In this document: positions 1 to 64,000 of the stretch, one piece after another
Position numbering within the stretch: position 1 is the stretch's first letter
How the letters are laid out: every line of letters begins with the position of its first letter
DNA from: Patescibacteria group bacterium
Lineage (GTDB): Bacteria; Patescibacteriota; UBA1384; XYA2-FULL-43-10; 1-14-0-10-43-13
Length of the DNA stretch: 64,000 nt
Direction of reading: 5' to 3'
NCBI GenBank assembly: GCA_041671645.1
Contig: JBAZBD010000001.1
Location: forward strand, 85,561 to 149,560
Notes under the pieces: model-generated
Told to the model about the DNA's origin: nothing
Seen by the model: the letters and a program-made list of their open reading frames with translations, nothing else
The model's database searches: none
Made by a program: the position numbers and the translations under genes

Positions 1-729
1 ATTCCGATTACCGATGCGCGAGACAGATTCAATCAGATTATTGAAGAAGTCGAAGCCAGCGATGATATGTACGTGGTGACCAAGAACGGCAAACCGTCAG
101 CAATCATCGTCGGTGTCCACCACCTTGAAAAATTGACAGGTAACAAGCTGCCGACAGAGTCATTTTCTGAAGAAAAAACAGATGAACCGGTTGCTAGCGC
201 AACTCCGTCTGCTGATAATATTGACGCAGTTGCACCAATTGATGAACCGATGGAAGAAAAGCCCGTTGACGTAGATTCTTCGGCCTCGGCAGCGACGCCA
301 GTGACCGCCCCAACATCCGATTCTGCAGATATTGATTCGTACAATCCCAAGACAACAGAGGCCCAGGATAATCAAACTGATGACCTTTTCGAAACACCAA
401 AAGACGAAATACTCGCCGCCCCAACCACTTCTACTCCTCCAGTTACCCCAACTGCGCCAGTCGTGCCAGCTCCGGCCGAACCTGTCGCAGCGGCTATAGC
501 CCCAACCGCAGAACCTGCCCCCGTGGCGAAAGAGACCCCAATGACAGCCCCAGCAGAATCAGCTACTTCACCAATTGATGAGCCTCTTCCCGAGGAAAAT
601 CCTGCTTCGACATCAATGCCTTCGACTCCTTTCCCAAATTCTTTCCCCTCGACCATGCCAGCGCCAACACCTCCTGCCACACCAGTCACTCCTCCGACAC
701 CGCCAACCCCACCTGTAACTTCAATTTAA
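1..729 (+). CDS. Phd/YefM-type antitoxin-like domain protein with long Pro/Thr/Ala-rich disordered C-terminal tail (5' end outside window)
   Basis: In-frame translation from base 1 reads IPITDARDRFNQIIEEVEASDDMYVVTKNGKPSAIIVGVHHLEKL, which matches the Phd/YefM fold signature. The remaining roughly 180 aa are a PT/PA-rich low-complexity region (PVTPTAPVVPAPAEP...PPTPPTPPVTSI). Confidence 0.6.
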   Translation: MPITDARDRFNQIIEEVEASDDMYVVTKNGKPSAIIVGVHHLEKLTGNKLPTESFSEEKTDEPVASATPSADNIDAVAPIDEPMEEKPVDVDSSASAATPVTAPTSDSADIDSYNPKTTEAQDNQTDDLFETPKDEILAAPTTSTPPVTPTAPVVPAPAEPVAAAIAPTAEPAPVAKETPMTAPAESATSPIDEPLPEENPASTSMPSTPFPNSFPSTMPAPTPPATPVTPPTPPTPPVTSI

Positions 730-737
730 TATTCAAC

Positions 738-769
738 TAAAAAATCCTTCGGCTCTCGAAGGATTTTTT
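738..769. terminator. Bidirectional rho-independent terminator hairpin between convergent genes
   Basis: aaaaaatccttcg-gctct-cgaaggatttttt is a perfect 13-bp stem with A/T runs on both sides. Confidence 0.7.
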
Positions 770-794
770 GTATAGATACATTTGACTTTCGACT

Positions 795-1421
795 TTAGAC
801 TTTCGACTTTCGACTTAATTTGAGATGTCTCCAGACGTAGAGAACGATCAGAAGTATTACTATCACGAGCATCGCCATATCGAAATTGTGCAATTTGGTC
901 CTGATCGCTTCCCAATTCGCACCCATTTTGACACCGAGCCAGGCGAAAAGCGCCGTCCAGGGCAAAGCGCCCAGGAAGGTATAGATTGAGAAACGCTTAA
1001 AGTTCATCTTGGCGATTCCGGCAGGAAATGAGATATAAGTGCGAATCACTGGTAGGAGTCGGCCAAAGAAAACCGTGGCGTCGCCATATTTCGTGAACCA
1101 CTTGTCGGCTAAATTGAGATCGTGTTTGGAGATCAGGATATATTTGCCGTACTTCTCTATCAGCGGTCTTCCGCCACGATGGCCTATCCAGTAGGCCAGC
1201 CAAGAACCGACCAAATTGCCGAAGGCGCCGAGAAAGGTAATAGCCCAAAAATTCATCTTCCCTTCGGCGACCAGGAATCCGGAGAAAGGCATGATCACTT
1301 CTGATGGCATCGGGATACCGCAAGATTCGACCGTCATGAGCAGGAAGACACCAGAATATCCCATGACATCAATAATATTGATAACTGCTTGGGCCAACGC
1401 ATCGATAATGTTTGTAATCAT
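795..1421 (-). CDS. dedA: DedA/TVP38 family membrane protein
   Basis: VFLLMTVESCGIPMPSEVIMPFSGFLV and GRLLPVIRTYISFPAG are typical DedA motifs in a multi-TM protein. The C-terminus KLSRKSKV is encoded by the GACTTTC tandem repeat. Confidence 0.75.
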   Translation of the reverse strand: MITNIIDALAQAVINIIDVMGYSGVFLLMTVESCGIPMPSEVIMPFSGFLVAEGKMNFWAITFLGAFGNLVGSWLAYWIGHRGGRPLIEKYGKYILISKHDLNLADKWFTKYGDATVFFGRLLPVIRTYISFPAGIAKMNFKRFSIYTFLGALPWTALFAWLGVKMGANWEAIRTKLHNFDMAMLVIVILLIVLYVWRHLKLSRKSKV

Positions 1422-1528
1422 AAGTAGTGTTTCGTATTACGTATTAAGTATTAGGGGGAAATGAAAATTCACTCTTCTAATTCTACTCGATTTGGTTCAT
1501 TTTTTGAAGATGATAACTTACTTACCGT

Positions 1529-2740
1529 TTAGGTTAGTTCCCAGTTTGAATCCACATCAATCTCATCCCAATTCGAAATTTTGCCCTGTTTGATATGATG
1601 ATAAGCCGCCAACCCGATCATAGCCGCATTATCCCCAGTCATGTCTCGAGGCGGAGTCAAAAATTGAATAGTTTTATCTTTCGACTTTATACTTTCAACT
1701 TTCAACTGGATTTGGCTTGCCAGATACTGATTGGCCGAAACTCCTCCAGCGAAAACAACGGTCTTGGGCTGGAACTCCTTGACCGCTCTAGCGGTTTTCG
1801 TCGCCAGTACCTCGGCCACTGCCTCCTCGAAGGCGTACGCAATTTCCTGCTTGATTTCATCTGGAATTTCGGTTGGAGAATTCAAATTCAGTTCTAGGAC
1901 GATATCTTTTGTCTTCTGCAAAACCGAGGTCTTGAGTCCAGAAAAAGAGAAATTATAAGTTCCATCATTCATTACCGGACGCGGGAACACAATAGAGTTT
2001 GGCGTTTGGAGTTTAAAGTTTGGAGTTTCTTCTCCTGACTCCCGGCTCCCGGCTCCCAACCTTCTAAACTCGCAGGCGAGTTTAGAAATCGCTGGTCCCC
2101 CCGGGTAGCCCAGCCCCAGAAGCTTGGCGACCTTGTCATAAGCTTCGCCAACGGCGTCATCGAGTGTCTGACCAAGCGTCTCGTAAATCCCATGATCTTT
2201 CATTAATGTAAGGGACGTATGCCCACCAGAAACAGTCAGGGCAAGAATCGGGAATTGATCATCTGCACTTGATAATTCTCGGCTGAAGGCCGAGTAAATG
2301 TGTCCTTCGATATGATTGATTGGAATTATTGGCAACCCTCTGGCGTAGGCCATAGTTTTCGCTGCATTGAAGCCTACGAGCAGAGAACCGATCAAGCCTG
2401 GCCCAGCGGTGACAGCAATATGAGTAATCCCAGAAAGCTCTTCTATCGCTTCCTGATAATCGGCAGGGCCAACTTCTCGGCCCAATAATAGCGCTTGCGA
2501 GATGACTGGTATAATTGCTTCCATATGAGCGCGACTAGCCACCTCTGGGACGACCCCTCCGGTTTGGGCATGAAGATCAATTTGGGAGGAAATAATATTC
2601 GACAAAATGACAGGTCTAAGGCCTGTCATCCCGGACTTGATCCGGGATCCATCTAATTGCTCTTCAATTACTGCCGCCGCCGTCTCATCACAACTAGTTT
2701 CAATAGCCAGTATGCGAATTTTAGTATTTTTATTATTCAT
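1529..2740 (-). CDS. tsaD: tRNA N6-adenosine threonylcarbamoyltransferase TsaD (Kae1/YgjD family), with low-complexity inserts
   Basis: N-terminus ILAIETSCDETAAAV, plus HIEGHIYSA and GGVSANQYL motifs. It is about 60 aa longer than usual because of repeat-encoded inserts. Confidence 0.9.
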   Translation of the reverse strand: MNNKNTKIRILAIETSCDETAAAVIEEQLDGSRIKSGMTGLRPVILSNIISSQIDLHAQTGGVVPEVASRAHMEAIIPVISQALLLGREVGPADYQEAIEELSGITHIAVTAGPGLIGSLLVGFNAAKTMAYARGLPIIPINHIEGHIYSAFSRELSSADDQFPILALTVSGGHTSLTLMKDHGIYETLGQTLDDAVGEAYDKVAKLLGLGYPGGPAISKLACEFRRLGAGSRESGEETPNFKLQTPNSIVFPRPVMNDGTYNFSFSGLKTSVLQKTKDIVLELNLNSPTEIPDEIKQEIAYAFEEAVAEVLATKTARAVKEFQPKTVVFAGGVSANQYLASQIQLKVESIKSKDKTIQFLTPPRDMTGDNAAMIGLAAYHHIKQGKISNWDEIDVDSNWELT

Positions 2741-2898
2741 ATTTTTTCGCGCCTCGTCTCGTCCTCCGTAGCTTTAGCGAAGGATGGATCACAGCCCCAA
2801 AGGGGCCCCTTCGGGGCTAGTTTCAATGGCTAATATTCTGATTTTGCTCTTTTCCATTCCATTGTTTTACCATTTTTGAGCCTCTGATTCAATCAGAG

Positions 2899-3885
2899 AT
2901 GTTTCCACCTACCCGCTCTACCTGTTATAATTGTGACATGAACAATATCTTCCAATCCAAAGAGTGGGAGCAGTTTAAACTTGCTACCGGTTACCAGAAG
3001 AGCTACTGGGTTGGTGATATTTTGGTCCTGCAGAAAAATCTGCCCCTAGGCTATTCAATGCTGTACGCGCCGATGGCGAATAGCGAATCTGGAATCTGGA
3101 ATCTAGAATCTGGAATAAAAGAATTTTCGAAACAGATAAGAGAAATAGCGAGGCAAAATAATAGCATTTTCTTTCGCTTGGAGTTTAATGTCCCTGTGGC
3201 TGGACCAAATTCAAAATTCAAAATTCTAGATTCCCGCTTTGGTTTTGCCAAAGCGTTCGAGGAAATGCAGCCAGAGCACACTCTCTTGCTTGATCTCTCC
3301 AAAACAGAAGAGGAATTGCTCTCCGAGATGAAGCAAAAGGGACGCTATAATATCAAAGTGGCAAGCAAAAACGAGGTTAAAATTCATTTTGGGACTAGCC
3401 CTAATGACATCGATAGCTTTTACAATCTTTACGAACAAACAGCCAAACGACACGGCATCACCCATCGAGCCAAAAAATATTTCATCCAGCTAGTTGAAAT
3501 CCTCTCGCAAAAAGGTTACTGTCGTGTTTATACGGCCAAGAAAACGATTGGGGGCAAGGAAACGGATCTGGCCGCTATGATTATGGTTTATTCTGGAGAG
3601 ACCGCGATCTACATGTTTGGCGCCTCAAACGATGACTTCAAGAACACGATGGCGCCGTACCTGATGCAATGGACCGCAATCAGGGATGCGAAAGAAGAGA
3701 AATACAAGAAATATGATTTCTTCGGCATCGCACCAGATGATAATCCAAAGCATCCATGGGCCGGCGTGACCAGGTTCAAACAACAGTTCGGCGGACAAGC
3801 AGCCCAAATTGCCGGTAGCTATGACTTGATCATACAGCCTACGGCCTATCAATTATTTAAAATTGCAGAGAAAATCAGACGATGA
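2899..3885 (+). CDS. FemAB-family peptidoglycan interpeptide-bridge aminoacyltransferase
   Basis: GRYNIKVASKN, AAMIMVYSGETAIYMFGAS and YLMQWTAIRDAKEEKYKKYDFFGI match the FemABX family. Confidence 0.7.
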   Translation: MFPPTRSTCYNCDMNNIFQSKEWEQFKLATGYQKSYWVGDILVLQKNLPLGYSMLYAPMANSESGIWNLESGIKEFSKQIREIARQNNSIFFRLEFNVPVAGPNSKFKILDSRFGFAKAFEEMQPEHTLLLDLSKTEEELLSEMKQKGRYNIKVASKNEVKIHFGTSPNDIDSFYNLYEQTAKRHGITHRAKKYFIQLVEILSQKGYCRVYTAKKTIGGKETDLAAMIMVYSGETAIYMFGASNDDFKNTMAPYLMQWTAIRDAKEEKYKKYDFFGIAPDDNPKHPWAGVTRFKQQFGGQAAQIAGSYDLIIQPTAYQLFKIAEKIRR

Positions 3886-3948
3886 TTAATAGAATGATCA
3901 AGGGTCAAGTATCAATGATCAAGTAAGTTATAAAATAATTTAAGAAAA

Positions 3949-5286
3949 ATGCGAAAAATTATATCAAAACTTTTGGGTCAGAACGCCAAGAACCATCTTC
4001 ACAAGCTGGAGGCGTCTTGGTCTGTGATTAAGAATGGCAATCCAGCCAAGAAAATTAAGGTGATCGGTGTGACCGGAACCAAAGGCAAAACGACGATTGT
4101 CAGCATGATTTCTTCGATATTGGACGCCGCAGGGATCAAAAACGCCATGGAGACGACCATCAGCACCAAGATTGGCGACAAAAGAATTGCCCATCAGAGC
4201 AAAGTCCGCTGGGTGACCACTCCTCCCGCCTCCGTCATCCAATCGTTCCTGAAGAAGGCTGTCGACGCTGGTTGTGAATATGCAATATTGGAAGTGACTT
4301 CACAGGCAATCGATCAAAACCGTATCCACGGCATCAAATTCGACACTGTCGTCTACAGCAATCTGTCCCAGGATCACCTCGATTACCACAAGACTCGGGA
4401 GAATTATCTCAACGCAAAGTTAAAATTGTTCAAGGACAATCCAGAGGCCAAATCGGTCGTCAATATGGATGACCAATACTCCGAGAAATTCAATTCCCTG
4501 CCCGCAACCGAAAAATTCCTATATTCGGTCAAAAAACCGATTGAGCATGGCGCGGTCGCCCGAAAAATATTGACCAATCCAAGCGGCGTCACTTTCACAG
4601 CCGCCCACAACGAGGGACAAAATATTGTGAATTTGAAGTTGCCCGGGATTTTCAATGTTTCAAACGCCATGGCCGCCTTTTGCGTCGGATTGGCTCTGAA
4701 AATTGACCCGGCCAAGATTGTAAAGGGGCTAGAAGATATCGAGCTAGTTCCTGGTCGGATGGAACCGATCAAAGTTTCTCCCGACCAAGATTTCACTGTC
4801 ATTGTTGACTACGCTCACAATCCAGACTCGCTCAAGAATGTTTATGAAACTGTCCGTGACGGCATGAGCAATACTGGCGGACGGCTTATTTCGGTGCTCG
4901 GTGCTACTGGCCGACGCGACAAGACGAAGAGGCCAATCATGGGCGCGCTGGCTGGACGCTATGCCGACCTTGTAATATTTACCGACGAAGATCCTTATGA
5001 TGAAGACCCTGCTACTATTATGAATGAGGTGGCCGATGGAATCTTCCGAGGTGGCAAGAAGAATCAGTGGCGGATCAATAGAAATTATTGGAAAGTACTC
5101 GACCGATCTCAGGCGATTCACAAGGCAATCAAAGAAGCTAGGAAGAATGATGTCGTTCTGATTACCGGCAAGGGAGCCGAGGAAGTGATGGCTGTCGGTC
5201 CAATTGGTGAAGATAAATTCATCCCCTTTTCTGATCGTGAAATTAGCCGATCTGAATTGGAAGCAAGATTCAAAGTACGTAAATAG
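3949..5286 (+). CDS. murE: Mur ligase family protein, MurE-like (UDP-MurNAc-L-Ala-D-Glu:diamino acid ligase)
   Basis: P-loop VIGVTGTKGKTT, the Mur ligase central domain, and C-terminal ADLVIFTDEDPYDEDP resembling the MurE DNPR-type motif. The N-terminal domain is shortened. Confidence 0.7.
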   Translation: MRKIISKLLGQNAKNHLHKLEASWSVIKNGNPAKKIKVIGVTGTKGKTTIVSMISSILDAAGIKNAMETTISTKIGDKRIAHQSKVRWVTTPPASVIQSFLKKAVDAGCEYAILEVTSQAIDQNRIHGIKFDTVVYSNLSQDHLDYHKTRENYLNAKLKLFKDNPEAKSVVNMDDQYSEKFNSLPATEKFLYSVKKPIEHGAVARKILTNPSGVTFTAAHNEGQNIVNLKLPGIFNVSNAMAAFCVGLALKIDPAKIVKGLEDIELVPGRMEPIKVSPDQDFTVIVDYAHNPDSLKNVYETVRDGMSNTGGRLISVLGATGRRDKTKRPIMGALAGRYADLVIFTDEDPYDEDPATIMNEVADGIFRGGKKNQWRINRNYWKVLDRSQAIHKAIKEARKNDVVLITGKGAEEVMAVGPIGEDKFIPFSDREISRSELEARFKVRK

Positions 5287-5296
5287 AAAGATATAT

Positions 5297-5482
5297 ATGC
5301 CAGATGAAGAAGAGATAAAAGTTGAAGTGAAACAAATTGTCGATAATAAAACAGGAGTTTCGATCAATTCTGGCCCCCACCTGATCAAAGAGATTCAAAA
5401 AGAAATTGCTGTCATCGAGGAGTCTACAACTCCAGCCAAACAAGCTTTGGCCGAAAACGAAGAGTTCTGGGAAGAAAAATAG
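5297..5482 (+). CDS. Small acidic hypothetical protein (61 aa)
   Basis: ATG at 5297 just after the murE stop. The longer ORF-track form overlaps murE. Confidence 0.3.
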   Translation: MPDEEEIKVEVKQIVDNKTGVSINSGPHLIKEIQKEIAVIEESTTPAKQALAENEEFWEEK

Positions 5483-5485
5483 GAA

Positions 5486-6445
5486 CTATTTTTTGCCATG
5501 AAACTTCTGGTGCACTTCTCGCAGGTGCTGGTCGGTCACATGAGTATAAATTTGGGTCGTGGTGATTGATGAGTGGCCAAGCATAGATTGGACACTTCGA
5601 ATATCGGCACCATTGATTAATAGATCGGTTGCAAAAGAATGACGCAGAGTATGAGGCGTGCATTTTTTGGTTATGCCGGCCAATCCAGCGTACTTCTTTA
5701 CAATTCGCTCTATCGAACGAACGGTCAATCTCTCTCCCTTGGGCGATAATAGTAAAGGGTCGAGTGTCGGAGTGTCGGAGTGTCGGAGTGTCGGAGCTTC
5801 TGGCCTCTCTGCCTCTCCGCCTCTGTGCCCTTTGTTTTTATCATACTGATCTATCCAATACACCGCTGAGTCAGAGAGGAAGACAACTCTGATTTTTTTA
5901 CCCTTGCCCAGGACCGATATTTCACCCCGATCGAAATTGATGTCAGAAGTATCGAGCGCCGCCAGCTCAGAGACGCGCATACCAGTCGAGAATAGAACTT
6001 CTAATATTGCTCTGTCACGAAGACCAGTCACTTTGGTCGTATCAGGCTTCTCTAATATTCCAGAGACTTCTTCGCCTCCCAGGAAGCTGATTTCGCGATC
6101 CCCAGTCTTGGCGACGGGCACTTTCTCTGGCGCTAATGTCTCGATCCCGCGCCAGGAAAGATAGCGCAAGAACGCCCGCAGGGCCAAAATGTGATAATTT
6201 TGAGTAATCAATTTTAGTTCTAATCCCTCTTGGTCGGTCAGACGATTGACATGCAGGCGATATTTGCGCACGATTTCCTGAGTAATATTTGCTGGAGTCA
6301 GCTCCGCCCCAGAATTATTTTCCGCAAGATAGTCCAAGAATCGGGAAATATATCGATCATAATTTTCAATTGTCAGAACAGCCCGACCCTTTTCGAGCTC
6401 ACAATGTTCTAGAAATTGTCTTTTGAGTTCTTGCAGCGAAGCCAT
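5486..6445 (-). CDS. xerD: Tyrosine recombinase XerC/XerD family
   Basis: HTLRHSFATDLLINGADIRSVQSMLGHSSITTTQIYTHV catalytic region with an N-terminal core-binding domain. The likely start is MASLQEL at 6445. It contains a tandem-repeat-encoded insert. Confidence 0.85.
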   Translation of the reverse strand: MASLQELKRQFLEHCELEKGRAVLTIENYDRYISRFLDYLAENNSGAELTPANITQEIVRKYRLHVNRLTDQEGLELKLITQNYHILALRAFLRYLSWRGIETLAPEKVPVAKTGDREISFLGGEEVSGILEKPDTTKVTGLRDRAILEVLFSTGMRVSELAALDTSDINFDRGEISVLGKGKKIRVVFLSDSAVYWIDQYDKNKGHRGGEAERPEAPTLRHSDTPTLDPLLLSPKGERLTVRSIERIVKKYAGLAGITKKCTPHTLRHSFATDLLINGADIRSVQSMLGHSSITTTQIYTHVTDQHLREVHQKFHGKK

Positions 6446-6483
6446 GATTGATAACTTTATACTTTTAACTTTATAGCTAGTTT

Positions 6484-7095
6484 CTAATCCACGTCCCATT
6501 TGTGTTCGTTGTTGTGAACAAGCCAGTAAGCCACGATGCCGGAGGAGATGCCAAGGAAGGCACCGGCCAGGACGTCAGATGGATAGTGTAGCCCTGCCCC
6601 CACACGTCCGGCCCCAACCAGAATTGCCAGGAGAAACAATACCATCCCAAGTCTTTTGTGCCCATAGAGAAATATGCTGGTGGCGATGGCAAAAGCAACA
6701 TAAGTGTGAACTGAGGGAAATGAGACGCTATAGACCCGAAGCCCCTCAATAATTGGCGTCATTACTTCGCTGCTATGGCTGATGAATGGTCTCGGCCGGC
6801 GCCAAAAAAGCGCTATTGCAAGATCGACAAATCCGGCGATTGCCATAGCGGCAAATGTACAGTAAAACGCATTTACTTTGCCCCGCAGGATCAGATAGAT
6901 ATAGGAGAGAAAGAAAAATATGATGCCATATTTGGCACAGAAAAGATAAATCTCGTTTAGCCATGGCCGTCCGTGGATAGCACCATGGAAGAAGAGATAG
7001 GTCTGGTAGTCATAGAATCTGGCTGTATCAAATAAATGTTCCATGACATTATTATACAGGACTGGCTTTCGTCTACCAACTTTTGATAAAATCAC
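6484..7095 (-). CDS. PAP2-family phosphatase (undecaprenyl-diphosphatase/phosphatidic acid phosphatase type 2-like)
   Basis: PAP2 motifs: K...RP (FWRRPRP), PSVH (FPSVHT) and SR...H...D-like (GRVGAGLHYPSDVLAG). The true start may be internal (MEHLFD). Confidence 0.7.
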   Translation of the reverse strand: MILSKVGRRKPVLYNNVMEHLFDTARFYDYQTYLFFHGAIHGRPWLNEIYLFCAKYGIIFFFLSYIYLILRGKVNAFYCTFAAMAIAGFVDLAIALFWRRPRPFISHSSEVMTPIIEGLRVYSVSFPSVHTYVAFAIATSIFLYGHKRLGMVLFLLAILVGAGRVGAGLHYPSDVLAGAFLGISSGIVAYWLVHNNEHKWDVD

Positions 7096-7098
7096 TCT

Positions 7099-7665
7099 AT
7101 GAACGCAGATGAAATTAAGAAAATCCGTACCGAAAGAAATCCCGAGGAAGAGACACTCTGGCGCAAGATTGCTAAATGGGTCCTGATCGTGGCGATTATT
7201 TTGGTCTTCATCGAATTAATTACCAAGCCGCTTCGCCATCACTGGGCAGATGATTACTTGGAGCGGGGCGACCAATATCTAATACAGAAGAAATATCTTT
7301 CAGCCGAGCTTGAATATCAGAAGTCGGCCATATTTTACAAAACAAGTTTGGCAGAAGATCGTCAAGAATTGGCAAATCAAGCCCAGACGGATGTGCTCAA
7401 ACTCAAGCCATTTCTTCAATCCAAAAATATTAGCAAAGCAATCGAGGATTTTGAGACAGCAACTGCCAAATACACTCATTACGACGCCCTGAGGGTGAGC
7501 AAAGAGCTTTATGAGAAGGGCGAGCTCCAACTGGCCCTTGTCGCTCTCGATAATGACCCAGACAAAGCCAACGACGAACACATAAGCTTCGACAAGATTA
7601 TAAACAAAGCGATTTTGGCCAGACTCGAACTTTCCAGCAACGCAAAGCAAAAGTACAGGGAGTAA
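7099..7665 (+). CDS. Hypothetical membrane-anchored protein (single N-terminal TM, helical C-terminal domain)
   Basis: Hydrophobic segment WVLIVAIILVFIELI with no recognisable domain. Confidence 0.4.
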   Translation: MNADEIKKIRTERNPEEETLWRKIAKWVLIVAIILVFIELITKPLRHHWADDYLERGDQYLIQKKYLSAELEYQKSAIFYKTSLAEDRQELANQAQTDVLKLKPFLQSKNISKAIEDFETATAKYTHYDALRVSKELYEKGELQLALVALDNDPDKANDEHISFDKIINKAILARLELSSNAKQKYRE

Positions 7666-7727
7666 ATAGGCACTTTATCGGTTGCAAAATAAACGGTATA
7701 ATAATTGTAACTAATAGCGGAGGGGTT

Positions 7728-9686
7728 TTGGCGAGAGGGTTTAAGCGAACGCTAACATATATTTTGATGATTGCCGTACTGGCAAAGGTTTTTGGTATTG
7801 ATGTTGTGGAAGTTAAGGCAGTCACACCGCCACCACCCACTGGCACCAGTTGGGCGTATGTCAATCAAACGGGGGCTTCAAGCGGTAATGAAATCGCGAA
7901 TCTTCGTCTCAATTACAGCTCTACTCACTGGGATTTCCATAATAGATATGCAGGAAAGACCCTTAATGTTTACGATAATCCTTGGGGCCCAGCTGATAGC
8001 TGGGATCTTTGGCAGGCGGATGGCATGATGAATAACCCATCTATTCCGAATATGTATATTCTTTCCAACAATTCTGTGACTCCGAATTCTCTTGAAAATG
8101 TTTGTTGGGATCAAAAGGACCCAAACCTTGGCCAAGTAGCTGGCGCTAAGGACTTCTTTACTGGCGTGTTTGGCGACTGGAATGCAATATCAATACCAAG
8201 TGTCGGAGTGAAGCTTTGGTGCTACAAGGCTTACGAAGTCGGCTCAATCAACCAAACCCCTGGTGCCCTTTTCTCCACCCGCTCTACATTTACAAACACA
8301 CAGCCAACGGTTGCAGCATGGCAGACGGCTGCTGTCGACTACAATATTGTTTTGCAGAAAGCCAGAGAAAGCATTTCCAAGCCCATAATGCCAACTATTT
8401 TACCGGTGCAAAGGATAGGGCCCATCTCGGCAAACGATCAAGCCTGCAAATCGTGGTATACAACCAGAAGGATTGCCTCGGACGCGGATGCCCAAAAGTG
8501 GATTGACGCTCAGCTCAAGGAGATTAAAACCGTTGTACCAGATGGACAAAACGACGCAGCAGCTCAATATCTCAAGGATTATCTTTCAAACTCAGCCTCA
8601 GCCTCGGCACTGAAAAGCTTCTTGATCAACACAGATGCTGCTTCCTTCCAAAGATATTATGGCACCGCGTCAAAGCAGTATCCCACCGTTGCCCTATCGA
8701 CAAGAGAAGCTAATTCTCTCGTATCCGACTGGGATAAATTAAACGCTGGCATCCCATATGTAATTAACGGTCAGAGTGGTGCAGTCACAGCTTCGAATTG
8801 GTTTCTCGGCGTCGGAGCCGTCGCTCTTATAGCTGCAGGTGTAGTAACCGCTATGGGAGTTGGCGGTACGGTATTATTTGGCTCGGCCGGCGTCACTGCT
8901 CCCGCAGTAGCTGTTACTCAAGCGGCAAGCGGAGCAGCCGTGACTGCCTCAGGCATTGAAATATCCGGAGCATATGGTACTGCCTTGCTTCATGCAGCTA
9001 CTGCCGCCGGGACTGGGACAGTCGTGGATGGCGGTATATTATTGACTACTGGAGCAGTAATACCTGCGACTGCTACTGAAATAGCGGCTGGGAGCGTAGT
9101 CGCAACAACGGCCGCGAAGATAGCCATTGGGGCTGTAGTTACCCTTACGGCTGTATGGCTCCATGAATATATACTGAGAGCTGCCGCCCTAGCAGTCGGA
9201 GTCATAATAGGTGTTTACAATACATTCAAAACTTGGATGGACGCGGCGGCGAAAGCTGGAACATGGAACCCAATAGTTGCGTGGCTCAATAATTCTGAAT
9301 ACAAGGCTGCGAGAGAGGCTTATCTTTACAATATTTCGAAATTCTCCTTGGACATGTACTACGCCAACCAGAATAACCAATACAACAACTGCTTGAAAGG
9401 CAAGGGGGATCCCGCTGCCGTCTTTAATAGCACTGTCGATTCCCAATACCAAAAACTTTTGCCCCAGGGGTATGCGCTCGCTGGAACTTTCAATAATGCT
9501 CCAGGAGCCAGTGATTCTCCTTCGCTCTGCGCCGGATTTGATATGTGGAAGGAACCAATTTCATGGGCTTTTTGTGGTATTATCAGCATTTTCTATGATT
9601 TTGCGACTTGGCTGCAAGGACTTGGGGACAAATGGATGGCAGCCACTATTGGCGTGACCTACGACTCATGCTCAGCGGGCCCATGA
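7728..9686 (+). CDS. Secreted/surface protein with signal peptide and roughly 190-aa Gly/Ala/Val/Thr-rich hydrophobic region (T4SS locus component)
   Basis: TTG start after GGAGGGG, signal-like N-terminus, a PPPPTGTS linker and a GA-rich hydrophobic block (GVGAVALIAAGVVTAMGVGG...). The C-terminal domain is Cys-containing. Confidence 0.5.
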   Translation: MARGFKRTLTYILMIAVLAKVFGIDVVEVKAVTPPPPTGTSWAYVNQTGASSGNEIANLRLNYSSTHWDFHNRYAGKTLNVYDNPWGPADSWDLWQADGMMNNPSIPNMYILSNNSVTPNSLENVCWDQKDPNLGQVAGAKDFFTGVFGDWNAISIPSVGVKLWCYKAYEVGSINQTPGALFSTRSTFTNTQPTVAAWQTAAVDYNIVLQKARESISKPIMPTILPVQRIGPISANDQACKSWYTTRRIASDADAQKWIDAQLKEIKTVVPDGQNDAAAQYLKDYLSNSASASALKSFLINTDAASFQRYYGTASKQYPTVALSTREANSLVSDWDKLNAGIPYVINGQSGAVTASNWFLGVGAVALIAAGVVTAMGVGGTVLFGSAGVTAPAVAVTQAASGAAVTASGIEISGAYGTALLHAATAAGTGTVVDGGILLTTGAVIPATATEIAAGSVVATTAAKIAIGAVVTLTAVWLHEYILRAAALAVGVIIGVYNTFKTWMDAAAKAGTWNPIVAWLNNSEYKAAREAYLYNISKFSLDMYYANQNNQYNNCLKGKGDPAAVFNSTVDSQYQKLLPQGYALAGTFNNAPGASDSPSLCAGFDMWKEPISWAFCGIISIFYDFATWLQGLGDKWMAATIGVTYDSCSAGP

Positions 9687-9690
9687 TATT

Positions 9691-12501
9691 ATGATGAATA
9701 TTCTCGAAAAATTGAACTTATCAAAACAGAGCAGAATAATAGCCTTCTGCATTTTTGGATTTTTCCTTGTCGTTCTAGCTTTCTTGGTCCACCCTACCTT
9801 AACACTGGCCGGTACTGGGACTACCAGTAATCCAGCCACTTCATTTAATCCTCCGACAAGTTTAGCCAAAATCTATGAAGTTCTGGGCACCAACAACGGC
9901 GGTGTAGGTCACGAGATCCGATCTCTTTGGATCACCATGATGGGTATCGTGAATTCGCTGATAGTCTTAGTTCTCCTTTTTGTCGCTTTTGCGGAAATAC
10001 TACGCTTGAATGTCAGTACTTACGGAATCAAGAAGATATTGCCTACCCTAGTCCTGGCCGTACTAGCCGCCAACTTTAGCTACATTCTCTGTCGTTTCAT
10101 AGTCGATGTTGCCAACGTAATGCTGACTCTCTTTTTGAGTGATACCAATACCAAATGTATTACAGAAGGCATCAAAGTCTCAAAGTTCTTTCATGCCGAC
10201 ATCGAATCAATCATCAAAGATTTGAATGCGAACAAGGCAGGAGGTACTTCCGGTGGCCTTTTGACGGCATTGGCCTTGGTAATTTTTTCGATTGTCGCGG
10301 CGGTAATCACCTTAGTCCTGGCTTTTCTCTTTACTATCAGGAATTACATTATATATCTACTTGTGATTGTAGCTCCGATTGGCTTCATGGCCATGGCTCT
10401 GCCCCAAACCAAAACTTACTTCGGCCAATGGTGGAGCATGATGGTGAAATGGACTTTCATGCCTACTGTATCGATTGCCATCATCTGGATGGGTGGGCAA
10501 TTGCTCAAACTATCAGGCATAGGAGACTCCCCGCTCATGGGTATGGTTCTCTCTGTTGCCTTCTTGGTCCTTGCGATCCAGGTCCCCTTCAAGCTCGGCG
10601 GCCCAATCATGCAAAAATGGGGTGACATGGGCAAGAAAGCCTGGGGATCAACAGGTGGAGCTGCCGCCAATAAATGGGGTAGCGGCATCAAGGACTACTG
10701 GACTAATCAGGGGAAAAGCGTGGCCATGCGCGGCTGGAACAACTGGCGCATGACTGGATTAAATATGGTCCGCAAAGGCAACGGTTTCCAACGTGCCTTG
10801 GGAAACAGCTTCCTCTTCGGCTCGGGCGGAGACAAGGCTAAAGCCAATGTCAAATTTGAAGAAGATTTTGCAAAGGGTCTGACTGAGGGTATCCAGGCTC
10901 GTCACTACTACAAAGAAGACAGCACAGGCAAAGCAAGCAAAGCAGGCAAAAACCTCCAAATGCGCCGAGAATATCGGGCGAACCGTGCAGGCGAGGAGAA
11001 AGAGTATGAGGCCTATGCCAAAGAAGATATTATGAAGGTAGGGGCGACCGATCCAGAAGACGAGATGTACACCACCCTCAAGGCATGGCGCGCTTCTTCT
11101 GGACATGCCAGACAGAGAATGGCTATAGCCGAACAGCATATGAACGATTTAGTTGGGCAAGGTACCTTCGCCTCGATCCAGGGATATTTGATGAAAAAAG
11201 AAGACCAGAGTGAGGAAGAGATCAGAGTAGACGCGATTAAGAACAATCCCACTATTACAGACGCTGAGCTTAACAAGATTGTTGAGGAGACCGTAAAGGC
11301 AAGAAAAGAAAGAGACCAGGCAGAATACAAGAAGGTACTGGGAATGAACCAAGATCAATTCAAGGAATGGAGCGAATTCCAGATATTTGTAAATACCGAG
11401 AAAGAAAGTACTAATCGATTGAAAGAAAAAGCCGAGAAAGACCAGCTCGTCAAGCCGACAATGGATCAGCTTGCTATCCATGAACAAGCCGAGCTTTCTC
11501 AAGAAACCAAGCTTACAACACAGAAATTCAAAGAACTCTCTGACGAATTGAAAAAATTCGCCAACGGTATACAGACGAGTGGCAGAAAATTAAGTGAAAT
11601 GACCCAAGAGGAAAGAAACCACTTGCAGTCCAGCGCTTTCAGCGATGACGAAAGAAAGAAGTTTTCTGCCTATCTTAACAACCAGGGTCGCGCCACCGTC
11701 CGCCTTCGAGAGATGGGCGTATTGAATGAGAACGAGGAGTTCCGAGGCAGCGGTGACGCTCACGACTCCGCAATTGCTAAGGCCGTTGAGACGAGAGAAG
11801 CAGAGTTTATCGAGAAATTTATCAAGGGCGAGATGAAAAACGGTAAGAGAGCCGGAAAGGTAAGAATCGACGAGACTACGGGCAGGATTTCTCATATTCC
11901 AGCTCACTTGAGAAACCTGGTCGAACAAGATGCAGACGGGAACATCAAGCTAAGGCGTATGGATAGGACCACCTATACCAGAGGATTGGCTGTTGCTAAC
12001 GATAAAACCAAGGGAAGAGTTGCGGACTATTCCGCTATGACTGTCGACACCCTAATAAATCTGCTTACTGCAGGGGACAAAAAAGACAGCATCACCGCCG
12101 AAGACATCCAGGCCTTTAGAGCTGGACATGCCACCTCAGATACCAATAAGCGTAGCCGTATGATGGCCATGATAGCTTCACTTGCCGCAAAACTCGACAA
12201 GGCAAACGAAGCCAATCCAGCCGCTGAATTCATTATCAGTGGGCTTAGCCGTGATGAGACTACTGGGACCGACGAGACTCAGGAATTATTATCGGAACTT
12301 GAAAAATCTGCGGCGACTGGAGCCGCTTGGTCGACAGGCAAAGGTATGGAGGAGGCGTTAAAAGCAGCGCGGGATGCGTCTGCCGGTGACATAACGGAGT
12401 TTCGTAGAACTTTGACTACTGTTTACGCGACAATCCCCCAAAATCAAAGAGGTACCGTCAACTCTATTATTAGAAAATTTGTCAGAACTGGATCGTATTA
12501 A
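9691..12501 (+). CDS. VirB6/TrbL-like polytopic membrane protein with roughly 600-aa charged coiled-coil C-terminal extension
   Basis: Five to six TM segments across the N-terminal 330 aa with VirB6-like architecture. It is followed by a K/E-rich helical tail and sits in an operon with VirB3/VirB4 homologues. Confidence 0.55.
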   Translation: MMNILEKLNLSKQSRIIAFCIFGFFLVVLAFLVHPTLTLAGTGTTSNPATSFNPPTSLAKIYEVLGTNNGGVGHEIRSLWITMMGIVNSLIVLVLLFVAFAEILRLNVSTYGIKKILPTLVLAVLAANFSYILCRFIVDVANVMLTLFLSDTNTKCITEGIKVSKFFHADIESIIKDLNANKAGGTSGGLLTALALVIFSIVAAVITLVLAFLFTIRNYIIYLLVIVAPIGFMAMALPQTKTYFGQWWSMMVKWTFMPTVSIAIIWMGGQLLKLSGIGDSPLMGMVLSVAFLVLAIQVPFKLGGPIMQKWGDMGKKAWGSTGGAAANKWGSGIKDYWTNQGKSVAMRGWNNWRMTGLNMVRKGNGFQRALGNSFLFGSGGDKAKANVKFEEDFAKGLTEGIQARHYYKEDSTGKASKAGKNLQMRREYRANRAGEEKEYEAYAKEDIMKVGATDPEDEMYTTLKAWRASSGHARQRMAIAEQHMNDLVGQGTFASIQGYLMKKEDQSEEEIRVDAIKNNPTITDAELNKIVEETVKARKERDQAEYKKVLGMNQDQFKEWSEFQIFVNTEKESTNRLKEKAEKDQLVKPTMDQLAIHEQAELSQETKLTTQKFKELSDELKKFANGIQTSGRKLSEMTQEERNHLQSSAFSDDERKKFSAYLNNQGRATVRLREMGVLNENEEFRGSGDAHDSAIAKAVETREAEFIEKFIKGEMKNGKRAGKVRIDETTGRISHIPAHLRNLVEQDADGNIKLRRMDRTTYTRGLAVANDKTKGRVADYSAMTVDTLINLLTAGDKKDSITAEDIQAFRAGHATSDTNKRSRMMAMIASLAAKLDKANEANPAAEFIISGLSRDETTGTDETQELLSELEKSAATGAAWSTGKGMEEALKAARDASAGDITEFRRTLTTVYATIPQNQRGTVNSIIRKFVRTGSY

Positions 12502-12509
12502 ATTTATTT

Positions 12510-13298
12510 ATGGACAAAGATTACACTAATTTGATTAGGCTACTAATTCAGGCAGATGACAGATCACTTGGTGACGAGTCAGTCACTTCTATTTTGTCGC
12601 GAGCTCAATCCGTCGACGCTTCTGTCAAGAGGACAGTGGCTGAAAATTATGATGATATCAAAATATTTGTCGCTTCAAGGAAAGCCGACATTTATCCTCG
12701 TCATCTCCTGTTGGAAAGGCTTCAGCTGAAATTACTCGACGCCGTGCTTCTCGATGTCAATGCGTCTCAAGTTTCATCCTGGAAACCCGAACAGATTATC
12801 GAAAAGATAAATCATGACATTGTTGAGGGCAAGGGAGACTTTAAGTTAAATAAAATAGACAATATCCTGGACATTATTCACAAGATCCAGACCGTGGAGA
12901 AAGTAAACCGCTCCATCGACCTGATCTATTATTATGATCTTGCCCAGAAGGCATATTTTCACATGCCATATTTTCGGAACCTAGAACAAAATGTTATTGA
13001 GAATATAATTCGCGATTTGGAAAACAATTTCCCTAGAGTTAGATACACCTTGTCCGATGAGACAGCCTCCAAGAAAATAGCCACTGCCTGCTTGCTGTCC
13101 AAGGGATTCACTCAAAGCCAGCTATCTCCGCTGACTGCACCATCACTTTTCGAGATCATGAAGGACATTTTCTTTTGCTGTGTGGCGACCCTAATATTGA
13201 GAAGCACAAACAAAAGTAATTCATATACCTCCGCTGAGGCAGTCGACACCCTCGACCTTCTCATGGTTGATGATCAAATCATGAGCAATTGGGATTAG
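12510..13298 (+). CDS. Hypothetical cytoplasmic protein of T4SS locus
   Basis: ORF in the operon with no recognised motifs. Confidence 0.4.
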   Translation: MDKDYTNLIRLLIQADDRSLGDESVTSILSRAQSVDASVKRTVAENYDDIKIFVASRKADIYPRHLLLERLQLKLLDAVLLDVNASQVSSWKPEQIIEKINHDIVEGKGDFKLNKIDNILDIIHKIQTVEKVNRSIDLIYYYDLAQKAYFHMPYFRNLEQNVIENIIRDLENNFPRVRYTLSDETASKKIATACLLSKGFTQSQLSPLTAPSLFEIMKDIFFCCVATLILRSTNKSNSYTSAEAVDTLDLLMVDDQIMSNWD

Positions 13299-13399
13299 TA
13301 CTTCGCCGAGCTGACCTTATAAATTTTGGCACGGCTGATCTGTTGCTGTACTTTGGTATCAATGTTATAATTTCCCTAGAGATTAATTTGGAGGGGATA

Positions 13400-13819
13400 T
13401 TGAGATTTAAGGTTCCGCAAAATATCGACATGCAGGATCGCATTTTGGGGCCACTGACCATGGTTCAATTTATCTATGCCGTGGTCGGATTTGGCATTTG
13501 CTACGCTATATTCTCGGCCATACCTGCGCCGCTCTCCTATCTGCTGGTCATACCAATCGGCCTTTTTGTCGTATGTCTCGATTTCGTCAAGGTCAACGAG
13601 AGGCCTTTCCTAAACTTTTTCATGTCAGCGATCCAATTCGCCGGTTCGCCCAAACAAAGGTTTTGGAGCCAGGGCAGCGATTCAGATATGGAAGTGGAGA
13701 TTTATCAAGCCCAAGTCCAACAAACAACCCATCCACACAAAGATATTAGCCACGCCGAGATCGAAGCCCTGGCTGGGAAAATAGACACTATTTCAGGCAA
13801 ACAGATGATTGAAAGATAG
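13400..13819 (+). CDS. VirB3/PrgI-like small two-TM membrane protein
   Basis: Two hydrophobic helices (FIYAVVGFGICYAIF and LLVIPIGLFVVCL), size, and position immediately upstream of VirB4. The likely start is TTG 13400 after GGAGGGG (or ATG 13430). Confidence 0.5.
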   Translation: MRFKVPQNIDMQDRILGPLTMVQFIYAVVGFGICYAIFSAIPAPLSYLLVIPIGLFVVCLDFVKVNERPFLNFFMSAIQFAGSPKQRFWSQGSDSDMEVEIYQAQVQQTTHPHKDISHAEIEALAGKIDTISGKQMIER

Positions 13820-13824
13820 TTTTT

Positions 13825-14811
13825 ATGGCATTTTCAACTCAACAACAAATTGAGATTGCGGGTATCAAGGACGGTATTATCATCATGAAAGATGGAACGT
13901 ACCGTGTCATTTTGGAGGTGACTGCTACCAACTTTGCGCTCAAAAGCGAGATGGAGCAAAACTCTCTAATCATGCAATATCAGAGCTTCCTAAATTCCCT
14001 ACATTTTACGATCGAGATCACCATACGCTCGAAAAGATTGGATTTAGCTCCTTATCTGACCAAGATGAAGGCACTGGGCGACAAACAGCCGAGTGAACTG
14101 ATCCGAGAGCTATCCGCTGATTACGTCGACTTTATCGGCAAGCTCGTCACCATCGCCAACATTATGAAGAAAAGCTTCTTTGTCACCATCGCTTACTCTC
14201 CTATTTCGGTCAAACAGGTCGGGCTTTTCAACATGCTATTCGGGCAAAAAACACAAAAATTTGATCATTTGAAAATCTCCGATGTTGATTTCAAGAACGC
14301 AACTGAGAAATTGCTTGAAAACGCCGGTATAGTCGCTTCTGGCCTAGGCTCGATGGGGCTCCACTGCTTTCAGCTTTCAACCGAACAGATCATTGAGCTC
14401 TTTTATCAAATTTACAATCCAGCTGAATCAACCAAGGAGCGATTGACCGACGCTGAGATGCTAGCTTCTCAGGTCGTCTCCACCAAGAAAGCTCCGGCGG
14501 ATGGCAAGGTGCCGGAGATCGATGGTATCACGCCGATGCTGATTGACAACACTCATATTGTGACGGCCCAGATGCAGCAGGAGGCGGAGCAGAGACGACA
14601 GGCCACTGAGATGGAAAATATGAATGCTCCTGCTGGAACGCAAGTACCACAGACCGCAGCCACAGAACAGGCTGGGGCCAGCAAAGCACCAGAGCTCAAT
14701 GAACTAGACGTTGCCACGGTAAACACCTCGGCATCAACCCCAACTACCAATTCTCCATTAGATAATTTGAGTAAAGACGATGACGGACCAGAACCCAAAC
14801 CCACAACCTAA
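13825..14811 (+). CDS. VirB4/TraE-family ATPase, N-terminal portion (first fragment of a split gene)
   Basis: IKDGIIIMKDGTYRVILEVTATNFALKSEMEQNSLIMQYQSFLNSLHFTIEI matches the N-terminal domain of Gram-positive VirB4 (PrgJ/TcpF type). It ends in a Q/A/T/P-rich low-complexity tail. Confidence 0.55.
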   Translation: MAFSTQQQIEIAGIKDGIIIMKDGTYRVILEVTATNFALKSEMEQNSLIMQYQSFLNSLHFTIEITIRSKRLDLAPYLTKMKALGDKQPSELIRELSADYVDFIGKLVTIANIMKKSFFVTIAYSPISVKQVGLFNMLFGQKTQKFDHLKISDVDFKNATEKLLENAGIVASGLGSMGLHCFQLSTEQIIELFYQIYNPAESTKERLTDAEMLASQVVSTKKAPADGKVPEIDGITPMLIDNTHIVTAQMQQEAEQRRQATEMENMNAPAGTQVPQTAATEQAGASKAPELNELDVATVNTSASTPTTNSPLDNLSKDDDGPEPKPTT

Positions 14812-16714
14812 TCCTGTCCAGCCGGACGCTCAAGCCCCAGCCCCAGTTCCACAGGCTCCTCCGGCCGATGCTAGAGCGATTGCAAACCAGAACCTGAAGT
14901 CCAGAGAGAAAAGCTCGATGACTCCAGACGAATTTTGGAACAAAAAGGCAGAAGCGTCCAAAATCAAGAGTGGGGCGACCTCAGTTCGAGATATTGTCGC
15001 ACCTGCCTCTTTCGCTGTTTCGTCCAATTTTATCCAAATCGACAATTATTTCGTCAAAACTCTCTTTGTCTTCACCTACCCCCGGTATATCGAGACGAAT
15101 TGGCTCTCGCCAATTATCAACTACGATATTTCGATGGATATCGCCATGTATATCCACCCGATGGAGACCAGAGACGTCATGACCGAGCTCAAGACTCAAG
15201 TTGGTAAGCTCGAGTCCACCCTTTCAATCGAGCGGGAAAAGGGCCAGCCCAGAGACCCAGAAGTCGAGACCGCGCTCGGTGACGTTGAGGCGCTTCGAGA
15301 TGTTCTCCAGCGTGGCGAGGTCAGATTATTTCAATTTGGGCTTTACTTCACTATCTACGCCGGCTCAGCCGAAGAACTTCGCACCGTCATGGATCAGCTC
15401 GAATCAACCTTGGGCGGACTCCTGATTTATACCAAAGAGACACTTTTCCAAATGGAGCAGGGCTTCACTGCCACTTTGCCTCTGATGCAGGACAAGATCA
15501 ACGTCCTTCGCAATTTGGACACCGCCTCTCTCTCCTCTACTTTCCCCTTCGTCTCGAGCGAATTGACCCAAGACGATGGAATTCTGTACGGAATCAATCG
15601 CCACAACAATTCCCTAATTATTTTCGATCGATTTTCTCTTGAAAACGCCAACTCTCTAGTCCTGGCCAAATCCGGCTCGGGTAAATCGTACTTGGTCAAA
15701 TTGGAGGCCTTGCGCTACTTGATGCTTGGCACCGACGTAATCGTGATCGACCCAGAAAACGAGTACAAAACTCTTTGCGATTCCGTCGGCGGTAGTTACT
15801 TGGATATTTCGTTAAACTCCGACAAACGAATTAATCCGTTCGACCTCCCAATCAACCCCTACGAAACAGGCGAAGACGTCCTCCGCTCTAATATCGCTTC
15901 CCTCCATGGCCTGATCAATATCATGGTCGGTGGCCTCACCCCAGAAGAAGACTCCACCGTAGACAAGGCTCTTTATGAGACTTACGCCATCAAGGATATT
16001 ACGACCGATCCAGAAAGCCAGACCAATCAGCCTCCTCTGCTTCAGGACTTCTTCAATATCCTCTCCAACATGCAGGGCACTGAATCGCTTCGGGCCAGAC
16101 TGGTCAAATACACCGAGGGCACCTACGCCAATCTTTACAACCAGCCGACCAATTTTGAGCTCAAAGAAGGTTTCGTTTGCTTCTCTGTCCGCGACTTGGA
16201 AGATCAGCTCCGCCCAATCGCTATCTATACTGTCCTTGATTATATCTGGACCAAAGTCAGAATGAACCGAAAACAGCGCATCATGATCGTGGATGAAGCC
16301 TGGTGGATGATGCAATATGAGGATTCTGCCAAGTTCCTTCACGGCCTGGCCAAGAGAGCAAGAAAATATAACCTTGGGCTTACAATCATCAGTCAGGACG
16401 TCGAGGATTTCTTGGGTAGCCGTTATGGCAAAGCCGTCTTGGCCAACTCCTCAATGCAAGTCCTGATGAAACAATCGACCGCTTCGATCAATTTGATCGC
16501 TGATGTTTTCAATTTGACTGAGGGCGAGAAATATTTGCTTCTCGAGTCTGATGTCGGAGAAGGTCTCTTCTTCGCGGGCTTGAATCACGTAGCTTTCAAA
16601 GCGATTGCTTCCTACACCGAAAATGAAATTATTACTGTCGAGCCAGAAGAGCTGGCAAAACAGGGGCCAGAAGATGCTGTAGCGGCAGCAGACCCTAACA
16701 CACCAACCCAATGA
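14780..16714 (+). CDS. virB4: VirB4/TraE-family T4SS ATPase, middle and C-terminal ATPase portion
   Basis: Walker A AKSGSGKSYLV and Walker B IMIVDEAWWMM. FVKTLFVFTYPRYIETNWLSPIINYDISMDI matches the VirB4 middle region. It starts with a P/Q-rich low-complexity stretch in a different frame from the upstream fragment. Confidence 0.85.
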   Translation: MTDQNPNPQPNPVQPDAQAPAPVPQAPPADARAIANQNLKSREKSSMTPDEFWNKKAEASKIKSGATSVRDIVAPASFAVSSNFIQIDNYFVKTLFVFTYPRYIETNWLSPIINYDISMDIAMYIHPMETRDVMTELKTQVGKLESTLSIEREKGQPRDPEVETALGDVEALRDVLQRGEVRLFQFGLYFTIYAGSAEELRTVMDQLESTLGGLLIYTKETLFQMEQGFTATLPLMQDKINVLRNLDTASLSSTFPFVSSELTQDDGILYGINRHNNSLIIFDRFSLENANSLVLAKSGSGKSYLVKLEALRYLMLGTDVIVIDPENEYKTLCDSVGGSYLDISLNSDKRINPFDLPINPYETGEDVLRSNIASLHGLINIMVGGLTPEEDSTVDKALYETYAIKDITTDPESQTNQPPLLQDFFNILSNMQGTESLRARLVKYTEGTYANLYNQPTNFELKEGFVCFSVRDLEDQLRPIAIYTVLDYIWTKVRMNRKQRIMIVDEAWWMMQYEDSAKFLHGLAKRARKYNLGLTIISQDVEDFLGSRYGKAVLANSSMQVLMKQSTASINLIADVFNLTEGEKYLLLESDVGEGLFFAGLNHVAFKAIASYTENEIITVEPEELAKQGPEDAVAAADPNTPTQ

Positions 16715-16715
16715 A

Positions 16716-18161
16716 ATGCCTGACCTCGATGTCTCAAAAGTTGCAGGCGGGTTCAAGATCCAAAAATATCTGATTCCGATCGGCGGATTTTTTGTCGTCA
16801 TGCTTTTCTCTGTGATCGGTTTTTCTTTTTTTGGGATAATGAGGGACAATCGAATTCCCGAAGTGACACCCATGACCTCAATTTCTGGCGCATCTGTCAC
16901 CTGTCAGGACTGGGGCGCAGGCACAAAGGGTGCCGTCAATTTCCAGGAAGATATTACATATGCTGCCAACAATTCCAAGATCCAGCCAGCTCTGCTAGGC
17001 GCGATTTTTTCGGCTGAGCATGGAGGCTGGCCAGTTTCAAATTGGGCTACTGACGACTATACGACACCAAACCAAACAAGCGGTGCGATGGGCCCGTTTC
17101 AATTCATGCCTGGTACATGGGCTGAACAGTGCAAAAAATACAATAACGATCAGGTTAAAAAATTAGGCTTAGCCCCAATCGCAGATTGCGGTCCGGATAC
17201 CGCCAAGGATTTCAAATCTGCGTCCAAAGTCTCAGCCTATTATCTGAAATATCTGGCCGGCCGGATTACGAAGAATAGTAAAACTGCTGAAAAAGCTGAT
17301 ATTCAAGGTATAGCCGTTTCTTATAACGGTGGCCCAGGAACTTACGATGATTGGAAAGACTCTGGATTTGCGACCCTAAATAGCGAATCCAGCGGATACA
17401 AAACGAAGGTTTGGGATCGCTTTCAGGTTCTATACAAAGGGTGCTCCTCCAATGACGCTACCAATCTACCGACAACTATCTCCTCCTTTGACACTTCATT
17501 TATGAACGCAGAGCCGCTGAAGAGTTGGCTGAAGAATCGACCCAAGATTAACACACAGAGTCAGACCGCCACAGGCATTACTCTCCACTGGACGGGAAGC
17601 TGGGACAAGAATGTGACAGCAGAGCAGGCAGTCAGTAAGTTGATAACCGGTTGGTACAATCGTGATACGGAGACAGACGGCACGAAGTCTTCGGTATTTA
17701 ACCATCTGGTGATTGATCCGGCTGGCAAGGTTTGGCAGCTTATCCCGCTAGATGTAAGACAAGCTGGTTCGGGCAAGGGAACAGTAAATAATATTAGCGC
17801 CAATGACTTCACTATCGGCATTGAGATAGCAGGCACGGGGCCGGCAGATGTGGGGCCCGACACTGCCGCCTACAACGCAGCCCTTACTACTGTCGAAAAA
17901 CTGTTATCCGAGATTCCAACCATCAAGAACGACAGAGGCAATGACCTTAATTTCAAGGCTAAGTCTGGAATATTCGGTCACTTCCAAACCGCAACTGCGA
18001 CAAGCACGAGCACAGTTGGCTGTTCAAGCGCCAAGGATGACCCTGGGCTGGCCTTCATGAAGGAACTTTGGGATGACCTCAAGATTTGGCAGGGGCTCCG
18101 GACAAATGGCAACGGTTGTTATTTCGAAAATGGAAAAAAGAAATATTACCCACCAAGATAA
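16716..18161 (+). CDS. Bifunctional peptidoglycan hydrolase: SLT lytic transglycosylase plus N-acetylmuramoyl-L-alanine amidase (amidase_2/PGRP) domains; VirB1 functional analogue
   Basis: SLT motif AIFSAEHGGW...GAMGPFQFMPGTW. The C-terminal amidase_2-like region is NHLVIDPAGKVWQLIP...FTIGIEIAG. An N-terminal TM anchor is present. Confidence 0.7.
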   Translation: MPDLDVSKVAGGFKIQKYLIPIGGFFVVMLFSVIGFSFFGIMRDNRIPEVTPMTSISGASVTCQDWGAGTKGAVNFQEDITYAANNSKIQPALLGAIFSAEHGGWPVSNWATDDYTTPNQTSGAMGPFQFMPGTWAEQCKKYNNDQVKKLGLAPIADCGPDTAKDFKSASKVSAYYLKYLAGRITKNSKTAEKADIQGIAVSYNGGPGTYDDWKDSGFATLNSESSGYKTKVWDRFQVLYKGCSSNDATNLPTTISSFDTSFMNAEPLKSWLKNRPKINTQSQTATGITLHWTGSWDKNVTAEQAVSKLITGWYNRDTETDGTKSSVFNHLVIDPAGKVWQLIPLDVRQAGSGKGTVNNISANDFTIGIEIAGTGPADVGPDTAAYNAALTTVEKLLSEIPTIKNDRGNDLNFKAKSGIFGHFQTATATSTSTVGCSSAKDDPGLAFMKELWDDLKIWQGLRTNGNGCYFENGKKKYYPPR

Positions 18162-18201
18162 GTTCATATTTCGATGATTTTAGGGTAAAATTATAGTAGA
18201 G

Positions 18202-18248
18202 AATTCTTAGTTAGTAGTTATTAATTTTTATTCAATTTTTAATTTATA
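18202..18248. repeat. AT-rich repeat family member flanking four-helix-bundle gene (left)
   Basis: aattcttagttagtagttattaatttttattcaatttttaatttata is about 85% similar to the 36782 repeat. Confidence 0.6.
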
Positions 18249-18611
18249 ATGTCAAACCCCGACATCTTAAATCTGGAAGAAAGAACCGCAAAATTTGGTG
18301 AGGCGATAATACATTTATGCCAAGAATCAAAGGTAACAATTATTACCGAGCCAATTATACGACAGATAATACGTTCAGCCACGAGTATCGGTGCAAATTA
18401 CATGGAGGCGAATGGGGCCTGCTCAAAGAGTGATTTTAGAAATAAAATCTTTATCTGCAAGAAAGAGACAATGGAGACAAAACACTGGCTGAGAATGCTA
18501 TCGTCAGCTTTACCAGACAAATCCGATGAATTGCGAGAGTTATGGAAAGAAGCGCAGGAGTTAACTTTGATATTTTCTAAAATTGCCGGGTCCTTAAAAT
18601 CTAAAAATTAA
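18249..18611 (+). CDS. Four-helix-bundle protein (23S rRNA intervening-sequence protein family, TIGR02436-like)
   Basis: QIIRSATSIGANYMEANGACSKSDFRNKIFICKKETMETKHWLRML matches the family core (SIGANxAEG...SKxDF...KE..ET..WL). Confidence 0.7.
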   Translation: MSNPDILNLEERTAKFGEAIIHLCQESKVTIITEPIIRQIIRSATSIGANYMEANGACSKSDFRNKIFICKKETMETKHWLRMLSSALPDKSDELRELWKEAQELTLIFSKIAGSLKSKN

Positions 18612-18655
18612 TAATTGATTAAAAAATAGAAATTAATAAATAAGAATTAATTTGA
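18605..18655. repeat. AT-rich repeat family member flanking four-helix-bundle gene (right, inverted and degenerate)
   Basis: Its reverse complement aligns to the left flank (aattctta...ttattaattt...caatt.ttaattt). Confidence 0.5.
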
Positions 18656-19923
18656 ATCTAGAACTGAAAAAAATTGCCTTGTCCCTCTATGTCACGATAT
18701 TTATTGTTGTTTTGGCCATTTTGGGTGCGATCTGGTATTTTACTCGCTCTTTCGCCACGATCAAGGTCTTCCCTGTGGTGGCGACCGTGCGGATAGACGG
18801 CAAAATCTACAAAACTCAAAACGGCACAATCAAGACAATCCTTGAGCCTGGCGTTCATGAAGTTGTAGTTGAGGCGCCCGACAGTATCGGCACCAGCCAA
18901 AAGGTAGATCTGGGCCGAGGATCGAACAAAGAAGTCAGCGTTGCACTGGCCGAGATGCCCAAACCGATCAAAATCGCCTCTGACGCCAAGATGACTTCTC
19001 GCGGTAATGACTTCAATAGCTTCTACTATCTTGGTGAGAATAGCCGAACACTTTTCCGAGTCAAACTCGGAATCGATGACAAGACAGGAGAGATCAAGAC
19101 GCTAGAACATCGCTCTATCACCGATCCGAAACTATCGAGCAACAAGGAGATTGCCTGGTCACCCTCGGGGCAGCTGGCTCTCTTTCGCAAGAACAACAAT
19201 GACATCAACCTCTTTGACTTTGCCAAATATGACTTTGTGAATCAGACCGAGAGGCTCTGGGGCAAGAATATCGGCAGCATGGCCTGGGCACCAGATGATT
19301 CCGAAATCGCTTACTACTACAATCCTGGCACAGGAGAAGAGTCGCTCATCCTTTCAAACCTCGGCAACACCGACATGACTCGGGTAGCCGATTTTGGAGC
19401 TTATAATATTAACAACCCGATATTACACTGGTCGCCAGATTCCGAGTGGCTCTTGGTCATTCCTCGCAACAGCGATTACGCTACCAACAAGATTTATCTC
19501 TTCAATGCCTACGCTCGATCGATCAAGGAGTTCACGGCCGAGGGAGATCAATTGGACGCCTCTTTCTCGCCAGACTCGAACAAAGTCCTTTTCTCGACCT
19601 ACCAGAAGGATCCCAGCAGCTCCATCCCGGGCACCCTCTCGATCATGGACAAAGACGGGCAGAATCTCAAGAATTTGAATTTGAGAGCAGACTTGTCCAA
19701 AATTGTTTGGGCTAATGACTCCAAACATATCGTTGTCTCTACTTACAATCCTGATCTCAAACACGATGAAATCTTCCGATTCAACACCGATACGGGCGAG
19801 AAAGCTGGTTTTATTCTCCGCAACCTTGGGGATATCACGATCAACAACCTTGTTTTGTCCGATGATGAGAAGATGGTAATATATGAGACAAAGGACGGGG
19901 TATACGCCGTCAAAGTGAATTAG
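18652..19923 (+). CDS. Membrane-anchored PEGA-like plus TolB/PD40 beta-propeller repeat protein
   Basis: N-terminal TM, PEGA-like VRIDGKIYKTQNGTIKTILEPGVHEVVV, and repeated PD40 motifs (AWSPSGQLALF, AWAPDDSEIAY, HWSPDSEWLLV, SFSPDSNKVLF). TTG start. Confidence 0.6.
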   Translation: MNLELKKIALSLYVTIFIVVLAILGAIWYFTRSFATIKVFPVVATVRIDGKIYKTQNGTIKTILEPGVHEVVVEAPDSIGTSQKVDLGRGSNKEVSVALAEMPKPIKIASDAKMTSRGNDFNSFYYLGENSRTLFRVKLGIDDKTGEIKTLEHRSITDPKLSSNKEIAWSPSGQLALFRKNNNDINLFDFAKYDFVNQTERLWGKNIGSMAWAPDDSEIAYYYNPGTGEESLILSNLGNTDMTRVADFGAYNINNPILHWSPDSEWLLVIPRNSDYATNKIYLFNAYARSIKEFTAEGDQLDASFSPDSNKVLFSTYQKDPSSSIPGTLSIMDKDGQNLKNLNLRADLSKIVWANDSKHIVVSTYNPDLKHDEIFRFNTDTGEKAGFILRNLGDITINNLVLSDDEKMVIYETKDGVYAVKVN

Positions 19924-19933
19924 CGGAGGGGTA

Positions 19934-21787
19934 TTGGCAGATACGGGACGCAAAAAATTTTTTGATGTTGTATTTAAGAGAAAAGTCAGTCAGCCTAAGC
20001 CGGCTGGCAGTTTTGCTGATGAAGTCGCACCTTACGGCAAATCTCTAACCGACGAGGAAATCGAGAAAGACGAGAAGAATATGGCCCCGCAGGGGGGATC
20101 CTTTGGGGCGAGTCCCGTTGGGGCGGGCACGATCGGCACGCCAAGACCAGGCAGGGCTAATAATCCAAGCGGCGGGGAAGCTTTTGGCAGAGATTTAAAC
20201 GCCCGGTCTTCTTCAGAAAATCCAAATGCGAATGGAGAGAAAGAGGAAAATGAGGATGAAGATGAAGACCCAGAAGACGAGGGTGGAAATGATAGCGATC
20301 AGCCAAAGAAGAAAAATCCTGAGTCCGAAAATTTAGAAAATGAAGCCTTAGAGAAAGCCCAGCAAGAAGAAACTGATCGGGTTGCCAAGAAGGAGGGCCG
20401 TTCGGATCTCCAACAGCCAGATCCAATCCAATCGGGCCATATGAATGCGGAGCCCCAGAAACCAGGGGCTGAGGGACAGAAAAATGGAGACACTGGCGAC
20501 GATGAATCGAGCCAAAAAGCCAAACAAGCTGGGCAAGAAGGCACACCGAAGCCGGCAGCCGCTCAGGGGAACACTGCCGCCCAAAAGGTAGGCCAAGGAG
20601 CGAAGACGGCTGGTAAAGCCGTTAGTAAAGTGGCCGCTGGCGCAGGTCGAGCTATTATGGCCTTCTTCGCCACGCCTCCAGGCCAGATCGTCTTAATCGT
20701 TATCATCTCAATAATTCTAATTGCCATCTTGGTTGGCGTATCTATGAACGGAAGCAAGAAGCAAAACGCACTGAACGGTACAGGCGGGGCTCCGATTGAA
20801 ACTAGACCGATCTCAGACGACGACGCACTGACCAAGCTTCTGATGCTCTCGGGGGATGCCAAAGTCCAGACCGAAATCTCTGACGCACAGATCAACAAAC
20901 TAATCGCTGCTCTCGACGTCGCCATAGCCGATGAAAAAATTGGCGATTACACCGTCCCTGACGGTAATAATAAAATTCCGCTCAAGGATGCCCTGACTGC
21001 GGTCAGAGCGAAATTTACAGCTGCTTCCAAGCTCACCGACGCAAATCAAAAGAAGACTGATCTCCAAGCCGCAATCAAATCCCTACAAGCGCTAGCGGCC
21101 AAGCTTAACACTTCCTGCTTACAGCTTCGGTCTTCCACTTTCTCAAATGTTGCGAAAGCCAACGACAAGCTCGGTCTTCTGACTGGGTGGTTCGTCAGAA
21201 AAGATGGCGCAAAGATTCCAGCGGACAGCTCAATGTGTCAATTCTTTCTCTTCGTAGAAGAAAGCAAAGCCGACAGTCTGCTCAAGGAGAACGGCGTAAG
21301 TATCCTACAACTTTCCTCAATCGTTGGGGCGCACGATATTTATGTGACCAGCAGTATGAACAGCAAAAATGCGGCCATAAACGCTAGTCAAGACAACATC
21401 TGCGTGAAATGTGAGACCAGCTACACCCCAGCTTGCGACAAGAAGTATAATATTACATACAAAACCCAGGGCGGCCAATCGGCCACAGGTTCATGGGCTT
21501 GTATCATGTCTCAGCATGCGACCGGGCATGGCGTTGATATAAATAATCTGAATACAGAAACCGCTGAGGCGAAACAAAAATCAGAAGCCTTTGGCCGATG
21601 GGTGATACAACATTTGCCCGAGTTAAATACAAAGAAAATACTGATTCACCAGTTGATTATCGGCGACAGAGAGTGGGTGCGCGACAACGTAGACAAGACA
21701 GATGAACAAAAGACAGGCCCAATGACAAAAGTCGCGGGGCATACCAACCATACCCACATCGGTTTTGGCAAATACGTAACAAAATAA
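19934..21787 (+). CDS. Hypothetical protein: acidic disordered N-terminal region, single TM, C-terminal domain with M15/VanY-like metallopeptidase motif
   Basis: The E/D/K-rich first roughly 230 aa are followed by the TM segment IVLIVIISIILIAILVGV. The C-terminus contains SQHATGHGVDIN (M15 SxHxxGxAxD-type motif) and a His-rich GHTNHTHIGF. TTG start after GGAGGGG. Confidence 0.45.
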   Translation: MADTGRKKFFDVVFKRKVSQPKPAGSFADEVAPYGKSLTDEEIEKDEKNMAPQGGSFGASPVGAGTIGTPRPGRANNPSGGEAFGRDLNARSSSENPNANGEKEENEDEDEDPEDEGGNDSDQPKKKNPESENLENEALEKAQQEETDRVAKKEGRSDLQQPDPIQSGHMNAEPQKPGAEGQKNGDTGDDESSQKAKQAGQEGTPKPAAAQGNTAAQKVGQGAKTAGKAVSKVAAGAGRAIMAFFATPPGQIVLIVIISIILIAILVGVSMNGSKKQNALNGTGGAPIETRPISDDDALTKLLMLSGDAKVQTEISDAQINKLIAALDVAIADEKIGDYTVPDGNNKIPLKDALTAVRAKFTAASKLTDANQKKTDLQAAIKSLQALAAKLNTSCLQLRSSTFSNVAKANDKLGLLTGWFVRKDGAKIPADSSMCQFFLFVEESKADSLLKENGVSILQLSSIVGAHDIYVTSSMNSKNAAINASQDNICVKCETSYTPACDKKYNITYKTQGGQSATGSWACIMSQHATGHGVDINNLNTETAEAKQKSEAFGRWVIQHLPELNTKKILIHQLIIGDREWVRDNVDKTDEQKTGPMTKVAGHTNHTHIGFGKYVTK

Positions 21788-21790
21788 AAG

Positions 21791-24700
21791 TTGAGGGATG
21801 TGAAGAAATTTTTGCAAAAATTTGTGTTCACGCTGGTTGCGCTGATTTTGGTGTTGAACCCATATATCGAGCTCATCCCGACAGATTACTTCTCCAGCAA
21901 GGCCAAAGCGGCGATCAACGATATCCCTGATCCAGAGATCGCGTCAACCGATGAGAGCGATCATGATTATGAGGAGGAAGTAGATAGCGATTACACCCCA
22001 GAATACTCTCCGAATTTCATCCCCGACCCAGTCAAAGATGCCTTCTCCCTCGTGGTGACTGATACCACTGAGACCTTTACTGATCTTACCAGCACGAGCA
22101 GTCTGCTTGAAGATATTGGTGATGCCAAAATCATCCTGACCCAGAGTGATTTTGACGCGATCAAGGCCCTTCGTTGCATGAAGAATCTACTCCCGCCATT
22201 CGCCGAGAACATGTCAAAACTCTATGAGTTTACGATTCCCGAGGGTATCATTAATTCTAACGAACAATACAAAAACTTCCCAGCCAAAGAGGAAATTGAC
22301 GATGCAGTCTCTAGTGAGGGATCTCAAGCGACGCCAAGATTCGGCACACCCGAAGAATACCTCTCCTATCTCAAATACGGAGACTCTGGCGACCCGCTCC
22401 TCACCACAAACCAGAACAAGGAAAAATTTGTTAACTATGTTGATTCAGCCAAAGCATATTACGGCGACGATCGCTTAAGGGCAGACTGGCTTGCGCAAAT
22501 CGACAACCTTGCAGAGAACAAAACTCTCGATACCGATATAAATACTCTAGCTTGCGTCACTCGGATTACTGACGCAGAACAGCTGATGGCTCTGATTCGA
22601 GAAAGCAAAACTGATGAGACCAAGCGACAGTACTTGCTCGACAGAATCAATGAGAGTCTAGACGGACTCAAGATTGACATCCGCGCAGTCAAGGCCCTGA
22701 TTTATTTGGTTACGCCTAAGAACAAGGGAGGCGCTGGACACTGGAGAATCCGCGTCAAGAAATTCCTCCAAACTGGCCGCAAATCAGGTGAGTCTGATGC
22801 GTTGCTGACTGGAGCCGCCAAAACAGTGAACTGTGATCCGGCCAAATCCGCCGCTGAATGCGGCATGGCTCAGTACCAACCGGGCGAGGCGACGATAGAA
22901 GAGAAAGATGGTAGCGCCTACACTGCCTATCTAGAGTCTATGAACGACGGTGAGCAAAATGATTCAATGCACCAGCAGGGTCAGGCTATTGATATTTCTG
23001 AGATTGACGACATAAGATGCACGATACGGAAAGAGGTTAAGCAGTGGGGAAATGTTAAGGGCCAGAACACTCCTCAACCAACAAGACCAATTAAGTTGGC
23101 CTGGCAGACTACAGAAGGGTTCAACAAATCAGAGGGTGCCAATGACTTTGATATGATGTCTCTTATCAAATCGATGGCGACCTCCGAGGTGGTCGACTTC
23201 CTGGGCTCGATCAACGAGACTGATATGTCTGACTATGAGGGCGACCTGACCAGAGCCAGTTTTGGAGATCTAGTCAACGTAGTGGGCAAGTCCCTAATGA
23301 CTGAAATTCTCGCTTCGCCTGATCATAATTTGAAGGGCTATAGCACCGACAGCACTCTTAGAAACCTGGGTGGTATCTATATCGCTGACTATCTCGGGAT
23401 TAATCGAAAATTATTTACAGACAAACATATCAACACTCCGGGAGATCTCTTCTATGAAATCGGCCGCGGCGCGATCGAGACTCGGATGAAATTGCCTCTC
23501 AACTCACTCGACACGACCAATCCTGCCGTGCCCCTCTTCTCGACCTTGGCCCAGACAGGAACTAGGAAATTGGAGTATGAATTGGGGCTAGCCAACGGAG
23601 ATCTGGCGCGCCTAGACCCAAACTCGGTTGCCAGCATCTATATTGGCGCCCGTGTGATCGAAGGAACGCTTAATTTCAAGAAATTCGTTTGGCCAAGCCA
23701 GGACAAGCCATTTGCTGAGTTTGCCAGCACAGCAGAGGGTCTGAATTGGTTTGATCTGCTTCGGCTCAGCCCAGACACAATCGACATGATGCTTCACCTG
23801 AAGTCTGGTGTGACTGAAGCCTTGGTCAAGGGCAAGACCTTGACTCCGGCTCAGTATGACAAAATGATGAAGTTGCCCGAGGGCACGACGACAGAGTCAG
23901 TCAAGATGAACTCGGACCGATACGCTAGTATCGTTGGGCAAGTTAGATTGGATGAGACAACTTTTGGCTTTCAATACTTCGCCGCCAACGATGCCGCCTT
24001 CTCCTTGCCAACTGGGCTCTGGGCTGAGGTAATCAAATTTAGCCCAGATACTTTGCAACAGAGCCTCGCTGAAGTCGGAATTTATACGCTCTCTCGACTA
24101 TTCGGCGAAGATGATGCTTCTCCTTTGCCAAAGCTAGAAGTGGGAGAGCAGGTTGTCAGTATCCAGACCCATGAGTACGGCAAGGATGTAACTTTCCAGG
24201 CAAATGATGGTAACTTTGGTCGCTGGGTATTCCGAAGTTGGCTTCGAGACAACCTAACCAAATCAACCGAAGAGGCTTGTCAGGCGCCGGCCCGTCCGAT
24301 TGAGGTTGATGTTTCCTTTGATCAAGCTGGCGCTCAGCAGCCAAATCCAAACAGTCTGCTAGATGTTCAAGCAACTTTTGGAACCAATGTATTCAAACCG
24401 GTCAGTCTAGCTCTAGACTACCAAGTCACCTATAATCCAGCCGCCAATGGCATACCACAGCCTTCGAAAACGCTGACCAAAGACGTCTCTGAGATTAGAC
24501 CAATTTCCGAAGAAAAGGCAACGAAATATGGCTTTGTAAATCGAGACTTACAAAGAATCTTTGGCTGTGCATCAGCCAATGGGCGTGATGTCTACCAGCG
24601 GATAGGCTCTGAGCTCCTCTACACCGCCCTGATCAACCAGGCGCTGAGCGAGACTGACCGCGCCAAGATTGACATTATGGACACCGATCCTACAATTCAT

Positions 24701-27700
24701 GTTGCCAACGAAGAGATCAACTTCTACATCCAACGCATCTTCTATATTAAGAAATTGCTTGGACAGATCGACACCCAATACGGCTCAATCGTATCTGAGG
24801 GCAAAGACGACATTAAATCTTTTGTAGATCTTTCGAAACTATCTTATGACCAGCTCAAACAGGTATATGGAGACCTGACCAATCTCCAACTGTTCTCCAT
24901 CAGCAAAATAGCCGCTACCGCCTCACAGACTATGACCGATATCGACACGCTAAAACAGGTGGCCTCCGATTGGAAAGAGTACATGCGGACACGAAGGGCA
25001 GACTTGGTCGGAGATATAGCTGCCGTCAATCAGATTGTTTATCTCGTCAACGAGCTTTGGACCACTATTGCCGAGCTCGATCGTGGCAAGGCTATTAATG
25101 GTGTTGATCGTATTAAATTTCAGCAGATTGATTCTACTCCGCTACAGGAAGTCGTAAACCAGGACAGAAGACAGCAAGCACAAGAGAGATCAGACTCGGC
25201 CAAGAAAAAGGGCCTCTCTGCTTGGCAGGTTGCACAGATGATGTTCGACTGGATTGCCGGTACGATCACTTCCTCCGAGCTCTTTTATCGCCTGGGCGCC
25301 AACTCGATCGAAGCTAACATCGGCCTTCCGCCCAATAGCCTAGTCTACCTAGTCCGCAATTATGACCAAAATGGCATATCTGGCCTCGACGCCTTTTATC
25401 AATCGGTTGGCCAGGCCAGGATTGAGGAAAATTTTGGCATGCCCGCCTTCTATTTCCAGGGCAACTTTGATGCCCAGGCCAAGCCCAACTTCCAATCTGA
25501 CCTGAAGGCAGTCTACAACATGATTACGACGGATTCTGTGCTTAAGCACGATTATCCCGATCTGGCCGCACTATCCGAAGCAGACTTCCTGAAGTATATG
25601 GATAGCCTGCTCACGGCGCCGATGCTCGATTATGCCGCCGATCCCTGGATACAGCTTATCAGGACCCCCGGTAGTCCATATTCGATCAGTAGTGAGCCCA
25701 AGACCCCAGGTGATGATCTCAATGCCTACAAGGCCTTCTACAAGAAAATCGCCGATAGTCAAAAAGCTTATACCAAGAGCACGGCTCATTGGCAGGCAAT
25801 TGTTGACAATGTCGACAAACGTTGGAAAGCCAAGCGCGCCAGTGATGTCAAGGGATTGGGCAGTAGCAAGTACAGCGAATCAACAGTCCAAGACATCGTA
25901 GCAAATATCAAACAGCGCTGCTTCACTGGTGTAAACAAAGCTCAAGCGGATGGTACAGTGAAATGTCTCAATATGACTCGGTCCCCCGAGGATGATCTCC
26001 TTTTCCGTATGGGTCTCCCGCGTGGAAACTTTAACGCTATGACCGCAGAGAATTCAGTCAACAACACGTCCCTCTGGACTCGACTAGCAGGCACTACTCA
26101 GTCAATCGAGCAGGGATTCACAATCGATCAAAACGCGATCAAAGCCCTCTTTACCGGAGAAGATACTCGCTATATTAATCTTTCCCGAAAAGAGAAGCAG
26201 GTGGTCGAGGGTTCTGCTCTCAAAATCAATACCAACGTACTAAGTTTCTACGCTCAGATGCTTAATGGTGAGGTTCTGCCCAACGACACAGATCAGTATA
26301 ATTTGGACACTTGGACTCAGTACTACGTCAGCAACCCGTATGCACCGAAACAGCAAGCCAGTGAGACTTGCCCAGTTCTTTATTTGCCAAAAGGTGACGC
26401 AAGCGGCACCTTTATGGTCAATGAGACTACCCTTGAAAACAATTCATACTGCTATTATGACGCCAAGGGAAGACACTGCTTCAAGAGTTGGGATGAAGCC
26501 CAGCGCTATGCCATTGCCCACGAAGCCGACTCGATAAGACATCTGAAAGTCGTGATAGACGGCAAAGAGCAGGAAATTAGCAACAATATTCTGGGATATC
26601 TTGCCAATCAACTTGTTCTGGCCAACAATGCCGCTTTACCTGACCAAGCGACCACAGATGCCGCCGCAAATGCAAATGTCACCATCCATGGAACTATCGA
26701 ATTAAATCTGAGTGATGTCTACGCAGGACTGGTCAGATTTGTGAATGACAACTCGATGGTCGATATCTTTGGGGATAAGAACAAGAGTATAGCCATGATT
26801 TCGGCCATCGCTGGCTCGACGACTGTGCCGGCTAGTATACTAGAAAAGCTTTTTACTCGTGAACCGAGCGTAAATTCCGTCGCCACTTTCAAGAAGAAGG
26901 TTGGTGTCAAGGAAGCACAAAAAGTTGTCACTTACCAAATTTTTGGAGCTTTGCAACTTGGCCTCGCCGTTGGGCCGGACTACTTCGACGCAGGCGACCT
27001 CTATGATGTCTTGAACGGCGACTACACTGCGCTGACCAACATCGCGACCAATTATATTGATCTGAAGGCTGAGCTGAAGCCTGGCACAACACGTCTTCTC
27101 TACGAAGCTCGCAATCCAGAATCAATTACTTGCGCCCTCGCCCAAGCTGGTGGCTCAATGCTCGGTCGGATCTTTGGCCTCAACAATATTCCGCTCAATG
27201 GGATCCAAAACGTCTCATCATTTAAAGAAGCGGTCGGTCAAGCCAAGGTCGAGGAGACCCTCTCCCTGCCTCGAGGTACCTTCAGGGGCAACAATCTGTA
27301 TGAACTGCTCGACAATGTCGGACCGATCAACTTCATGATCGCCTTTAAGATACCGGTTGACCCATCAGTTGCGAATGGGATTTCTGACGATATCGACAAG
27401 ATACTCAACTCCAACACTAGCTACTCTCAGGGAGCCAATTTGGCCTATCGCTTGACTCGGGTAAGAGATGTTCTCTCGACTCGCAATATTCTTCAAAGTG
27501 ATATTGGCACAGCCATCGCCAATATCAACAGCGCTCTCAAAAATTATTTCATCAATGATCTGCTCAAACAATTTGAAAATGATCCGACCAAGATCCAAGT
27601 TGCCCTGTCGGCCCGTAATCAAAACAATAGAGATTGGTATTATGCGGTCCAGGATTTCTATCAGCAGACCAGTTCACTGGACAAAACTTTTGCGGTCAGC

Positions 27701-30700
27701 AACGGTAGCACTTATCAGCTTCTAACCAACTCGATCAAGCCAAAAACCTATATCAATCGAATTGGCGAGAATCTCATGGTCACTGCCGCCATTTCCAACG
27801 CCGCCACTCTGCTTGGGATTTCCGACGCGAAAGTTCAGGCAGCAGCCGGCGTCCTGGGTGCAATCAAGAACAATTTTGTCTGCGAGAAAAGCAAGATCAT
27901 CACCAGAGATAATTATCCATCAAACGGCGTTTCTGACGGACATTTTCTCTACGATGTGCAAGTAAACAATATCAAAAATGACTACTGGGAACAGTATCTC
28001 AGAACCGGCAAACATACTTATGACGATGTTGGCTTTCCCGTCTTGGTTTATGATGAGGTTGGCGCTGCAATCGGCTACTGTAGCGATGACACTTATGGCC
28101 AATTCGGCGAACTGTATACCAATCTTAATACCCTCTTCGGCTTCAATCTTGATGACAGGATGAATTTGCCGGAAGGCACGATCAGCAAAGTTCTATCTGA
28201 CCCCGACCACATCGTCGATAATATATTGAATATCGGACTCAGCAAACTTGACCAACAACTTGGACTTGACTATACCGTGGACGGTTCTTTCTCATTCAAT
28301 GGCTTCTGGAAAGCGACCTTTTACAAGGACGGCCAGAAGAAGGACGCAGAGAGAGAAAAAATCGACAGAAAGTGCTACAGCCAAAGTTATCCAGGGGGGA
28401 CAGACGTCGCCATCAAAACTCAGTATGACGCTGCCAACAACGATATTAAGCGATTGCTCGGAGAGTGGCCGGCCCGAGGAGCTTCACGGATCGAGGGCGA
28501 AAATTACCAGCAGTACTCGCAGAGAGTAACTTCTCAAGCCACTTTGGACGCCACTCACACTACTGAGATGCGGGACGCTTGGGTTAGCGATTGGGAAAAA
28601 TACAATCAGCAGGCTAACACTGCTAGCGGCAATATTACTATCCAAAACAATGCCTTTAATCAATGTAAGCTCGACAACAGGAAGCCAGTAAGTAACGCGG
28701 CGTTACGAGCAGATATTCTTGACTACGCCACCGGCCAACTTGTCACTTTGACTGGCAAACTACTGCGAGACGTTGTCGTTACGATTCCTGATTGCCAAAA
28801 CAATCGCGCCGCTTATCTTGACGGGGCAGGCAGCTATGACCCCGTTCTCTCCAACCAGCTTGATTATTTCGGCCAGCCTATTGGCTATGAAGAGTGCAAA
28901 GCCAAGGTCGGTGTTGTTGTTCCGAGAGAAGATTTGAAAGCACTTATCCAGGGCGACCTTCGCTATCTTTCCCCGATTGCCATGACAATCGCTTCAAACA
29001 TCGCCATGATACCGGTAGACATGTGGGGCACGGATAACTGCAATCCAGACGCCGATGGCCGATGTGAGAGTGCCGTTCCACCTCAATTCAAGCTCAGTTA
29101 CAACGACTACAAATATGCCATTTTTGGCAACGCTCAGTCCGACCAAGCGGCTCGGGACGTCGCCGCTTATAGTCACTTCAACTTAATTGAAAAAAACCCT
29201 GACGGCGTACGCATCAACTCAGGGCCGGAGTATCCTGTCTCTACTGATCCCTTCGACACGGGTCTTGGCATACTTTCAGATACCAGGGTGGCAAAAGTAG
29301 CGAATCAACCTGGCAGAGAGATTATCAACAACAAGACTGATATCTACACACAATACGGCTATACCCCAAGTAGTGCCGAGGCTGTCGATGCAATCAGCCA
29401 ACGAGCCGATTTGCAAAACAGCGTGGCCGACTTTGAAAACGCTTGCGGCATCAAGTATGGGCTTATCAGCAACAGCGCGGCGACTTGCCACAATGGGTCA
29501 CCAGAGTTTGCGGCCTATATTTCAGATAGAACTCAATTAACCGCACTAAGAGATAGGGAGACTGCGATTCTAGGCGAATCAAAGAACCTCTACCGAAACA
29601 ACTTGATGTACAAGGCGATAGACATAGCCGCCTGGAAACTTGATGGCAACGCCTATCCTGGATTTGCTCGCGCAATCGCAATCGGCACTCCCAAAATGAA
29701 GGCAGAGGCCCTTGTCACTTATCTCAAGATTGGTGCTCAGAGAGGCCATCTCTTCGGCATGGATTTCAGAGCAGTCAAAGATATCGAGCAGTGGGCCGGG
29801 GCCGCTCAATTTCTCTACGAGGCTGGGCAAAATATTCTTCGCGATACGGATACGTTTGACCCCCTAAGCACTCTTGCCAAGAATCCTAGCGCTCGATATT
29901 TCATCCAAGATTTTATCGTCTCTCGCTCAAAGGCCTGGTTTGGCTTCGAGATCCAACCAGACATGGCTGAGGGTATTATAGTCGGCATTGGTACTATGGG
30001 CTCAGCCGACCATCCTTGGGGCAATTGGGGGATCAAGGATGTCGGCATCGACAAAGTTTTTGAGGACCCGAACAACACGGGCGTCACTATTAATGTTGGA
30101 GGAGACAAGACAGTCCAGATGAAGACTCTGGGCGGAGCAACACAAGAGTATCTGGTCGACCGTCTTTTCTCCTGGGCCGACACCAAACTTGGTCTCGAGG
30201 CAGGCACTTCCTTCAAGCTCGCCAAGGGCATATATGACGCTTTCACTGCTTACGGCAAAGTATCTGCCGCCATCAAGGCCGCCAAGCTGGCTGGTTGGGT
30301 TGTGCCAAACTTGCCTCATACTGCCGCTGGCCTGGAAGCGATAGCCGACACTCTTTTCGATAAAGCAGACGCGTTAGCTTTGGATATAACAGACGCAGAA
30401 CTTTCGGCAAGCCTAACAGGGGCTGACGCTAACCAAATCGTTTATGAGAATACCGGATTTGATGGCGTAGACGCAGGAGAAAAAGCTGCCGAGGATGCCA
30501 AAGCTGCCTCTAAGACTATAAATACCGAGGGAACCAAATTCCAAGCTGCCAAAGACCTTGTTGCGGCCATAATCATTGAAATCTTAATTGGTAAAGCGCT
30601 TGGCAAAATCGTGGCCGGTTGGGAACAGGATCTTGGTATGATCCCTGGCACTCTGATGCCACTGGTTTCTGGTATTGTCACTTTCGTGTTTATCTTCGTC

Positions 30701-31282
30701 TGGAATACGGTGATGGCCACGATTGGAGCGGAGGTATTAATGCTATCCCAGGTGCCAGGACTTCAGTGGCTTGCTATAGCAATAGCCGTCATCGGTTTCA
30801 TTGGTGGGATGCTCTTTAGCACTAAATATTTCTACTGGTGTACTGCCGATGGATACTACCCAAGAGTTGGGTCTTTTGATTACAACAAGGACGTGGGTGG
30901 ATTTGGAGAAATAGGCGGACGAATCGATCGCGGCGCAGCCTTCTTGGGACCGCTCATGGCAACTTATGGCGTGAAAGTGGCACAATACAAAGCTCGCCAA
31001 TTGGTTGGCGACATGCTGGCTCTGCAAAACTCTCCTCGATTCAAAGATTCATATGGCGACGATATCGTACCAATCCAAATCATGACTGGTCGCAAAGTTG
31101 ATGTTGATTTCTGGAAAGAGAGCATTGATACCAATATGTGCAAGAAGATGCTTGATGAAGATTACATCGCCTGTGACGGCATGTGCGGCAAAGCGACTAG
31201 CGATGGCGGCTGTGTCAGTACTTCCCGTATGGGCGTCTGGGCCAATCCACAAACGATAGGCTGGACGCATATTGGATTTTAG
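21791..31282 (+). CDS. Giant (3163 aa) membrane-anchored surface protein
   Basis: Single uninterrupted ORF with an N-terminal hydrophobic signal/anchor and a C-terminal cluster of TM helices (GIVTFVFIFVWNTVMATIG, LQWLAIAIAVIGFIGGMLF). No recognisable catalytic motif; it is in an operon after the T4SS genes. Confidence 0.7.
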   Translation: MRDVKKFLQKFVFTLVALILVLNPYIELIPTDYFSSKAKAAINDIPDPEIASTDESDHDYEEEVDSDYTPEYSPNFIPDPVKDAFSLVVTDTTETFTDLTSTSSLLEDIGDAKIILTQSDFDAIKALRCMKNLLPPFAENMSKLYEFTIPEGIINSNEQYKNFPAKEEIDDAVSSEGSQATPRFGTPEEYLSYLKYGDSGDPLLTTNQNKEKFVNYVDSAKAYYGDDRLRADWLAQIDNLAENKTLDTDINTLACVTRITDAEQLMALIRESKTDETKRQYLLDRINESLDGLKIDIRAVKALIYLVTPKNKGGAGHWRIRVKKFLQTGRKSGESDALLTGAAKTVNCDPAKSAAECGMAQYQPGEATIEEKDGSAYTAYLESMNDGEQNDSMHQQGQAIDISEIDDIRCTIRKEVKQWGNVKGQNTPQPTRPIKLAWQTTEGFNKSEGANDFDMMSLIKSMATSEVVDFLGSINETDMSDYEGDLTRASFGDLVNVVGKSLMTEILASPDHNLKGYSTDSTLRNLGGIYIADYLGINRKLFTDKHINTPGDLFYEIGRGAIETRMKLPLNSLDTTNPAVPLFSTLAQTGTRKLEYELGLANGDLARLDPNSVASIYIGARVIEGTLNFKKFVWPSQDKPFAEFASTAEGLNWFDLLRLSPDTIDMMLHLKSGVTEALVKGKTLTPAQYDKMMKLPEGTTTESVKMNSDRYASIVGQVRLDETTFGFQYFAANDAAFSLPTGLWAEVIKFSPDTLQQSLAEVGIYTLSRLFGEDDASPLPKLEVGEQVVSIQTHEYGKDVTFQANDGNFGRWVFRSWLRDNLTKSTEEACQAPARPIEVDVSFDQAGAQQPNPNSLLDVQATFGTNVFKPVSLALDYQVTYNPAANGIPQPSKTLTKDVSEIRPISEEKATKYGFVNRDLQRIFGCASANGRDVYQRIGSELLYTALINQALSETDRAKIDIMDTDPTIHVANEEINFYIQRIFYIKKLLGQIDTQYGSIVSEGKDDIKSFVDLSKLSYDQLKQVYGDLTNLQLFSISKIAATASQTMTDIDTLKQVASDWKEYMRTRRADLVGDIAAVNQIVYLVNELWTTIAELDRGKAINGVDRIKFQQIDSTPLQEVVNQDRRQQAQERSDSAKKKGLSAWQVAQMMFDWIAGTITSSELFYRLGANSIEANIGLPPNSLVYLVRNYDQNGISGLDAFYQSVGQARIEENFGMPAFYFQGNFDAQAKPNFQSDLKAVYNMITTDSVLKHDYPDLAALSEADFLKYMDSLLTAPMLDYAADPWIQLIRTPGSPYSISSEPKTPGDDLNAYKAFYKKIADSQKAYTKSTAHWQAIVDNVDKRWKAKRASDVKGLGSSKYSESTVQDIVANIKQRCFTGVNKAQADGTVKCLNMTRSPEDDLLFRMGLPRGNFNAMTAENSVNNTSLWTRLAGTTQSIEQGFTIDQNAIKALFTGEDTRYINLSRKEKQVVEGSALKINTNVLSFYAQMLNGEVLPNDTDQYNLDTWTQYYVSNPYAPKQQASETCPVLYLPKGDASGTFMVNETTLENNSYCYYDAKGRHCFKSWDEAQRYAIAHEADSIRHLKVVIDGKEQEISNNILGYLANQLVLANNAALPDQATTDAAANANVTIHGTIELNLSDVYAGLVRFVNDNSMVDIFGDKNKSIAMISAIAGSTTVPASILEKLFTREPSVNSVATFKKKVGVKEAQKVVTYQIFGALQLGLAVGPDYFDAGDLYDVLNGDYTALTNIATNYIDLKAELKPGTTRLLYEARNPESITCALAQAGGSMLGRIFGLNNIPLNGIQNVSSFKEAVGQAKVEETLSLPRGTFRGNNLYELLDNVGPINFMIAFKIPVDPSVANGISDDIDKILNSNTSYSQGANLAYRLTRVRDVLSTRNILQSDIGTAIANINSALKNYFINDLLKQFENDPTKIQVALSARNQNNRDWYYAVQDFYQQTSSLDKTFAVSNGSTYQLLTNSIKPKTYINRIGENLMVTAAISNAATLLGISDAKVQAAAGVLGAIKNNFVCEKSKIITRDNYPSNGVSDGHFLYDVQVNNIKNDYWEQYLRTGKHTYDDVGFPVLVYDEVGAAIGYCSDDTYGQFGELYTNLNTLFGFNLDDRMNLPEGTISKVLSDPDHIVDNILNIGLSKLDQQLGLDYTVDGSFSFNGFWKATFYKDGQKKDAEREKIDRKCYSQSYPGGTDVAIKTQYDAANNDIKRLLGEWPARGASRIEGENYQQYSQRVTSQATLDATHTTEMRDAWVSDWEKYNQQANTASGNITIQNNAFNQCKLDNRKPVSNAALRADILDYATGQLVTLTGKLLRDVVVTIPDCQNNRAAYLDGAGSYDPVLSNQLDYFGQPIGYEECKAKVGVVVPREDLKALIQGDLRYLSPIAMTIASNIAMIPVDMWGTDNCNPDADGRCESAVPPQFKLSYNDYKYAIFGNAQSDQAARDVAAYSHFNLIEKNPDGVRINSGPEYPVSTDPFDTGLGILSDTRVAKVANQPGREIINNKTDIYTQYGYTPSSAEAVDAISQRADLQNSVADFENACGIKYGLISNSAATCHNGSPEFAAYISDRTQLTALRDRETAILGESKNLYRNNLMYKAIDIAAWKLDGNAYPGFARAIAIGTPKMKAEALVTYLKIGAQRGHLFGMDFRAVKDIEQWAGAAQFLYEAGQNILRDTDTFDPLSTLAKNPSARYFIQDFIVSRSKAWFGFEIQPDMAEGIIVGIGTMGSADHPWGNWGIKDVGIDKVFEDPNNTGVTINVGGDKTVQMKTLGGATQEYLVDRLFSWADTKLGLEAGTSFKLAKGIYDAFTAYGKVSAAIKAAKLAGWVVPNLPHTAAGLEAIADTLFDKADALALDITDAELSASLTGADANQIVYENTGFDGVDAGEKAAEDAKAASKTINTEGTKFQAAKDLVAAIIIEILIGKALGKIVAGWEQDLGMIPGTLMPLVSGIVTFVFIFVWNTVMATIGAEVLMLSQVPGLQWLAIAIAVIGFIGGMLFSTKYFYWCTADGYYPRVGSFDYNKDVGGFGEIGGRIDRGAAFLGPLMATYGVKVAQYKARQLVGDMLALQNSPRFKDSYGDDIVPIQIMTGRKVDVDFWKESIDTNMCKKMLDEDYIACDGMCGKATSDGGCVSTSRMGVWANPQTIGWTHIGF

Positions 31283-31287
31283 CGGTT

Positions 31288-31308
31288 CTTCCCCTTTTGA
31301 AGGGGAAG
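31288..31308. terminator. GC-stem hairpin terminator after giant gene
   Basis: cttcccctt-ttg-aaggggaag has a 9-bp stem. A near-identical copy is at 39521-39541. Confidence 0.55.
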
Positions 31309-31408
31309 TTAGATGGGGTTTATAATAAGCCTCACCTACCCTCTGCTTGCCGGCCGTAGCCTTGGCGAAGGCTGGCCACTCTGCCACTCGTTCTGTTACA
31401 ATCTATTC

Positions 31409-31690
31409 ATGGATAACCTGAAGAATATATTGAACCGTTCTCTTGCCAAAAGAGGCCTCAAGAAGACGCTAGAAGGCCCCTTGGTTTGCTTTTATTGCGC
31501 CGAATGGCCAGGACAGCCCTTCACTCCAGTTTCCTACGCCAACGGCGTTCTGAAGGTCTCAGTCGCTTCTTCCCCCGCCGCCGCTGAATTACAGATGGTC
31601 GAGTCAGAACTCAAAGAATTTTTGAACAAAAAAACCGCCAAGCAGACGGTCAGGCAGATTAGAATCGTAGTTTCGAATAGGTCTGATTAG
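31409..31690 (+). CDS. DUF721/DciA-like small protein (helicase-loader family usually near recF/dnaN)
   Basis: Roughly 94 aa with Cys pairs (CFYCAEW) and the conserved synteny position next to recF-dnaN-dnaA. Start taken at the internal ATG 31409. Confidence 0.45.
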   Translation: MDNLKNILNRSLAKRGLKKTLEGPLVCFYCAEWPGQPFTPVSYANGVLKVSVASSPAAAELQMVESELKEFLNKKTAKQTVRQIRIVVSNRSD

Positions 31691-31703
31691 CCCTGAACTG
31701 TGG

Positions 31704-32726
31704 TCAGAGCTCGACCACTTTGCACTCTTTGATATCAACTAGATATGAACTATCAGTCGTCGTCAGCACGGTCTGATAATTTTCAATTAGTTTCGAGAGG
31801 TGGCTTCTGCGATCAAGATCAAATTCGGAGAAAAGATCGTCCAAAAGTAGCATCGGTTTGTCGTTCTCGTCAGTCAAGAACTCCAGCTCAGCGATTTTGA
31901 GAGCCAATATAGCCGAACGACACTCTCCACGCGAAGCAAAGCTAGCCATCGGCTTATCGTTCAAATTGAACACGAGATCATCGCGATGCGGGCCGAAGAG
32001 CGAGCGCTTTGATCTAATCTCCCGCCAGATATTTTGCTTGATCGCTTCTTCTAACCCCTCGGGGGCAGAATTTTCGTATTCGATTTGTAATTTGTCCTTT
32101 GGATTGCCGGAGACAGAGCGGTAGAGGGAGCTTAGCCTTTTGTTTAGCTTTTTGATAGCGAGAAGACGCGCCTCGACAATAGACTGGCCGAGAGAGATAA
32201 ATTCTTTGTTCCAAAAATCTAGTTCGTCCGTCTGGGCGCGATGCTCGAAGATCTTCTGGAGGAGAGAATTTCTCTCAGCTCGGACTTTTTCGAAGGCCAT
32301 CACTTCTTTGAGATAATGCCTTTCAGATTGGCTGATCATAATGTCCAGGAAGCGGCGGCGCAACCGTGGAGAGCCGTTGATTAGCAGTATCATTTCTGGT
32401 GAGAAAATAACGCTTTTTTTGGTCCCGATGAAGTCGGATTGCTTGCGAAAAGCGCCGTTTTCCTTGGCTCGAAGCAAAAAGGTTGGTGCGTTCTGGATGA
32501 AGATTTCGAGCTCATCTGCTTTGATCCTGGCAAAATCATTGCCGATCATGACTAGGTTTCTCCTGTCATCTTCGCGAAAAGAACGGCAAGCAGAAACGAG
32601 ATAAATCGCCTCCAATATGTTGCTCTTCCCAACTCCGTTTTTGCCGATTATGGCAGTGACTGGGGAGAGCTCAAGCCGAAAATCTTTGTGATTACGGAAA
32701 TTTTCGAGTTCGATTGTTGTTAGCAT
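31704..32726 (-). CDS. recF: DNA replication and repair protein RecF
   Basis: N-terminal MLTTIELENFRNH, Walker A GKNGVGKSNILEAIYL, and the SMC-like signature. Confidence 0.9.
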   Translation of the reverse strand: MLTTIELENFRNHKDFRLELSPVTAIIGKNGVGKSNILEAIYLVSACRSFREDDRRNLVMIGNDFARIKADELEIFIQNAPTFLLRAKENGAFRKQSDFIGTKKSVIFSPEMILLINGSPRLRRRFLDIMISQSERHYLKEVMAFEKVRAERNSLLQKIFEHRAQTDELDFWNKEFISLGQSIVEARLLAIKKLNKRLSSLYRSVSGNPKDKLQIEYENSAPEGLEEAIKQNIWREIRSKRSLFGPHRDDLVFNLNDKPMASFASRGECRSAILALKIAELEFLTDENDKPMLLLDDLFSEFDLDRRSHLSKLIENYQTVLTTTDSSYLVDIKECKVVEL

Positions 32727-32751
32727 TATCGTTAGACTATGGCTTTCGGCC

Positions 32752-33861
32752 TTAGGATTCTAGCTTGAGCGGCATGATGATGTAGGTGTAATCCTCATCC
32801 TTTTTACCCTTGAAGACTCCAGCCGACGCATTGTCGTTGAATCCCAAGACGATTTGGTCATCCCCGGCTACAGCGAGGAAATCTAGAATATAGCGTGCGT
32901 TAAATGAGATCTCGAGAACGCCGCCGCTGACTTCAGCCTCAATCTCCGACCTGGCAGAGCCAGCCTGTGAGGCTGCCGACAGAATAGAAATTCCCTTCTC
33001 GCCGACTACAACCTTGATATTATTGTTGGCCGTATCCTTGGCAAAAAGAGAGGACATTTTCACGGCCGAAGCCAATTCGGCTAATTTGACAGTGGCCTTG
33101 ATCTTGGAACTATTGGGGATGATAGCCTGATAATTTGGATACGTACCCTCGATCAAACGTGAGGTGATGTGGGTATCACCGATTAGGAACGAGACTTGGC
33201 TGTCAGAAGATAATATCTTAACCTCTTCGGCGTGCTCGGTCGAAGCCAAAATTCTGAGAACTTCAGTCATGGTCCGGCCAGGGATAATCATGTGGTGCTG
33301 TGCAAACTTGGCGGCTAGTTTGATCTTCTTCTCGGCCAGTCGATAAGAATCAGTGGCGGCTAATATTAATTCATCTTCCTTGACGGAGAAATAAATACCG
33401 GCCAGGACTGGGCGCGTCTCGTCGGTAGCTGGGGCAACTGCTACTTTCTTCAGCGATTCGATAAAAAGGTTTTTGTTAATAACTACTGGTTCGGTCTTAG
33501 GAGCCTCAGGAATAGTTGGGAACTCTTCGGCGGCAATACCTTGGATCTTGGCCTCAAAATGGCTAGACTTGAGCTCTGCGGCCGTCCCGGTGGTGATAAT
33601 CTCAATGGATTCATCCTTATTATTCAAGACAAAGTCAGAGAGAAGCCTTGCGGGAAGAGTAATCTCCCCTTCCTCTTCAACCTTCCCAATAGTCTGGGTG
33701 GTGACGCCAACTTCCAAATCGGTCGCCGAGAATTTTATTTTTCCCTTTTCGGCTTTGATGTGGATATTGGACAAGACTGGCAATGTCGTCCTGGCGCCAA
33801 CTATCCGGCTGGTCGCTCCCAATACTTTAGCGATGTTTGATTGCAAAAGTATCACTTTCAT
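32752..33861 (-). CDS. dnaN: DNA polymerase III beta subunit (sliding clamp)
   Basis: 369 aa in three domains with a typical N-terminus (MKVILLQSNIAKVLGATSRIV) and the synteny dnaA-dnaN-recF. Confidence 0.9.
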   Translation of the reverse strand: MKVILLQSNIAKVLGATSRIVGARTTLPVLSNIHIKAEKGKIKFSATDLEVGVTTQTIGKVEEEGEITLPARLLSDFVLNNKDESIEIITTGTAAELKSSHFEAKIQGIAAEEFPTIPEAPKTEPVVINKNLFIESLKKVAVAPATDETRPVLAGIYFSVKEDELILAATDSYRLAEKKIKLAAKFAQHHMIIPGRTMTEVLRILASTEHAEEVKILSSDSQVSFLIGDTHITSRLIEGTYPNYQAIIPNSSKIKATVKLAELASAVKMSSLFAKDTANNNIKVVVGEKGISILSAASQAGSARSEIEAEVSGGVLEISFNARYILDFLAVAGDDQIVLGFNDNASAGVFKGKKDEDYTYIIMPLKLES

Positions 33862-34273
33862 TTGTTCTCCTATTCTTACTTATCCCCATTTTGGGGTAAA
33901 CCTGTGTCTAACTTAGTTATTTATATTGTTAAATTATCTTCTTCCAGACTATCTTATTTCGCTGAATCTTTTTGGTTGTGGAAAAGTGCAATTTATCACC
34001 AATTCGTTGTGAACAATCCCTCAAGTTATCAGCACTTTCTTTTGACTTTCAACTTTCAACTTTCAACTTTTGAGGTTCTCCCCATCTTTTCCCTAAGTTA
34101 TACCCCCGCTCTTTCCACAGCTTAGATAGGTAATAAGCTTCTCTAGCAATGGCTTATTTGACTTATCCCCTCTGTCCACACCCCTTATTACTACTACTAT
34201 TTATAAAGCATATTGTATATCTAACCCAAAAGGTTTGGATCCCAGTTCAAGCCTGGGATGACACCAAGGGGTG
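33862..34273. promoter_or_regulatory. Candidate oriC segment (dnaA-dnaN intergenic) with multiple DnaA-box-like 9-mers and embedded CAACTTT tandem repeat
   Basis: DnaA-box-like 9-mers are TGTGGAAAA (33977), TTATCACCA (33993), TGTGAACAA (34008), TTATCAGCA (34026), CTTTCCACA (34111) and TGTCCACA (34174). The region is AT-rich. Confidence 0.6.
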
Positions 34274-35662
34274 TCAACTGTAGGAAGTAAATATTCTATC
34301 TTTAATCACTGTCAGATCTTCTTTTAATCTTGGATCAGTAGCAATAGACTTTCCAATCTTCTGTTCTCCATGCATGATAGTGGAGTGATCTTTGCCACCC
34401 ATCTTCCTGCCTATTTCTGGATAGGAGAGGCCACACTCGCTTCGAAGCAGATACATGGTGATCTGTCTGGGGAATACTAATTCTTTTGTTCTTTTCTTGC
34501 CGAGCAAATCCTCGATCGGAATCCGGAAATACTTATGAACCTCACGGATAACTAACTCTGCGGTGACGTGTTGCTGTTTTTCTTCGATAATCGAATCTAA
34601 TATCTTAGCTGTCTGCTCCATATTCAATTCACAGTGCATAAGTTCGCAGGTGGCCAGCACTTTATTGAGAGCACCTTCGAGCTCGCGGACGGATGATTTA
34701 ACTCTCTCTGCGATGAAAGTAATAATCTTGTCGTCAACTTTGAGATTCATCCGCTCAGCTTTTTGTCTCAGAATCGCTTCTCTTGTTTCTAGATCTGGGT
34801 GGCCAATATCGCAAACCATACCGCCTTCAAAACGAGTCTTGAGTCTGATTTCTAGGCCCTTAATATCCTTTGGGACTCTATCCGAAGTCAAAACAACTTG
34901 TTTCTTGTTTTGGTGCAAATGATTGAAGGTGTGGAAGAATTCGTCCTGGGTTTGCTCTTTGGTGGAGAGAAACTGAATATCATCAATTAAAAGTAGGTCG
35001 ACGGTGCGGTATCTGTTTTTGAAATCCTTGGCTTTACCAAAACCTGATCCAACAGCTTGGATGAAGTCATTGGTGAAGGTCTCGGTCGAGACATAGAGGA
35101 CTTTCTTGTCGGGGAAGCGTTTCAGATAGGCGTGGCCGATTGCTTGCATCAGGTGGGTCTTGCCCAGGCCAGAGTCGCCGTAGATAAAGAGTGGATTGTA
35201 TTGCGTTCCTGGTTTTTCTGAGACGGCGTTGGCGGCGGCGAAAGCCAGTTGATTGGAAGGGCCAACTACAAAATTATTGAAGATATAATTATCATTCAGG
35301 GAAGAATTCTGCGGCAAAGGGACGGGGATTTCTCTATCCACAGTTAGGGTAGGTTTATCCACAGGCTTGTGGATAATTACCCCAGATTCGAGGTCTACCA
35401 CCTGGTCGGGGTCTGGGTTGGCGATCTTGAATTTGATCCCCAAAATGGCCTCATCAACCTGATTTTGAAGAGCTTTCTGGATTTCTTTGAGATGCTTCTT
35501 TTTTAGCCAATCTTCGACGAAGAAAGTAGGCACTCCGATCGTAAAAACACCTTTTTTGTAATCAAAAATGAAGGTTCTCTTGAACCAAGTTTCAAAGTTT
35601 GGCTTCGACAGAGTGACCTGAAGTTCGCCCAAAGTGTTTCGCCAGATTTCTGTTAGATCCAT
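34274..35662 (-). CDS. dnaA: Chromosomal replication initiator protein DnaA
   Basis: AAA+ Walker A GDSGLGKTHLMQAIG, box VII, and the C-terminal helix-turn-helix region (KRTKELVFPRQITMYLLRSECGLSYPEIGRKMGGKDHSTIMH). Confidence 0.95.
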   Translation of the reverse strand: MDLTEIWRNTLGELQVTLSKPNFETWFKRTFIFDYKKGVFTIGVPTFFVEDWLKKKHLKEIQKALQNQVDEAILGIKFKIANPDPDQVVDLESGVIIHKPVDKPTLTVDREIPVPLPQNSSLNDNYIFNNFVVGPSNQLAFAAANAVSEKPGTQYNPLFIYGDSGLGKTHLMQAIGHAYLKRFPDKKVLYVSTETFTNDFIQAVGSGFGKAKDFKNRYRTVDLLLIDDIQFLSTKEQTQDEFFHTFNHLHQNKKQVVLTSDRVPKDIKGLEIRLKTRFEGGMVCDIGHPDLETREAILRQKAERMNLKVDDKIITFIAERVKSSVRELEGALNKVLATCELMHCELNMEQTAKILDSIIEEKQQHVTAELVIREVHKYFRIPIEDLLGKKRTKELVFPRQITMYLLRSECGLSYPEIGRKMGGKDHSTIMHGEQKIGKSIATDPRLKEDLTVIKDRIFTSYS

Positions 35663-35928
35663 GATTATCCAATCGGTTATTTCCTAGTCGTAGAAAATAT
35701 AACAAGTTATCCACAAGGAGCGCAATGGTAGGGGCTTCGAGGCATTTATAATCAGCTTCCAGCCGATTGAATTGTTAATTTCTAATTACCCCCAAAGGGG
35801 AGCCTTCGGCTTAATTTCCAATCAATTTATATTTATTAATTAATAATTGAATAAAAATTAAGAACTAAAAAATAAGAATCACTGATTGGGTTGATTTTCT
35901 CTCATCTTTCTGTTATTATCCCTCTGTT
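35663..35928. promoter_or_regulatory. dnaA-rpmH divergent intergenic region with consensus DnaA boxes (dnaA promoter/second oriC module)
   Basis: A perfect TTATCCACA lies at 35707-35715 and TTATCCAAT at 35665-35673. The region also contains the mini-hairpin motif and the AT-rich repeat. Confidence 0.6.
35821..35868. repeat. AT-rich inverted repeat, left copy (flanks rpmH-rnpA-yidD)
   Basis: 35834-35868 is the exact reverse complement of 36782-36816 (35/35). The match extends with one or two mismatches to roughly 48 bp. Confidence 0.8.
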
Positions 35929-36069
35929 ATGGCAACATTTGGAACATATCAACCGAAGAAGAGACGCCGACAACGCGTCCATGGATTTTTGAAGAGGATG
36001 GCTACATTAAATGGCCGTCTCGTTTTGAGTCGCCGAAGAGCCAAAGGCCGCAAAGAACTCGCAGTATAA
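35929..36069 (+). CDS. rpmH: 50S ribosomal protein L34
   Basis: [46 protein letters not shown]. The ORF is under 60 aa and so absent from the ORF track. Confidence 0.9.
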
Positions 36070-36180
36070 GAAAATGAGCAGAAATAGCTCATTTTTTTGT
36101 TGGGAAAAATCCAAATATTGAACTCGCAGTAATAAGTTAATTTACTTGGCAACGAGCGTAATTCGTGCTATGTTCTCTTT

Positions 36181-36543
36181 ATGTTACCGAAGAAAAACAG
36201 AATAGTGGCCAAGGATTTCAAGAAGCTCAAGCTTTTCAAGAAGGGCACAGTTTCTGGTAAGCTTTCGTTCAAATTAAAGGAAAGCGGCCAGGTTAATCCT
36301 TCGAAATTTGGCTTTGTCGTCTCCAACAAGATTAGCAAAAGGGCGACGGACAGAAATGCTCTAAAGCGCAAACTCCGAGCGATGGCTTGGGATGTTCTGC
36401 CACAAATTGGCAACGGCAAAGAGATAATCGTCTTTGTAAAAAGTGCTTTCGCCAAGCCTTATAACTTTGCTGAAATCAAAAGTGAATTTGATCGCGGCTT
36501 GGCTAATATTGGTTTGATTTATGTTCAAAAAAATAATCGTTAG
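36181..36543 (+). CDS. rnpA: Ribonuclease P protein component
   Basis: 120-aa basic protein (KRATDRNALKRKLR) in the conserved rpmH-rnpA-yidD-yidC synteny. Confidence 0.8.
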   Translation: MLPKKNRIVAKDFKKLKLFKKGTVSGKLSFKLKESGQVNPSKFGFVVSNKISKRATDRNALKRKLRAMAWDVLPQIGNGKEIIVFVKSAFAKPYNFAEIKSEFDRGLANIGLIYVQKNNR

Positions 36544-36754
36544 AACAATTGAGTTGTATCAGCGGACACTGAGTCCTGATCACGGTTGGCGTAAAGGCCT
36601 TTATCCTGTAGGATATTGCAGGTATACTCCTTCTTGCTCTCAGTATTTCAAGGAGGCAGTGATCAAAAAGGGAGCGCTTCGTGGCTCCGTCCTCGGAATC
36701 TGGCGAATCATACGTTGCAATCCCTGGAGTAAGGGAGGACATGACCCCGTCTAA
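36521..36754 (+). CDS. yidD: Membrane protein insertion efficiency factor YidD
   Basis: YQRTLSPDHGWRKGLYPVGYCRYTPSCSQY with the conserved Cys motif. It overlaps the rnpA end. Confidence 0.85.
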   Translation: MFKKIIVRTIELYQRTLSPDHGWRKGLYPVGYCRYTPSCSQYFKEAVIKKGALRGSVLGIWRIIRCNPWSKGGHDPV

Positions 36755-36781
36755 AGACGAAAGTAGTAAGTTTTTAGTTTC

Positions 36782-36829
36782 TAGTTCTTAATTTTTATTC
36801 AATTATTAATTAATAATTATAAATTGATT
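36782..36829. repeat. AT-rich inverted repeat, right copy
   Basis: tagttcttaatttttattcaattattaattaataa. See the partner at 35821-35868. Confidence 0.8.
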
Positions 36830-36862
36830 AGAAATTAGAAACTAATAAATAGAAATTATTTT

Positions 36863-37747
36863 ATGAAACAATTCTTTTTCGTTCTTCTCTATCAACCGCT
36901 CTACAATTTACTTATCTTCTTGGCTTGGTTGGTGCCGGGACACTCTATCGGTTGGTCAATTATCGTCTTGACCATCCTGATCCGGCTTGCCCTTCTCCCC
37001 TCCTCGCTCAAAGCGGCTCATTTTCAGGCCAAAAACAACAAGCTTCAGCCTCATGTCAACAAAATTCGCAAGGAGATTACCGACAAACAGGAGCAGACCA
37101 AAGCGATCATGGAGCTTTACAAAACTGAGGGTCATTCCCCTCTCGGCTCCTGCCTACAATCGCTGATCCAACTGCCGGTCTTGATCGTGCTCTACAATGT
37201 ATTTCGTAGCGGGTTGAACGAAACAGGATTCAAAGACCTATACTCTTTCACCCCTCATCCTGACACGGTTAACACTATGTTCTTCGGTATGAATATAGTT
37301 CACCCAGATCTTTGGGCGCTACCAATTATCGCTGCTGTGCTCCAATTTGGTTTGTCATACCTCATGATGCCAAAGAAAATCGAAGGCGCACCAGATGATC
37401 CAGCCGCCGCTATGAGCAAACAGATGCTTTTCTTGGGCCCGATTATCACCCTATTCTTCGGCCGAAGCATGCCAGCCGCCTTGGTAATTTACTGGATTGT
37501 AACGACTCTATTTAGTTTGGTTCTCCAATATTTCGTCAACAAGCAGATACATGCAACTCCGCTAGTTCGAGATGGCGGCAAGGCTTTGCCAGCTCCAAAA
37601 GTGGAAAAAGCAGAGAAGATAGAGCCCGTCAGAATCGAAAAGCCAAGCAAGAAAGAAATGCTTTATAATATCATGAACAAACGCCTCGACAAAAAAGAGA
37701 AGAAGTCGGGTGTCAATGTGACTGTGCGCACCAAGAAGAAATGGTAA
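36863..37747 (+). CDS. yidC: Membrane protein insertase YidC (short form)
   Basis: IVLTILIRLALLP and LQPHVNKIRKE followed by QLPVLIVLYNVF are conserved YidC/Oxa1 motifs. Five TM segments and a basic C-terminal tail. Confidence 0.85.
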   Translation: MKQFFFVLLYQPLYNLLIFLAWLVPGHSIGWSIIVLTILIRLALLPSSLKAAHFQAKNNKLQPHVNKIRKEITDKQEQTKAIMELYKTEGHSPLGSCLQSLIQLPVLIVLYNVFRSGLNETGFKDLYSFTPHPDTVNTMFFGMNIVHPDLWALPIIAAVLQFGLSYLMMPKKIEGAPDDPAAAMSKQMLFLGPIITLFFGRSMPAALVIYWIVTTLFSLVLQYFVNKQIHATPLVRDGGKALPAPKVEKAEKIEPVRIEKPSKKEMLYNIMNKRLDKKEKKSGVNVTVRTKKKW

Positions 37748-37811
37748 GGATAGTCCAAAGTCTATAAAGTTTGTAAAGTCCATAAAGTCCATAAAGTCGA
37801 AAGCAAAGAAT

Positions 37812-37901
37812 GGAAGGTTGGCAGAGTGGTTTATCGCGCTGGTCTCGAACACCAGTTGGGCAGCAATGTCCTCAGAGGTTCAAATCCTCTACCTTCCGCC
37901 A
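37812..37901 (+). tRNA. tRNA-Ser (anticodon CGA)
   Basis: GGAAGGT acceptor stem, anticodon loop CTCGAAC, long variable arm, TTCAAAT T-loop and encoded CCA. Confidence 0.85.
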
Positions 37902-37920
37902 AACTTAATTAGAGATATAT

Positions 37921-38667
37921 ATGAAACATAGATCTCGTATATTACAGAAAGAACAAAAAACCCTCGAGGGTTTTTTTGGTAAGAAATTTGTCGATATTCC
38001 TGATTTGCCGTCCTGGGTGACGGACGAATTGATCGAGCACTGGGAGGAGAATCTATTCTTCGTCCACTATTTGCCGGATATCTCGCTCGAGCATCATCTC
38101 GAGTTGCCCGCTTGGAAAGACAGGCCAGCCAAAATCTTTTACCAAAAGATCAAAGAGGGCAAACTACATCCGAAGGCCAAGAGTTTGCCTGGCAAGTGGA
38201 TATTGCTCGATGGCCGCGACAAGCCCGAGCAGAAAGTTTTTTGGATCTCGGCGTTGGACGCCAAAGTAATTAAAAAGTTTGTGGCTGATCCCAGGGACCA
38301 TATCCGCAAATGGAGCAGCCAGAAGCACGGAAAAGAGTATTTGAAGGATGAGCTGGGGAAGCGGGGCTTTGGCTCTCGTTATTGTCTGACACCCTCTGAC
38401 ATTCATGAACTCAAGCCGTTTATTCTAAAGTTTCTTAAAATTGATCCGAAGCAAAAAATTCGCTTGCCATATTTCATCGAGTTCAATTACCTTGGCAACG
38501 CGGCATATCCGCAGTGGCGGAAGACCAAAACATGGGAGTGGTTTGAGGACAAAATGACCGATAATTGTCATCTGGCCAGCGGGAGCAAGAGCGTCGGTAT
38601 TATCGGCTGGGATCCGACTGATCACTGGAGCACAATCCTAGGCTTCAGGGTGGTGATCGAGCTATGA
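37921..38667 (+). CDS. Hypothetical protein
   Basis: 248-aa ORF with no recognised motifs. Confidence 0.4.
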   Translation: MKHRSRILQKEQKTLEGFFGKKFVDIPDLPSWVTDELIEHWEENLFFVHYLPDISLEHHLELPAWKDRPAKIFYQKIKEGKLHPKAKSLPGKWILLDGRDKPEQKVFWISALDAKVIKKFVADPRDHIRKWSSQKHGKEYLKDELGKRGFGSRYCLTPSDIHELKPFILKFLKIDPKQKIRLPYFIEFNYLGNAAYPQWRKTKTWEWFEDKMTDNCHLASGSKSVGIIGWDPTDHWSTILGFRVVIEL

Positions 38668-39497
38668 ACGAGAAAACTACCAAATCTCTTCCGGTCTGGT
38701 TTTTCACCAATGAGAAACTTGGCCAATTTTTTGCAAAAAATGAACACAATCAACCGATCGAAAGAGTTTACGCAATTGGTGGAGCTGGCGATTTCGCCTT
38801 CTCGCTTCTGGCACAAGACGTACGAAACAAGATTAAAGAAATTGATCTTTGTGATATTAGACCGATGGCAAATGTGACAATTGATCTCAAAATCGCGCTA
38901 TTTAAGAATTATGATTTATCACAAATTAAAAGTTTGTTTTGGGGTCGAAGCGAAGATACGCTCGGCTCTATTTACGCTAAATTGAAGTCAACGCTTCCGC
39001 CTGCGGTGCTAAGTGCGGTCAAAAAAAGCGGGGCGGGGAAGTTTTCCGAAAGTTTGAAAAAATCAGGTTTGTGGTACAGGGAAAGTTGGCGAAAAGCCAA
39101 GGATGTTGAGGGCTATCTCCCCTATCTCTCCTCGGAATCGAACTATCGCCTGATGCAGAAAAATCTAGATAAAATTGTGATTCACGAGGGTGATTTTAAT
39201 GATAATCTTAAGTCTGCCGGCGATGGATATTACGACCTGATTTATTGCTCAAATATCTTGGATAGTGAGACGTACTGCAAATTTCCCGACCAGTATCTGC
39301 AAAATATCCAGGCAAAGCTAAAGGACGGCGGCATTTTATTTGTCCTTACTCAAAATAATCCGAAAAAGATGATCAAACTGATTGAAAAGCAGGGCATTCA
39401 TTCACTAAGATCGGAACTGCACAAATTCTCCCCTCTATCTCTCTTGTCCAATCATTATTCGTACTCAATTCTACTTTTTCAAAAAGCGGAAAGGTGA
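38664..39497 (+). CDS. Hypothetical protein, possibly class I SAM-methyltransferase fold
   Basis: Weak motif-I-like VYAIGGAGDFAFSLL, DLIYCSNIL and GGILFVLT. Start overlaps the upstream gene's stop. Confidence 0.35.
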   Translation: MNEKTTKSLPVWFFTNEKLGQFFAKNEHNQPIERVYAIGGAGDFAFSLLAQDVRNKIKEIDLCDIRPMANVTIDLKIALFKNYDLSQIKSLFWGRSEDTLGSIYAKLKSTLPPAVLSAVKKSGAGKFSESLKKSGLWYRESWRKAKDVEGYLPYLSSESNYRLMQKNLDKIVIHEGDFNDNLKSAGDGYYDLIYCSNILDSETYCKFPDQYLQNIQAKLKDGGILFVLTQNNPKKMIKLIEKQGIHSLRSELHKFSPLSLLSNHYSYSILLFQKAER

Positions 39498-39520
39498 GGT
39501 TGGAGATAAACCCCTTCTAG

Positions 39521-39541
39521 CTTCCCCTTGAAAAGGGGAAG
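39521..39541. terminator. GC-stem hairpin (cttcccctt-gaaa-aggggaag)
   Basis: 9-bp stem downstream of the 38664-39497 gene. It is paralogous to the hairpin at 31288. Confidence 0.5.
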
Positions 39542-39555
39542 AACTACTCTGTCCC

Positions 39556-41235
39556 TTGGACACTTCGTTGTTGTATAATGAATTTATGGTTGATATCAAC
39601 AACACAATTAGCTTTCTGACGCGGGAGCAGGAGGAGAGGCACACCAAAGAAACCGCTGCTAAGCTCAAGCTTCCCTATATGAATCTGGTCAATTACCCGA
39701 TCGTCAAGGAGGTTTTGGAAGTCATCCCAGAGGAGGATGCGATTGCTTACCAAGTCGCGCCATTTCTGAAGGTGGGGCATCAGATTAGGATAGGGATGGT
39801 TGACCCAACAAATGAGAAATCTAAGGCATATTTGAGCAAAATCGCTGAGGAAAAGAATGTTTCTTTTGCCGTCAGTTTGGTCTCCAAGACCAGCTTCATC
39901 TTTGGTGTCTATGCTTACGAACAGATCAAAACCAAAGCGATCGAAACAAAAGCAGAAGAAGAAAAACGAAAAGAAGATAATTCTTTCTACAATATCAAAG
40001 ACATCAAGGGCGCGGCCGAGGCGGCCAAGACGGCTACGATCACTCGGCTCCTTGAGACGATCCTCTTTGGTGCGATCAATCTGGGCGCTTCTGATGTTCA
40101 CTTGGAGCCGGCTGAAAACAAGTTTTTAGTCAGACTCCGAATAGATGGTGTGCTTCAGGATCTAGTAGACTTACCCTTACAAAAATATAAGCAGCTGCTC
40201 CAACGTATTAAGTATGTGGCCAAGCTCCGAATGGATATTACGGACAAACCGCAGGATGGACACTTCTCACTGGCTAGCCCGGACAACAAAAGTCTTGATT
40301 TTCGTGTTTCTACTATGCCATCAGCTTCAGGCGAAGCAGTCGTGCTCCGTCTCCTTAACATGGAGGGAGATTTCTTGAAGCTCGAAAATATGGGCTTTCG
40401 CCCGGATGCGCTGGTGGCGATTCGAGAGGCAATAGGCCGCCCACATGGCATGGTCATCACTTCTGGCCCGACAGGATCGGGCAAGACCACAACTCTCTAC
40501 GCACTTCTTTTGGAGATCAAAAAGCCAGGGGTCAAAATAATTACATTGGAAGACCCAGTAGAGTTCAAGATGGAAGGGATCGAACAGAGCCAGATCAAGC
40601 CTGGACAGGGCTACGAATTTGCCGATGGCCTCAGGGGCTCGATGAGACAGGATCCAAACGTCTTGATGGTAGGAGAGATTCGAGACTTGGAAACGGCGGA
40701 AATCGCCATCCAGGCCGCTCTGACGGGGCATTTGATGCTCTCTACCATCCATGCCAACTCTGCGCCAGCCGTCTATGCCCGCTTCCTCGAGATGGGGGTC
40801 AAGCCTTTTCTTCTGACTGGCTCACTCAACATTATTATGGCTCAGCGCTTGGTTCGTCGAATTTGCAAAGATTGCGCCACTCAATATGAAGCTTCCGACA
40901 AAGACTGGAAAGCGATCGTGGATATCTTGTCTCCTATCGTCGAACGACTGGATCCCGCAATTGCGGTCAAACTTGAAAACGGCCAGAGGACACTTTTCCA
41001 GGCCAAAGGTTGCTCAGTTTGTAGTAGTACTGGCTATGTTGGGCGAGTGGCAGTAGTCGAATATATTGTGCCAAATGATACAATCGAAGGCCTTGTAACA
41101 TCAGGAGCTTCTATATCAATGTTCGACAAAGAAGCCCGCAAGGAGGGTATGATTACGATGGAGCAGGACGGCCTGATCAAAGCTCTTGCTGGTATTACAA
41201 CGCTAGATGAAGTCTGGCGCGTCACGCGCAGTTAA
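39556..41235 (+). CDS. pilB: Type II secretion/type IV pilus assembly ATPase (GspE/PilB family)
   Basis: N-terminal GspE_N-like domain, Walker A GPTGSGKTTTLYALL, Asp/His boxes (MVGEIRDLETAEIAIQAALTGHLMLSTIHAN) and a tetracysteine motif (CKDC...CSVC). Confidence 0.85.
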   Translation: MDTSLLYNEFMVDINNTISFLTREQEERHTKETAAKLKLPYMNLVNYPIVKEVLEVIPEEDAIAYQVAPFLKVGHQIRIGMVDPTNEKSKAYLSKIAEEKNVSFAVSLVSKTSFIFGVYAYEQIKTKAIETKAEEEKRKEDNSFYNIKDIKGAAEAAKTATITRLLETILFGAINLGASDVHLEPAENKFLVRLRIDGVLQDLVDLPLQKYKQLLQRIKYVAKLRMDITDKPQDGHFSLASPDNKSLDFRVSTMPSASGEAVVLRLLNMEGDFLKLENMGFRPDALVAIREAIGRPHGMVITSGPTGSGKTTTLYALLLEIKKPGVKIITLEDPVEFKMEGIEQSQIKPGQGYEFADGLRGSMRQDPNVLMVGEIRDLETAEIAIQAALTGHLMLSTIHANSAPAVYARFLEMGVKPFLLTGSLNIIMAQRLVRRICKDCATQYEASDKDWKAIVDILSPIVERLDPAIAVKLENGQRTLFQAKGCSVCSSTGYVGRVAVVEYIVPNDTIEGLVTSGASISMFDKEARKEGMITMEQDGLIKALAGITTLDEVWRVTRS

Positions 41236-41258
41236 CTCTAAACAATTATCATCAATCG

Positions 41259-41290
41259 AAAAAACCGTCTCAGTTATAAGACGGTTTTTG
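41259..41290. terminator. Bidirectional terminator hairpin
   Basis: aaaaaaccgtct-cagttata-agacggttttt lies between convergent pilB and the pilin-like operon. Confidence 0.75.
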
Positions 41291-41332
41291 TATACACGCA
41301 TCCCAGAAACCTGTGTCGAACTCAATGAGGTA

Positions 41333-41653
41333 TTAACTTATCAGATTAACGACTGCAATTATCATAACATAAGATAATGCAATGATGATCAAGCCAATAA
41401 CAGCGTTCAGTATACCCTGCATGCCTTTCTTGGCTGACTCTGCATTTCCGCCAGCGGTCAAGTAAAGAAAGCCGCCGATGATCAGAAAGACGAATGCGAT
41501 AATAGCACCTATTCCTGCTGACCAATTAAGAATATTCACTGCTATCGATTGGAACCCAGTATCACCCGCAACCGGTTGAACGAATTTTAGAACAGGAAAA
41601 GTGTTCGCTGGTGCTGTTGGATCCGCTGCTAAAACTTTCTCGATTAGATTCAT
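41333..41653 (-). CDS. Pilin-like two-TM hairpin protein, paralogue 1 (VirB2/TrbC-like candidate)
   Basis: Roughly 45-aa hydrophilic N-terminus, then TM1 (GIGAIIAFVFLIIGGFLYLTAGG), loop NAESAKKGMQG and TM2. It shares the motif F/Y-x-T-A-x-G-(N/D)...AKK...G-L with four neighbouring genes. Confidence 0.5.
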   Translation of the reverse strand: MNLIEKVLAADPTAPANTFPVLKFVQPVAGDTGFQSIAVNILNWSAGIGAIIAFVFLIIGGFLYLTAGGNAESAKKGMQGILNAVIGLIIIALSYVMIIAVVNLIS

Positions 41654-41717
41654 AAATCCTCCGTTAATTATTTTGTTTATTATATTTTAAAACTTTTGGG
41701 ACAACCTAGTCAATAGC

Positions 41718-42047
41718 CTATTTGCTCAGCAACCACAGAAGGGTAGTAAGAGTTATCCATGAAAGCGAAATCACAACCAGGCCAACTACAGAGTTGATGA
41801 TGCCCTTCACTGCCTTCTTGGCTGATTCTGCGTTTCCGGCGGCGGTCATGTATTGAAAGCCAGAGACAATGAATACCACGAATGCGATAAAAGCTGCTAC
41901 TTCGCAGGTTATAGTGAAGACCGTGTTTATTTGGGTCGTAATGATGCTCAAATAGCTACCCCCCACTTCCGCGTCAGACCTGACAGGGTTGTCCAGCTTT
42001 AGCGGGTTAAGATCGATAGCCAATACCTTTTCGATAATCGTATTCAT
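41718..42047 (-). CDS. Pilin-like two-TM hairpin protein, paralogue 2
   Basis: The QYMTAAGNAESAKKAVKGIINSVVGLVVISL motif is shared with the neighbours. Confidence 0.5.
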   Translation of the reverse strand: MNTIIEKVLAIDLNPLKLDNPVRSDAEVGGSYLSIITTQINTVFTITCEVAAFIAFVVFIVSGFQYMTAAGNAESAKKAVKGIINSVVGLVVISLSWITLTTLLWLLSK

Positions 42048-42049
42048 AG

Positions 42050-42388
42050 CTAAAACACTTTCTGCGCCAAGATTCGGATCAGACTAGCCAAGCCAACTAT
42101 CGCCAACCCTCCTATCGACCAGAGCAGGGTTTTCTTGGCCGTTTCGGCCTTGGCATCTTCTCCAAAGGACGTGACATATAGGAAACAGCCCCAAAGGAAC
42201 ATGGCGAACGCGACGATACCAGCAAAGGATATTGCCATCACTACGAACGAATTGGCTGCGCTATTGATAGTGTTGAGGTCTTTGTTTGTGTCAATCCCAT
42301 TGAAATCACAAAGGAAATCACTGAGGGTGGAAACACCATCTCCCTTTATTTCTGCACATTTTGTAGCGTCTATGATGGGGCTGGCCAT
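42050..42388 (-). CDS. Pilin-like two-TM hairpin protein, paralogue 3
   Basis: FLYVTSFGEDAKAETAKKTLLWSIGGLAIVGL. It is translationally coupled, starting 2 nt after the upstream stop. Confidence 0.5.
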   Translation of the reverse strand: MASPIIDATKCAEIKGDGVSTLSDFLCDFNGIDTNKDLNTINSAANSFVVMAISFAGIVAFAMFLWGCFLYVTSFGEDAKAETAKKTLLWSIGGLAIVGLASLIRILAQKVF

Positions 42389-44229
42389 TATTTAAATCTC
42401 TTTATTATATTTACTACAAACAATATTATCGTATACGACAGGGTTCCTGCAACAAGGCCAACAATTAGGTAGATCGCAGATTTCTTGGCTTGCTCTACCT
42501 TCTTGTCGTCCCCAGCGGCGGTCAAGAAGAGGAAGCCGGTAAAGAGGATACCGATCAGGGCGCCGGCGCCAATCAGTATCATCAGTATTCCTGGGTGGGT
42601 AGCGTCTTTGCCAAAGAGGCTGTTGTAAAGGTCGCCGATTTTGTGAATAGTGCCACCGACGAGTTTGCTGGAGTTGAGCACGATTTTCTTGCTGGTCCCG
42701 CCAGTAGTACCTCCAGTAGTACCTCCAGTTTCCTGCTTAACTGGCTGCTTGATCAAAGATTTTCCTGGTAGGCAATCATCTGGGCTTAAGTATACCCAAC
42801 CGACAGAGCGATCTGCGCTCCATGTTTCGCCGATTGTGGAACTGTTTGCTGTAACGGTTACTACCCCGTAGTGGGCTCCGTTGTTGGGATCAGCCTCGGC
42901 CTGGCTTATTCCTGTCTTTCGCTTGAGGAGTTTGACAGTAGCTTCGTGGTAATAAGGCTCAGAAGTGTTGGAAAAAGTGTGAGTGAACTCGGGATTGAAG
43001 GTGTAGGAGTTGTAATTATCAAGTGTTTGGAAATCGCAGATCCAGTTTTGGCCTTCCCCTGAGCATGCCGCTCCTGAGTCGTCGAGATGGCTCCTCAAAG
43101 TGGGATTGTCTCCAGGAGTGATGGAGTAGCCCTTGTAGCTGATGTACATCTTGACAATATATTCTGAAGGATCCTTCGGTTTTTCTGGTAGAGTGACGTT
43201 GACGTTGACGGTAAGATCCCTGTTGGTGGCACGAATCATACAGGCGTTGTAGACTTCTCTTCCGTTGAACCTGACGTCCAGTCTCGGCTGGCTTATGTTC
43301 GGAGCGTACTCTTCCCCCGCGTTTGTGAGAGTGTAATAGGCTGGCGGAGAGTCCCATCTAGTACCATTGCCATCTAGGAAATAACCCTTAATGGCGTATG
43401 CCCCCGTTGCCAATCCGCTGAGATCTGACCAGCTAGCGGTGCATGATCCCCTGATGGTGTCGCTGGTTGTGTCATCAACATTACGATTGGTATAGAGCCA
43501 GGAAAATTCTGAGTCATCGGCGTTGCCATCTGTTCCTGGCTCGTCTGATCTCATAATTACGCAATCTGTCAGAACGGGAACGATTGAAGTCGATGTGAGG
43601 GACAAGGGCATGTCGATATTTACTGATGATGTTGTTGCTATGTCGATTGTCTGGTTCGACGGTAGATAGGCAGAACCGAGCGCATCTTGCGAAATCGGAT
43701 CTTCTGGTGGAAAATCTGGGGTGTCGGCGACACAATAGTAGGTGTCATCGGGATAATTATCGCAATAATTAGCGTCATAGGGGTTTATTACTGTTACCCA
43801 GTTCGAATCTCGTGATACTGGTACAGGATTACCCTCCTGGTATAACTCGGCTGTAAACTGGTATTGGTTGTCGGGGGTAAATTCGTCTGTGGTCCATGAT
43901 CCAGAGCAATATTGGTTGCTGTCTGTGACATCCACGTATATCGACCACTCATCGGTGACGTCTAGACCAAACTGTGTCCCGTTTTCAACATAGATGTAGC
44001 ACTCGTAATTTGGATCAGATAGCTCACCATCGGGTAAATTAAAATCCGTCCAAAAATCCACAGTTTCTCCAGCGTATATCTCCTGCGGGTCGCCGTAGAC
44101 TAATATCGTCGGTTGATCCTCTGCTCTCGCTGGAGTCACGAAATAAGCTGATCCTAGGAATAGGAGACAGGTGATGAAAACAATTCTAATAATTTTTCGA
44201 GAAATTTTCATCAAGATTTGGCTGGACAA
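42388..44229 (-). CDS. Secreted 613-aa protein with large N-terminal extracellular domain fused to a C-terminal pilin-like two-TM domain
   Basis: Signal peptide (ITCLLFLGSAYFVTPARAED), a roughly 500-aa Cys/Asp/Asn-rich ectodomain and a GGTTGGTTGGTS linker. The C-terminus GILMILIGAGALIGILFTGFLFLTAAGDDKKVEQAKKSAIYLIVGLVAGTLSY matches the neighbouring small proteins. Confidence 0.6.
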   Translation of the reverse strand: MSSQILMKISRKIIRIVFITCLLFLGSAYFVTPARAEDQPTILVYGDPQEIYAGETVDFWTDFNLPDGELSDPNYECYIYVENGTQFGLDVTDEWSIYVDVTDSNQYCSGSWTTDEFTPDNQYQFTAELYQEGNPVPVSRDSNWVTVINPYDANYCDNYPDDTYYCVADTPDFPPEDPISQDALGSAYLPSNQTIDIATTSSVNIDMPLSLTSTSIVPVLTDCVIMRSDEPGTDGNADDSEFSWLYTNRNVDDTTSDTIRGSCTASWSDLSGLATGAYAIKGYFLDGNGTRWDSPPAYYTLTNAGEEYAPNISQPRLDVRFNGREVYNACMIRATNRDLTVNVNVTLPEKPKDPSEYIVKMYISYKGYSITPGDNPTLRSHLDDSGAACSGEGQNWICDFQTLDNYNSYTFNPEFTHTFSNTSEPYYHEATVKLLKRKTGISQAEADPNNGAHYGVVTVTANSSTIGETWSADRSVGWVYLSPDDCLPGKSLIKQPVKQETGGTTGGTTGGTSKKIVLNSSKLVGGTIHKIGDLYNSLFGKDATHPGILMILIGAGALIGILFTGFLFLTAAGDDKKVEQAKKSAIYLIVGLVAGTLSYTIILFVVNIIKRFK

Positions 44230-44240
44230 GCTATTATTTT

Positions 44241-44570
44241 TTACGAAATATTGAATGTGGGCATGCCTAGGAAATCGAGGATCATGCCAAGGGTCAAAAG
44301 CAGGACGTATCCAAGGAGCGTGCCCATGAAGACGTCTTTGGCGGTGTTGATCTTGGTATTATCTCCCTGGGAGGTCATATATACGAAGCCGGCGTAGATA
44401 ATCATGAGGACCGTGAGAGTGCCACCGAGCTTGAGGGCAAATTGATAAATAGCATGGACGTATTCGCCATAGTCAAAATTATCCTTCCCATCTATCTTGA
44501 GACCGACTTGCACTCCGGCTTGGGCAGCATTCACCAAATGAAAACCAATTTTTTCTATCACATTTACCAT
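44241..44570 (-). CDS. Pilin-like two-TM hairpin protein, paralogue 4
   Basis: VYMTSQGDNTKINTAKDVFMGTLLGYVLLLTLG. It overlaps the upstream lipoprotein gene end by a few nt. Confidence 0.5.
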   Translation of the reverse strand: MVNVIEKIGFHLVNAAQAGVQVGLKIDGKDNFDYGEYVHAIYQFALKLGGTLTVLMIIYAGFVYMTSQGDNTKINTAKDVFMGTLLGYVLLLTLGMILDFLGMPTFNIS

Positions 44571-45934
44571 GTTTCTTTCCTGAGTAAGACAGTGATATTG
44601 TCAGCGGCTTGGTTGAGAGCGGCCTGGGCTGTTAGTGTTCCCTTGTTCACCGCCCTGATGGCGTTGCGCATATTGGCGTCGAAATCCCCAGGGTAGCGAC
44701 CCTTTTGAAATGCTTTGGCTGTCGCGAGCTCTAATTTCTCAGGATTATTCCCAGTTCTGTTCTCTATGCCTATTTCGTATGAATCGTACTTGTAGGAGCC
44801 ATAAAGTCTTGAGGCGGATGTAATATTACTAGAATATGTCGTAGCTAGGCCATGTACTACATTCCAAGCTATGGCTGAGTTGGGGGTGATAGCGCTGACA
44901 CCAAATGCGTTGAATCTAGCATAGTCAATAATCTTATCTGGTTCAGTGTTAACCTGTGGCACATAGGTAGTAGCATAATCTTTAAAGGTAGGATATTTCT
45001 GGGCGAACACATTGAGTAGTCGATCATAACCGAAGAGGATGGCAACTTTGCCGTTAACGAAGGCTTCGACATCATTGCCCATCGATTCATTCCAGGTATA
45101 GTTGGCACCCTTGGGATTGGCAAATGAAGTGTAGAATTCGAGTGCCCTCTTGCCAGGGACTTCTTCGGTGCCGACTGGAGTACTGCTCGGTAGGCTGAAC
45201 ATGGCCAATTTGAGATCGTCAGAGAGGATCTTGGTCTCGTTTTGGAGCATGAGAAGATAGAGAATATCCTGTGGATAGGAAACATTGTCAGAGCCAATGG
45301 CCGCTCCCGCTATGCTAATATTGTCGCCATCTCGCTTGGTCAAGTATGGCATTGCTTCGGCAAAATTTGTCCAGGTATTGGGGACGGGGTCGAACATCTT
45401 CGAGATTCTCTCATATGTGACACCACTGACAGTGCTTTTCTCAAGATCAGACAGTGCTTGTCGGATCAGGCTGGGATTGTAGTACACAATCATCGGCTCT
45501 GCTGAAGCAGATAGGGCGTAAATATTATTATCAATCTGGACACTTTGTTTGATCGATTGAACATAGCCCTCATCCATATTGACCTTGCTGGTGATAGCGG
45601 TAGGAGCAGGGACCAGTTTATCCTTGTGGCGGTAGACCCAATCATTCGGCATAGACCAGACATCGGGGCCGGTACCGGAAAGCTGAGAGTTTAGGACCTT
45701 GTTCTCATAGGCGGCGTCGAGGGTCTGTTGGACGTACTCCATAGTGTAGCCCTTGTTGGTCGACTCGAAGTCCTTGACGATTGGTTTCCAGACGTCGGGA
45801 TCCTCAAAGCTCCAGACTATGACCTTGGTGGCTCGTGCGTCTGTGGTGCTGGTTTTCTTGGTACAGCCCGACAGCGCCACAGTAAAAAAGGCCATCATCA
45901 CTGCATAGCTGGCGAATTTAAGAAATCGTTTCAT
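44564..45934 (-). CDS. Lipoprotein, extracellular solute-binding protein family 1 (sugar-type ABC substrate-binding fold)
   Basis: Lipobox ALSGC after an N-terminal signal (start MKRFLKF at 45934). VWSFEDPDVWKPIVKDFE and PDVWSMPNDWV are typical of SBP_bac_1. No permease or ATPase genes are adjacent. Confidence 0.6.
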   Translation of the reverse strand: MKRFLKFASYAVMMAFFTVALSGCTKKTSTTDARATKVIVWSFEDPDVWKPIVKDFESTNKGYTMEYVQQTLDAAYENKVLNSQLSGTGPDVWSMPNDWVYRHKDKLVPAPTAITSKVNMDEGYVQSIKQSVQIDNNIYALSASAEPMIVYYNPSLIRQALSDLEKSTVSGVTYERISKMFDPVPNTWTNFAEAMPYLTKRDGDNISIAGAAIGSDNVSYPQDILYLLMLQNETKILSDDLKLAMFSLPSSTPVGTEEVPGKRALEFYTSFANPKGANYTWNESMGNDVEAFVNGKVAILFGYDRLLNVFAQKYPTFKDYATTYVPQVNTEPDKIIDYARFNAFGVSAITPNSAIAWNVVHGLATTYSSNITSASRLYGSYKYDSYEIGIENRTGNNPEKLELATAKAFQKGRYPGDFDANMRNAIRAVNKGTLTAQAALNQAADNITVLLRKETW

Positions 45935-46082
45935 ATATACCCTCCACTTCGTCGGAGACGAAGCAATTATCAATTATCAAATATCAATAATCAAATATTA
46001 ATTGTTCACTTGTAAACCTGAAAAATTAAATGCCCTGAAAGGGTCCCTTTGGGAATCATTGACCATTGATACTTGATATTTT

Positions 46083-46970
46083 TTACAGTTTTCCGGCGAT
46101 CTCTTTGATAAACTGCGAAAAATCACCGTTTATGTCCGGCCTCTTCAGCGCCATCTCAACATTTGTTTTCAGATATTGAGTGACATTACCACAATCATAA
46201 TATTTTCCACCCTTTATTTCAACAGAGTAGGCATCGTTCCCCCGCTCTCTCAACTTGTTGACGCCGTCGATGTAGACCAATTCCCCACCCGGTTTGACTT
46301 CACGGCCCGCTTCTTCGAGAGCGTCAAAAATTTCTGGTGGGAAGACATAGCCGCCAAGGCTGGCATAGTCGGATGGTTTGTTGTCGTCGCCTGGTTTCTC
46401 AATCAACTCTTCGATCTTCATAATCCCGTCTTCTACCGTATGACCCTTGGTGAAGCCGTATTTCTTACCATCTCCTGGGCTGTTCATGATGAGTGAGGCA
46501 ATAATGGTGCTTTGGTATTTGTTGTAAGCCTCGACAAGCTGCTTGGTCTTGAGTGGGTCAGAGACGAGGAGCTCGTCACCCCAACAGACGACAAAAGGTT
46601 CGTCGCCAACAACATTCTTGGCGGTCAAAATGGCGTCGCCATTCCCCTTTTGCTCCTTTTGTCTGACAAAGACAAACTCTGCCATCTTGGAAAGATTTTT
46701 GATCTGCTCAAGTTGCTCCATCTTGCCCGATTCGGCAAGCTTGTTCTCAAGCTCTAGGTGGCGATCGAAATGGTCCTCTATCGCCCGTTTGTGCCAGCCG
46801 GTGACTAAGATAATTTGTTCAATTCCAGAAGCGACCAATTCCTCAACCACATATTGGATCACTGGCTTGTCTACAATCGGTAACATCTCTTTGGGCATCG
46901 CCTTGGTCCATGGCAAAAATCTTGTGCCATAGCCAGCGGCAGGAATAACAGCTTTTCTGACAGGTTTCAT
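46083..46970 (-). CDS. galU: UTP--glucose-1-phosphate uridylyltransferase
   Basis: KAVIPAAGYGTRFLPWTKAMPKEMLPIVDKPVIQYVVEE is the canonical GalU N-terminus. Confidence 0.9.
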   Translation of the reverse strand: MKPVRKAVIPAAGYGTRFLPWTKAMPKEMLPIVDKPVIQYVVEELVASGIEQIILVTGWHKRAIEDHFDRHLELENKLAESGKMEQLEQIKNLSKMAEFVFVRQKEQKGNGDAILTAKNVVGDEPFVVCWGDELLVSDPLKTKQLVEAYNKYQSTIIASLIMNSPGDGKKYGFTKGHTVEDGIMKIEELIEKPGDDNKPSDYASLGGYVFPPEIFDALEEAGREVKPGGELVYIDGVNKLRERGNDAYSVEIKGGKYYDCGNVTQYLKTNVEMALKRPDINGDFSQFIKEIAGKL

Positions 46971-47080
46971 AACGCTCCTTAAAATTACTAATCCCCCGCT
47001 CTCATATTAACACTGATTATATCAAACAAAAAAGCACTTAGAAAGTGCTCAACTGCAAACCGTGTCGATATCGGTAAACC

Positions 47081-47464
47081 CTATTTGCTCTCTTTTCCAT
47101 CATTAATCTTGATGAATTTGGTCTTGGCTTTTTCGTCCTTGGAGATTTCAATGCGAAGAAGGCCGTCTTTCAAAGTAGCCTTGGCACTCTCAGAATTGAT
47201 GGCGATTGGCATGACGTAGGAGCGTGAAAAAGGCCCCCAATAGCACTCTTGGGTGAAATGTTTGTCGCTTGGCAAATCATGTCCGGCCTGGCGGGTACCC
47301 TTGATGGTGATAACTTCGTCAGTGATGGAGATATCCACATCAGAAGCTTTCACCCCGGCGATTGGGGCCAAGATGTAAACATTGTGGTCATCATGAAAAA
47401 CATCGACAGCAAGCTGGCCTTCTGTTTCTTCGGCTAACCAATCATTGTTATGATTTTCGACCAC
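47081..47464 (-). CDS. Hsp20/alpha-crystallin family small heat-shock protein
   Basis: Alpha-crystallin domain (AVDVFHDDHNVYILAPIAGVKASDVDISITDEVITIKG ... LKDGLLRIEISK). Confidence 0.8.
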   Translation of the reverse strand: MVENHNNDWLAEETEGQLAVDVFHDDHNVYILAPIAGVKASDVDISITDEVITIKGTRQAGHDLPSDKHFTQECYWGPFSRSYVMPIAINSESAKATLKDGLLRIEISKDEKAKTKFIKINDGKESK

Positions 47465-47540
47465 GACCCTCCTTTAGGTTCTGGACTAGTTCAAATCAAG
47501 CGATATACTAGATATAAATATTATATACTTATAGAGACCC

Positions 47541-48284
47541 ATGTCAACAACTTTTGAAAAATCAAAATATGGCAAAATGCTCTCTTTTCCAAAGCTAATC
47601 CTGGCATCACTATTTGACATTCTTTATCCCAATAGATGTATCAATTGCGGGCATTATGGACAACTCTTATGTCTTGAGTGTGCCAGCGATCTCGAGATTC
47701 TCAAAAGCTATACCTGCTATGGATGTGGGAAACTGAGCCAATTTGGAAAATTGTGCAACAATTGCAAGAAACAGCTTGGTGGTAACATCGATAGCATCAT
47801 TTATGCAGTTGATTATAGTAGTAAGATAGCCAAAACGTTGATATCGGCCTTCAAATACTCTGGAATTACGGAGTTATCCACAACTTTGTCCGCCCTGTTG
47901 ATAACTCGAATCCCGAGCTTGGAGCCTGGAATTATAATGCCTGTACCACTACATCCATCAAAGAAATTGCGGCGAGGATTTAACCAATCAGAATTACTGG
48001 CCAAGGAGATATCGAAAAAGCTAGGATTTCCCCTGAATAACTATTTAGTTCGGGTCAAGAATACCCAGTCGCAGGTCGGCTTGTCGCGAGCGAAAAGACT
48101 TCAAAATTTGGAACAAGCATTTGTCTGCCGAAATAGCTGGCGGATCAAGGGGAAAGTGGTCTATTTGGTTGATGATGTAGTGACGACGGGGAGTACTTTT
48201 GCTGCCTGTGCGAGCGTTTTGAAAGAGGCAGGGGCCAAAAAGGTAGTCTGCCTGGCAATCGCCCGCAATCTCCACATGAAATAA
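47541..48284 (+). CDS. comFC: ComF/GntX family phosphoribosyltransferase-domain competence protein
   Basis: N-terminal double zinc ribbon (CINCGHY...CLEC ... CYGCGK...CNNC) and a C-terminal PRTase motif VVYLVDDVVTTGST. Confidence 0.8.
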   Translation: MSTTFEKSKYGKMLSFPKLILASLFDILYPNRCINCGHYGQLLCLECASDLEILKSYTCYGCGKLSQFGKLCNNCKKQLGGNIDSIIYAVDYSSKIAKTLISAFKYSGITELSTTLSALLITRIPSLEPGIIMPVPLHPSKKLRRGFNQSELLAKEISKKLGFPLNNYLVRVKNTQSQVGLSRAKRLQNLEQAFVCRNSWRIKGKVVYLVDDVVTTGSTFAACASVLKEAGAKKVVCLAIARNLHMK

Positions 48285-48355
48285 CGACCAAGCAATTAAT
48301 TTTTCGTAATTCAGCTTGAATATTTGCCCAAAAAATGTTATTGTTTGAGCTGCCT

Positions 48356-48443
48356 GGAGAGGTCGCATAGTGGTCGAGTGCAACTGTCTTGAAAACAGTC
48401 AGGCCGCAAGGTCTCGTGGGTTCGAATCCCACCCTCTCCGCCA
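48356..48443 (+). tRNA. tRNA-Ser (anticodon UGA)
   Basis: GGAGAGG acceptor stem, anticodon loop CTTGAAA, long variable arm, TTCGAAT T-loop and encoded CCA. Confidence 0.85.
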
Positions 48444-48521
48444 ATGAAAATGTCGCTAGTAATAGCGGCTTTTTTGTTGCATTATCATGGTACAATTAAA
48501 GTAATTAAATAGAGGAGTATC

Positions 48522-48902
48522 ATGACAAAGAACCTGGAGATTTATCACTGTCCTGTCTGCGGTAATACTGTCGAGATTGTCGGTGAAGGCGCGGGAAAAT
48601 TGGTTTGCTGCGGCCAGCCAATGGAGAAAATGACGGAGAATACAAGTGATGGGGCAAAGGAAAAACATGTCCCGGTAATTGAAAAAGATACGGAAAACAA
48701 GAAGCTAATCGTTAGGATAGGGGAGGCGCCTCACCCAATGACTGATGAGCATTATATACAATGGGTCGAGGTAACAACAGATGGATCTACGCGAAGGAAG
48801 TTTCTGAACGCCGGGGACGACCCAAAGGTCGAATTCTGCTTACCAAAGGGCGATATAACGGTACGAATCTACTGTAATCTGCATGGACTCTGGAGCAAAT
48901 AG
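48522..48902 (+). CDS. dfx: Desulfoferrodoxin (superoxide reductase, 2Fe type)
   Basis: N-terminal desulforedoxin Cys cluster (CPVCGN...CCGQPM) plus the His/Cys centre II ligands (HVP...H...H...C..H). Confidence 0.8.
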   Translation: MTKNLEIYHCPVCGNTVEIVGEGAGKLVCCGQPMEKMTENTSDGAKEKHVPVIEKDTENKKLIVRIGEAPHPMTDEHYIQWVEVTTDGSTRRKFLNAGDDPKVEFCLPKGDITVRIYCNLHGLWSK

Positions 48903-48918
48903 AGCGACAGTTTATAAC

Positions 48919-48953
48919 AAATAAACACCTCAGATATCTGAGGTGTTTATTTT
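48919..48953. terminator. Bidirectional rho-independent terminator
   Basis: aaataaacacctcag-atat-ctgaggtgtttattt is a perfect 15-bp stem with flanking A/T runs. Confidence 0.8.
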
Positions 48954-48971
48954 ATGGTAGCAGTTTGAAGA

Positions 48972-49496
48972 TTACTCGATGCAACAGTCGATTGCTTTTT
49001 TGACCAAGGTACCTAGTTTGCCGAAGACGCCCTTCTTGGTCTCATCTTTCTTGTCTAGCGCTCCGTCATCAATCTTTTTTACTTCATCCAATTTGATCGC
49101 TTTTAAGTTGATGCCCCAGAAGAGGGAATAAAGATTATAGGCCTTTTCGAACATGTCCTTGGCTTCGTCGTCTTTGCCACGGCCTAGTGCCTTGGTCCCC
49201 ACTTCCATCAGTCTCATAGATGCTGACAAGAGGTGTTTGGAGATACACCAGACTTCGCCTTCGTAATCAGGCACAATCTTCTTGAGTAGCTCTTTGCGCA
49301 TCTCTCTGGTCTCTTTGAGCAAATCGAAATACTTATCATCACCCGTTTTCTTGGCGGTAAAGAAAAAGTGCTCTTCGATTGAAATCAAGTTCATAATTGC
49401 AATCGAAAGATCCTCATCGGCGGAAAGGTCAAACTTGTTGTCCTTTTTCGAGTCGTTTATCTTCTGAATGAACTTATCTACATTATCTATTGGCAT
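48972..49496 (-). CDS. Hypothetical protein
   Basis: 174-aa K/E-rich helical ORF with no recognised motifs. Confidence 0.4.
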   Translation of the reverse strand: MPIDNVDKFIQKINDSKKDNKFDLSADEDLSIAIMNLISIEEHFFFTAKKTGDDKYFDLLKETREMRKELLKKIVPDYEGEVWCISKHLLSASMRLMEVGTKALGRGKDDEAKDMFEKAYNLYSLFWGINLKAIKLDEVKKIDDGALDKKDETKKGVFGKLGTLVKKAIDCCIE

Positions 49497-49512
49497 TACG
49501 ATCCTCCACTAT

Positions 49513-50109
49513 TTAAAACATGGCTGAATGGTCGGCGCGGACATAATCAGGGTAAATTTCCTCTTCGGAAAACCAGTGCGCGATTTCATTCTCGGCTTCT
49601 TCGGCGGTCTCTGAGGCGTGAACGAGGTTCTTGACAGCTCGCTGATTGAGGTTGGCGGCGGCAGGGGAGTCTACAGAATAATCTCCTCTGATCGTACCGA
49701 TTTCAGCCTTGTTCGGCAGGGTAGAGCCGGTAATTTTGCGAATCATGTCTCTTGCGTGGATGCCTTCGATGACCATAGCGACGACTGGAGCCTCAGTCAT
49801 AAAATCGATCAACCATTGGCGGACCTGTTTGCCAGCTTCTAGATTGTTGTCGGTCCCCATAACTTCTTTAGGATCAAGACCATACTCCTTGAAAACGTTG
49901 AATCCCTTGTCCCCGAGACGGGCGATCCAAGTTTCGTCTTTGGGGTAGTGATCGTTGATATGCTCGAGGGTTGGCTTGACCATCTTGAGGGCGATAACCT
50001 TGAGCCCACGTTTTTCGAAACGGCTGACTATTTCTCCAATCAATCCTCTCTCTACACCGTCAGGTTTGACCATAACGAATGTTCTCTCAATCGCTGTACG
50101 ATTTTCCAT
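49513..50109 (-). CDS. ndk: Nucleoside diphosphate kinase (with roughly 40-aa internal insertion)
   Basis: ERTFVMVKPDGVERGLIGEIVSRFEKRGLKVIALKM N-terminus and active-site region NLVHAS(E). An insertion follows the HY motif. Confidence 0.8.
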   Translation of the reverse strand: MENRTAIERTFVMVKPDGVERGLIGEIVSRFEKRGLKVIALKMVKPTLEHINDHYPKDETWIARLGDKGFNVFKEYGLDPKEVMGTDNNLEAGKQVRQWLIDFMTEAPVVAMVIEGIHARDMIRKITGSTLPNKAEIGTIRGDYSVDSPAAANLNQRAVKNLVHASETAEEAENEIAHWFSEEEIYPDYVRADHSAMF

Positions 50110-50117
50110 TTTATTCC

Positions 50118-51398
50118 TTAAAACCTTAATATTTCTTCTGCTTTTTCTTTGCTAAAATTCTGGCCGACAAAACCCAAGGCAAGATTCGACTCAATCAGAT
50201 ATTTCCTGCCAATGTTGATTATATCATCTCGGGTAATTTTTTCTAATATAATAGAAATTTCCTTTACGCTCAATATTTCCTTGCCCATGACTGATTGCAG
50301 GGCGAAGTGTGTGGCGACTTCACTGGTGTCTTCTTCGCTGATGAGCATTCGCCCGTAAACGATCTCCTTAGCCCGTCTGACTTCTGCCTCGGTAAGATCT
50401 TCAAAGACGCGGTGATATTCACGCAGAATCGCTTCTATCGCCTCGGAGACACGTTCATGTGGTACGCCGGCGTATGTTTCGATGACACCGATGTCTTGGT
50501 AGCTAGAGGAGGAGGTTCTGACCGCATAGGCCAAGCCCTTTTTCTCGCGAATTTCAGTAAACATTCTGGAGCTCATGGAGCCGCCAAGAATCATCGCCAG
50601 AAGCTTCAAGGCATATTTATCTTTATTATTGTACCCAGCGCCTCGAAACCCGATGATGACGTTGGATTGCTCAGTTTGCTTCTCTACAAGTTTGATTGCT
50701 TTGCTAGTGTTTAGATTTGTATCGGGGCAAAGGGTTTCCTCACCCTCGGGAAGGGTAAAATATCTTTGAACCAAGGCTTTGGCCTCATCGAGAGTAATAT
50801 CGCCAATGTTTCCAGCCAAGACGACAATGCCGTTGGCAGCAGTATAATTATCGTGATGGTAATTGACCAAGTCCTCACGTGTGAGAGAGACGATGCTTTT
50901 CTCGTATCCGATCACGTCTCGGCCTAGATTGTTACTGCCAAGCAGAGCTTCTTCAAATTTACTCGAAGCGACCTCCATAGGGAGATCTTCGTACATTTTT
51001 AATTCCTGCAAAATAACCTGCTTTTCCTGCTCAAACTCTTCCTCGGGGAAGAGCGGATTGAGGACAAGGTCAGAAACAAAATCGATCGATCTTTCCAAAT
51101 ATTTAGAGGCAACTTTGGCGTAATAACCAGTGTATTCTTTGCTGGTGAAAGCGTTGTGCTCTCCGCCGATATCCTCGATAAACTCTGAGATCAAAGTCGA
51201 GGTTGGTCTTTGTGTCGTCCCCTTGTAGAGCATGTGCTCAAGAACATGGGAAATGCCAGCAATCCGGTCCTCTTCATAACGACTGCCAACACCAAATACT
51301 GCCATCGTTGTTACGACTTCACGTGAGCTGTCTGGAATTATGACCAGCCGCAATCCGTTGTCCAAAGTGAATTTTGTGTATTTTTCTATGTTTTTCAT
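50118..51398 (-). CDS. M16-family zinc peptidase (insulinase/pitrilysin-like)
   Basis: Inverted zinc motif HVLEHMLYKGT (HxxEH). Start chosen at MKNIEKY (51398) because a longer extension would overlap tRNA-Arg. Confidence 0.8.
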   Translation of the reverse strand: MKNIEKYTKFTLDNGLRLVIIPDSSREVVTTMAVFGVGSRYEEDRIAGISHVLEHMLYKGTTQRPTSTLISEFIEDIGGEHNAFTSKEYTGYYAKVASKYLERSIDFVSDLVLNPLFPEEEFEQEKQVILQELKMYEDLPMEVASSKFEEALLGSNNLGRDVIGYEKSIVSLTREDLVNYHHDNYTAANGIVVLAGNIGDITLDEAKALVQRYFTLPEGEETLCPDTNLNTSKAIKLVEKQTEQSNVIIGFRGAGYNNKDKYALKLLAMILGGSMSSRMFTEIREKKGLAYAVRTSSSSYQDIGVIETYAGVPHERVSEAIEAILREYHRVFEDLTEAEVRRAKEIVYGRMLISEEDTSEVATHFALQSVMGKEILSVKEISIILEKITRDDIINIGRKYLIESNLALGFVGQNFSKEKAEEILRF

Positions 51399-51479
51399 GA
51401 CTTTCAATATAGCTTTTTTGTGTTGCCAAAGCAACGCCAACGAAAAAAGCGGCCTAAGCCGCAATTTATCAAATGAAAA

Positions 51480-51555
51480 TGGTACCCGCGAAGGGAATCG
51501 GACCCCCGACCTCTCGGACCGCAACCGAGCGCTCTATCCACTGAGCTACGCGGGC
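51480..51555 (-). tRNA. tRNA-Arg (anticodon read as GCG; atypical T-loop)
   Basis: The reverse complement gives GCCCGCGTAGCTCAGTGGATAGAGCGCTCGGTTGCGGTCCGAG...CGCGGGTACCA. It has a canonical D-arm, 7-bp acceptor and encoded CCA, but the T-loop TCCGATT is non-canonical. Confidence 0.7.
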
Positions 51556-51563
51556 ACAAATAA

Positions 51564-52097
51564 CTAAAATTTAATCCAGCGGTTAATTCTATCGGTCAAA
51601 CCCTCGCCATGACTTTCCTCGGGCAGATGATTGGCCAGGAATTCTCTGATCTTCTCAACGTCGGCGTTTTTGGCTGGCATCATGATCTGATTGGCAACTT
51701 TACCTGACAGGGTGAAGTAAAACTTTGGCACCAGTCCGTCAATCAGCCAGAAGTCCTTCATCTCTTGAAAATCGACAACCCGATTGTCTACAACGATGCC
51801 TTTTTCGTACACGGCACACTCAAGTATCCGTGGCTTTAATCCTGTCAAAAAAAGATAAAGATAAGCGACCAGAACCAAAACCATACCAGTCCACATGGTC
51901 TGAAAATAAAGCAGGGCGCCAAGGGCTATAGCAATAATTGTCGTAACCAGATACCAGAGCGGACTTCGCTCCTGACTTGCAAAATCGGCTGATTTCCAGT
52001 TGAAAACGGGCTTATCAACTTTGGTGTCCAGGCTCGGTTTGGCTGGAGCCGGCGCTTTTTTCTCGGCCTTTTCTTTCTTGCTATCTTCTTTTGCCAT
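51564..52097 (-). CDS. Hypothetical membrane protein (two TM helices, Lys-rich N-terminus)
   Basis: ORF with LWYLVTTIIAIALGALLYF and MVLVLVAYLYLFL hydrophobic segments. Confidence 0.45.
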   Translation of the reverse strand: MAKEDSKKEKAEKKAPAPAKPSLDTKVDKPVFNWKSADFASQERSPLWYLVTTIIAIALGALLYFQTMWTGMVLVLVAYLYLFLTGLKPRILECAVYEKGIVVDNRVVDFQEMKDFWLIDGLVPKFYFTLSGKVANQIMMPAKNADVEKIREFLANHLPEESHGEGLTDRINRWIKF

Positions 52098-52158
52098 ATT
52101 CCCCTCTTTCTTAACAAATTTGGCGGAACGCTAAGCGTTCCATTTGCCACGCTAAGCG

Positions 52159-52251
52159 TGGCGGAAGGTGAGGGATTCGAACCCTCGTGGCGGCTTTTAG
52201 ACCACCGGCGGTTTAGCAAACCGCTCCCTTAAGCCACTTGGGTAACCTTCC
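52159..52251 (-). tRNA. tRNA-Ser (anticodon GCU)
   Basis: The reverse complement gives GGAAGGTTACCCAAGTGGCTTAAGGGAGCGGTTTGCTAAACCGC...GAGGGTTCGAATCCCTCACCTTCCGCCA. Long variable arm. Confidence 0.85.
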
Positions 52252-52391
52252 TTATGCAAATGGTACCTTCCGGACTTCGTTTAGATTACCATAATTCTCT
52301 AGGGAAATCCACCCACCCCAGTTGAAATAAGTCTGATAACAAGAGATAATGCTTTTAGTTTATAGCCTTTAGTTCTTAGAATTTTGTTATT

Positions 52392-52916
52392 ATGCACAAA
52401 AAGCAGTCAGCTTTTATTTTCAGCTCGTTTGCGATGGTTTCTGCCGGTATCTTGCTGGTTCCGGCCAAGGCTTTTGCTATCTGCCAGGTAGTTTGTCCGA
52501 TTGTGGTGGCTAGCACGTTGACTCTTCTAGAGAAATATGGCATCGATAACACAATTTCCGGTCTCTGGATTGGGGGAGCGCTACTGCTCTCGTCTATTAT
52601 CACGATTGACTGGATCAAGAAGTGGAAAAGTCATTGGTCAATCAACTTGGCTGTGTTTACTTTATTTTACGCGGGGACATTTCTACCTCTCTATTTCAAG
52701 CATATCATCGGTGACCCGACCAAGGTGCTCTGGGGCATGGACAAAACTCTTCTCGGCGTCGTGGTTGGAAGCATATTTTTCTACCTTGGTGATTGGGCAT
52801 ACCGAATTATCAAGGCGAAAAATGGTGGCAAGGCCTGGTTTCCTTTTCAGAAGGCGGTCATGCCCCTGATCCCGATCGCAATTTTTAGCTGGATATTTTA
52901 TCTCATCACCAAGTAA
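52392..52916 (+). CDS. Hypothetical integral membrane protein (4-5 TM)
   Basis: Hydrophobic ORF with no motif. Confidence 0.4.
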   Translation: MHKKQSAFIFSSFAMVSAGILLVPAKAFAICQVVCPIVVASTLTLLEKYGIDNTISGLWIGGALLLSSIITIDWIKKWKSHWSINLAVFTLFYAGTFLPLYFKHIIGDPTKVLWGMDKTLLGVVVGSIFFYLGDWAYRIIKAKNGGKAWFPFQKAVMPLIPIAIFSWIFYLITK

Positions 52917-52930
52917 ACCATAAAGCATTT

Positions 52931-54019
52931 ATGCAATATTTAATTGGTTTCTCAATAGCCCTTGTCCTCTCACTCTTTTTGACTGGAATCGCTCGCAAAA
53001 TCGGCATCAAATACAACATAATGTCCAAGCCGAGGAAGCGGGACGTCCATTTGCGCCCGATGCCTAGAATCGGTGGCCCGGCTATTTTTGTTGCTTTTGC
53101 TGTCGCTCTTTTCCTCGTCTTTCTACGTTTTAATATAGATCCGAGCGCCGATAACACCACGCATATATTTAATCTACGTATCTGGGGGATTGTGCTGGGC
53201 GGTCTGGCAGTAGTTGGTCTTAATTTATTTGATGATCTTAAAGGTCTTTCTCCTCTCAAAAAGCTAATGATTCAGGTTTTTGCCGCTCTGGTCGTGATTG
53301 CTTCTGGCGTTGGGATAGACCATCTGACTAATCCATTCGGCCCAGAGATTAATCTAAACTCTGTCTATGTCCCGATATTCTCGCTGGACGGGGTAGTCTA
53401 CCACTTCTCTCTTTGGTCCGATCTGCTGACTCTGATCTGGCTCGTCGGGATGATGAATATCATGAACTTCGTCGACGGTGTTGATGGCTTGGCGGGTGGG
53501 CTTGCCACTATCGCCGCATTTATCCTCTTCCTGCTCTCGATTTCAACGGTTGTCAATCAACCTTCTACTGCCATGATCGCAATAGTCTTCGCTGGGGCGG
53601 TCTCGGGCTTTCTTTATTGGAATTTCCCGCCAGCCAAGATCTTCATGGGTGATTCCGGTAGTATGTTCTTGGGCTTTATGCTTGGTGTCCTTCCGCTCAT
53701 TTCTGGAGGCAAATTGGCAACTGCCTTCCTGGTCCTGGGCTTTCCAATTATCGATGGCTTTGTTGTAGCAATCGGGAGAATTGTGAGAGGGAAGAATCCG
53801 ATCAATACTCCCGACAAAACGCACATTCATCACCGTTTCTTGGGCGCAGGATTTTCAACACGCCAGTCAATATTGGCAATGTATTTTATTGCCGCCGCCT
53901 TTGGTTGGGTCGCCCTTCGCTCCACAACAGCAGAAAAATTCACCGCCGCCGGTGTTTTGTTCCTGTTAGTATTACTTACGATATATTTGCTCACTCGTTT
54001 TCGTCGAAAACGCTCTTAG
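52931..54019 (+). CDS. Glycosyltransferase family 4 polyprenyl-phosphate sugar-1-phosphate transferase (MraY/WecA family)
   Basis: DDLKGLSPLKKL and NFVDGVDGLAGG are conserved MraY/WecA motifs. 10-11 TM segments. Confidence 0.75.
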   Translation: MQYLIGFSIALVLSLFLTGIARKIGIKYNIMSKPRKRDVHLRPMPRIGGPAIFVAFAVALFLVFLRFNIDPSADNTTHIFNLRIWGIVLGGLAVVGLNLFDDLKGLSPLKKLMIQVFAALVVIASGVGIDHLTNPFGPEINLNSVYVPIFSLDGVVYHFSLWSDLLTLIWLVGMMNIMNFVDGVDGLAGGLATIAAFILFLLSISTVVNQPSTAMIAIVFAGAVSGFLYWNFPPAKIFMGDSGSMFLGFMLGVLPLISGGKLATAFLVLGFPIIDGFVVAIGRIVRGKNPINTPDKTHIHHRFLGAGFSTRQSILAMYFIAAAFGWVALRSTTAEKFTAAGVLFLLVLLTIYLLTRFRRKRS

Positions 54020-54555
54020 ATTGCTTCGGCCGAAATGCTCTCTGCCGCTTGTTCTATGGCTAGAATAGGGCTTTTCCCTTTGACGATGATCTTGCGGCCG
54101 TCAAAATCGATCACATCTTTCGAGGGGATGACGGTCTCTTTGAGAAGACTTTGAATATAAAACTTTGAGAGGGCGAGAGTTTTGCTATCGATCAAATAAT
54201 CATAAACTTTGCCGATATAAGCGCCTGATTCAAAAAAAGCTTTTTGATTTAGGCCATAATATCTTTTCTTAAATAAATCCTTGGCCGTCTGTGCCTCTTC
54301 GAGCTGGATGACGGCATCTTCGTCTTTGACGATGACTGCCTCCTTTAATACTTCAATCACGTCAACTGCTAGCACGACACGAGGCGCCCCAAACGAAAAA
54401 ATAGAATTCAGAAGTATGAATCCTATTATTTTTTGGCCGCTTGGATCTACAAGAATATCGGCGACTTTACCAAGTCTGCTCTGATCGCGGAGGTCAAATA
54501 TCGGCAATCCAATAAGTTTGGTATAACGCAAAATCATAGCTAGATCATAGTTCAA
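54016..54555 (-). CDS. PRC-barrel domain protein
   Basis: LIGLPIFDLRDQSRLGKVADILVDPSGQKIIGFIL and a second IGKVYDYLIDSKT repeat resemble PRC-barrel modules. Confidence 0.4.
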   Translation of the reverse strand: MNYDLAMILRYTKLIGLPIFDLRDQSRLGKVADILVDPSGQKIIGFILLNSIFSFGAPRVVLAVDVIEVLKEAVIVKDEDAVIQLEEAQTAKDLFKKRYYGLNQKAFFESGAYIGKVYDYLIDSKTLALSKFYIQSLLKETVIPSKDVIDFDGRKIIVKGKSPILAIEQAAESISAEAI

Positions 54556-54583
54556 AAATGCAAATTGTTCAAACTATTTTCGC

Positions 54584-55147
54584 CTAATTGGCGCGTTCGA
54601 CGTAAGATCCGTCGCGAGTGTCGACCACGATTTTGTCACCTTCTTTGATAAAGATTGGGGTGTCGATAATGGCATCAGTCTCGATGGTGACTCTCTTGGT
54701 CACGGCTGAAGCGGTGTTGCCTTTGACGGCTGGAGGAGCGGAAGTAACCTTGAAAATCATTTTGATTGGCAACTCAATGTCCAAGGCCTCATTGTTGAAA
54801 TAAAGAATATCGACGTTTGAATTTTCAATCAGATATTGTTTCTGGCTTCCGATCTTGGAGGCAGGGATAGTGAATTGGTCGAAGGACTGATTGTCCATGA
54901 AGTAAGCCTCATCTTCATCGGAATAGAGGTAGAGGGCAGTTTTCTTGGAGAGATCGGCTTCATCAACTTTGTCAGCTCCCTGAAAGGTCTTGTCGACGGT
55001 GGCGCCAGTGCGAAGATTCTTGATCTTAGTCTTGACGACTGCGCCGCCTCGTCCCTGCTTGGAATGGTAATAGGAAATAACGACGAAAGGATCACCTTCC
55101 ATCGTAAATTTGGTTCCTGTTTTGAGATCGGTAATTGAAAGCATCAC
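54584..55147 (-). CDS. efp: Elongation factor P
   Basis: MLSITDLKTGTKFTMEGDPFVVISYYHSKQGRGGAVVKTKIKNLRTG is the canonical EF-P N-terminus with the KQGRGG loop. Confidence 0.9.
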   Translation of the reverse strand: MMLSITDLKTGTKFTMEGDPFVVISYYHSKQGRGGAVVKTKIKNLRTGATVDKTFQGADKVDEADLSKKTALYLYSDEDEAYFMDNQSFDQFTIPASKIGSQKQYLIENSNVDILYFNNEALDIELPIKMIFKVTSAPPAVKGNTASAVTKRVTIETDAIIDTPIFIKEGDKIVVDTRDGSYVERAN

Positions 55148-55149
55148 AA

Positions 55150-55230
55150 AAAATTTCTAATTAATAATTATTAATTTCTAATCAAATTCTAATTCTCAAT
55201 TATTAAAAATTAGAAAATGAAAATTAATAA
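55150..55230. repeat. Related AT-rich repeat (ctaattaataattattaatttctaat...) between efp and rpsR
   Basis: It shares the ATTAGAAATTAATAAT-type core with the 36806-36856 extension. Confidence 0.45.
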
Positions 55231-55231
55231 T

Positions 55232-55438
55232 TTATCTGACTGTGTAAGGCAAAAGAGCAAGGAATCTAGCTTTCTTGACTGCGTTTTCGACAGCGCGCTG
55301 GTGGCCGGCACAGTTGTTGGTGCGGCTAGCAGGCTGGATCTTGTTCCAGCGATCAAGATAGCGTGAAAGAGCGGCTACGTCTTTGTAGTCAATCTCCATA
55401 TTCTTTGTTTTGCAAACTAAACATCTTCGTTTTGGCAT
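55232..55438 (-). CDS. rpsR: 30S ribosomal protein S18
   Basis: IDYKDVAALSRYL...RTNNCAGHQRAV...KKARFLALLPY. Confidence 0.9.
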   Translation of the reverse strand: MPKRRCLVCKTKNMEIDYKDVAALSRYLDRWNKIQPASRTNNCAGHQRAVENAVKKARFLALLPYTVR

Positions 55439-55449
55439 GGTATTTCCTA

Positions 55450-55902
55450 TTAAAATGGTATTTCTTCTATGTCGATTTCTTCATCGTTCTTTGGTGCGCT
55501 AACAGGAGCAACTTTCTCTGCTGGAGCGTGTTCGGCTGAACTCTTTGGCTCGTAGCTTCCGCCGCCTGTGCGGCTACCGAGAACGATAATATTGTCAGCG
55601 ATAATTTCTGTTTTGTATCTTTTGACGCTGTCCTGGCCTTCCCAGTTGCGTGTCTCGATTCGTCCTTCGATGAAGACTGGCCCGCCCTTTTTCAGCATTG
55701 GCACTACTGCCTCAGCTTGTTTGCCCCAGACCACAATGTCGTGGTATTGGGTATCTTCTCCGTCAGCGGCGCCATCTCGGCCTTTCCATTTGCGGTTGGT
55801 GGCAACTGCGAAGTTGGCAACAGCTTGGCCGTTTGGGGTGAATCTCATCTCGGGGTCACGGGTCAAATTTCCTATCAGTTGAGCACGGTTTAGATTAAGC
55901 AT
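55450..55902 (-). CDS. ssb: Single-stranded DNA-binding protein
   Basis: MLNLNRAQLIGNLTRDPEMRFTPNGQAVANFAVATN OB-fold and an acidic C-terminal tip DIEEIPF. Confidence 0.9.
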   Translation of the reverse strand: MLNLNRAQLIGNLTRDPEMRFTPNGQAVANFAVATNRKWKGRDGAADGEDTQYHDIVVWGKQAEAVVPMLKKGGPVFIEGRIETRNWEGQDSVKRYKTEIIADNIIVLGSRTGGGSYEPKSSAEHAPAEKVAPVSAPKNDEEIDIEEIPF

Positions 55903-55944
55903 ACGTTCCTTTCAACTATGTTAAATATCAAATTCCTATTTGGA

Positions 55945-56640
55945 TTATAACTCGTCTTTGAGGATGTCGTCGAGCTCTTCGTTGAGCTTAGATAGACGCT
56001 CAGCTTCGTCAGCTGGCTCTTTCTTCTTCGCAACTTTGCGAACTGGCTTAACTTCTTCTTTTACTTCTACAACTGGTTTCTCTTTGACAACTTTTTCTTT
56101 TTTGACTGGTTTGATTTCAGCCTCAACCTTTTCAACCTTAACTTCAGGCTCCTCTGTCTCTTCTTCAGGACTTTCAACTTTCGACTTTGGACTTTCAACT
56201 TCCGTGGCTTCTTCTTTTTCTTCTCTTACGGCCATGAGATCACGACTCTGCTCTGTCTCACCTTCGATTGCCTCAAATGATTTGTGGCCAATCAGGGCTT
56301 CGATCTCTTCGGTTCCTGCAATTTCGTCCTGTGTCAATGTGATTGTCTGGTCTCCGTAATCTTTGACCATCATCAATTGGCGAATGACAGTAGTTTCAAG
56401 TCTAATCTCTCTCTCGAGCTCGCGAGCCTTGTCGGCTGGAAGTGAAAAATAGATAGTAACGTAAGTTGCAAAGTCCTGCTTTTTGATCGTATAGCAGAGT
56501 TTGCGCCGTCCCCAAATGTCCTCTTTGCTGATTTTGCCGCCGAGACCATTAATAAGACCTGCAATTTTGCCGGTCACTTTGTTCAAATCTGTCTCGCGTA
56601 CTTCATCAGAAATCATGTACGTAAGTTCGTACTGTCTCAT
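55945..56640 (-). CDS. rpsF: 30S ribosomal protein S6 with long acidic/lysine-rich C-terminal extension
   Basis: MRQYELTYMISDEV...GKISKEDIWGRRKLCYTIKK is the bS6 core. It is followed by a roughly 120-aa E/K-rich tail that contains a GACTTTC-type tandem repeat. Confidence 0.85.
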   Translation of the reverse strand: MRQYELTYMISDEVRETDLNKVTGKIAGLINGLGGKISKEDIWGRRKLCYTIKKQDFATYVTIYFSLPADKARELEREIRLETTVIRQLMMVKDYGDQTITLTQDEIAGTEEIEALIGHKSFEAIEGETEQSRDLMAVREEKEEATEVESPKSKVESPEEETEEPEVKVEKVEAEIKPVKKEKVVKEKPVVEVKEEVKPVRKVAKKKEPADEAERLSKLNEELDDILKDEL

Positions 56641-56784
56641 GTAATCCTTTCGGCGCTAGCTGGCCCTTTCGGGAGTCCAATTGAGATCGGACGCTAGCTT
56701 CCTTGTCATCAAAGCCAAGGAAAAGTTAATTAATTTAAGCCAATAATAGCACGAAAATCGCTGGTCGTCAATCGTTTGGCACTC

Positions 56785-58143
56785 TCAATTGAGAGGGTCT
56801 AGATTCATCGGCCTGCGAGTGTCGTAGAAGGACTGATTGACCCACTCTGGCACGGGCTCATTTTGGTAGAGATCGAAGAATTCCGAGAGAAAAGTAGTGG
56901 CGTAGGAACCCTTGTCGAGATCAAAATAGAAAACATAGCCCATTGGCGCTTTGTAGGCGTTGTAAATCTTGGGCATGATTCTGGTCTTGATCATGATCGG
57001 AGTGTTGCCGAAAAGTTCACCGAAGAACGGCTGATCAAACTGAAGGGTAGAGAGCTCTGATTCTGGAATTATTGGGCGATAAAGAGCTAGTACTTCGGCC
57101 GAACCATTCAATACTGGTAATTCGTCCGGGAGCTGGAGATTGTTCTTGATGTAATGTGAAACTAGGCGGTTAAACCAGAAGCTTCGGTAAGCGTGAACGA
57201 ATAGTTTGGTTGATTTGAATATCTGCTTCAGCGCCAAGACTGGCTTGCCCGTGCTTTGCAATTCGCGAAGGAGCTCTAGGTCATAACGGAAGAAATAGGG
57301 GAATTGAGCGAACGATTCAGTCATCTTGGCCCAATCTCCATAAAAGGCCGCGGCCTTGGCTCGAATGTCAGCCAAAACTTTGATCTCTTGGGTTGAAGGC
57401 TCTGCCAATATCAATCTGATCGCTTCGTCATAATTGCCCTTAAATATGGCTTGGCCGACGAAGTGATTATTGAGTCTGACTGAGCCGAAGCGTTGGAGGG
57501 AATAGAAGTTCAAGAATCCCGCCTTATTTACCTCTGTGACCCGCTCTCGCAGGATTTCTTCGTTCAATTGAGGATTTGTCCGGACCAGGATGGTGAAGCG
57601 GTTGCCGGTGAGGTCTCCGACTCCGACAACTCCTTTGCGCAAGCGGATATTCTTGAGAGTTAGGTTTGGCAAATCGACGCTTCGAAGCTGTTCCTTGGAT
57701 ACTCCGTTGAAGGTCATCTTCTGAGAAGTAATGGCGTTTTCGTCTTTGAGTCCCGCATAGCCGATTTCTGAGAGAGAAATACGAAGGGCGTTGGCTAATC
57801 GGTCGGCCGCTTCGAGCGTGCCAATTCCGTTTTTGACCACCTCTGCTTCGGTGATCGGTCGGTTGCTCAATTCAACTTCGTCTGGAAGCACGTCCTTTTC
57901 TTTGTTGATCGTGCTCACCTGCCCGTCCAGACCGATCTCTTCGACGATAAAGTCGGAGGGCAAAAATTTGATCATGCCAAGGCCTGCGATTTTGCGATCA
58001 TAATCGATGCCGATATAGCGGAGGAAGGGAGTGGTAAATTGAGGCGAATGAGGCGCGACAACAGAGGCGGGGTCCAGGCGTTTGATCTCACTAAGCTTGG
58101 CCTCGTCAATCTCCTTGAGGGCTAATTCTTCTTTTTCTTGCAT
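56785..58143 (-). CDS. truD: tRNA pseudouridine(13) synthase TruD
   Basis: FLPSDFIVEEI and GYAGLKDENAITSQ are TruD signature motifs. Confidence 0.7.
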   Translation of the reverse strand: MQEKEELALKEIDEAKLSEIKRLDPASVVAPHSPQFTTPFLRYIGIDYDRKIAGLGMIKFLPSDFIVEEIGLDGQVSTINKEKDVLPDEVELSNRPITEAEVVKNGIGTLEAADRLANALRISLSEIGYAGLKDENAITSQKMTFNGVSKEQLRSVDLPNLTLKNIRLRKGVVGVGDLTGNRFTILVRTNPQLNEEILRERVTEVNKAGFLNFYSLQRFGSVRLNNHFVGQAIFKGNYDEAIRLILAEPSTQEIKVLADIRAKAAAFYGDWAKMTESFAQFPYFFRYDLELLRELQSTGKPVLALKQIFKSTKLFVHAYRSFWFNRLVSHYIKNNLQLPDELPVLNGSAEVLALYRPIIPESELSTLQFDQPFFGELFGNTPIMIKTRIMPKIYNAYKAPMGYVFYFDLDKGSYATTFLSEFFDLYQNEPVPEWVNQSFYDTRRPMNLDPLN

Positions 58144-58250
58144 GGGATTATTATACTATTTGTTTATAATTTAGGCCAATTTGGCAAAATTGGGCATAGA
58201 AATGGCTCGTACCGAATGATATTTCGTGGTACGAGCCTGATTTCCTCCTT

Positions 58251-58913
58251 TTATTTGTGCGGGATCCCCACAACGTTTACAAAGGCTTGGCCGCCCCTGC
58301 AGACAAAAGCCACATCGGTCTCTTTTACGTATAGGGAGTGGCCTTCGCTCGGGACGTAGAGAAGAATGTTCGCCGAATCGGCGGATTGGCCGCTGGACAG
58401 ATCTGGCGGGTTGCGCCAAACATTCGGGAAATTTAACCGTACGCCGGTTGGGCTACCTTCTGGCCCAGCCAGCCTCCGCAAGATTGCGGCGAACTGGGCG
58501 CCACTCAGAGCGCCAGAGCCTTCGGCCGATGGGCCTTGGCGAATTTCGAGGCGTGTGTCTTTTGCCATCCCTGAGGAGTCAACTGTGCAGACCCACCGGG
58601 CGTGCCAGAGGATCTGCGGACGGGTCAAGAAGTCCGCCAAGAGAGCACCATCGAAGGTCCCCTTGGTTTGGAGTTGAATTCCCAAATCGATGGTCCCTCG
58701 ATCATTGGTTGAGATCGTTTCGGGGTCGATTCCGAGAGCGGTGGCAAGAGTCTCCCACTTGGTCGACTGACCGGTCTGATCCCTCTCAACCGGTTTTATT
58801 TGGTCGAGAAAGGGACAGAGTCGCTCAATACCCCGGAGGGTAATGAGACTTATAAACACGAACGGGTCTAAGCCCGCGGCAATCTTCTGTTGCCAGTATT
58901 CTTGTACGTTCAT
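58251..58913 (-). CDS. Hypothetical protein in a locally GC-rich segment
   Basis: 220-aa ORF with GC content visibly higher than its surroundings and no motif recognised. Confidence 0.4.
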   Translation of the reverse strand: MNVQEYWQQKIAAGLDPFVFISLITLRGIERLCPFLDQIKPVERDQTGQSTKWETLATALGIDPETISTNDRGTIDLGIQLQTKGTFDGALLADFLTRPQILWHARWVCTVDSSGMAKDTRLEIRQGPSAEGSGALSGAQFAAILRRLAGPEGSPTGVRLNFPNVWRNPPDLSSGQSADSANILLYVPSEGHSLYVKETDVAFVCRGGQAFVNVVGIPHK

Positions 58914-58934
58914 GGCGTACCTCCAGTTCAGAAT

Positions 58935-58968
58935 TTTGGTATTTCAGTAATGGAATATAATACCAAAA
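58935..58968. terminator. Terminator hairpin downstream of ychF
   Basis: ttttggtatt-(loop)-aataccaaaa with flanking A/T runs. Confidence 0.55.
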
Positions 58969-59009
58969 AAGAGCCAATTTGTCAACAGGCTTTTGTGTTT
59001 GGGGAGAGT

Positions 59010-60134
59010 TTAGACGTTGAAACGGAAGAGTACGACGTCGCCGTCACGCATGATATAGCTCTTGCCTTCAGTGCGAATGAGGCCCTTCGATTTGGCATTT
59101 GCCCACGAATTAGAGTTCAAAAGATCTTTGTAATTGACGATTTCAGCGGCGATGAAGCCTCTTTCAAAGTCGCCATGTATGACGCCAGCCGCTTGAGGAG
59201 CAGTGTCTCCCTGATGAATAGTCCAAGCCCGAGTTTCGTCCTCGCCGGTAGTCAGATATGTCTGTAGACCGAGTATCCGATAAGCTTCCTTGATTAGTCG
59301 GTCTAGTCCGGAATCCTCGAGTCCTAACTCGGCCAAATATTCTGCTTTTTCCCCTTCGTCGAGCTCATTTAGCTCCGATTCAAGCTTTGCGGAAATAGGG
59401 ATAAAATCATTTGTCATCCCAGACTTGATCTGGGATCCAGAAATATTAGCCTGGATTCCAGTCTTCACTGGAATGACACGATCAAAATTGGCAATTTTAT
59501 CTTCGGCGACGTTGGCGATATAAATGACTGGTTTCTGAGTCATCAAGCCCAAGTTCTTGATCTGTAGTTTTTCGTCGTCATTTAAGTCTGTTTCACGAGC
59601 ATTTTTGCCGGCATTTAGTACAGTTTGAACCTTTTTCAATCCTGATTGTAAACTCTTGGCTTCCTTGTTCCCACTTTTGAGCTCTTTTTCGACGGAAGAA
59701 AGGCGTTTTTCGACAGTATTTAAGTCAGCCAATTGGAGCTCTGTTTCGATCGTATTGATGTCGTCTGCAGGGTCAATTTTGCCTTCGACGTGGACGACAT
59801 TTTCGTCTTCGAAGAAGCGGACGACCATGCCGATAGCGTCGCATTCGCGGATAGCGGCCAGGAATTTGTTGCCTAGTCCTTCACCTTTGGAAGCGCCGCG
59901 AACAAGGCCGGCAATATCGACGAATTCGACTACAGCAGGCACGATTTTCTTGGATTTTGACATTTCGGCTAGCGGTGCGAGCCTTTCGTCGGGAACTTCA
60001 ACAATACCCACATTGGGCTCGATGGTGCAGAAGGGATAATTGGCCGCTTCCGCATGAGAGCCTTTGACAAGGGTGTTGAACAAAGTTGATTTGCCGACAT
60101 TTGGCAGGCCGACGATGCCGATTTTTAAACTCAT
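59010..60134 (-). CDS. ychF: Ribosome-binding ATPase YchF (Obg-like)
   Basis: MSLKIGIVGLPNVGKSTLFNTL G1 motif, DIAGLVRGASKGEGLGNKFL, and a C-terminal TGS domain. Confidence 0.9.
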   Translation of the reverse strand: MSLKIGIVGLPNVGKSTLFNTLVKGSHAEAANYPFCTIEPNVGIVEVPDERLAPLAEMSKSKKIVPAVVEFVDIAGLVRGASKGEGLGNKFLAAIRECDAIGMVVRFFEDENVVHVEGKIDPADDINTIETELQLADLNTVEKRLSSVEKELKSGNKEAKSLQSGLKKVQTVLNAGKNARETDLNDDEKLQIKNLGLMTQKPVIYIANVAEDKIANFDRVIPVKTGIQANISGSQIKSGMTNDFIPISAKLESELNELDEGEKAEYLAELGLEDSGLDRLIKEAYRILGLQTYLTTGEDETRAWTIHQGDTAPQAAGVIHGDFERGFIAAEIVNYKDLLNSNSWANAKSKGLIRTEGKSYIMRDGDVVLFRFNV

Positions 60135-60204
60135 AATGGGCTGATTCTAGCAGAAAAGGGCTCAAATTGAAACATGAATTAAAAAAGCAGGCAAATGATG
60201 CCTG

Positions 60205-60867
60205 CTAACCGATAAGTTTGAAGGGGAAGCTGTCACGCTCCTCACTATGAATGTTCTGTCCGATGATGACTTTGGCGCGAAGCCAGAAGAGTATTCGTTT
60301 CAGATAAGTACTGCCCATAATCTGATCATTTGTCGAGTCAAGGGCTTCTACCAAGTTTGATCTGTTTGGGATCAGATAGGGCACCGCATCTTCGGTGAAT
60401 CGATTGGTAAAAGGTTCCTTGATCTGATCCAACATATGACGCAGAACTTTTTCAGCAAATGAGATTTCGTCCTCGATTGGCTGTTTTATCTCTGGTCCGA
60501 CGAATTGCCTATACTCGCGAATGAGTGAATCATGACGCAGATCATTGTCGTACCAGGCCGAGAGGCCATTTCTGTTCATGTCCGTCCACCCTTCCGGTGG
60601 TTCAATCGGATTGACTACTGGCCATCGCTCTTTGTATTGAGCAAGAGCATAGAGGGAATAGGTCAGAACCTTTTTCCCGCTGTCACAGTCTAAGGTGAAG
60701 ACAACTGAGACACAGAAGGCAGTCTTGGGTATGCAAGCGAGCATGACACTTGTCTGTATGCTCGTCGTCTCAGGCATAGGCGGGTTGAATAGCTCTTTGT
60801 AATAAAGCTTCAGCCCGAAGGATTCAAAGATTCCGCCAAATTGGCGTGCAATATTCTGAATATCCAT
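60205..60867 (-). CDS. Hypothetical protein
   Basis: 220-aa ORF with no motif. Confidence 0.4.
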   Translation of the reverse strand: MDIQNIARQFGGIFESFGLKLYYKELFNPPMPETTSIQTSVMLACIPKTAFCVSVVFTLDCDSGKKVLTYSLYALAQYKERWPVVNPIEPPEGWTDMNRNGLSAWYDNDLRHDSLIREYRQFVGPEIKQPIEDEISFAEKVLRHMLDQIKEPFTNRFTEDAVPYLIPNRSNLVEALDSTNDQIMGSTYLKRILFWLRAKVIIGQNIHSEERDSFPFKLIG

Positions 60868-60932
60868 TGTAAATACCTCTTGCCTGTCTTATAACACTTT
60901 TCATCTTTTTTGGCAAATAAAAATCTCCATTA

Positions 60933-61484
60933 TCATGGTAATGGAGACTGGCTTTGCTTTTTCATCTTAGAACGTGGGATGCCCTCAGCGCCGAGGACGA
61001 TGGCGTTTGTTATGTATTCTTTAATTAAGCTTTTCGGCTGAAAAGGTTCATGTTGAGCCATCACATATGGTCTTGTTACATAACTTGATGCAAAGATCGT
61101 GATTTTCTCTGGCACATCTGTCCAGAATTCTTCATTTATGATTACTCGATAAGCGTAGAAGACGACGTCCTCATCGTTCATTTCTCGGAGTGTTACAGGA
61201 TACTTTCCTTCTGGCAAATACGCCATCATAGCGTAGACTCTCCCAAGCAACTCCCTGAGTGCTGAGCCACAAGTCGTGAGCGCTTGCTTACCTGTGAAAT
61301 ATCTAGCGATAAAGTAAGCCAGAACGCCGATGCCAGCGATTGCTAAATCGATCAATACTCCGAACCAACCCTTTGTTGCGTAATCGTTCATTAACGAACG
61401 AACTGAATCTATAACTATGTACACTAACACTATGCCCGCGACAACAAAGAAAATAATCCTTGTCGTGTTCATTCTTTTGTTCAT
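60933..61484 (-). CDS. Hypothetical membrane protein
   Basis: Start taken at MNKRMNTTR with GGGGGG upstream. Two TM helices. Confidence 0.4.
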   Translation of the reverse strand: MNKRMNTTRIIFFVVAGIVLVYIVIDSVRSLMNDYATKGWFGVLIDLAIAGIGVLAYFIARYFTGKQALTTCGSALRELLGRVYAMMAYLPEGKYPVTLREMNDEDVVFYAYRVIINEEFWTDVPEKITIFASSYVTRPYVMAQHEPFQPKSLIKEYITNAIVLGAEGIPRSKMKKQSQSPLP

Positions 61485-62204
61485 TTCTAGTCCCCCCTGA
61501 AATGCATTCACAAACAAGTTGTGTGGATTTTTTATAACACGCTTTATTCTTTTTGGCAAATAGAAAAGCCCCGATAGTTCGGGGCTTGGGTAATTAGTTA
61601 TGCTTTTTGGCATTGGATGCCATGTAAGCATGTCGGCGCCATCTCTGTACGGAGTGGGCGCATGTCGGCGCGACGTGGTAATGCACCATCAACATCCTTA
61701 TGGCGATGCGGCGAAACGGTCGTGGCGACTTGAGCGTTTGGATCATCGGTTCGACGACCCACAGTCCCCATTCTTTCCTCGAAAGGATGCGAACGATTGG
61801 GGAAAAAAATAATGTCGGGATCAACATGATGGCCCAGAAGGCCAAGGAAGCGTTAAGCTTCGCTCGTCTCAAGGCCCACATCACGTGTGGACTGATCCTC
61901 ATTGTTACGGGATCTGAGAGATCCCAAGTTCTGGAGCTTGAACCGACCATTGGTCGATTCATAGTGTTTTCTGCTGTAACCATTGCTACTACATCCTTTG
62001 GGGAAGTTGGCCGAAAAATAAAACACTCCTTCGATGAAGGGGTGTAAATATTACTTTTAGACCTAAAGTCATATTAACATGTTATCTCTATGTAGTCAAG
62101 GGTTTTCGACCTTTATTTTTCACTCAGGCCCCGAAGGGGAGCCTTCGGCTTTGGCGAGTGAGTAGGTTCTTTAATTCTAAATCAAGATACGTTATCATCA
62201 GTGC

Positions 62205-63203
62205 ATGGAAAAGAAAACACTAGTATTGATAGATTCGAACGCGATAATTCATCGCGCTTATCATGCTTTGCCCAAGACGATGTCGACGCGCAAAGGCGAG
62301 CTGACCAATGTTGTCTACGGTTATACCACGACTTTAATCAAAGTTTTGGAGGATTTGAAGCCTGACTACATTGCTGCTTCGTTTGATGTCTCAAAAAACA
62401 CCTTTCGACTGGCAGAATATGCCGAGTACAAAGCCCATCGGGTCAAAGCCGATCAGGAGCTATATGATCAAATCCCTCGAGTCAAGCAATTATTGAACGT
62501 CTTGAGCGTTCCGATATATGAGTTGGAAGGATTTGAGGCTGATGACGTCATCGGCACGATTGCACATATTTGTCAGGAGTCAGGAGTCGGGGGTCAGGAG
62601 AATGGCTCCAAACTCCAAACTCCAAACTCCCTGCATATTTACATCGTGACGGGGGACAAGGACGCATTTCAATTAGTCGACGGTAACATTGAAGTTTATG
62701 ATTTGAAACACGGTCTATCTGACGCACAGATTGTCAATTCGACGGTGATCAAGACGCTCTGGAATTTGGATCCTTACGACTTCATCGATCTCAAGGCTCT
62801 GGCCGGCGATCCCTCTGACAACATCCCGGGCGTGCCAGGGATTGGGCCCAAGACTGCAACTCTTCTTTTGCAAAAATATGACACGTTAGTAGATATATAC
62901 AAGAGAATCGACGAGGGCCTGGAGCTCGACGTTAAACCCAGAATTCTTGGCTTGCTCAAGGAGTACAAAGAGCAAGCATTTCTCTCCCAGCGACTCGCCA
63001 CCATCCGCAAGGACGTACCGCTTGATTTCAAACTGGAAGATTGCCAATGGGGGGACTATGATAAGGATAGCGTCAGGGACTTTTTCGAAGAAATGCAGTT
63101 TAACTCACTGCTTCGACGATTCGGAGCGATCAAAGGCGACATGCCCAAGACCGAGCAATCAAAAGAACAAAAGAAGCAAGATGATCAATTAAAATTGTTA
63201 TAG
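62205..63203 (+). CDS. 5'-3' exonuclease (Pol I N-terminal/FEN-like, stand-alone)
   Basis: LVLIDSNAIIHRAYHALP, GFEADDVIGT, and the H3TH region GDPSDNIPGVPGIGPKTA. It contains a tandem-repeat-encoded insert. Confidence 0.85.
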   Translation: MEKKTLVLIDSNAIIHRAYHALPKTMSTRKGELTNVVYGYTTTLIKVLEDLKPDYIAASFDVSKNTFRLAEYAEYKAHRVKADQELYDQIPRVKQLLNVLSVPIYELEGFEADDVIGTIAHICQESGVGGQENGSKLQTPNSLHIYIVTGDKDAFQLVDGNIEVYDLKHGLSDAQIVNSTVIKTLWNLDPYDFIDLKALAGDPSDNIPGVPGIGPKTATLLLQKYDTLVDIYKRIDEGLELDVKPRILGLLKEYKEQAFLSQRLATIRKDVPLDFKLEDCQWGDYDKDSVRDFFEEMQFNSLLRRFGAIKGDMPKTEQSKEQKKQDDQLKLL

Positions 63204-63222
63204 TAAACAATGGAGTAAAATA

Positions 63223-63903
63223 ATGGATTCGGCAGAACACAATACGATTAAATACTCGATTTCTTACCAAGACACCCAAATGGATTTTCGAAATATCAAA
63301 AGATTGCAGAAAATCATCAGGCTCATCGATCCTTGCGATGATTTTCTTGATATAGGTTGCTGGGACGGCTACTTGATGAAGCAGTTTGTGAAAAGTGGCA
63401 AAGTCAAGAAAGCTGTCGGTGTTGATAATTCAAAGTCAGCTATTGAAATGGCGAAAAAGGATGGTCTTGAGGTTGTATTGGTTGAATCAGTTGATAAAAA
63501 GATTCCTTTTGGCGATGAAAGTTTTGATTGTGTATTCGCTGGAGAAATTATTGAGCATATTTATGATGTGAACAATTTTACTCTCGAAATAGAAAGAGTT
63601 TTAAAGAAAAATGGTCAACTCATAATTACAACGCCAAATCTGGCTTCATTTGGATCGCGGATGAGATTGTTGTTTGGCAAGACGCCTTGGATGATTGAAA
63701 ATATTCTGGAGAAAGATTCGGCTGGCCATATCCGATATTTTACCTTTGACTCCTTGGAAAAAGTGCTGGAGGACCGTGGGTTTACAGTCGAACAATGCGC
63801 AACAAATGTTATTCAGCTCAACAAATATAATTTGACTGGTTCCCTCGCCGATTTATTTTATAAGTTAGGCTCAAATATTATTATCAAGTGTAGAAAGAAT
63901 TGA
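63223..63903 (+). CDS. Class I SAM-dependent methyltransferase
   Basis: Motif I LDIGCWDGYL and Methyltransf_11-like FDCVFAGEIIEHIYD. Confidence 0.7.
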   Translation: MDSAEHNTIKYSISYQDTQMDFRNIKRLQKIIRLIDPCDDFLDIGCWDGYLMKQFVKSGKVKKAVGVDNSKSAIEMAKKDGLEVVLVESVDKKIPFGDESFDCVFAGEIIEHIYDVNNFTLEIERVLKKNGQLIITTPNLASFGSRMRLLFGKTPWMIENILEKDSAGHIRYFTFDSLEKVLEDRGFTVEQCATNVIQLNKYNLTGSLADLFYKLGSNIIIKCRKN

Positions 63904-63907
63904 TCAG

Positions 63908-64000
63908 ATGAATGATTCAGCTATGAAAGTATTACTCACAACCAAAGACCAAGACATTTATCCCGACGAAACTTTTGACCCAGACAACGATTGGAAAAAA
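63908..64000 (+). CDS. Hypothetical protein (5' fragment, continues beyond window)
   Basis: ATG at 63908 (MNDSAMKVLLTTKDQ...) running off the end. Confidence 0.3.
   Translation, partial: MNDSAMKVLLTTKDQDIYPDETFDPDNDWKK

Follow-up and report, generated by a model that had tools for sequence, protein, structure and literature searches.

The window, by which we mean the whole 64,000-nucleotide stretch of Patescibacteria DNA analysed here, carries tsaD together with genes for a DedA/VTT protein, a FemAB-family protein, a XerC/D-like tyrosine recombinase, ribosomal protein S6 and a 5'-3' exonuclease, in and between which short tandem arrays occur (Table 1). The tsaD product matches PF00814 (TsaD) at 2.9e-78 over profile positions 2-263 of 264, matches TsaD chains in the PDB at 3.5e-64 to 1.5e-58 across aa 7-392, and has the same sequence (100% identity) as NCBI MFA6963173.1, a protein of a Patescibacteria MAG. 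Its AF2 model has a mean pLDDT of 83 and a pTM of 0.82 and is confident outside an insert at aa 233-246. The profile match, the PDB chains and the confident model bear out the identification of the host gene in an earlier note on this DNA, and the ORF is, as judged from its sequence, a genuine tsaD gene of the TsaD/Kae1 family. The heptamer arrays that the note had described within this gene are present where it placed them (Tandem Repeats Finder 1678-1707, 1995-2028 and 2039-2057) and exceed chance, and the peptides it quoted are correct: QLKVESIKSKD at aa 345-355 and, encoded by arrays 2 and 3 together, GAGSRESGEETPNFKLQTPNS at aa 229-249 of the 403-aa ORF. Its account of the reading frame does not hold. 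Three units of 7 bp were said to keep the frame by adding 21 bp, whereas the actual arrays, which include partial units, measure 30, 34 and 19-26 bp; what keeps the frame is the net length of the segment as a whole, and no three-unit rule applies.

Table 1. Coordinates of the features discussed, numbered from the first letter of the window.
Feature	Position	Strand	Details
Array (GAAAGTC)n, DedA/VTT gene, C-terminal tail and stop codon	784..816	-	Tandem Repeats Finder x4.7; array-1 unit family
Array (CGTATTA)x3, tsaD-DedA spacer	1433..1453	.	Intergenic; 4-nt overlap into stop-to-stop DedA ORF
tsaD coding sequence	1529..2740	-	403 aa; hosts three heptamer arrays and one twin-hairpin insert; ORF list, Pfam, PDB matches
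Heptamer array 1 in tsaD	1678..1707	-	Tandem Repeats Finder: period 7 x4.3, CTTTCAA, 82% matches
Heptamer array 2 in tsaD	1995..2028	-	Tandem Repeats Finder: period 7 x4.9, GAGTTTG, 77%
Heptamer array 3 in tsaD	2032..2057	-	Tandem Repeats Finder: 2039-2057, period 7 x2.7, CTCCCGG, 100%
Perfect 12-bp palindrome (TTCTAAACTCGC / GCGAGTTTAGAA)	2062..2087	.	Native SKLACEFR codons, adjoins composite insert; inverted repeat I12
Twin small hairpins in tsaD	2609..2648	-	GACAGG-7 nt-CCTGTC and ATCCCGGA-5 nt-TCCGGGAT; hot spot 1; not heptameric
tsaD peptides expected from translation (predicted)			GAGSRESGEETPNFK and LQTPNSIVFPRPVMNDGTYNFSFSGLK
Array A (GAATCTG)x4.6, FemAB-family gene	3085..3116	+	Encodes SESGIWNLESGI; orthologous array in L005
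Array B (AAATTCA)n, FemAB-family gene	3207..3233	+	Encodes PNSKFKILDS; partly complementary to 3085-3116
Period-8 composite (GAGTGTCG)x4.4 + (GCCTCTCT)x3.4, XerC/D-like tyrosine recombinase gene	5762..5829	-	Tandem Repeats Finder
Array (ACTTTCA)x3.7, dnaN-dnaA spacer	34045..34070	.	Intergenic; array-1 unit family
Array (CAATTAT)n, upstream of solute-binding protein gene	45964..45994	.	Mostly intergenic
Array (CGAAAGT)n, ribosomal protein S6 C-terminal extension	56170..56201	-	Encodes VESPKSKVES; S6 domain only aa 8-95
Composite (GTCAGGA)n - loop - (CTCCAAA)n, 5'-3' exonuclease gene	62572..62630	+	Encodes QESGVGGQENGSKLQTPNS; Tandem Repeats Finder

Both tracts were also supposed to interrupt TsaD as lineage-specific inserts, to be recognized by alignment with orthologues; this stands for 1995-2057 and fails for 1678-1707. 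On the coding strand array 1 reads GTTGAAA GTTGAAA GTATAAA GTCGAAA, and in the AF2 model its product forms the end of helix 338-351 and the loop after it, the 10-residue blocks that span aa 341-360 having mean pLDDT values of 94 and 78. These residues align with native residues in solved TsaDs and in CPR homologues, and the net gain over close homologues is only about three residues. Rather than being inserted, array 1 has overwritten the final part of a native surface helix. Perfect repetition of its unit would create an in-frame TGA, which is averted differently in different genomes, by GTATAAA in the window and by GTGAAAA in the relative designated L008, and this solitary array forms no hairpin (fold z +0.5).

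In alignments, E. coli TsaD lacks 20 residues at the segment encoded by 1995-2057, and two further TsaD chains of known structure have a gap much like it. The two arrays of this segment form an inverted pair and an imperfect hairpin, with GGAG in array 3 paired to CTCC in array 2. Array 2 reads (CAAACTC)n on the coding strand, gives the cyclic peptide KLQTPNS and provides the 3' mRNA arm of this composite, which occupies the site we call hot spot 4; its unit family is shared with 62606-62630. Array 3, which a separate scan extends to 2032-2057 (~3.7 units), has the coding strand (GGGAGYC)n, gives GAGSRESG and provides the 5' arm. Folding of 1985-2070 yields -25.8 kcal/mol on the plus strand (z -2.3) and -22.4 kcal/mol on the coding strand (z -0.9). 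Residues 233-246 have pLDDT below 50 and no secondary structure in the AlphaFold model. On the strength of the alignments and the model, 1995-2057 is a true, lineage-specific loop insert of ~20 residues in TsaD, predicted to be disordered. At the codons of the adjoining palindrome L008 has a different one, also perfect, of 10 bp.

TsaD homologues in CPR range from 348 to 526 aa, and in many of them inserts recur at fixed surface positions. Six such variable sites, or hot spots, are recognized in CPR TsaD, with different arrays in the window and in the relatives L005, L006 and L008; close relatives have unrelated peptides at one and the same hot spot, and a period-8 element occupies two hot spots in the tsaD of L006. 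The TsaD of L014, a syntenic relative with 2 arrays in 21 kb, has 373 aa and lacks these inserts. Hot spot 1, which the earlier note missed, holds hairpins that encode SRIKSGMTGLR, most of a 13-aa insert (aa 31-43) in which aa 33-37 have pLDDT below 50 (AlphaFold). These hairpins occur in the window, L005, L006, L008, L011 and L012 and are absent from L010, L013 and L014. The 30-nt stretch over hairpin 1 is identical at 30/30 positions in the window and L005, the stem has undergone compensatory changes in L006 and L012, and L011 carries a nested insertion inside the hairpin loop.

Elsewhere in the window, the exonuclease composite is a sibling of that in tsaD, and the earlier note had recognized neither this copy nor the union of the two tsaD arrays in one inverted-repeat element; the shared part is ~60 nt long, junction included, and shows 81% column identity between unrelated flanks, in genes 60 kb apart. 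The exonuclease matches 5_3_exonuc_N with 169 protein residues over 150 profile positions, giving ~19 extra residues, and its composite forms a ladder hairpin of -31.9 kcal/mol (z -4.4; 62560-62640). A ~60-nt composite in two genes at this distance, like the L006 period-8 element at two hot spots, speaks against slippage alone. The period-8 composite of the XerC/D-like gene, whose product has a Phage_integrase domain (9.1e-44), folds with -37.2 kcal/mol and z -3.6 on the plus strand (5750-5840). Both arrays of the FemAB-family gene overwrite native segments with a net length gain of almost nil, and they pair with each other in the MFE folds of the window and of L005, through a perfect 12-bp match that includes variant units. 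Array A is identical at 29/30 nt between these two genomes and array B at 27/30, against a third-position identity at conserved residues of 0.37-0.52 (0.52 for the FemAB gene), a nucleotide conservation of the arrays above what simple neutral slippage would lead one to expect. The DedA C-terminus, LKLSRKSKV*, has its TAA stop within a variant unit, and related arrays enclose the DedA stop codon in the window (AGTCGAA), L011 (AGTAGAA) and L006 (AAAAGCG), as concerted evolution in place would predict.

A scan for arrays (score >=10, with the expectation taken from shuffles), covering 64 kb of the 868-kb contig, found 12 period-7 arrays in the window where 0.1 were expected, and 0-2 arrays for each other period from 4 to 15, leaving aside 14, which is twice 7. 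The window and nine syntenic CPR loci (199 kb) contain 72 arrays of period 7, 11 of period 8, 7 of period 12 and 6 each of periods 6 and 9; the Chloroflexota control L004 contains no period-7 array in 21 kb. Period 7 is overwhelmingly the dominant unit length, in genes and between genes, and heptamer repeats characterize the genome and its clade and are not peculiar to tsaD, a point that had been missed before. Eight of the 12 window arrays lie wholly within genes, essential housekeeping genes among them, the arrays being concentrated in a small number of genes, and seven fall within 6.6 kb (P = 6e-5), a clustering not predicted by uniform slippage. The window has four AAAGTYG arrays (in the DedA tail, tsaD, the dnaN-dnaA spacer and S6), and the unit is found again in the L008 tsaD; AAACTCC appears twice in the window, and L008 has ~8 arrays of AAGGNNN. 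Families recur in single genomes and, from one genome to another, appear in either orientation, within a set of units that is very diverse overall. A complementary partner lies within 60 nt of 17/72 arrays, compared with 6 in each of two controls. Every genic array is in frame in an intact ORF, and for 8/9 of them the coding strand specifies a peptide rich in K/E/S/Q/N/P, the opposite strand being hydrophobic or stop-containing. RNA-level excision of the inserts was considered and rejected, since every insert is in frame and stop-free.

The syntenic relative contigs were found by exact-protein look-ups, and a one-genome-per-species scan for close TsaD relatives gave 4 loci, the window's own genome not among them. 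Arrays occur at orthologous positions in independent assemblies (ENA, JGI, Logan), and species differ from one another in both the unit and the length of the array at a shared site. The near-identical contig pairs L006/L007 and L008/L009 have 0 and 3 differences, all outside arrays, and no copy-number difference; no slippage was seen directly in these two pairs, a point to set against a slippage account although the comparison is itself uninformative on length polymorphism. The loci do not behave as phase-variable contingency loci, whose SSRs lie in the promoter or 5' coding region of surface or virulence genes and switch the frame on and off: the hosts are housekeeping genes (tsaD, femAB-like, xerC/D-like, rpsF and the 5'-3' exonuclease), all in frame. 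Rfam and tRNA scans of the window returned four tRNAs only and no structured RNA overlapping the arrays. When the composite junction GTCAGGAGAAN{3,4}CTCCAAACT was scanned across metagenomes, none of the 9 matches had flanking arrays, which places them at chance level. Viral contigs contain (GAAAGTC)3 in 43 cases and (GGAGTTT)3 in 11; most have that single array and are therefore uninformative on the CPR clade.

We consider it fairly likely that the tsaD arrays belong to a genome- and clade-wide population of heptanucleotide simple-sequence repeats that are made by slippage, translated and filtered by selection. Slipped-strand mispairing at replication would give birth to arrays and would expand, contract and homogenise them, and intrastrand template switching or ectopic copying may produce inverted partners such as 1995-2028 and 2032-2057. 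Purifying selection would then purge arrays that break the frame, add a stop or fall in a structurally intolerant place, the survivors presumably being translated in housekeeping proteins as short filler, disordered or within a surface helix, at sites that tolerate it. Survival in coding DNA is easy for such repeats: 7 and 3 have no common factor, so that each of the three frames of a heptamer array yields one and the same cyclic heptapeptide and only strand and stop codons matter.

Heptamer repeat classes have already been described in cyanobacteria (STRR), Beggiatoaceae and Geobacter, and we found no paper linking heptamer repeats to CPR/Patescibacteria. According to the summary of Mrazek et al. 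2007 in PMC4679880, heptanucleotides are the most abundant class of long SSR in several prokaryotes, slippage with a polymerase footprint of ~7 nt has been proposed, and units of a multiple of three were the likeliest in coding regions in the survey by Mrazek, Guo and Shah. The window arrays resemble the long heptanucleotide SSRs, as summarized there, in that arrays are short and 7-nt units dominate in scattered lineages, and they are head-to-tail 7-nt copies in excess of chance (12 vs 0.1); they depart from the preference for multiples of three in coding DNA that the same summary reports, 8/12 heptamer arrays being wholly genic. Cyanobacterial STRR have hairpin-capable 7-bp units, and an influence of the hairpins on transcript stability or translational coupling has been suggested (PMC2670836). 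The arrays described here share with them tandem 7-bp units in several unit families. They differ in being mostly translated, in Patescibacteria and with other unit sequences, whereas STRR are mainly intergenic in heterocyst-forming cyanobacteria. The hairpin ability of STRR is found here in the composites and about a quarter of arrays, not in solitary arrays such as 1678-1707. Mazel and co-workers reportedly found, in 1990, several STRR unit families per genome, and Vioque is said to have described, in 1997, an STRR inside a functional RNA gene. The elements of Geobacter metallireducens, four units of the heptanucleotide GGGACCG within and between genes (PMC2700814), are similar to the window arrays in copy number and in mixed genic and intergenic placement; they form one GC-rich, BLAST-alignable family, whereas here many units are unrelated and only some recur. 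TAACTGA direct repeats in Beggiatoaceae, cyanobacteria and Bacteroidetes are dispersed in 2-6 copies, some over stop codons or at protein termini, and their insertions survive mainly at the protein periphery according to the author (PMC4679880). That class has a single unit, lies mostly just upstream of starts and in its forward orientation has stops in all frames, in contrast to the diverse and mostly ORF-internal arrays of the window.

The tsaD composite could instead be a miniature mobile hairpin element of the RPE or REP/REPIN kind, copied into permissive loops by a trans-acting enzyme, the heptamers being a feature of its arms; we regard this as unlikely, albeit with several observations in its favour. 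One composite sits in two unrelated genes between unrelated flanks at 81% identity, L006 has one period-8 element at two tsaD hot spots, and L011 has the insertion nested in its hot-spot-1 hairpin loop. Ladder hairpins also beat shuffles (z -4.4 at 62560-62640, -3.6 at 5750-5840 and -2.3 in tsaD), complementary partners within 60 nt are in excess (17/72 arrays vs 6 per control), and an IS200-like Y1 transposase gene between inverted repeats adjoins tsaD in L008. On the other side, about three-quarters of arrays are solitary without a hairpin partner, there is great diversity of units instead of a small number of conserved consensus families, array 1 of tsaD and the two FemAB arrays take the place of native segments at next to no gain in length, target-site duplications and defined termini were not seen, and the metagenome-wide junction scan gave only the 9 chance-level matches without adjacent arrays. 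Rickettsia palindromic elements are in-frame palindromic repeats in unrelated housekeeping genes, translated and compatible with the fold (PMC10969869). The tsaD hot-spot-4 and exonuclease inserts are like them in lying in frame, in unrelated genes and at permissive sites; RPEs, however, measure ~100-150 bp and fall into families with a conserved consensus and peptide, without internal heptamers, whereas the elements here measure 20-65 bp. Palindromy is a property of RPEs but here of composites of ~60 bp, most arrays not being palindromic at all, and only two composites share sequence, a pattern scan having given no further copies. As for REP/REPIN with RAYT, the Y1_Tnp gene of L008 is flanked by its own inverted repeats, but these do not resemble the heptamer arrays in sequence, and tblastn found no Y1/RAYT transposase in the 64-kb window.

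A more ambitious proposal, which we hold to be distinctly unlikely, is that arrays and hairpins are kept and spread by a dedicated system, either a hairpin-recognising Y1 transposase or a 7-nt-periodic binding protein, and act as signals in essential mRNAs. If true, this would account for the above-synonymous conservation, the compensatory stems, the scattering of identical composites and the close clustering of arrays, and the system would be a CPR counterpart of RPE/REPIN living mainly inside coding sequence.

That the arrays and hairpins are simply selected nucleic-acid signals, acting on mRNA decay or ribosome speed or as periodic protein-binding sites, with the peptide a by-product, we consider improbable. 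Conservation of the FemAB arrays (29/30 and 27/30) and of the hot-spot-1 hairpin (30/30) above third-position identity (0.37-0.52), the compensatory stem changes in L006 and L012, the pairing of the FemAB arrays in the MFE folds of both species, perfect 12-bp match included, and the transcript-level role suggested for STRR hairpins (PMC2670836) all agree with such a function. However, L005, the closest relative of the window, has completely different arrays at hot spots 4 and 6, sites that therefore show no sequence conservation; on the mRNA strand, shuffled sequences fold as well as the tsaD composite (z -0.9); most arrays lack a pairing partner; and template switching can mimic covariation without selection. 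L014, whose 373-aa TsaD is without these inserts and which has 2 arrays in 21 kb, implies that the inserts are dispensable.

It is very improbable that the inserts are protein-level adaptations, serving as CPR-specific TsaD surface loops selected for a new interaction, the DNA periodicity being incidental. Their hydrophilic peptides and their recurrence at fixed places on the surface of many TsaD homologues in CPR (348 to 526 aa) fit that reading, yet hot-spot peptides are unrelated between close relatives, no peptide motif is conserved across lineages at a hot spot, the same DNA units appear between genes and in unrelated proteins, the period of 7 nt is no multiple of a codon, the inserts are predicted to be disordered and some relatives lack them. 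Coiled-coil heptads built from 21-nt units were considered separately and rejected, the arrays amounting to only ~1.5 heptads and the insert being predicted disordered. Assembly or sequencing artefacts can practically be dismissed: short-read assemblers may mis-size tandem repeats, but these arrays (19-34 bp) are shorter than one read, every gene stays in frame, orthologous sites carry arrays in independent assemblies from different projects, and independently assembled contig pairs are identical at the arrays.

Housekeeping proteins of CPR are often longer than their homologues and contain odd low-complexity segments. Under the slippage and selection model that we favour, much of this extra protein length, in at least one CPR clade, would be written by a 7-nt repeat process at the level of DNA and not by innovation at the level of the protein, with consequences for how CPR genomes are annotated, alignments trimmed, phylogenomic analyses conducted and structures predicted. 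Arrays at fixed positions with evolving units could serve as strain markers. A deeply divergent lineage with tiny genomes would join the heptamer-dominated bacteria (cyanobacteria, Beggiatoaceae, Geobacter, Burkholderia and others), and its compact genome of ~0.87 Mb could ease the search for the factors behind the number seven.

Heptanucleotide repeats in this genome are not a feature of tsaD. Under a fixed score cut-off, 12 period-7 arrays are counted in the window, against 0.1 in shuffled sequence, and 0-2 arrays of each other period from 4 to 15 (excluding 14, twice 7). Eight of the 12 lie wholly within ORFs and seven cluster within the initial 6.6 kb (binomial P = 6e-5); there are none at 7500-31300, a 24-kb stretch of very large ORFs, two of which (709 and 3164 aa) were scanned and gave no Pfam match. 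Across the window and nine syntenic loci (199 kb; relatives' TsaD 55-70% identical), 72 arrays have period 7, 11 have period 8 and 6-7 have each of periods 6, 9 and 12. Period-7 arrays are absent from a Chloroflexota control locus, and the syntenic relative L014, with a 373-aa TsaD free of inserts, has just 2 arrays in 21 kb. That the arrays are artefacts was ruled out, since orthologous sites hold them in independent assemblies from ENA, JGI and Logan, and they are identical between independently assembled contig pairs. Four high-GC IMG/VR contigs labelled viral (L016, L024, L039 and L048; GC 0.61-0.69) each carry 5-7 different heptamer arrays, with other periods almost absent, so other lineages also include heptamer-rich genomes; (GAAAGTC)3 was found in 43 viral contigs.

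Repeat arrays, hairpins and associated genes in the window
Feature	Position	Strand or location	Details
tsaD	1529-2740	minus	403-aa ORF; Pfam PF00814, 2.9e-78, whole profile covered
Array 1	1678-1707	in tsaD	Tandem Repeats Finder: period 7, CTTTCAA x4.3, 82% matches
Array 2	1995-2028	in tsaD	Tandem Repeats Finder: period 7, GAGTTTG x4.9, 77% matches
Array 3	2039-2057	in tsaD	Tandem Repeats Finder: period 7, CTCCCGG x2.7, 100% matches
Twin small hairpins	2609-2648	in tsaD	GACAGG-7-CCTGTC and ATCCCGGA-5-TCCGGGAT
Heptamer array	784-816	tail and stop codon of DedA/VTT gene	
Two heptamer arrays	3085-3116 and 3207-3233	FemAB-family gene	
Heptamer array	56170	C-terminal extension of ribosomal protein S6	
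Heptamer arrays of composite	62572-62630	5'-3' exonuclease gene	
Three heptamer arrays	1433, 34045, 45964	intergenic	
Period-8 pair	5762-5829	XerC/D-like recombinase gene	
dnaN	32752-33879	minus	
dnaA	34274-35683	minus	

The tsaD product matches solved bacterial TsaD chains at 1e-59 to 1e-64 and has the same sequence as NCBI MFA6963173.1, encoded in a Patescibacteria MAG (contig 867,751 bp). The earlier note had described period-7 repeats here; Tandem Repeats Finder returns three, the last reaching 2032 if one variant unit is counted (separate array scan), and translation agrees with the peptides it gave. Its rule that frame is kept by 7 x 3 = 21 bp misfits the actual lengths of 30, 34 and 19-26 bp. 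That the repeats interrupt TsaD as inserts was borne out at one site and not at the other. Residues 226-249, spanning the 1995-2057 segment, lie opposite a 20-residue gap in the E. coli TsaD alignment, and two other solved chains have similar gaps. In an AlphaFold2 model from 28 homologues, overall confidence is good (mean pLDDT 83, pTM 0.82), with pLDDT falling below 50 solely at aa 1-3, 33-37 and 233-246; from these gaps and this low confidence, the segment is a true insert, forming a disordered loop. The residues of array 1 (aa 345-355) align to native residues of solved TsaDs and CPR (Patescibacteria) homologues, with about 3 extra, and are placed by the model in helix 338-351 and the loop after it (10-residue blocks, mean pLDDT 94 and 78); array 1 is no insert but a repeat that overwrote native sequence. 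A third insert, absent from the earlier note, occupies aa 31-43, where two small palindromes lacking heptamers encode most of the 13-aa SRIKSGMTGLR.

On the coding strand, the 1995-2057 composite reads (GGGAGYC)3-4, GGAGAAGAAA and (CTCCAAA-like)4, its arrays being inverted partners through GGAG/CTCC pairing with 2-3 bases per unit unpaired. Folding is modest, with z -2.3 for the plus strand and -0.9 for that of the mRNA. A cleaner copy lies between unrelated flanks in the exonuclease gene, with 81% column identity across the core, and forms a ladder hairpin (z -4.4). Orientation and frame agree in the two composites, both proteins reading ...ESG...KLQTPNS; the shared orientation is sufficiently explained by an in-frame TGA that flipping would bring. 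A search around each of the 72 heptamer arrays, at every locus, found a complementary partner within 60 nt for 17, against 6 in each of two controls, so inverted pairs are a real but minority mode and arrays are mostly solitary. A perfect 12-bp palindrome (2062-2087) adjoins the composite within native SKLACEFR codons; in L008, another syntenic relative, those codons hold a 10-bp palindrome, also perfect but of other sequence.

TsaD homologues from CPR are between 348 and 526 aa long, the variation falling at about six fixed sites (hot spots 1-6), whose arrays or palindromes differ among the window and its relatives L005, L006 and L008. At hot spot 4, site of the composite, L005 has (AATTTCT)n...(CCAAATT)n and L006 a period-8 element, which recurs at its hot spot 3. 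At hot spot 6 (array 1), GTTGAAA units are common to the window and L008, whereas L005, more closely related, has GAATCTA. Were the GTTGAAA repeat perfect, TGA would fall in frame; the window and L008 escape this through different changes, which is direct evidence that ribosomes read the arrays and that selection polices them. As 7 and 3 share no factor, a heptamer array encodes one cyclic heptapeptide whatever the frame, and strand alone is decisive: in 8/9 genic arrays the strand in use gives a hydrophilic heptapeptide, the alternative one that is hydrophobic or contains a stop. In three genomes an array covers the DedA stop codon; its units (AGTCGAA, AGTAGAA and AAAAGCG) are related, as would be expected of concerted evolution in a long-lived array. 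L008 tsaD (L008 10001-11464) carries other kinds of translated palindromic insert at hot spots 2 and 5, for example CCCTCACCCTAACCCTCTCCC...GGGAGAGGGTTGGGGTGAGGG, giving PHPNPLPVKRGDG...GEGWGEG. Beside the DedA and tsaD genes, in synteny kept in all relatives examined, a gene at 67-729 fuses a Phd/YefM-like antitoxin N-terminus to a ~170-aa Pro/Thr/Ala-rich tail; the likeness comes from the recorded Pfam match of syntenic orthologues, the window copy itself having no match at E <= 0.001.

Elsewhere in the window, an AT-rich block of repeats and palindromes (36769-36858) is a possible origin region, and a period-9 repeat, AAAGTCTAT x4.7 (37757-37798), lies just upstream of tRNA-Ser (37812). Ribosomal protein S6 (55945-56655) has a ~140-aa acidic, array-bearing C-terminal extension past its S6 domain (aa 8-95). 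The divergent tsaD-femAB spacer holds a GC-rich palindrome (2793-2818, AGCCCCAAAGGGGCC/GGCCCCTTCGGGGCT), and a perfect 17-bp palindrome without a loop lies at 48919-48952.

The period spectrum, dispersal, hot spots, reading-frame and strand filters and structural tolerance are demonstrated. We favour slipped-strand mispairing as the engine that would generate the arrays, with purifying selection as the probable filter; inverted and dispersed copies may have been made by template switching or ectopic copying. Simple neutral slippage does not account for how well some arrays and a hairpin are conserved. At conserved residues the window has a third-position identity of just 0.37-0.52 to L005, whereas FemAB arrays A and B agree at 29/30 and 27/30 positions, among that gene's most conserved 30-mers, and the stretch over the first hot-spot-1 hairpin at 30/30, the most conserved in tsaD. 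Compensatory pairs of changes mark the stem of hot spot 1 in L006 and L012, and the L011 loop holds a nested insertion; L010, L013 and L014 lack the insert. The FemAB arrays (window 3085-3233; L005 1939-2088) are partly complementary, pair in the minimum-energy fold of both genomes and enclose ~95 nt of conserved coding sequence; those of the window share a perfect 12-bp match, GGAATCTAGAAT/ATTCTAGATTCC, using variant units of both. Owing to this conservation, the compensatory changes and the FemAB pairing, two rivals survive. That the composites are mobile hairpins we consider unlikely. L008 has an IS200-like Y1 transposase gene (L008 9268-10001; PF01797, 2.2e-16) 20 bp upstream of tsaD, bracketed by 17-nt inverted repeats GGGGACGGTTCTCTTTT / AAAAGAGAACCGTCCCC, but a homologue sought in the window was not found. 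That arrays and hairpins act as nucleic-acid signals, favoured by the same observations, seems more doubtful still.

Slippage itself, how inverted partners arise and why the unit is seven long are matters of inference; a 7-nt polymerase footprint was proposed by Mrazek et al. 2007, who, as related in MacGregor 2015 (PMC4679880), found heptanucleotides the commonest long SSR class where genomes are rich in repeats of 5-11 nt. In their tandem 7-nt units and dominant period of 7, the CPR arrays match what defines such SSRs. Cyanobacterial STRRs, hairpin-capable 7-bp repeats of unknown function (PMC2670836), differ in taxon and location, and Rickettsia palindromic elements, the classic in-frame translated repeats of housekeeping genes (PMC10969869), in length and consensus. 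Four-unit GGGACCG elements number 49 in Geobacter metallireducens and are both genic and intergenic (PMC2700814), and the TAACTGA repeats of Beggiatoaceae occur in proteins, surviving mainly at the periphery (PMC4679880). Our search of a limited literature collection returned no paper tying heptamer repeats to CPR. The CPR arrays are real and ordinary in kind, belonging, in a lineage new to it and for the most part within genes, to a known, still unexplained class of bacterial repeat. Worth following up are the nucleotide-level conservation, as yet without explanation, and the composites' dispersal.

Follow-up and report, generated by a model that had tools for sequence, protein, structure and literature searches.

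Paired eight-nucleotide tandem arrays in a predicted disordered loop of a Patescibacteria XerC/D-type recombinase

Two neighbouring tandem arrays with an eight-nucleotide unit were found inside the xerD gene of a Patescibacteria MAG (CPR), within a stretch of 64,000 nucleotides (the window) that makes up ~7% of the genome. These arrays probably represent a slippage or template-switching array pair in a tolerated, disordered loop, as part of a lineage-wide tendency that is filtered for reading frame. They exceed chance, and the feature is not XerD-specific: it is one among many 7-8-base repeats in housekeeping genes.

Results

By domain content, catalytic residues and gene order, the host gene encodes a chromosomal recombinase of XerC/D type that is intact; the nearest named relatives of its genome are Berkelbacteria. 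The product of the gene (100% identical to NCBI MFA6963177.1; a start at the in-frame ATG further upstream, at 6499, yields the 337-aa JGI call) carries PF02899 (residues 10-100) and PF00589 (E=6.8e-44, residues 122-307), the two-domain layout of XerC/D-type recombinases with an N-terminal SAM-like core-binding domain and a catalytic domain. XerD entries 5dcf/1a0p were its best PDB sequence matches (E=9e-41), XerA 5hxy and XerD 1a0p its top Foldseek matches, and the xerD-type identity proposed in a first-pass annotation of this DNA is therefore upheld. Residues R157, K181/K184, H265, R268, H291 and Y300 are invariant (alignment A1) and correspond to E. coli XerD R148, K172, H244, R247, H270 and Y279. 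That annotation had also considered a phage integrase family normally carrying the extra segment; such an origin was ruled out by the housekeeping gene order PAP2-XerD-61aa ORF-MurE-FemAB-TsaD, which is kept in the relatives L122, L126 and L128.

Table 1. Positions in the window of the recombinase gene, its arrays and loop, and other repeat arrays
Feature	Position	Strand	Description	Basis
XerC/D-type tyrosine recombinase gene	5486..6445	minus	319 aa	ORF list, Pfam, PDB matches
B-array	5758..5796	minus	39 nt = 13 codons, lineage-specific gain	TRF; alignment A3 gap vs L130, L136
Spacer between A- and B-arrays	5797..5802	minus	sense CAGAAG, in codons for P-E-A	
A-array	5803..5829	minus	degenerate purine-rich octamers	TRF; aligned with L130 heptamer array
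Predicted disordered surface loop	5771..5824	minus	residues 208-225	AlphaFold2 pLDDT below 50
Composite periodic-hairpin repeat, TsaD	1995..2057	minus	(GGGAGCC)x2.7, tcaggagaag, (AAACTCC)x4.9	TRF
Composite periodic-hairpin repeat, 5'-3' exonuclease gene	62572..62630	+	(GTCAGGA)x4.1, aatgg, (CTCCAAA)x3.6	TRF
GTTGAAA-type heptamer array, ribosomal protein S6	56170..56201	minus	C-terminal tail	TRF, protein mapping
GTTGAAA-family array, TsaD	1678-1707			TRF
GTTGAAA-family array, intergenic	34045-34070		perfect	TRF
GTTGAAA-family array, VTT-domain gene	784-816		gives C-terminus and stop codon	TRF
FemAB heptamer array	3085-3116	+	GAATCTG x4.6	TRF
FemAB heptamer array	3207-3226	+	AAATTCA x2.9	TRF
Intergenic heptamer array	3896..3923	+	GATCAAG x4, 26 nt upstream of MurE start	TRF
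Similar intergenic array	1433-1453		12 nt upstream of VTT gene start	TRF

Read on the + strand, the first array consists of GAGTGTCG x4.4 at 5762-5796 (period 8, 100% matches), and the second is a degenerate array of the same period (3.4 copies, 84% matches) that reads GCCTCTCT GCCTCTCC GCCTCTGT GCC (TRF). On the sense strand these become the B-array, which reads CTCCGACA x4.4, then CTCGACC, and encodes PTLRHSDTPTLD, and the A-array, which reads CACAGAGG CGGAGAGG CAGAGAGG and encodes HRGGEAER. Both keep the reading frame and are stop-free. Since 8 nt do not make up whole codons, a change of one unit inside the ORF would be a frameshift. The first-pass annotation had described four octamers followed by three heptamers, ending at 5825 on the strand opposite the coding one. 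The octamers and their strand were borne out (4.4 exact copies; the ORF lies on the minus strand); the supposed heptamers are an imperfect period-8 array, and TRF places its end at 5829. Also as that annotation had it, the peptide EAERPEAPTLRHSDTPTLDP (encoded at 5756-5815) stands directly before LLLSPKGERL, and the region is locally GC-richer, with 64.7% for 5762-5829 vs 46.3% in both the gene and the window.

In alignment A3, L130 and L136, the two closest relatives, show a single 39-column gap in place of the B-array. The A-array aligns, over the same 12 codons, with a GACAAGA heptamer array in L130, the closest of all; L130 has an A-like array and lacks the B-array, which makes the A-array the older of the two. 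The match in position and length between the A-array and the L130 heptamer array is an observation in support of slippage. A search of L130 and L136 for a local seed of the B-unit gave nothing convincing, which counts against slippage here. In other relatives the XerD loop holds different arrays or hairpins, such as TCAAAGA x3.7 in L126.

The part of the protein that the repeats encode falls within the catalytic domain; in the 1a0p alignment it corresponds to E. coli XerD residues ~193-206, which follow the Lys-bearing hairpin and the next helix. An insertion in the domain linker, between the core-binding and catalytic domains as had been suggested at first, was ruled out by the 1a0p alignment and the Pfam boundaries (PF00589, residues 122-307). 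In the AlphaFold2 model, the low-confidence loop sits between helix 192-204 and the strands preceding helix 242-255. Across the whole clade the segment is a hypervariable loop of 33 to 75 residues (mode 41; 49 in the window's XerD), predicted in the window's protein to be disordered. The region is indeed longer than in homologues, as the first-pass annotation held; its further description as an insertion suits the exact 39-nt array, which the nearest relatives lack, and does not suit the rest, which is hypervariable loop with no fixed insertion site. In E. coli XerD, helix alphaH docks FtsK-gamma on the face opposite DNA (PMC5052618). By homology, the loop would begin at the end of this docking helix and face away from DNA, so any functional effect would most plausibly fall on FtsK-dependent activation rather than on DNA binding or catalysis.

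Arrays of this kind are in excess throughout the window, with 10 period-7 arrays observed vs 0.43 expected and 2 period-8 arrays vs 0.1 (expected counts from a 2nd-order Markov null), and in 580 kb from 78 relatives period-7 arrays number 20 vs 1.0 expected. The period of 8 at XerD is unusual vs this period-7 background, which counts against the slippage reading there. About 16 period-7/8 arrays are present in the window, 12 of them inside or overlapping the end of housekeeping ORFs, in all three frames. At the FemAB array sites, L128 and L126 have different arrays or indels at orthologous positions. Perfect GTTGAAA arrays would put an in-frame TGA into TsaD and S6; variant units in both genes remove it, and the intergenic copy is perfect. 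The coding arrays are therefore translated and under selection against stop codons.

Two composites in other genes of the window are, by sequence comparison, clean insertions in conserved folds. The TsaD composite is a 23-aa insertion, where HMMER breaks the match in two (query residues 228/252 vs 8iey_A 192/195), and it scores 83 bits with a covariance model (R1) of the TsaD, exonuclease and intergenic L210 copies. TsaD proteins of the lineage vary from 348 to 526 aa, and no TsaD relative above 70% was available to date the composite; since the relatives' loops read as AAATTCA-type translations, that array lineage is old. The exonuclease composite leaves a 15-residue gap vs 6vde_A and has recently added 42 nt net, being missing in a 95%-identical relative (P0122) that has one GTCAGGA exactly where the window's gene has GTCAGGA x4. 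In this sister case, the single unit at the site shows origin from a local seed directly. The junction shows no target-site duplication beyond the repeat unit and no terminal repeats. A strict regex search for GGAG/CTCC composites, run over 630 kb from relatives, returned only tRNA T-arms, its criteria being too strict to inform.

The same heptamers turn up at loci with no relation to each other (AAAGTTG x3 and a near-variant, AAACTCC x2; P=5e-5), and the window arrays often form partly complementary pairs. The recurrence of a few units speaks against slippage from purely random seeds, which likewise leaves the complementary pairs unexplained.

Discussion

The proposed course of events, with at least two steps, would begin with replication slippage or template switching that produced an older, purine-rich A-array, followed by the recent and still exact 39-nt gain of the B-array. 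Underlying these steps would be a lineage-wide mutational tendency to duplicate stretches of 7 nt, or now and then 8 nt, in tandem, with selection retaining only in-frame, stop-free arrays in loops where the structure is permissive. Slippage is the most likely generating mechanism. The XerD enzyme is intact, and its insert is most likely a disordered loop that is tolerated rather than adaptive.

An unlikely alternative is that the insert stems from a small periodic-hairpin element, dispersed and possibly mobile, of which it would be one copy; the element would be a CPR analogue of Rickettsia palindromic elements (RPEs), which settle in-frame in permissive loops of housekeeping genes. The TsaD, exonuclease and L210 copies do align (74% mean column identity over ~65 nt) and share the layout (GGAGYCR)n-loop-(CTCCAAA)n, which XerD resembles with its GGAG-type array, spacer and CTCC-type array. 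Heptamer units are common to different loci well above chance, and CTCCAAA arrays with an upstream partner array occur in Nostoc, Bacteroidota, Nitrospirota and Firmicutes. Membership of XerD in the family formed by the other three copies was nevertheless ruled out, the covariance model finding nothing at 5755-5835 with a cutoff as loose as E<=10. As a hairpin, the XerD copy is weak as well: folding as ssDNA is no better than shuffles (z = -1.15 and -0.79), which makes a DNA cruciform or hairpin unlikely, and folding as RNA gives z = -0.94 in the sense direction, with only the antisense standing out (-3.2). The nearest relative carries an A-like array and no B, so the pair did not arrive as one unit; further evidence against such an element is that the exonuclease copy grew on an existing GTCAGGA with neither target-site duplication nor terminal repeats, and that unrelated arrays occupy the same loops in relatives. 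An argument for directed insertion was dropped, as the palindromic layout reads alike on either strand. RPEs themselves are dispersed families of ~100-150 bp with conserved sequence and encoded peptides (Ogata 2000/2002, as relayed in PMC10969869). The present repeats share with them the placement of short hairpin-forming repeats in frame in unrelated housekeeping genes at fold-compatible positions, the XerD insert being in-frame at a surface position (pLDDT below 50; face opposite DNA). It differs in being ~70 nt long, composed of two tandem arrays, unlike other copies, built stepwise and weakly palindromic.

The remaining alternatives bear on function or on data quality. That the paired arrays serve as a nucleic-acid signal, either a structured RNA or repeated GGAG (SD-like) and CUCC (anti-SD-like) motifs with an effect on ribosome pausing or on expression, with the peptide incidental, is very unlikely. 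As RNA, the exonuclease composite is far more stably folded than its shuffles (z = -4.4 sense, -5.4 antisense), and the intergenic arrays that precede start codons by 12 and 26 nt recall the Beggiatoaceae TAACTGA repeats (PMC4679880), but the mRNA-sense fold at XerD is no better than shuffles, sequence and structure are unconserved in orthologues, and the copies differ, with no Rfam-type conservation. Use of the octamer array as a phase-variation contingency locus, in which gain or loss of one unit switches XerD off or on, is highly improbable. The 8-nt unit would shift the frame, and a coding heptanucleotide precedent exists in NeuO of E. coli K1 (as outlined in PMC13001214), likewise a non-triplet tandem unit inside an ORF. 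The XerD array, however, has just 4.4 copies and sits mid-gene in a housekeeping host, unlike the long uninterrupted tracts of genes for surface structures, antigens or modification; similar arrays occur in essential TsaD, S6 and the exonuclease, where on/off switching is implausible, and several are degenerate, which suppresses slippage. Database and metagenome searches returned no frameshifted XerD alleles, no on/off variants and no length polymorphism between strains, which would be the direct signature of slippage: a metagenome scan with XerD gave no same-strain contig (closest match 79% identity), and the only second member of the 90% XerD cluster is an alternative, longer start call on the same contig. 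An assembly or sequencing artefact, finally, is almost certainly not the explanation. Short tandem repeats are prone to mis-assembly, and an independently assembled Logan contig (SRR18595301), which matches the MAG with 100% identity over 13,822 nt, array included, probably comes from the same reads; exact agreement between two assemblers over 13.8 kb therefore rules out an assembler artefact, while one at read level would be shared by both. The array also keeps frame without stop codons, and analogous arrays fill orthologous loops across many independent assemblies.

Among known repeats, the arrays that we attribute to slippage come closest to long simple sequence repeats (LSSRs), whose most abundant prokaryotic class is that of heptanucleotides and for which polymerase slippage is the proposed cause (Mrazek, Guo & Shah 2007, as reported in PMC4679880). 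Window arrays resemble these as head-to-tail repeats of a 5-11-nt unit, longer than chance, with period 7 dominant, and the XerD arrays fit the description too, as tandem repeats of a 1-11-nt unit (TRF) longer than statistically expected. They depart from it in the period of 8 at XerD and in the many partly complementary pairs. In the same survey, again as reported there, most repeats within genes had unit lengths divisible by three (Mrazek 2007, via PMC4679880), whereas here about three quarters of the arrays lie in or overlap housekeeping ORFs, in every frame.

Heptamer repeats also make up the STRR of cyanobacteria, which are overwhelmingly intergenic. The TAACTGA direct repeats of marine Beggiatoaceae, cyanobacteria and Bacteroidetes are overwhelmingly intergenic too, and carry stop codons (MacGregor 2015, PMC4679880). 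Likenesses to both are that a small set of preferred heptamers is shared by many loci, that some arrays stand just upstream of start codons, and that the CTCCAAA unit is also found in Nostoc, Bacteroidota and others. The differences are a Patescibacteria host and arrays that are mostly coding or at gene ends, stop-free or edited to be so, those of XerD being coding and of period 8.

For XerD alone the importance of these arrays is small. In this CPR lineage, tandem repeats of 7-8 nt, units normally thought to be kept out of coding DNA, are a visible and ongoing source of loop-length variation in essential proteins, with datable events and purifying selection against stop codons both present. 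They offer a concrete mutational explanation for many insertions in CPR housekeeping proteins, and a caution to annotators and structure predictors about repeat-encoded loops. The searchable literature, which is incomplete, held no report of heptamer or tandem repeats in Patescibacteria/CPR, so novelty is provisional. Pairs of genomes with and without a given array provide a tractable system for asking why period 7 and certain units are favoured, a question that in the case of period 7 has stood since the heptamer excess was first reported.

On a rather unlikely reading, partly complementary array pairs such as (GGAGYCR)n-loop-(CTCCAAA)n would be more than by-products of simple slippage, namely the footprint of a specific generating or copying mechanism that favours certain units across phyla and continually remodels surface loops of essential CPR proteins. 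Candidate forms are microhomology-primed template switching between loci and an enzyme acting on hairpins. A mechanism of this kind would cover the arrays of Patescibacteria, Nostoc, Bacteroidota, Nitrospirota and Firmicutes, including the XerD array pair beside the FtsK-docking helix.

Two octamer arrays in a chromosomal xerD gene

Both xerD arrays lie on the + strand, the complement of the coding strand, as the first-pass annotation had placed them. The exact array (B-array; 5762-5796) reads GAGTGTCG x4 followed by GAG (TRF: period 8, 4.4 copies, 100% matches), bearing out the octamer x4 reported earlier, and is separated by the six-base spacer CTTCTG from a second array (A-array; 5803-5829) reading GCCTCTCT GCCTCTCC GCCTCTGT GCC. 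The latter had been called a heptamer x3 but is a degenerate octamer array, since TRF scores it as period 8, with 3.4 copies and 84% matches. The sense-strand peptide includes ...KGHRGGEAERPEAPTLRHSDTPTLDPLLLSPKGERL..., and the peptide previously given was located (encoded by 5756-5815), as was the local GC enrichment (64.7% in the arrays vs 46.3% gene-wide). A 2nd-order Markov null predicts 0.1 period-8 and 0.43 period-7 arrays for the window; 2 and 10 were observed. In a Logan assembly (SRR18595301), 13,822 nt equal the window sequence exactly, and the XerD array is very unlikely to be an artefact.

The gene itself, judged by its sequence and context, is the chromosomal Xer recombinase. Its protein contains the Pfam domains Phage_integrase (residues 122-307, E=6.8e-44) and Phage_int_SAM_1, among solved structures it matches E. 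coli XerD best (5dcf and 1a0p, E=9e-41), its predicted model resembles XerA, XerD and XerH, and the catalytic residues R157, K181/K184, H265, R268, H291 and Y300 are all present and invariant across 28 homologues, in agreement with the original xerD assignment. A prophage integrase was considered and rejected, as the gene order PAP2 phosphatase, XerD, 55-61-aa ORF, MurE, FemAB, TsaD recurs in relatives. An NCBI protein 100% identical to it comes from a 'Patescibacteria group bacterium' MAG (867,751-bp contig), and neighbouring genes have their named relatives in Berkelbacteria.

The acidic 61-aa ORF between XerD and MurE (MPDEEEIKVEVKQ...EEFWEEK) is among the gene calls of the Logan contig and has no Pfam match on record; ORFs of 55-61 aa occupy this position in four relatives' loci (L122, L125, L126 and L128), and its product is apparently a small conserved protein without assigned function. 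In L122, the locus of the closest XerD relative, a 23S rRNA intervening-sequence protein gene (PF05635; 1078-1539) adjoins the PAP2 gene; the window has no PF05635 gene at the corresponding place.

Position and history of the XerD loop

In an alignment with E. coli XerD, the residues that the arrays encode fall between 'EEAVYWLETYLEH' and 'DVLFPS' (~193-206 of 1a0p), within the catalytic domain and not, as first proposed, between the core-binding and catalytic domains; the loop has 24 residues vs 11 in E. coli. In an AlphaFold2 model built with a 28-sequence alignment, residues 208-225 (pLDDT <50) are flanked by helix 192-204 (DSAVYWIDQYDKN), corresponding to E. coli XerD helix alphaH, and by strands preceding helix 242-255. 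In E. coli XerD, alphaH and alphaE together make up the surface on which FtsK-gamma docks, and this surface faces away from DNA and active site; E183/E184 are important there and W188 is close by (PMC5052618). Extra residues are tolerated, on this reading, because the loop lies at alphaH and faces away from DNA and active site; the loop is assumed to be neutral, and FtsK-gamma docking is the one activity that its residues might influence.

Among 107 homologues, the RVVFLS-TVRSIER segment has a sharp mode at 41 residues (41 proteins; range 33-75); the window's 49 residues are unique, just 10 proteins exceed 42, and the loop sequence shows no conservation in the alignment. In nucleotide alignment with the two nearest relatives (P0002 of loci L122/L130 and a P0003-like sequence of L136; ~77-83% identity), the window carries an extra gap-free block of 39 nt, CTCCGACACTCCGACACTCCGACACTCCGACACTCGACC, which is the exact array, B (+ strand, 5758-5796). 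The 12 codons of the A-array, upstream of it, match 12 L130 codons of another purine-rich heptamer array (GACAAGA GACAAGG GACAAGA GACAGAG). Since L130 has an A-like array at this place and, of the sequences aligned, only the window has the B-array, the pair was assembled stepwise, an older loop array being followed by a recent in-frame gain. The L126 loop contains exact TCAAAGA x3.7 and a TCTCCTCC...AGGAGAGA hairpin, that of L127 a GGTCGCC-AAA-GGCGACC hairpin, and that of L124 no short repeat.

Two further hypervariable regions of the homologue alignment (columns 55-110 and 420-481), one following helices 1 and 2 of the core-binding domain and the other in the C-terminal tail, add up to ~60 low-complexity residues; an ATAAATG x4.9 array lies within the first of these in L128 (10280-10313). 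Some homologue inserts read ...IPAKAEIQ... and ...EPRRKAGIQDSL..., which are similar to what a widespread palindromic repeat would encode. Near-identical peptides (PRSFADAQDD, PRSFANAQDD) are encoded in the L127 XerD loop (~1400-1520), where a small hairpin adjoins the insert, and in an N-terminal TsaD insert of L128 (~14990-15060); they look like another dispersed in-frame palindromic element of the lineage.

Arrays in the window and across the lineage

TRF detected ~16 period-7/8 arrays in the window, which represents 64 kb of an 868-kb genome; 11 lie within its first 6 kb, and 12 fall within ORFs or run over the end of a gene.

Arrays and associated features of the window
Feature	Position	Strand	Description
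GAAAGTC array	784-816		Provides the VTT C-terminus …KLSRKSKV and TAA stop
VTT-domain membrane protein gene	795-1421	-	
CGTATTA x3	1433-1453		Intergenic, 12 nt upstream of VTT gene start
GATCAAG x4	3896-3923		Intergenic, 26 nt upstream of MurE start
61-aa ORF	5297-5482	+	Between XerD and MurE
XerD ORF	5486-6445	-	Carries A-array and B-array
Large-gene block	7728-31282		
TrbL_3-like protein	9691-12501		936 aa, in block
TraC-like protein	13825-14811		328 aa, in block
Large ORF	21791-31282		3163 aa, in block
Intergenic GTTGAAA array	34045-34070		Perfect
Ribosomal protein S6	55945-56640	-	231 aa; S6 domain residues 3-90
S6 heptamer array	56170-56201		GTTGAAA-type, in C-terminal extension
GTTGAAA-type array			In TsaD C-terminal region
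TsaD composite			(GGGAGCC)x2.7-tcaggagaag-(AAACTCC)x4.9; clean 23-residue insertion between 8iey_A positions 192 and 195
5'-3' exonuclease composite			(GTCAGGA)x4.1-aatgg-(CTCCAAA)x3.6; 15-residue gap vs Pol I chain 6vde_A
FemAB arrays			GAATCTG x4.6 and AAATTCA x2.9

The CGTATTA and GATCAAG arrays occupy 5'-UTR-like positions, as do TAACTGA repeats reported in Beggiatoaceae, and the VTT stop codon derives from a variant unit, TAAAGTC. Past residue 90, S6 continues as a long acidic, lysine-rich extension. If the GTTGAAA arrays of TsaD and S6 were perfect, each would bring in an in-frame TGA; the variant units in both are precisely those that abolish it, whereas the intergenic copy is perfect. 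The TsaD and S6 arrays are therefore translated and under purifying selection. The unit AAAGTTG is common to three arrays (a fourth is one base off) and AAACTCC to two; four identical unit pairs among 14 arrays have P ~5e-5 vs heptamers drawn from the window. The large-gene block has the appearance of an island of type IV secretion or conjugation-like genes; a strict array finder returned no period-7/8 arrays there, unlike in the first 6 kb.

Across 78 non-redundant Patescibacteria XerD loci (580 kb), 20 period-7 arrays were observed vs 1.0 expected and 1 period-8 array vs 0, a density ~3.6-fold below that of the window; TRF found many period-7 arrays in L128, L126, L122 and L210. The TsaD loop is hypervariable (segment 41-88 residues in 115 homologues; full proteins 348-526 aa), with AAATCCG-type and AACAATAT-type arrays in L128 and, in relatives at 62-70% identity, ...PNSKFQI... 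and ...NSKFKIQNS..., which are translated AAATTCA-type units.

Origin of the arrays

The exonuclease composite (paired, partly complementary arrays with a spacer between) can be dated, as it is missing from P0122, a protein of the close relative GCA_964526355.1 that is 95% identical over aligned residues. Its DNA has a single GTCAGGA (...GGCAGTCAGGACATG...) precisely at the composite's site; the two sequences differ by a block of 44 nt (net +42 nt), and apart from the unit itself no target duplication is seen. The purine-rich array is a local amplification of a pre-existing heptamer. An intergenic composite of the same relative (L210, 6785-6846) reads GAGTCAG GAGTCTG GAGCCAG CAGTCGG GAG-caatctctcaa-CTCCAAAC; it lies between the S20 and NTP-transferase genes, with an AAATCAA x4.6 array (6704-6735) just upstream.

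The TsaD, exonuclease and L210 composites can be aligned over ~65 nt with a mean column identity of 74%, and so make up a dispersed family that shares a core. Its covariance model, which by construction scores its own three members at 63-90 bits, gave zero matches to the XerD arrays even at E<=10, and the XerD composite was rejected as a member. The exonuclease hairpin is strong (RNA z -4.4 and -5.4; ssDNA z -2.9) and the XerD hairpin weak (mRNA sense z -0.94, antisense RNA -3.2, ssDNA -1.15 and -0.79). Unrelated units also form periodic inverted arrays, such as (ATAGRAG)x4-loop-(TTCTRAC)x4 just upstream of XerD in L163. In a scan of one genome per species, CTCCAAACTCCAAACTCC occurred at at least 120 loci; among the matches listed were Nostoc, Chitinophagaceae and other Bacteroidota, Nitrospirota, Acidobacteria, Firmicutes MAGs and one Parcubacteria genome, many with a different purine-rich heptamer array upstream. 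That the three composites share an orientation with respect to the coding strand carries no meaning, since the palindromic layout is identical on both strands.

A full-text literature search of incomplete coverage found no prior description of such arrays in CPR bacteria, and CPR coding arrays of 7/8-nt units are provisionally regarded as newly described. The best-supported interpretation is that the lineage has a strong mutational tendency to create and extend 7-nt (sometimes 8-nt) tandem duplications, that genic arrays persist only where their overall length preserves the frame, they introduce no stop codon and the protein tolerates a flexible loop, and that the XerD feature is such a survivor, in which a recent exact addition of 39 nt joined an old degenerate array. 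We infer slippage polymorphism at the arrays. Phase variation at the XerD octamer array is unlikely, as the array has few copies and essential genes carry similar ones.

Slippage is the proposed cause of heptanucleotide LSSRs, the commonest long-unit prokaryotic repeats (Mrazek et al. 2007, as cited in PMC4679880); the window agrees with that account in its heptamer predominance, and its coding 7/8-nt arrays depart from the generalisation, as given there, that coding units are multiples of three. Simple slippage does not account for why a few units recur at unrelated loci or why partly complementary arrays are often paired, and on both counts a copy-choice or element-like mechanism may be involved. 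The XerD copy, however, did not behave as an in-frame palindromic element in membership tests, the nearest precedent for an element-like mechanism being the in-frame palindromic elements of Rickettsia (as summarised in PMC10969869).

Follow-up and report, generated by a model that had tools for sequence, protein, structure and literature searches.

The gene row described here is the chromosomal, origin-adjacent T4SS carried by nearly all ultra-small CPR/Patescibacteria, and it very probably descends by vertical inheritance from a monoderm (MPF_FATA) conjugation machine whose DNA-processing module was lost. The row lies in a 64-kb stretch of DNA (the window, whose positions are used throughout) of an approximately 868-kb contig from a Patescibacteria MAG, the closest relatives of which carry Berkelbacteria labels. 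Its genes are co-directional and tightly packed on the plus strand between positions 7728 and 31282, with intergenic gaps of -32 to +87 nt, and encode a PrgI/VirB3-like protein, a VirB4 ATPase, a VirB6/TrbL protein, an SLT+Amidase_2 hydrolase, a TolB-like propeller, an M15-like protein, and a protein of 3163 aa (Table 1). The original prediction of a Gram-positive-style chromosomal T4SS by oriC that is probably not conjugative is supported. Every ORF that it listed is present in place on that strand, although the 262-aa ORF and the 120-aa PF05635 ORF had been omitted from its gene list.

Table 1. Features of the T4SS locus and its surroundings, in window positions.
Feature	Position	Strand	Basis or remark
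Xer-like tyrosine recombinase	5486-6499		1.2 kb upstream of the row; best scores to XerD/XerC
188-aa protein, possible first operon gene	7099-7665	+	One N-terminal TM segment, residues 24-42
652-aa protein	7728-9686	+	N-terminal signal/anchor; central region hydrophobic, Gly/Ala/Thr-rich
Extended VirB6/TrbL-family polytopic membrane protein, 936 aa	9691-12501	+	Charged tail of ~600 aa
262-aa protein	12510-13298	+	Hydrophobic segment at C-terminus
PrgI/VirB3-like small membrane protein	13289-13819	+	PF12666, E=3e-10
TrsD-like protein (stand-alone VirB4 N-terminal domain), 328 aa	13825-14811	+	Sub-threshold NCBIfam matches
VirB4 ATPase (T4SS motor), 644 aa	14780-16714	+	conju_CD1110, E=5.6e-110
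Membrane-anchored peptidoglycan hydrolase, SLT lytic transglycosylase + Amidase_2, VirB1-like role	16716-18161	+	Pfam
PF05635 "23S rRNA-intervening sequence protein" cassette, 120-aa ORF	18249-18611	+	PF05635, E=7.9e-13
Membrane-anchored TolB/PD40-like beta-propeller protein	18652-19923	+	PEGA-like N-terminal region
Bitopic protein, 617 aa	19934-21787	+	Acidic low-complexity N-half; TM segment 252-270; M15/LAS-like C-terminal domain
3163-aa protein, last gene of the row	21791-31282	+	Candidate LAS/M15-type metallopeptidase
recF, dnaN, dnaA	31704-35662	-	Pfam RecF, DnaN, DnaA
Origin context: recF-dnaN-dnaA with dnaN-dnaA and dnaA-rpmH intergenic regions	31704-35928		DnaA boxes in the intergenic regions
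rpmH, rnpA, yidC	from 35929 (rpmH 35929-36069)	+	
Five VirB2/TrbC-like T4SS pilin genes (106, 109, 112, 613, and 109 aa)	41333-44570	-	PF18895
ComF-type gene	47541-48284		DZR_2 + Pribosyltran

The VirB4 ATPase, the motor of the system, scores 368.8 bits against the NCBIfam family conju_CD1110, above the curated cut-off of 325 for this MPF_FATA-type family, which bears out the predicted Gram-positive style. It also matches P-loop_TraG (1e-27) and AAA_10 (2.6e-11) in Pfam, and its Walker A (AKSGSGKS) and Walker B (IMIVDE) motifs are intact. A look-up of the identical VirB4 ORF gave no match, probably owing to a different start-codon call. At least 588 VirB4 relatives were found in genome contigs, and the best 80 of these, all but three with CPR/Patescibacteria or unclassified labels, define the related loci to which we compare the row below. 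The original prediction had given VirB4 as one gene; there are two, the ATPase being preceded by a TrsD-like ORF that matches positions 2 to 126 of the conju_CD1110 profile (1.8e-07) and the TrsD/TraD family (7.2e-06), both far below the curated NCBIfam cut-offs. Of 65 related loci, 62 have this N-terminal domain as an ORF separate from the ATPase, and since the gap and the frame differ among them, we regard it as a true gene split and rule out a frameshift error or pseudogene. A stand-alone N-domain gene has been described as TrsD (PMC12102498).

The remaining core components are recognizable to differing degrees. The VirB3/PrgI-like protein was called correctly (PF12666, 40.9 bits against a Pfam cut-off of 27), and a PrgI gene directly precedes the VirB4 genes in 66 of 80 related loci. 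For the VirB6/TrbL-like protein, the predicted assignment holds at the level of the family: its own TrbL match is sub-threshold (PF04610, E=0.02), but 13 of its 32 homologues match TrbL (best, 8.6e-08). The protein has about six hydrophobic segments within residues 16 to 300, its homologues occupy the same position in 31 related loci, and the family profile found no meaningful match in the PDB. In relatives, variable genes fill the space between VirB6 and PrgI; in the window it holds the 262-aa protein, which has no Pfam or NCBIfam match and sequence homologues in only 2 of the 80 loci (L043 and L027). Upstream of the VirB6-like gene, the 652-aa protein has a hydrophobic N-terminus and further hydrophobic segments at about residues 350 to 494 and no match in Pfam or NCBIfam; relatives carry a gene of about 600 aa in this slot with no detectable sequence similarity to it. 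The 188-aa protein, likewise without a Pfam or NCBIfam match, has homologues directly upstream of the T4SS row in six related loci.

The five VirB2-like pilin genes belong to the T4SS even though they lie 10 kb from its core, across oriC. All five match T4SS_pilin (PF18895; Pfam E-values of 1.7e-10, 5.7e-10, 3.8e-08, 2.5e-06, and 3.4e-06), and the 613-aa pilin fuses a large extracellular N-terminal region to its C-terminal pilin domain. Pilin arrays have been described among the components of the Patescibacteria T4SS, and in Southlakia they are essential (PMC10633639 and PMC12102498). The ComF-type gene follows the array at a distance of about 3 kb, and the order pilins ... Hsp20-ComF-tRNA-Ser is common to the window and Southlakia.

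Downstream of VirB4, the row turns to genes with probable functions at the cell wall. The predicted SLT+amidase wall hydrolase is borne out (Amidase_2, 4.2e-13; SLT, 5e-06; both Pfam) and has a TM segment at residues 24 to 42. The adjacent PF05635 ORF is an inserted cassette unrelated to the T4SS and no component of it: the cassette has a GC content of 0.38 and AT-rich flanks complementary to each other, and it is missing at this position in relatives, in which the hydrolase and propeller genes adjoin. Stem-bracketed PF05635 cassettes are scattered through the operon, a feature that is unreported. The propeller protein, with a TM segment at residues 8 to 26, matches TolB (TIGR02800, 2.5e-11, far below the curated cut-off), PD40 (0.0037), and several WD40/propeller families in Pfam, and its homologues lie downstream of VirB4 in 41 related loci. 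Of the predicted PEGA/PD40 propeller, the propeller part thus stands, whereas the PEGA part is without a Pfam match and amounts to a PEGA-like N-terminus.

The 617-aa protein had been called an acidic M15-like protein, and the support for this label comes chiefly through its relatives. Its SQHATGHGVD and HTNHTHIGF motifs, which correspond to the SxHxxGxAxD and C-terminal HxH/DxxH motifs of M15/LAS zinc peptidases (VanY, Peptidase_M15_4, and the Hedgehog/DD-peptidase fold), align to those of positional homologues in three related loci (L004, L005, and L044) that match Peptidase_M15_4 (PF13539) at about 1e-16, but its own match to VanY is weak (E=0.14). Comparison to PDB sequences gave no meaningful match. 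Homologue searches returned two matches for the full-length protein and none for the ectodomain, too few for a deep alignment, and the AlphaFold model of the ectodomain, built from two sequences, is too poor for testing the fold (pLDDT, 38.8).

The last gene of the row encodes the 3163-aa protein, a real ORF with a hydrophobic, signal-like N-terminal segment. Searches of Pfam, NCBIfam, and the PDB found no match for it, nor did a search of five slices of the protein against Pfam at E<=5. Its motif at residue 392 reads SMHQQGQAID, and its last residues are ...WTHIGF. This arrangement recurs among its giant homologues (n=63; 1762 to 3144 aa), 60 of which have an SxHxxGxAxD motif near residues 320 to 445 and a terminal H[IVL]G[FY]; most full-length members of the family terminate in ...THIGF, and both motifs are present in 113 of 166 long proteins of the combined set. 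The N-terminal domain is matched by 222 representative clusters, nearly all of them giant; about 220 clusters show the SxHxxGxAxD motif close to the N-terminus, and at least 20 related loci have a giant-type gene after the T4SS row. TM segments at the C-terminus, counted from hydropathy, did not agree across the family.

The two motifs of the giant family are the same as those of the M15/LAS zinc peptidases. In those enzymes, H-x6-D and H-x-H zinc motifs are expected within one domain of about 70 to 130 aa. The giant protein, in contrast, has about 2,750 residues between its motifs, the second of which forms the very C-terminus. The pattern would fit an M15/LAS zinc site split by an insertion of 2,000 to 2,750 residues, a relation that holds at the level of the motifs only. 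When iterated, profile searches seeded with the giant N-domain picked up proteins of 1429 to 1939 aa in five related loci (L012, L034, L036, L037, and L039) but not the compact M15_4 proteins. An hhalign comparison of the giant family to compact M15 proteins aligned the 18-column motif alone (P=5e-4), and BLASTP between the 617-aa and 3163-aa proteins was not significant except for the shared THIGF and SxH motifs. An AlphaFold model of giant residues 230 to 660, built from 18 sequences, had a mean pLDDT of 54.9, with the motif region below 50. We consider it rather doubtful that the last operon gene represents a new architecture in which the catalytic motifs of an M15/LAS-type zinc peptidase are split by a giant insertion. 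The split M15-type motif pattern in this family goes beyond the literature that we considered.

The closest described counterpart of the locus is the T4SS of Southlakia epibionticum ML1 (Saccharimonadia), which Wang et al. (2023) found by Tn-seq to be essential and required for epibiotic growth (PMC10633639), Southlakia being the one organism with such Tn-seq evidence. That system comprises SEML1_0006-0019, adjoined by SEML1_0004 and SEML1_0005, and, like the row in the window, is chromosomal and lies beside and convergent with dnaA-dnaN-recF. The two loci share PrgI, a TrsD-like gene and VirB4, VirB6-like polytopic proteins, a protein with a PEGA (in the window, PEGA-like) region, and lysozyme/peptidase genes downstream of VirB4, including an M15-type protein that in Southlakia is of the Hedgehog/DD-peptidase type. 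They also have in common the PF18895 pilin array followed by Hsp20, ComF, and tRNA-Ser, and the absence of a recognizable relaxase or coupling protein. However, the pilin array of the window is separated from the core by the origin block, PilB, and other genes; there is one VirB6-like gene where Southlakia has two; and no NTF2/VirB8-like protein was detected in the window. The wall-directed genes differ as well: an SLT+Amidase_2 hydrolase stands in the window against a phage-tail lysozyme + glucosaminidase hydrolase in Southlakia, the TolB-like propeller sets the window apart, and the product of the terminal gene has 3163 aa and M15-like motifs that are split, against 1113 aa and an uninterrupted C-terminal domain in SEML1_0007.

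Beyond Southlakia, Quinonero-Coronel et al. (2025) placed 2,425 Patescibacteria VirB4s in one clade inside MPF_FATA (PMC12102498). The surveyed systems have TrsD, PrgI, VirB6, and VirB2 arrays, rarely have relaxases, and lie near dnaA/dnaN/rnpA, and T4CP homologues distant from virB4 are common. The window shares with them the MPF_FATA-related VirB4, the upstream TrsD, PrgI/VirB3, VirB6, VirB1-like hydrolases, multi-gene VirB2 arrays, the missing relaxase, and the proximity to dnaA/dnaN/rnpA/rpmH. The propeller, the M15-like protein, the giant terminal gene, the head-on orientation toward oriC, and the PF05635 cassettes are not discussed in the available portions of the survey. Conjugative MPF_FATA systems of monoderms (the CTn2 CD1110 family, pCF10 Prg, and pGO1/pSK41 Trs) resemble the window in the above-cut-off CD1110 VirB4, PrgI, a separate TrsD-like N-domain as in pGO1, a bifunctional wall hydrolase, and the absence of an outer-membrane core. 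Unlike these systems, the window has no relaxase, T4CP, or oriT in view, it has VirB2-like pilins, which the Gram-positive systems are without, and the locus has a fixed chromosomal place beside oriC instead of being borne by a mobile element. Because the T4SS reading was already published (PMC10633639 and PMC12102498), it is the right interpretation but not a new one; Gram-positive ancestry, the absence of relaxase and T4CP, and dnaA adjacency were all published between 2023 and 2025.

What such a machine would do can be outlined from its parts. A predicted cytoplasmic-membrane translocon of extended VirB6/TrbL, PrgI/VirB3, a TrsD-like protein, and VirB4 with intact Walker motifs is followed by a putative cell-wall-remodeling module (SLT+amidase, TolB-like propeller, and M15-like bitopic protein), with the giant protein last. 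VirB4 would power a channel and the assembly of a VirB2-type pilus across the monoderm envelope, and the hydrolases would open the wall of the organism itself and possibly that of its host. At the site of contact between epibiont and host, the machine may then move macromolecules rather than conjugate DNA, either protein effectors outward or host nucleic acid inward.

We tentatively entertain the first of these directions, export of effectors or other proteins that, delivered into the host bacterium or onto its surface, would keep it permissive, with a cargo that could include the wall hydrolases and giant protein of the operon. Besides the core, the presumed transcript encodes three or four wall-active proteins, secreted or membrane-anchored, and the 3163-aa protein with its N-terminal signal, the synteny of the giant gene is conserved, and effector delivery has been speculated upon (PMC10633639 and PMC11665869); T4SSs that export proteins without a T4CP are known, namely Ptl and Brucella VirB (PMC12102498). 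However, the candidates in the operon bear Sec-type N-termini, and a T4SS need not carry such proteins, and effectors have so far been identified in no Patescibacteria.

The second direction, in which the T4SS and pilus would draw in host DNA or RNA to supply nucleotides, on the model of H. pylori ComB, is somewhat unlikely in our estimation. It has been voiced as a hypothesis (PMC11665869) and is consistent with a window that has no export-type coupling or relaxase genes and with the ComF-type gene past the pilins in the same order as in Southlakia. A 2026 preprint reports that a cultivated representative of the Patescibacteria acquires host RNA and has tubular structures, maybe T4SS pili, at the interface (10.64898/2026.06.21.733656). 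Against it, ComEC is dispensable in Southlakia but the T4SS is essential (PMC12857230), so uptake would need to bypass the competence channel, and the matches of VirB4 to archaeal Ced DNA-import ATPases are weak and sub-threshold (CedB, 1.4e-14).

That the locus is very probably not mobile follows the original prediction in most respects. As predicted, it sits next to dnaA and oriC: perfect DnaA boxes (TTATCCACA) lie at 35355, 35368, and 35707, three one-mismatch boxes lie at 33759 to 33985 (all six within 33759 to 35715), an AT-rich stretch with a GC content of 0.23 spans 35800 to 35899, and the end of the T4SS row (31282) is 2.6 to 4.6 kb from the DnaA-box clusters around dnaA. The predicted absence of relaxase and VirD4 also stands, as no such domain was found in ORFs of at least 400 aa or in the smaller ORFs scanned across the 64 kb. 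No direct repeats pair the two flanks in the manner of att sites, no tRNA abuts the locus, the GC content is homogeneous and equal to that of the flanks, promoter and terminator scans at both ends gave nothing above shuffled expectation, and an Rfam scan found four tRNAs and nothing else. The claim that no integrase is adjacent needs qualification, as the Xer-like recombinase lies just upstream of the row; it is the only recombinase, and, since its best scores are to XerD/XerC and it has the same position in relative L005, where Xer-PAP2 lies upstream of the row, it resembles the Xer of a chromosome more than the integrase of an ICE.

The comparison to Patescibacteria loci likewise favors a resident system. 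The core gene order is common to most of the best 80 relatives and recurs in many CPR lineages, with housekeeping genes as flanks: recF, dnaN, or dnaA lies downstream of the row in seven loci (L017, L024, L029, L034, L036, L039, and L044), DciA in another (L020), and dnaA adjoins virB4 in L069-L071. That housekeeping genes of the same kinds enclose the locus in several differently labeled CPR lineages points to vertical inheritance, which is also backed by the published VirB4 tree (PMC12102498). We therefore reject, as very improbable, an ICE or decayed ICE near oriC that conjugates DNA or once did so, with a relaxase and a coupling protein that lie beyond the 64 kb or have diverged past recognition: VirB4 belongs to CD1110, a family defined on conjugative elements, a tyrosine recombinase gene is close by, only 64 of about 868 kb is in view, and a few Patescibacteria do have relaxases (109 in 103 genomes; PMC12102498), but the scanned ORFs, the missing att-like repeats, the Xer-like recombinase, and the housekeeping synteny across CPR all argue against it.

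Separately, the operon runs head-on toward oriC, and this orientation is conserved, an unreported feature; together with the PF05635 cassettes, it could be relevant for operon expression.

The locus belongs to the Patescibacteria T4SS, before which no T4SS had been reported as essential to the organism that carries it. It adds an example from a lineage with Berkelbacteria-labeled nearest relatives and displays the accessory genes of the core outside Saccharimonadia, namely the propeller, the M15-like protein, and the giant split-motif protein. The remaining value of the locus lies in this accessory module, which offers concrete candidates for a host-contact function. If the two ends of the giant protein fold together, the insertion could be a long surface structure that bears a wall-cutting site at the epibiont-host interface, and, should the split enzyme prove true, the giant protein would be a candidate for the missing component of the Patescibacteria T4SS that penetrates the host or acts as an adhesin.

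[quoted passage not shown] Eleven consecutive ORFs spaced -32 to +87 nt apart fill the row, and a twelfth keeps its position directly upstream in six relatives. The MAGs encoding the nearest VirB4 relatives carry the labels Berkelbacteria, Patescibacteria, or "uncultured Saccharibacteria," and the 3163-aa giant protein encoded by the last gene is identical to an NCBI protein (locus tag WC227_00520) of a "Patescibacteria group bacterium" MAG. Across 80 related loci (L001 to L080, the best 80 of at least 588 VirB4 relatives), the core order recurs as a ~600-aa protein, VirB6, a variable gene, PrgI, TrsD, VirB4, hydrolase, propeller, M15-like gene, and giant gene. A near-identical 18-mer, TAGCGGAGGGGT(T/A)TTGGC, made up of a stop codon, a GGAGG ribosome-binding site, and the TTG start, stands before two genes of the row that start with TTG and is probably a translation-initiation context common to both.

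The secretion core bears out the original prediction of a Gram-positive-style T4SS. The VirB4 ATPase scores 368.8 bits against NCBIfam conju_CD1110 (curated cutoff, 325), matches P-loop_TraG (1e-27), and retains intact Walker A and Walker B motifs; its identity is unambiguous. The matches of PrgI to PF12666 (3e-10) and of the hydrolase (SLT+Amidase_2) and the propeller (TolB-like) to their respective domains are significant. The 936-aa polytopic protein alone is subthreshold for TrbL/VirB6 (E = 0.02), and PF04610 matches occur in 13 of the 32 homologous members of its family (best, 8.6e-08); the predicted assignment of this family to TrbL/VirB6 holds. VirB4 is encoded by two ORFs. The N-terminal part, a 328-aa ORF, shares 32 nt with the ATPase ORF in a different frame; its matches, to the TrsD/TraD family and to approximately the first 125 positions of VirB4 models, fall below cutoffs. 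A sequencing error is ruled out, since the parts are separate genes with differing spacers and frames in 62 of 65 related loci (fused only in L036, L037, and L039); the split is therefore genuine and conserved. The 328-aa ORF corresponds to the "TrsD" component of PMC12102498, reported there to be the most abundant Patescibacteria T4SS protein.

DnaA boxes and an AT-rich stretch in the dnaA-rpmH spacer, with rpmH-rnpA-yidC next, place the end of the row 2.6 to 4.6 kb from the likely oriC, in keeping with the predicted adjacency to dnaA/oriC. Equally as predicted, no relaxase or VirD4/TcpA coupling protein was matched among the ORFs of the 64-kb window, and the context is not ICE-like: no direct repeats bracketing the row were found, its GC content is that of the flanks, and the best scores of the tyrosine recombinase 1.2 kb upstream are to XerD/XerC, with its position conserved in relative L005. 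The row is followed by recF, dnaN, or dnaA in L017, L024, L029, L034, L036, L039, and L044 and by DciA in L020, and in three Gracilibacteria/Altimarinota-type loci, dnaA lies next to virB4. The recurrent core order and these housekeeping flanks indicate vertical inheritance rather than an ICE. Within the Xer-like gene, the octamer GAGTGTCG, repeated 3.6 times in tandem, encodes PTLRHSDTPTL within a loop of the Xer catalytic domain; a frameshift would follow if one unit were added or lost. The giant gene is followed after 30 nt by a gene for the helicase loader DciA (PF05258, 2.3e-07), which faces recF 13 nt away; its true start is probably an internal Met at ~31409, because the homologues in L017 and L020 are ~90 aa.

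The 23.5-kb operon points at recF-dnaN-dnaA and the DnaA-box clusters, as it does in the relatives with origin genes in view (L024, L029, L034, L036, L039, and L044) and in "Candidatus Southlakia epibionticum" ML1, whose T4SS converges on dnaA-dnaN-recF. If oriC lies at dnaA, operon transcription would run head-on to the replication fork. Proximity to dnaA, dnaN, rnpA, and rpmH has been discussed as a possible gene-dosage effect (PMC12102498), an explanation that, in the available sections of that source, does not address operon orientation.

Outside the original prediction, a pilin array on the far side of the origin block belongs to the T4SS. One member, a 613-aa fusion, is a possible pilus-tip or adhesin-type pilin, and the SBP_bac_1 gene is probably cotranscribed with the first pilin gene. 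Past the array come SBP-like, NTP-transferase, Hsp20, ComF-type, and tRNA-Ser genes. Southlakia SEML1_0014-0022 has the matching order pilins-Hsp20-ComF-tRNA-Ser, and the lineages are distant; unlike in Southlakia, the SBP-like and NTP-transferase genes are interposed here between pilins and Hsp20.

Features of the T4SS row and its surroundings (window positions)
Feature	Position	Strand	Remark
Xer-like recombinase gene	5486-6499	-	
Octamer array	5762-5801		inside Xer-like gene
Twelfth ORF	7099-7665		
18-mer copies	7715-7732; 19921-19938		
T4SS row	7728-31282	+	
328-aa ORF	13825-14811	+	
PF05635 cassette	18162-18651		
120-aa PF05635 gene	18249-18611	+	"23S rRNA-intervening sequence protein"; between hydrolase and propeller genes
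617-aa protein gene	19934-21787	+	
Giant gene	21791-31282	+	
DciA gene	31313-31690	+	
One-mismatch DnaA boxes	33759-33985		three
Perfect DnaA boxes	35355; 35368; 35707		
Pilin array	41333-44570	-	five PF18895 (VirB2/TrbC-like) genes
613-aa pilin fusion	42388-44229	-	signal peptide, Cys-rich extracellular region of ~530 aa, C-terminal PF18895 domain
SBP_bac_1 gene	44564-45973		lipobox; overlaps first pilin gene
Hsp20	47081-47464		
ComF-type protein	47541-48284		
tRNA-Ser	48356-48443		

Such systems are already described. Epibiotic growth of Southlakia requires its T4SS (SEML1_0006-0019), which directly adjoins dnaA-dnaN-recF, lacks a recognizable relaxase or coupling protein, and has an essential pilin array; among the proteins downstream of VirB4, a structure-based table names one Hedgehog/DD-peptidase, one multi-lysozyme, and one PEGA protein (Wang et al. 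2023, PMC10633639). In the survey of Quinonero-Coronel et al. (2025, PMC12102498), 3,035 genomes yielded 2,425 VirB4s forming a single clade nested in MPF_FATA, accompanied by TrsD, PrgI, VirB6, VirB1-like proteins, and VirB2 arrays, with relaxases in only 103 surveyed Patescibacteria genomes. In a 2025 review, such systems are classed as a new T4SS subgroup, and a 2024 perspective calls their role "completely unknown" (PMC11665869). The original prediction thus re-derives a published result, correct in observation and interpretation; the locus exists, was read correctly, and is ordinary within its lineage.

The 120-aa PF05635 ORF is a cassette and no T4SS part. The cassette has a GC content of 0.38 versus 0.46 for the window, and its two AT-rich flanks base-pair (RNAduplex, -29.2 kcal/mol), giving a terminal stem of ~40 bp in both MFE and centroid folds. 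Thirty-seven copies occur in 23 of the 80 loci, in different intergenic slots and with repeat sequences that vary from copy to copy; 29 fall within the T4SS span (binomial p = 4e-4). Flank complementarity far exceeds that of control genes (median z, -3.3 versus ~0), with z below -3 in 61% of cassettes versus 3 to 6% of controls. These cassettes look like stem-bracketed insertions of the IVS type within an mRNA operon and may be a mobile cassette or sites of RNase III processing.

The 617-aa protein combines an acidic N-terminal half of low complexity with a single TM helix and a C-terminal domain in which SQHATGHGVD...HTNHTHIGF occurs. The positional homologues with which it aligns, those of L004, L005, and L044, match Peptidase_M15_4 (~1e-16). 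Its designation as M15-like is plausible, short of proof because its own VanY match is only E = 0.14 and its AlphaFold model failed to give a usable fold. The adjacent giant protein has 63 homologues of 1762 to 3144 aa without an annotated domain, of which 60 carry [STA]xHxxGx[AG]xD at approximately residues 320 to 445 and end in H[IVL]G[FY], typically ...THIGF, the pentapeptide that also forms the second zinc motif of the 617-aa protein. End variants in the family are ...(W/Y)THIGF or DxxH(I/V)G(F/Y) (P0001-P0063, P0066-P0185). An N-domain profile picked out 222 representative clusters from 1.84 billion proteins, almost all of them 1,400 to 3,300 aa; under strict patterns, both motifs occur in 113 of 166 proteins of a combined set limited to 1,300 aa or more. 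The family is syntenic with CPR T4SS: in other CPR lineages, shorter versions (854 to 1,500 aa) occupy the giant gene's slot in the operon, and in ten close relatives, an open frame with the N-motif follows the M15-like gene and runs off the locus end. At the motif level, the simplest reading would be a very large insertion (2,000 to 2,750 residues) that splits an M15/LAS active site; profile iteration, hhalign, and structure prediction did not establish this fold for the giant protein. The motif pattern, like the operon orientation and the PF05635 cassette, goes beyond the published T4SS accounts consulted for comparison.

Genes are present for a translocon of monoderm type, for pilins, and for wall hydrolases. 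VirB4 would drive channel and pilus assembly at the site of host contact, and the hydrolases would clear peptidoglycan. Exported proteins or, about equally likely, imported host nucleic acid could be the substrate, the sequence favoring neither. The remaining interest lies in the accessory module rather than in the T4SS finding as stated.
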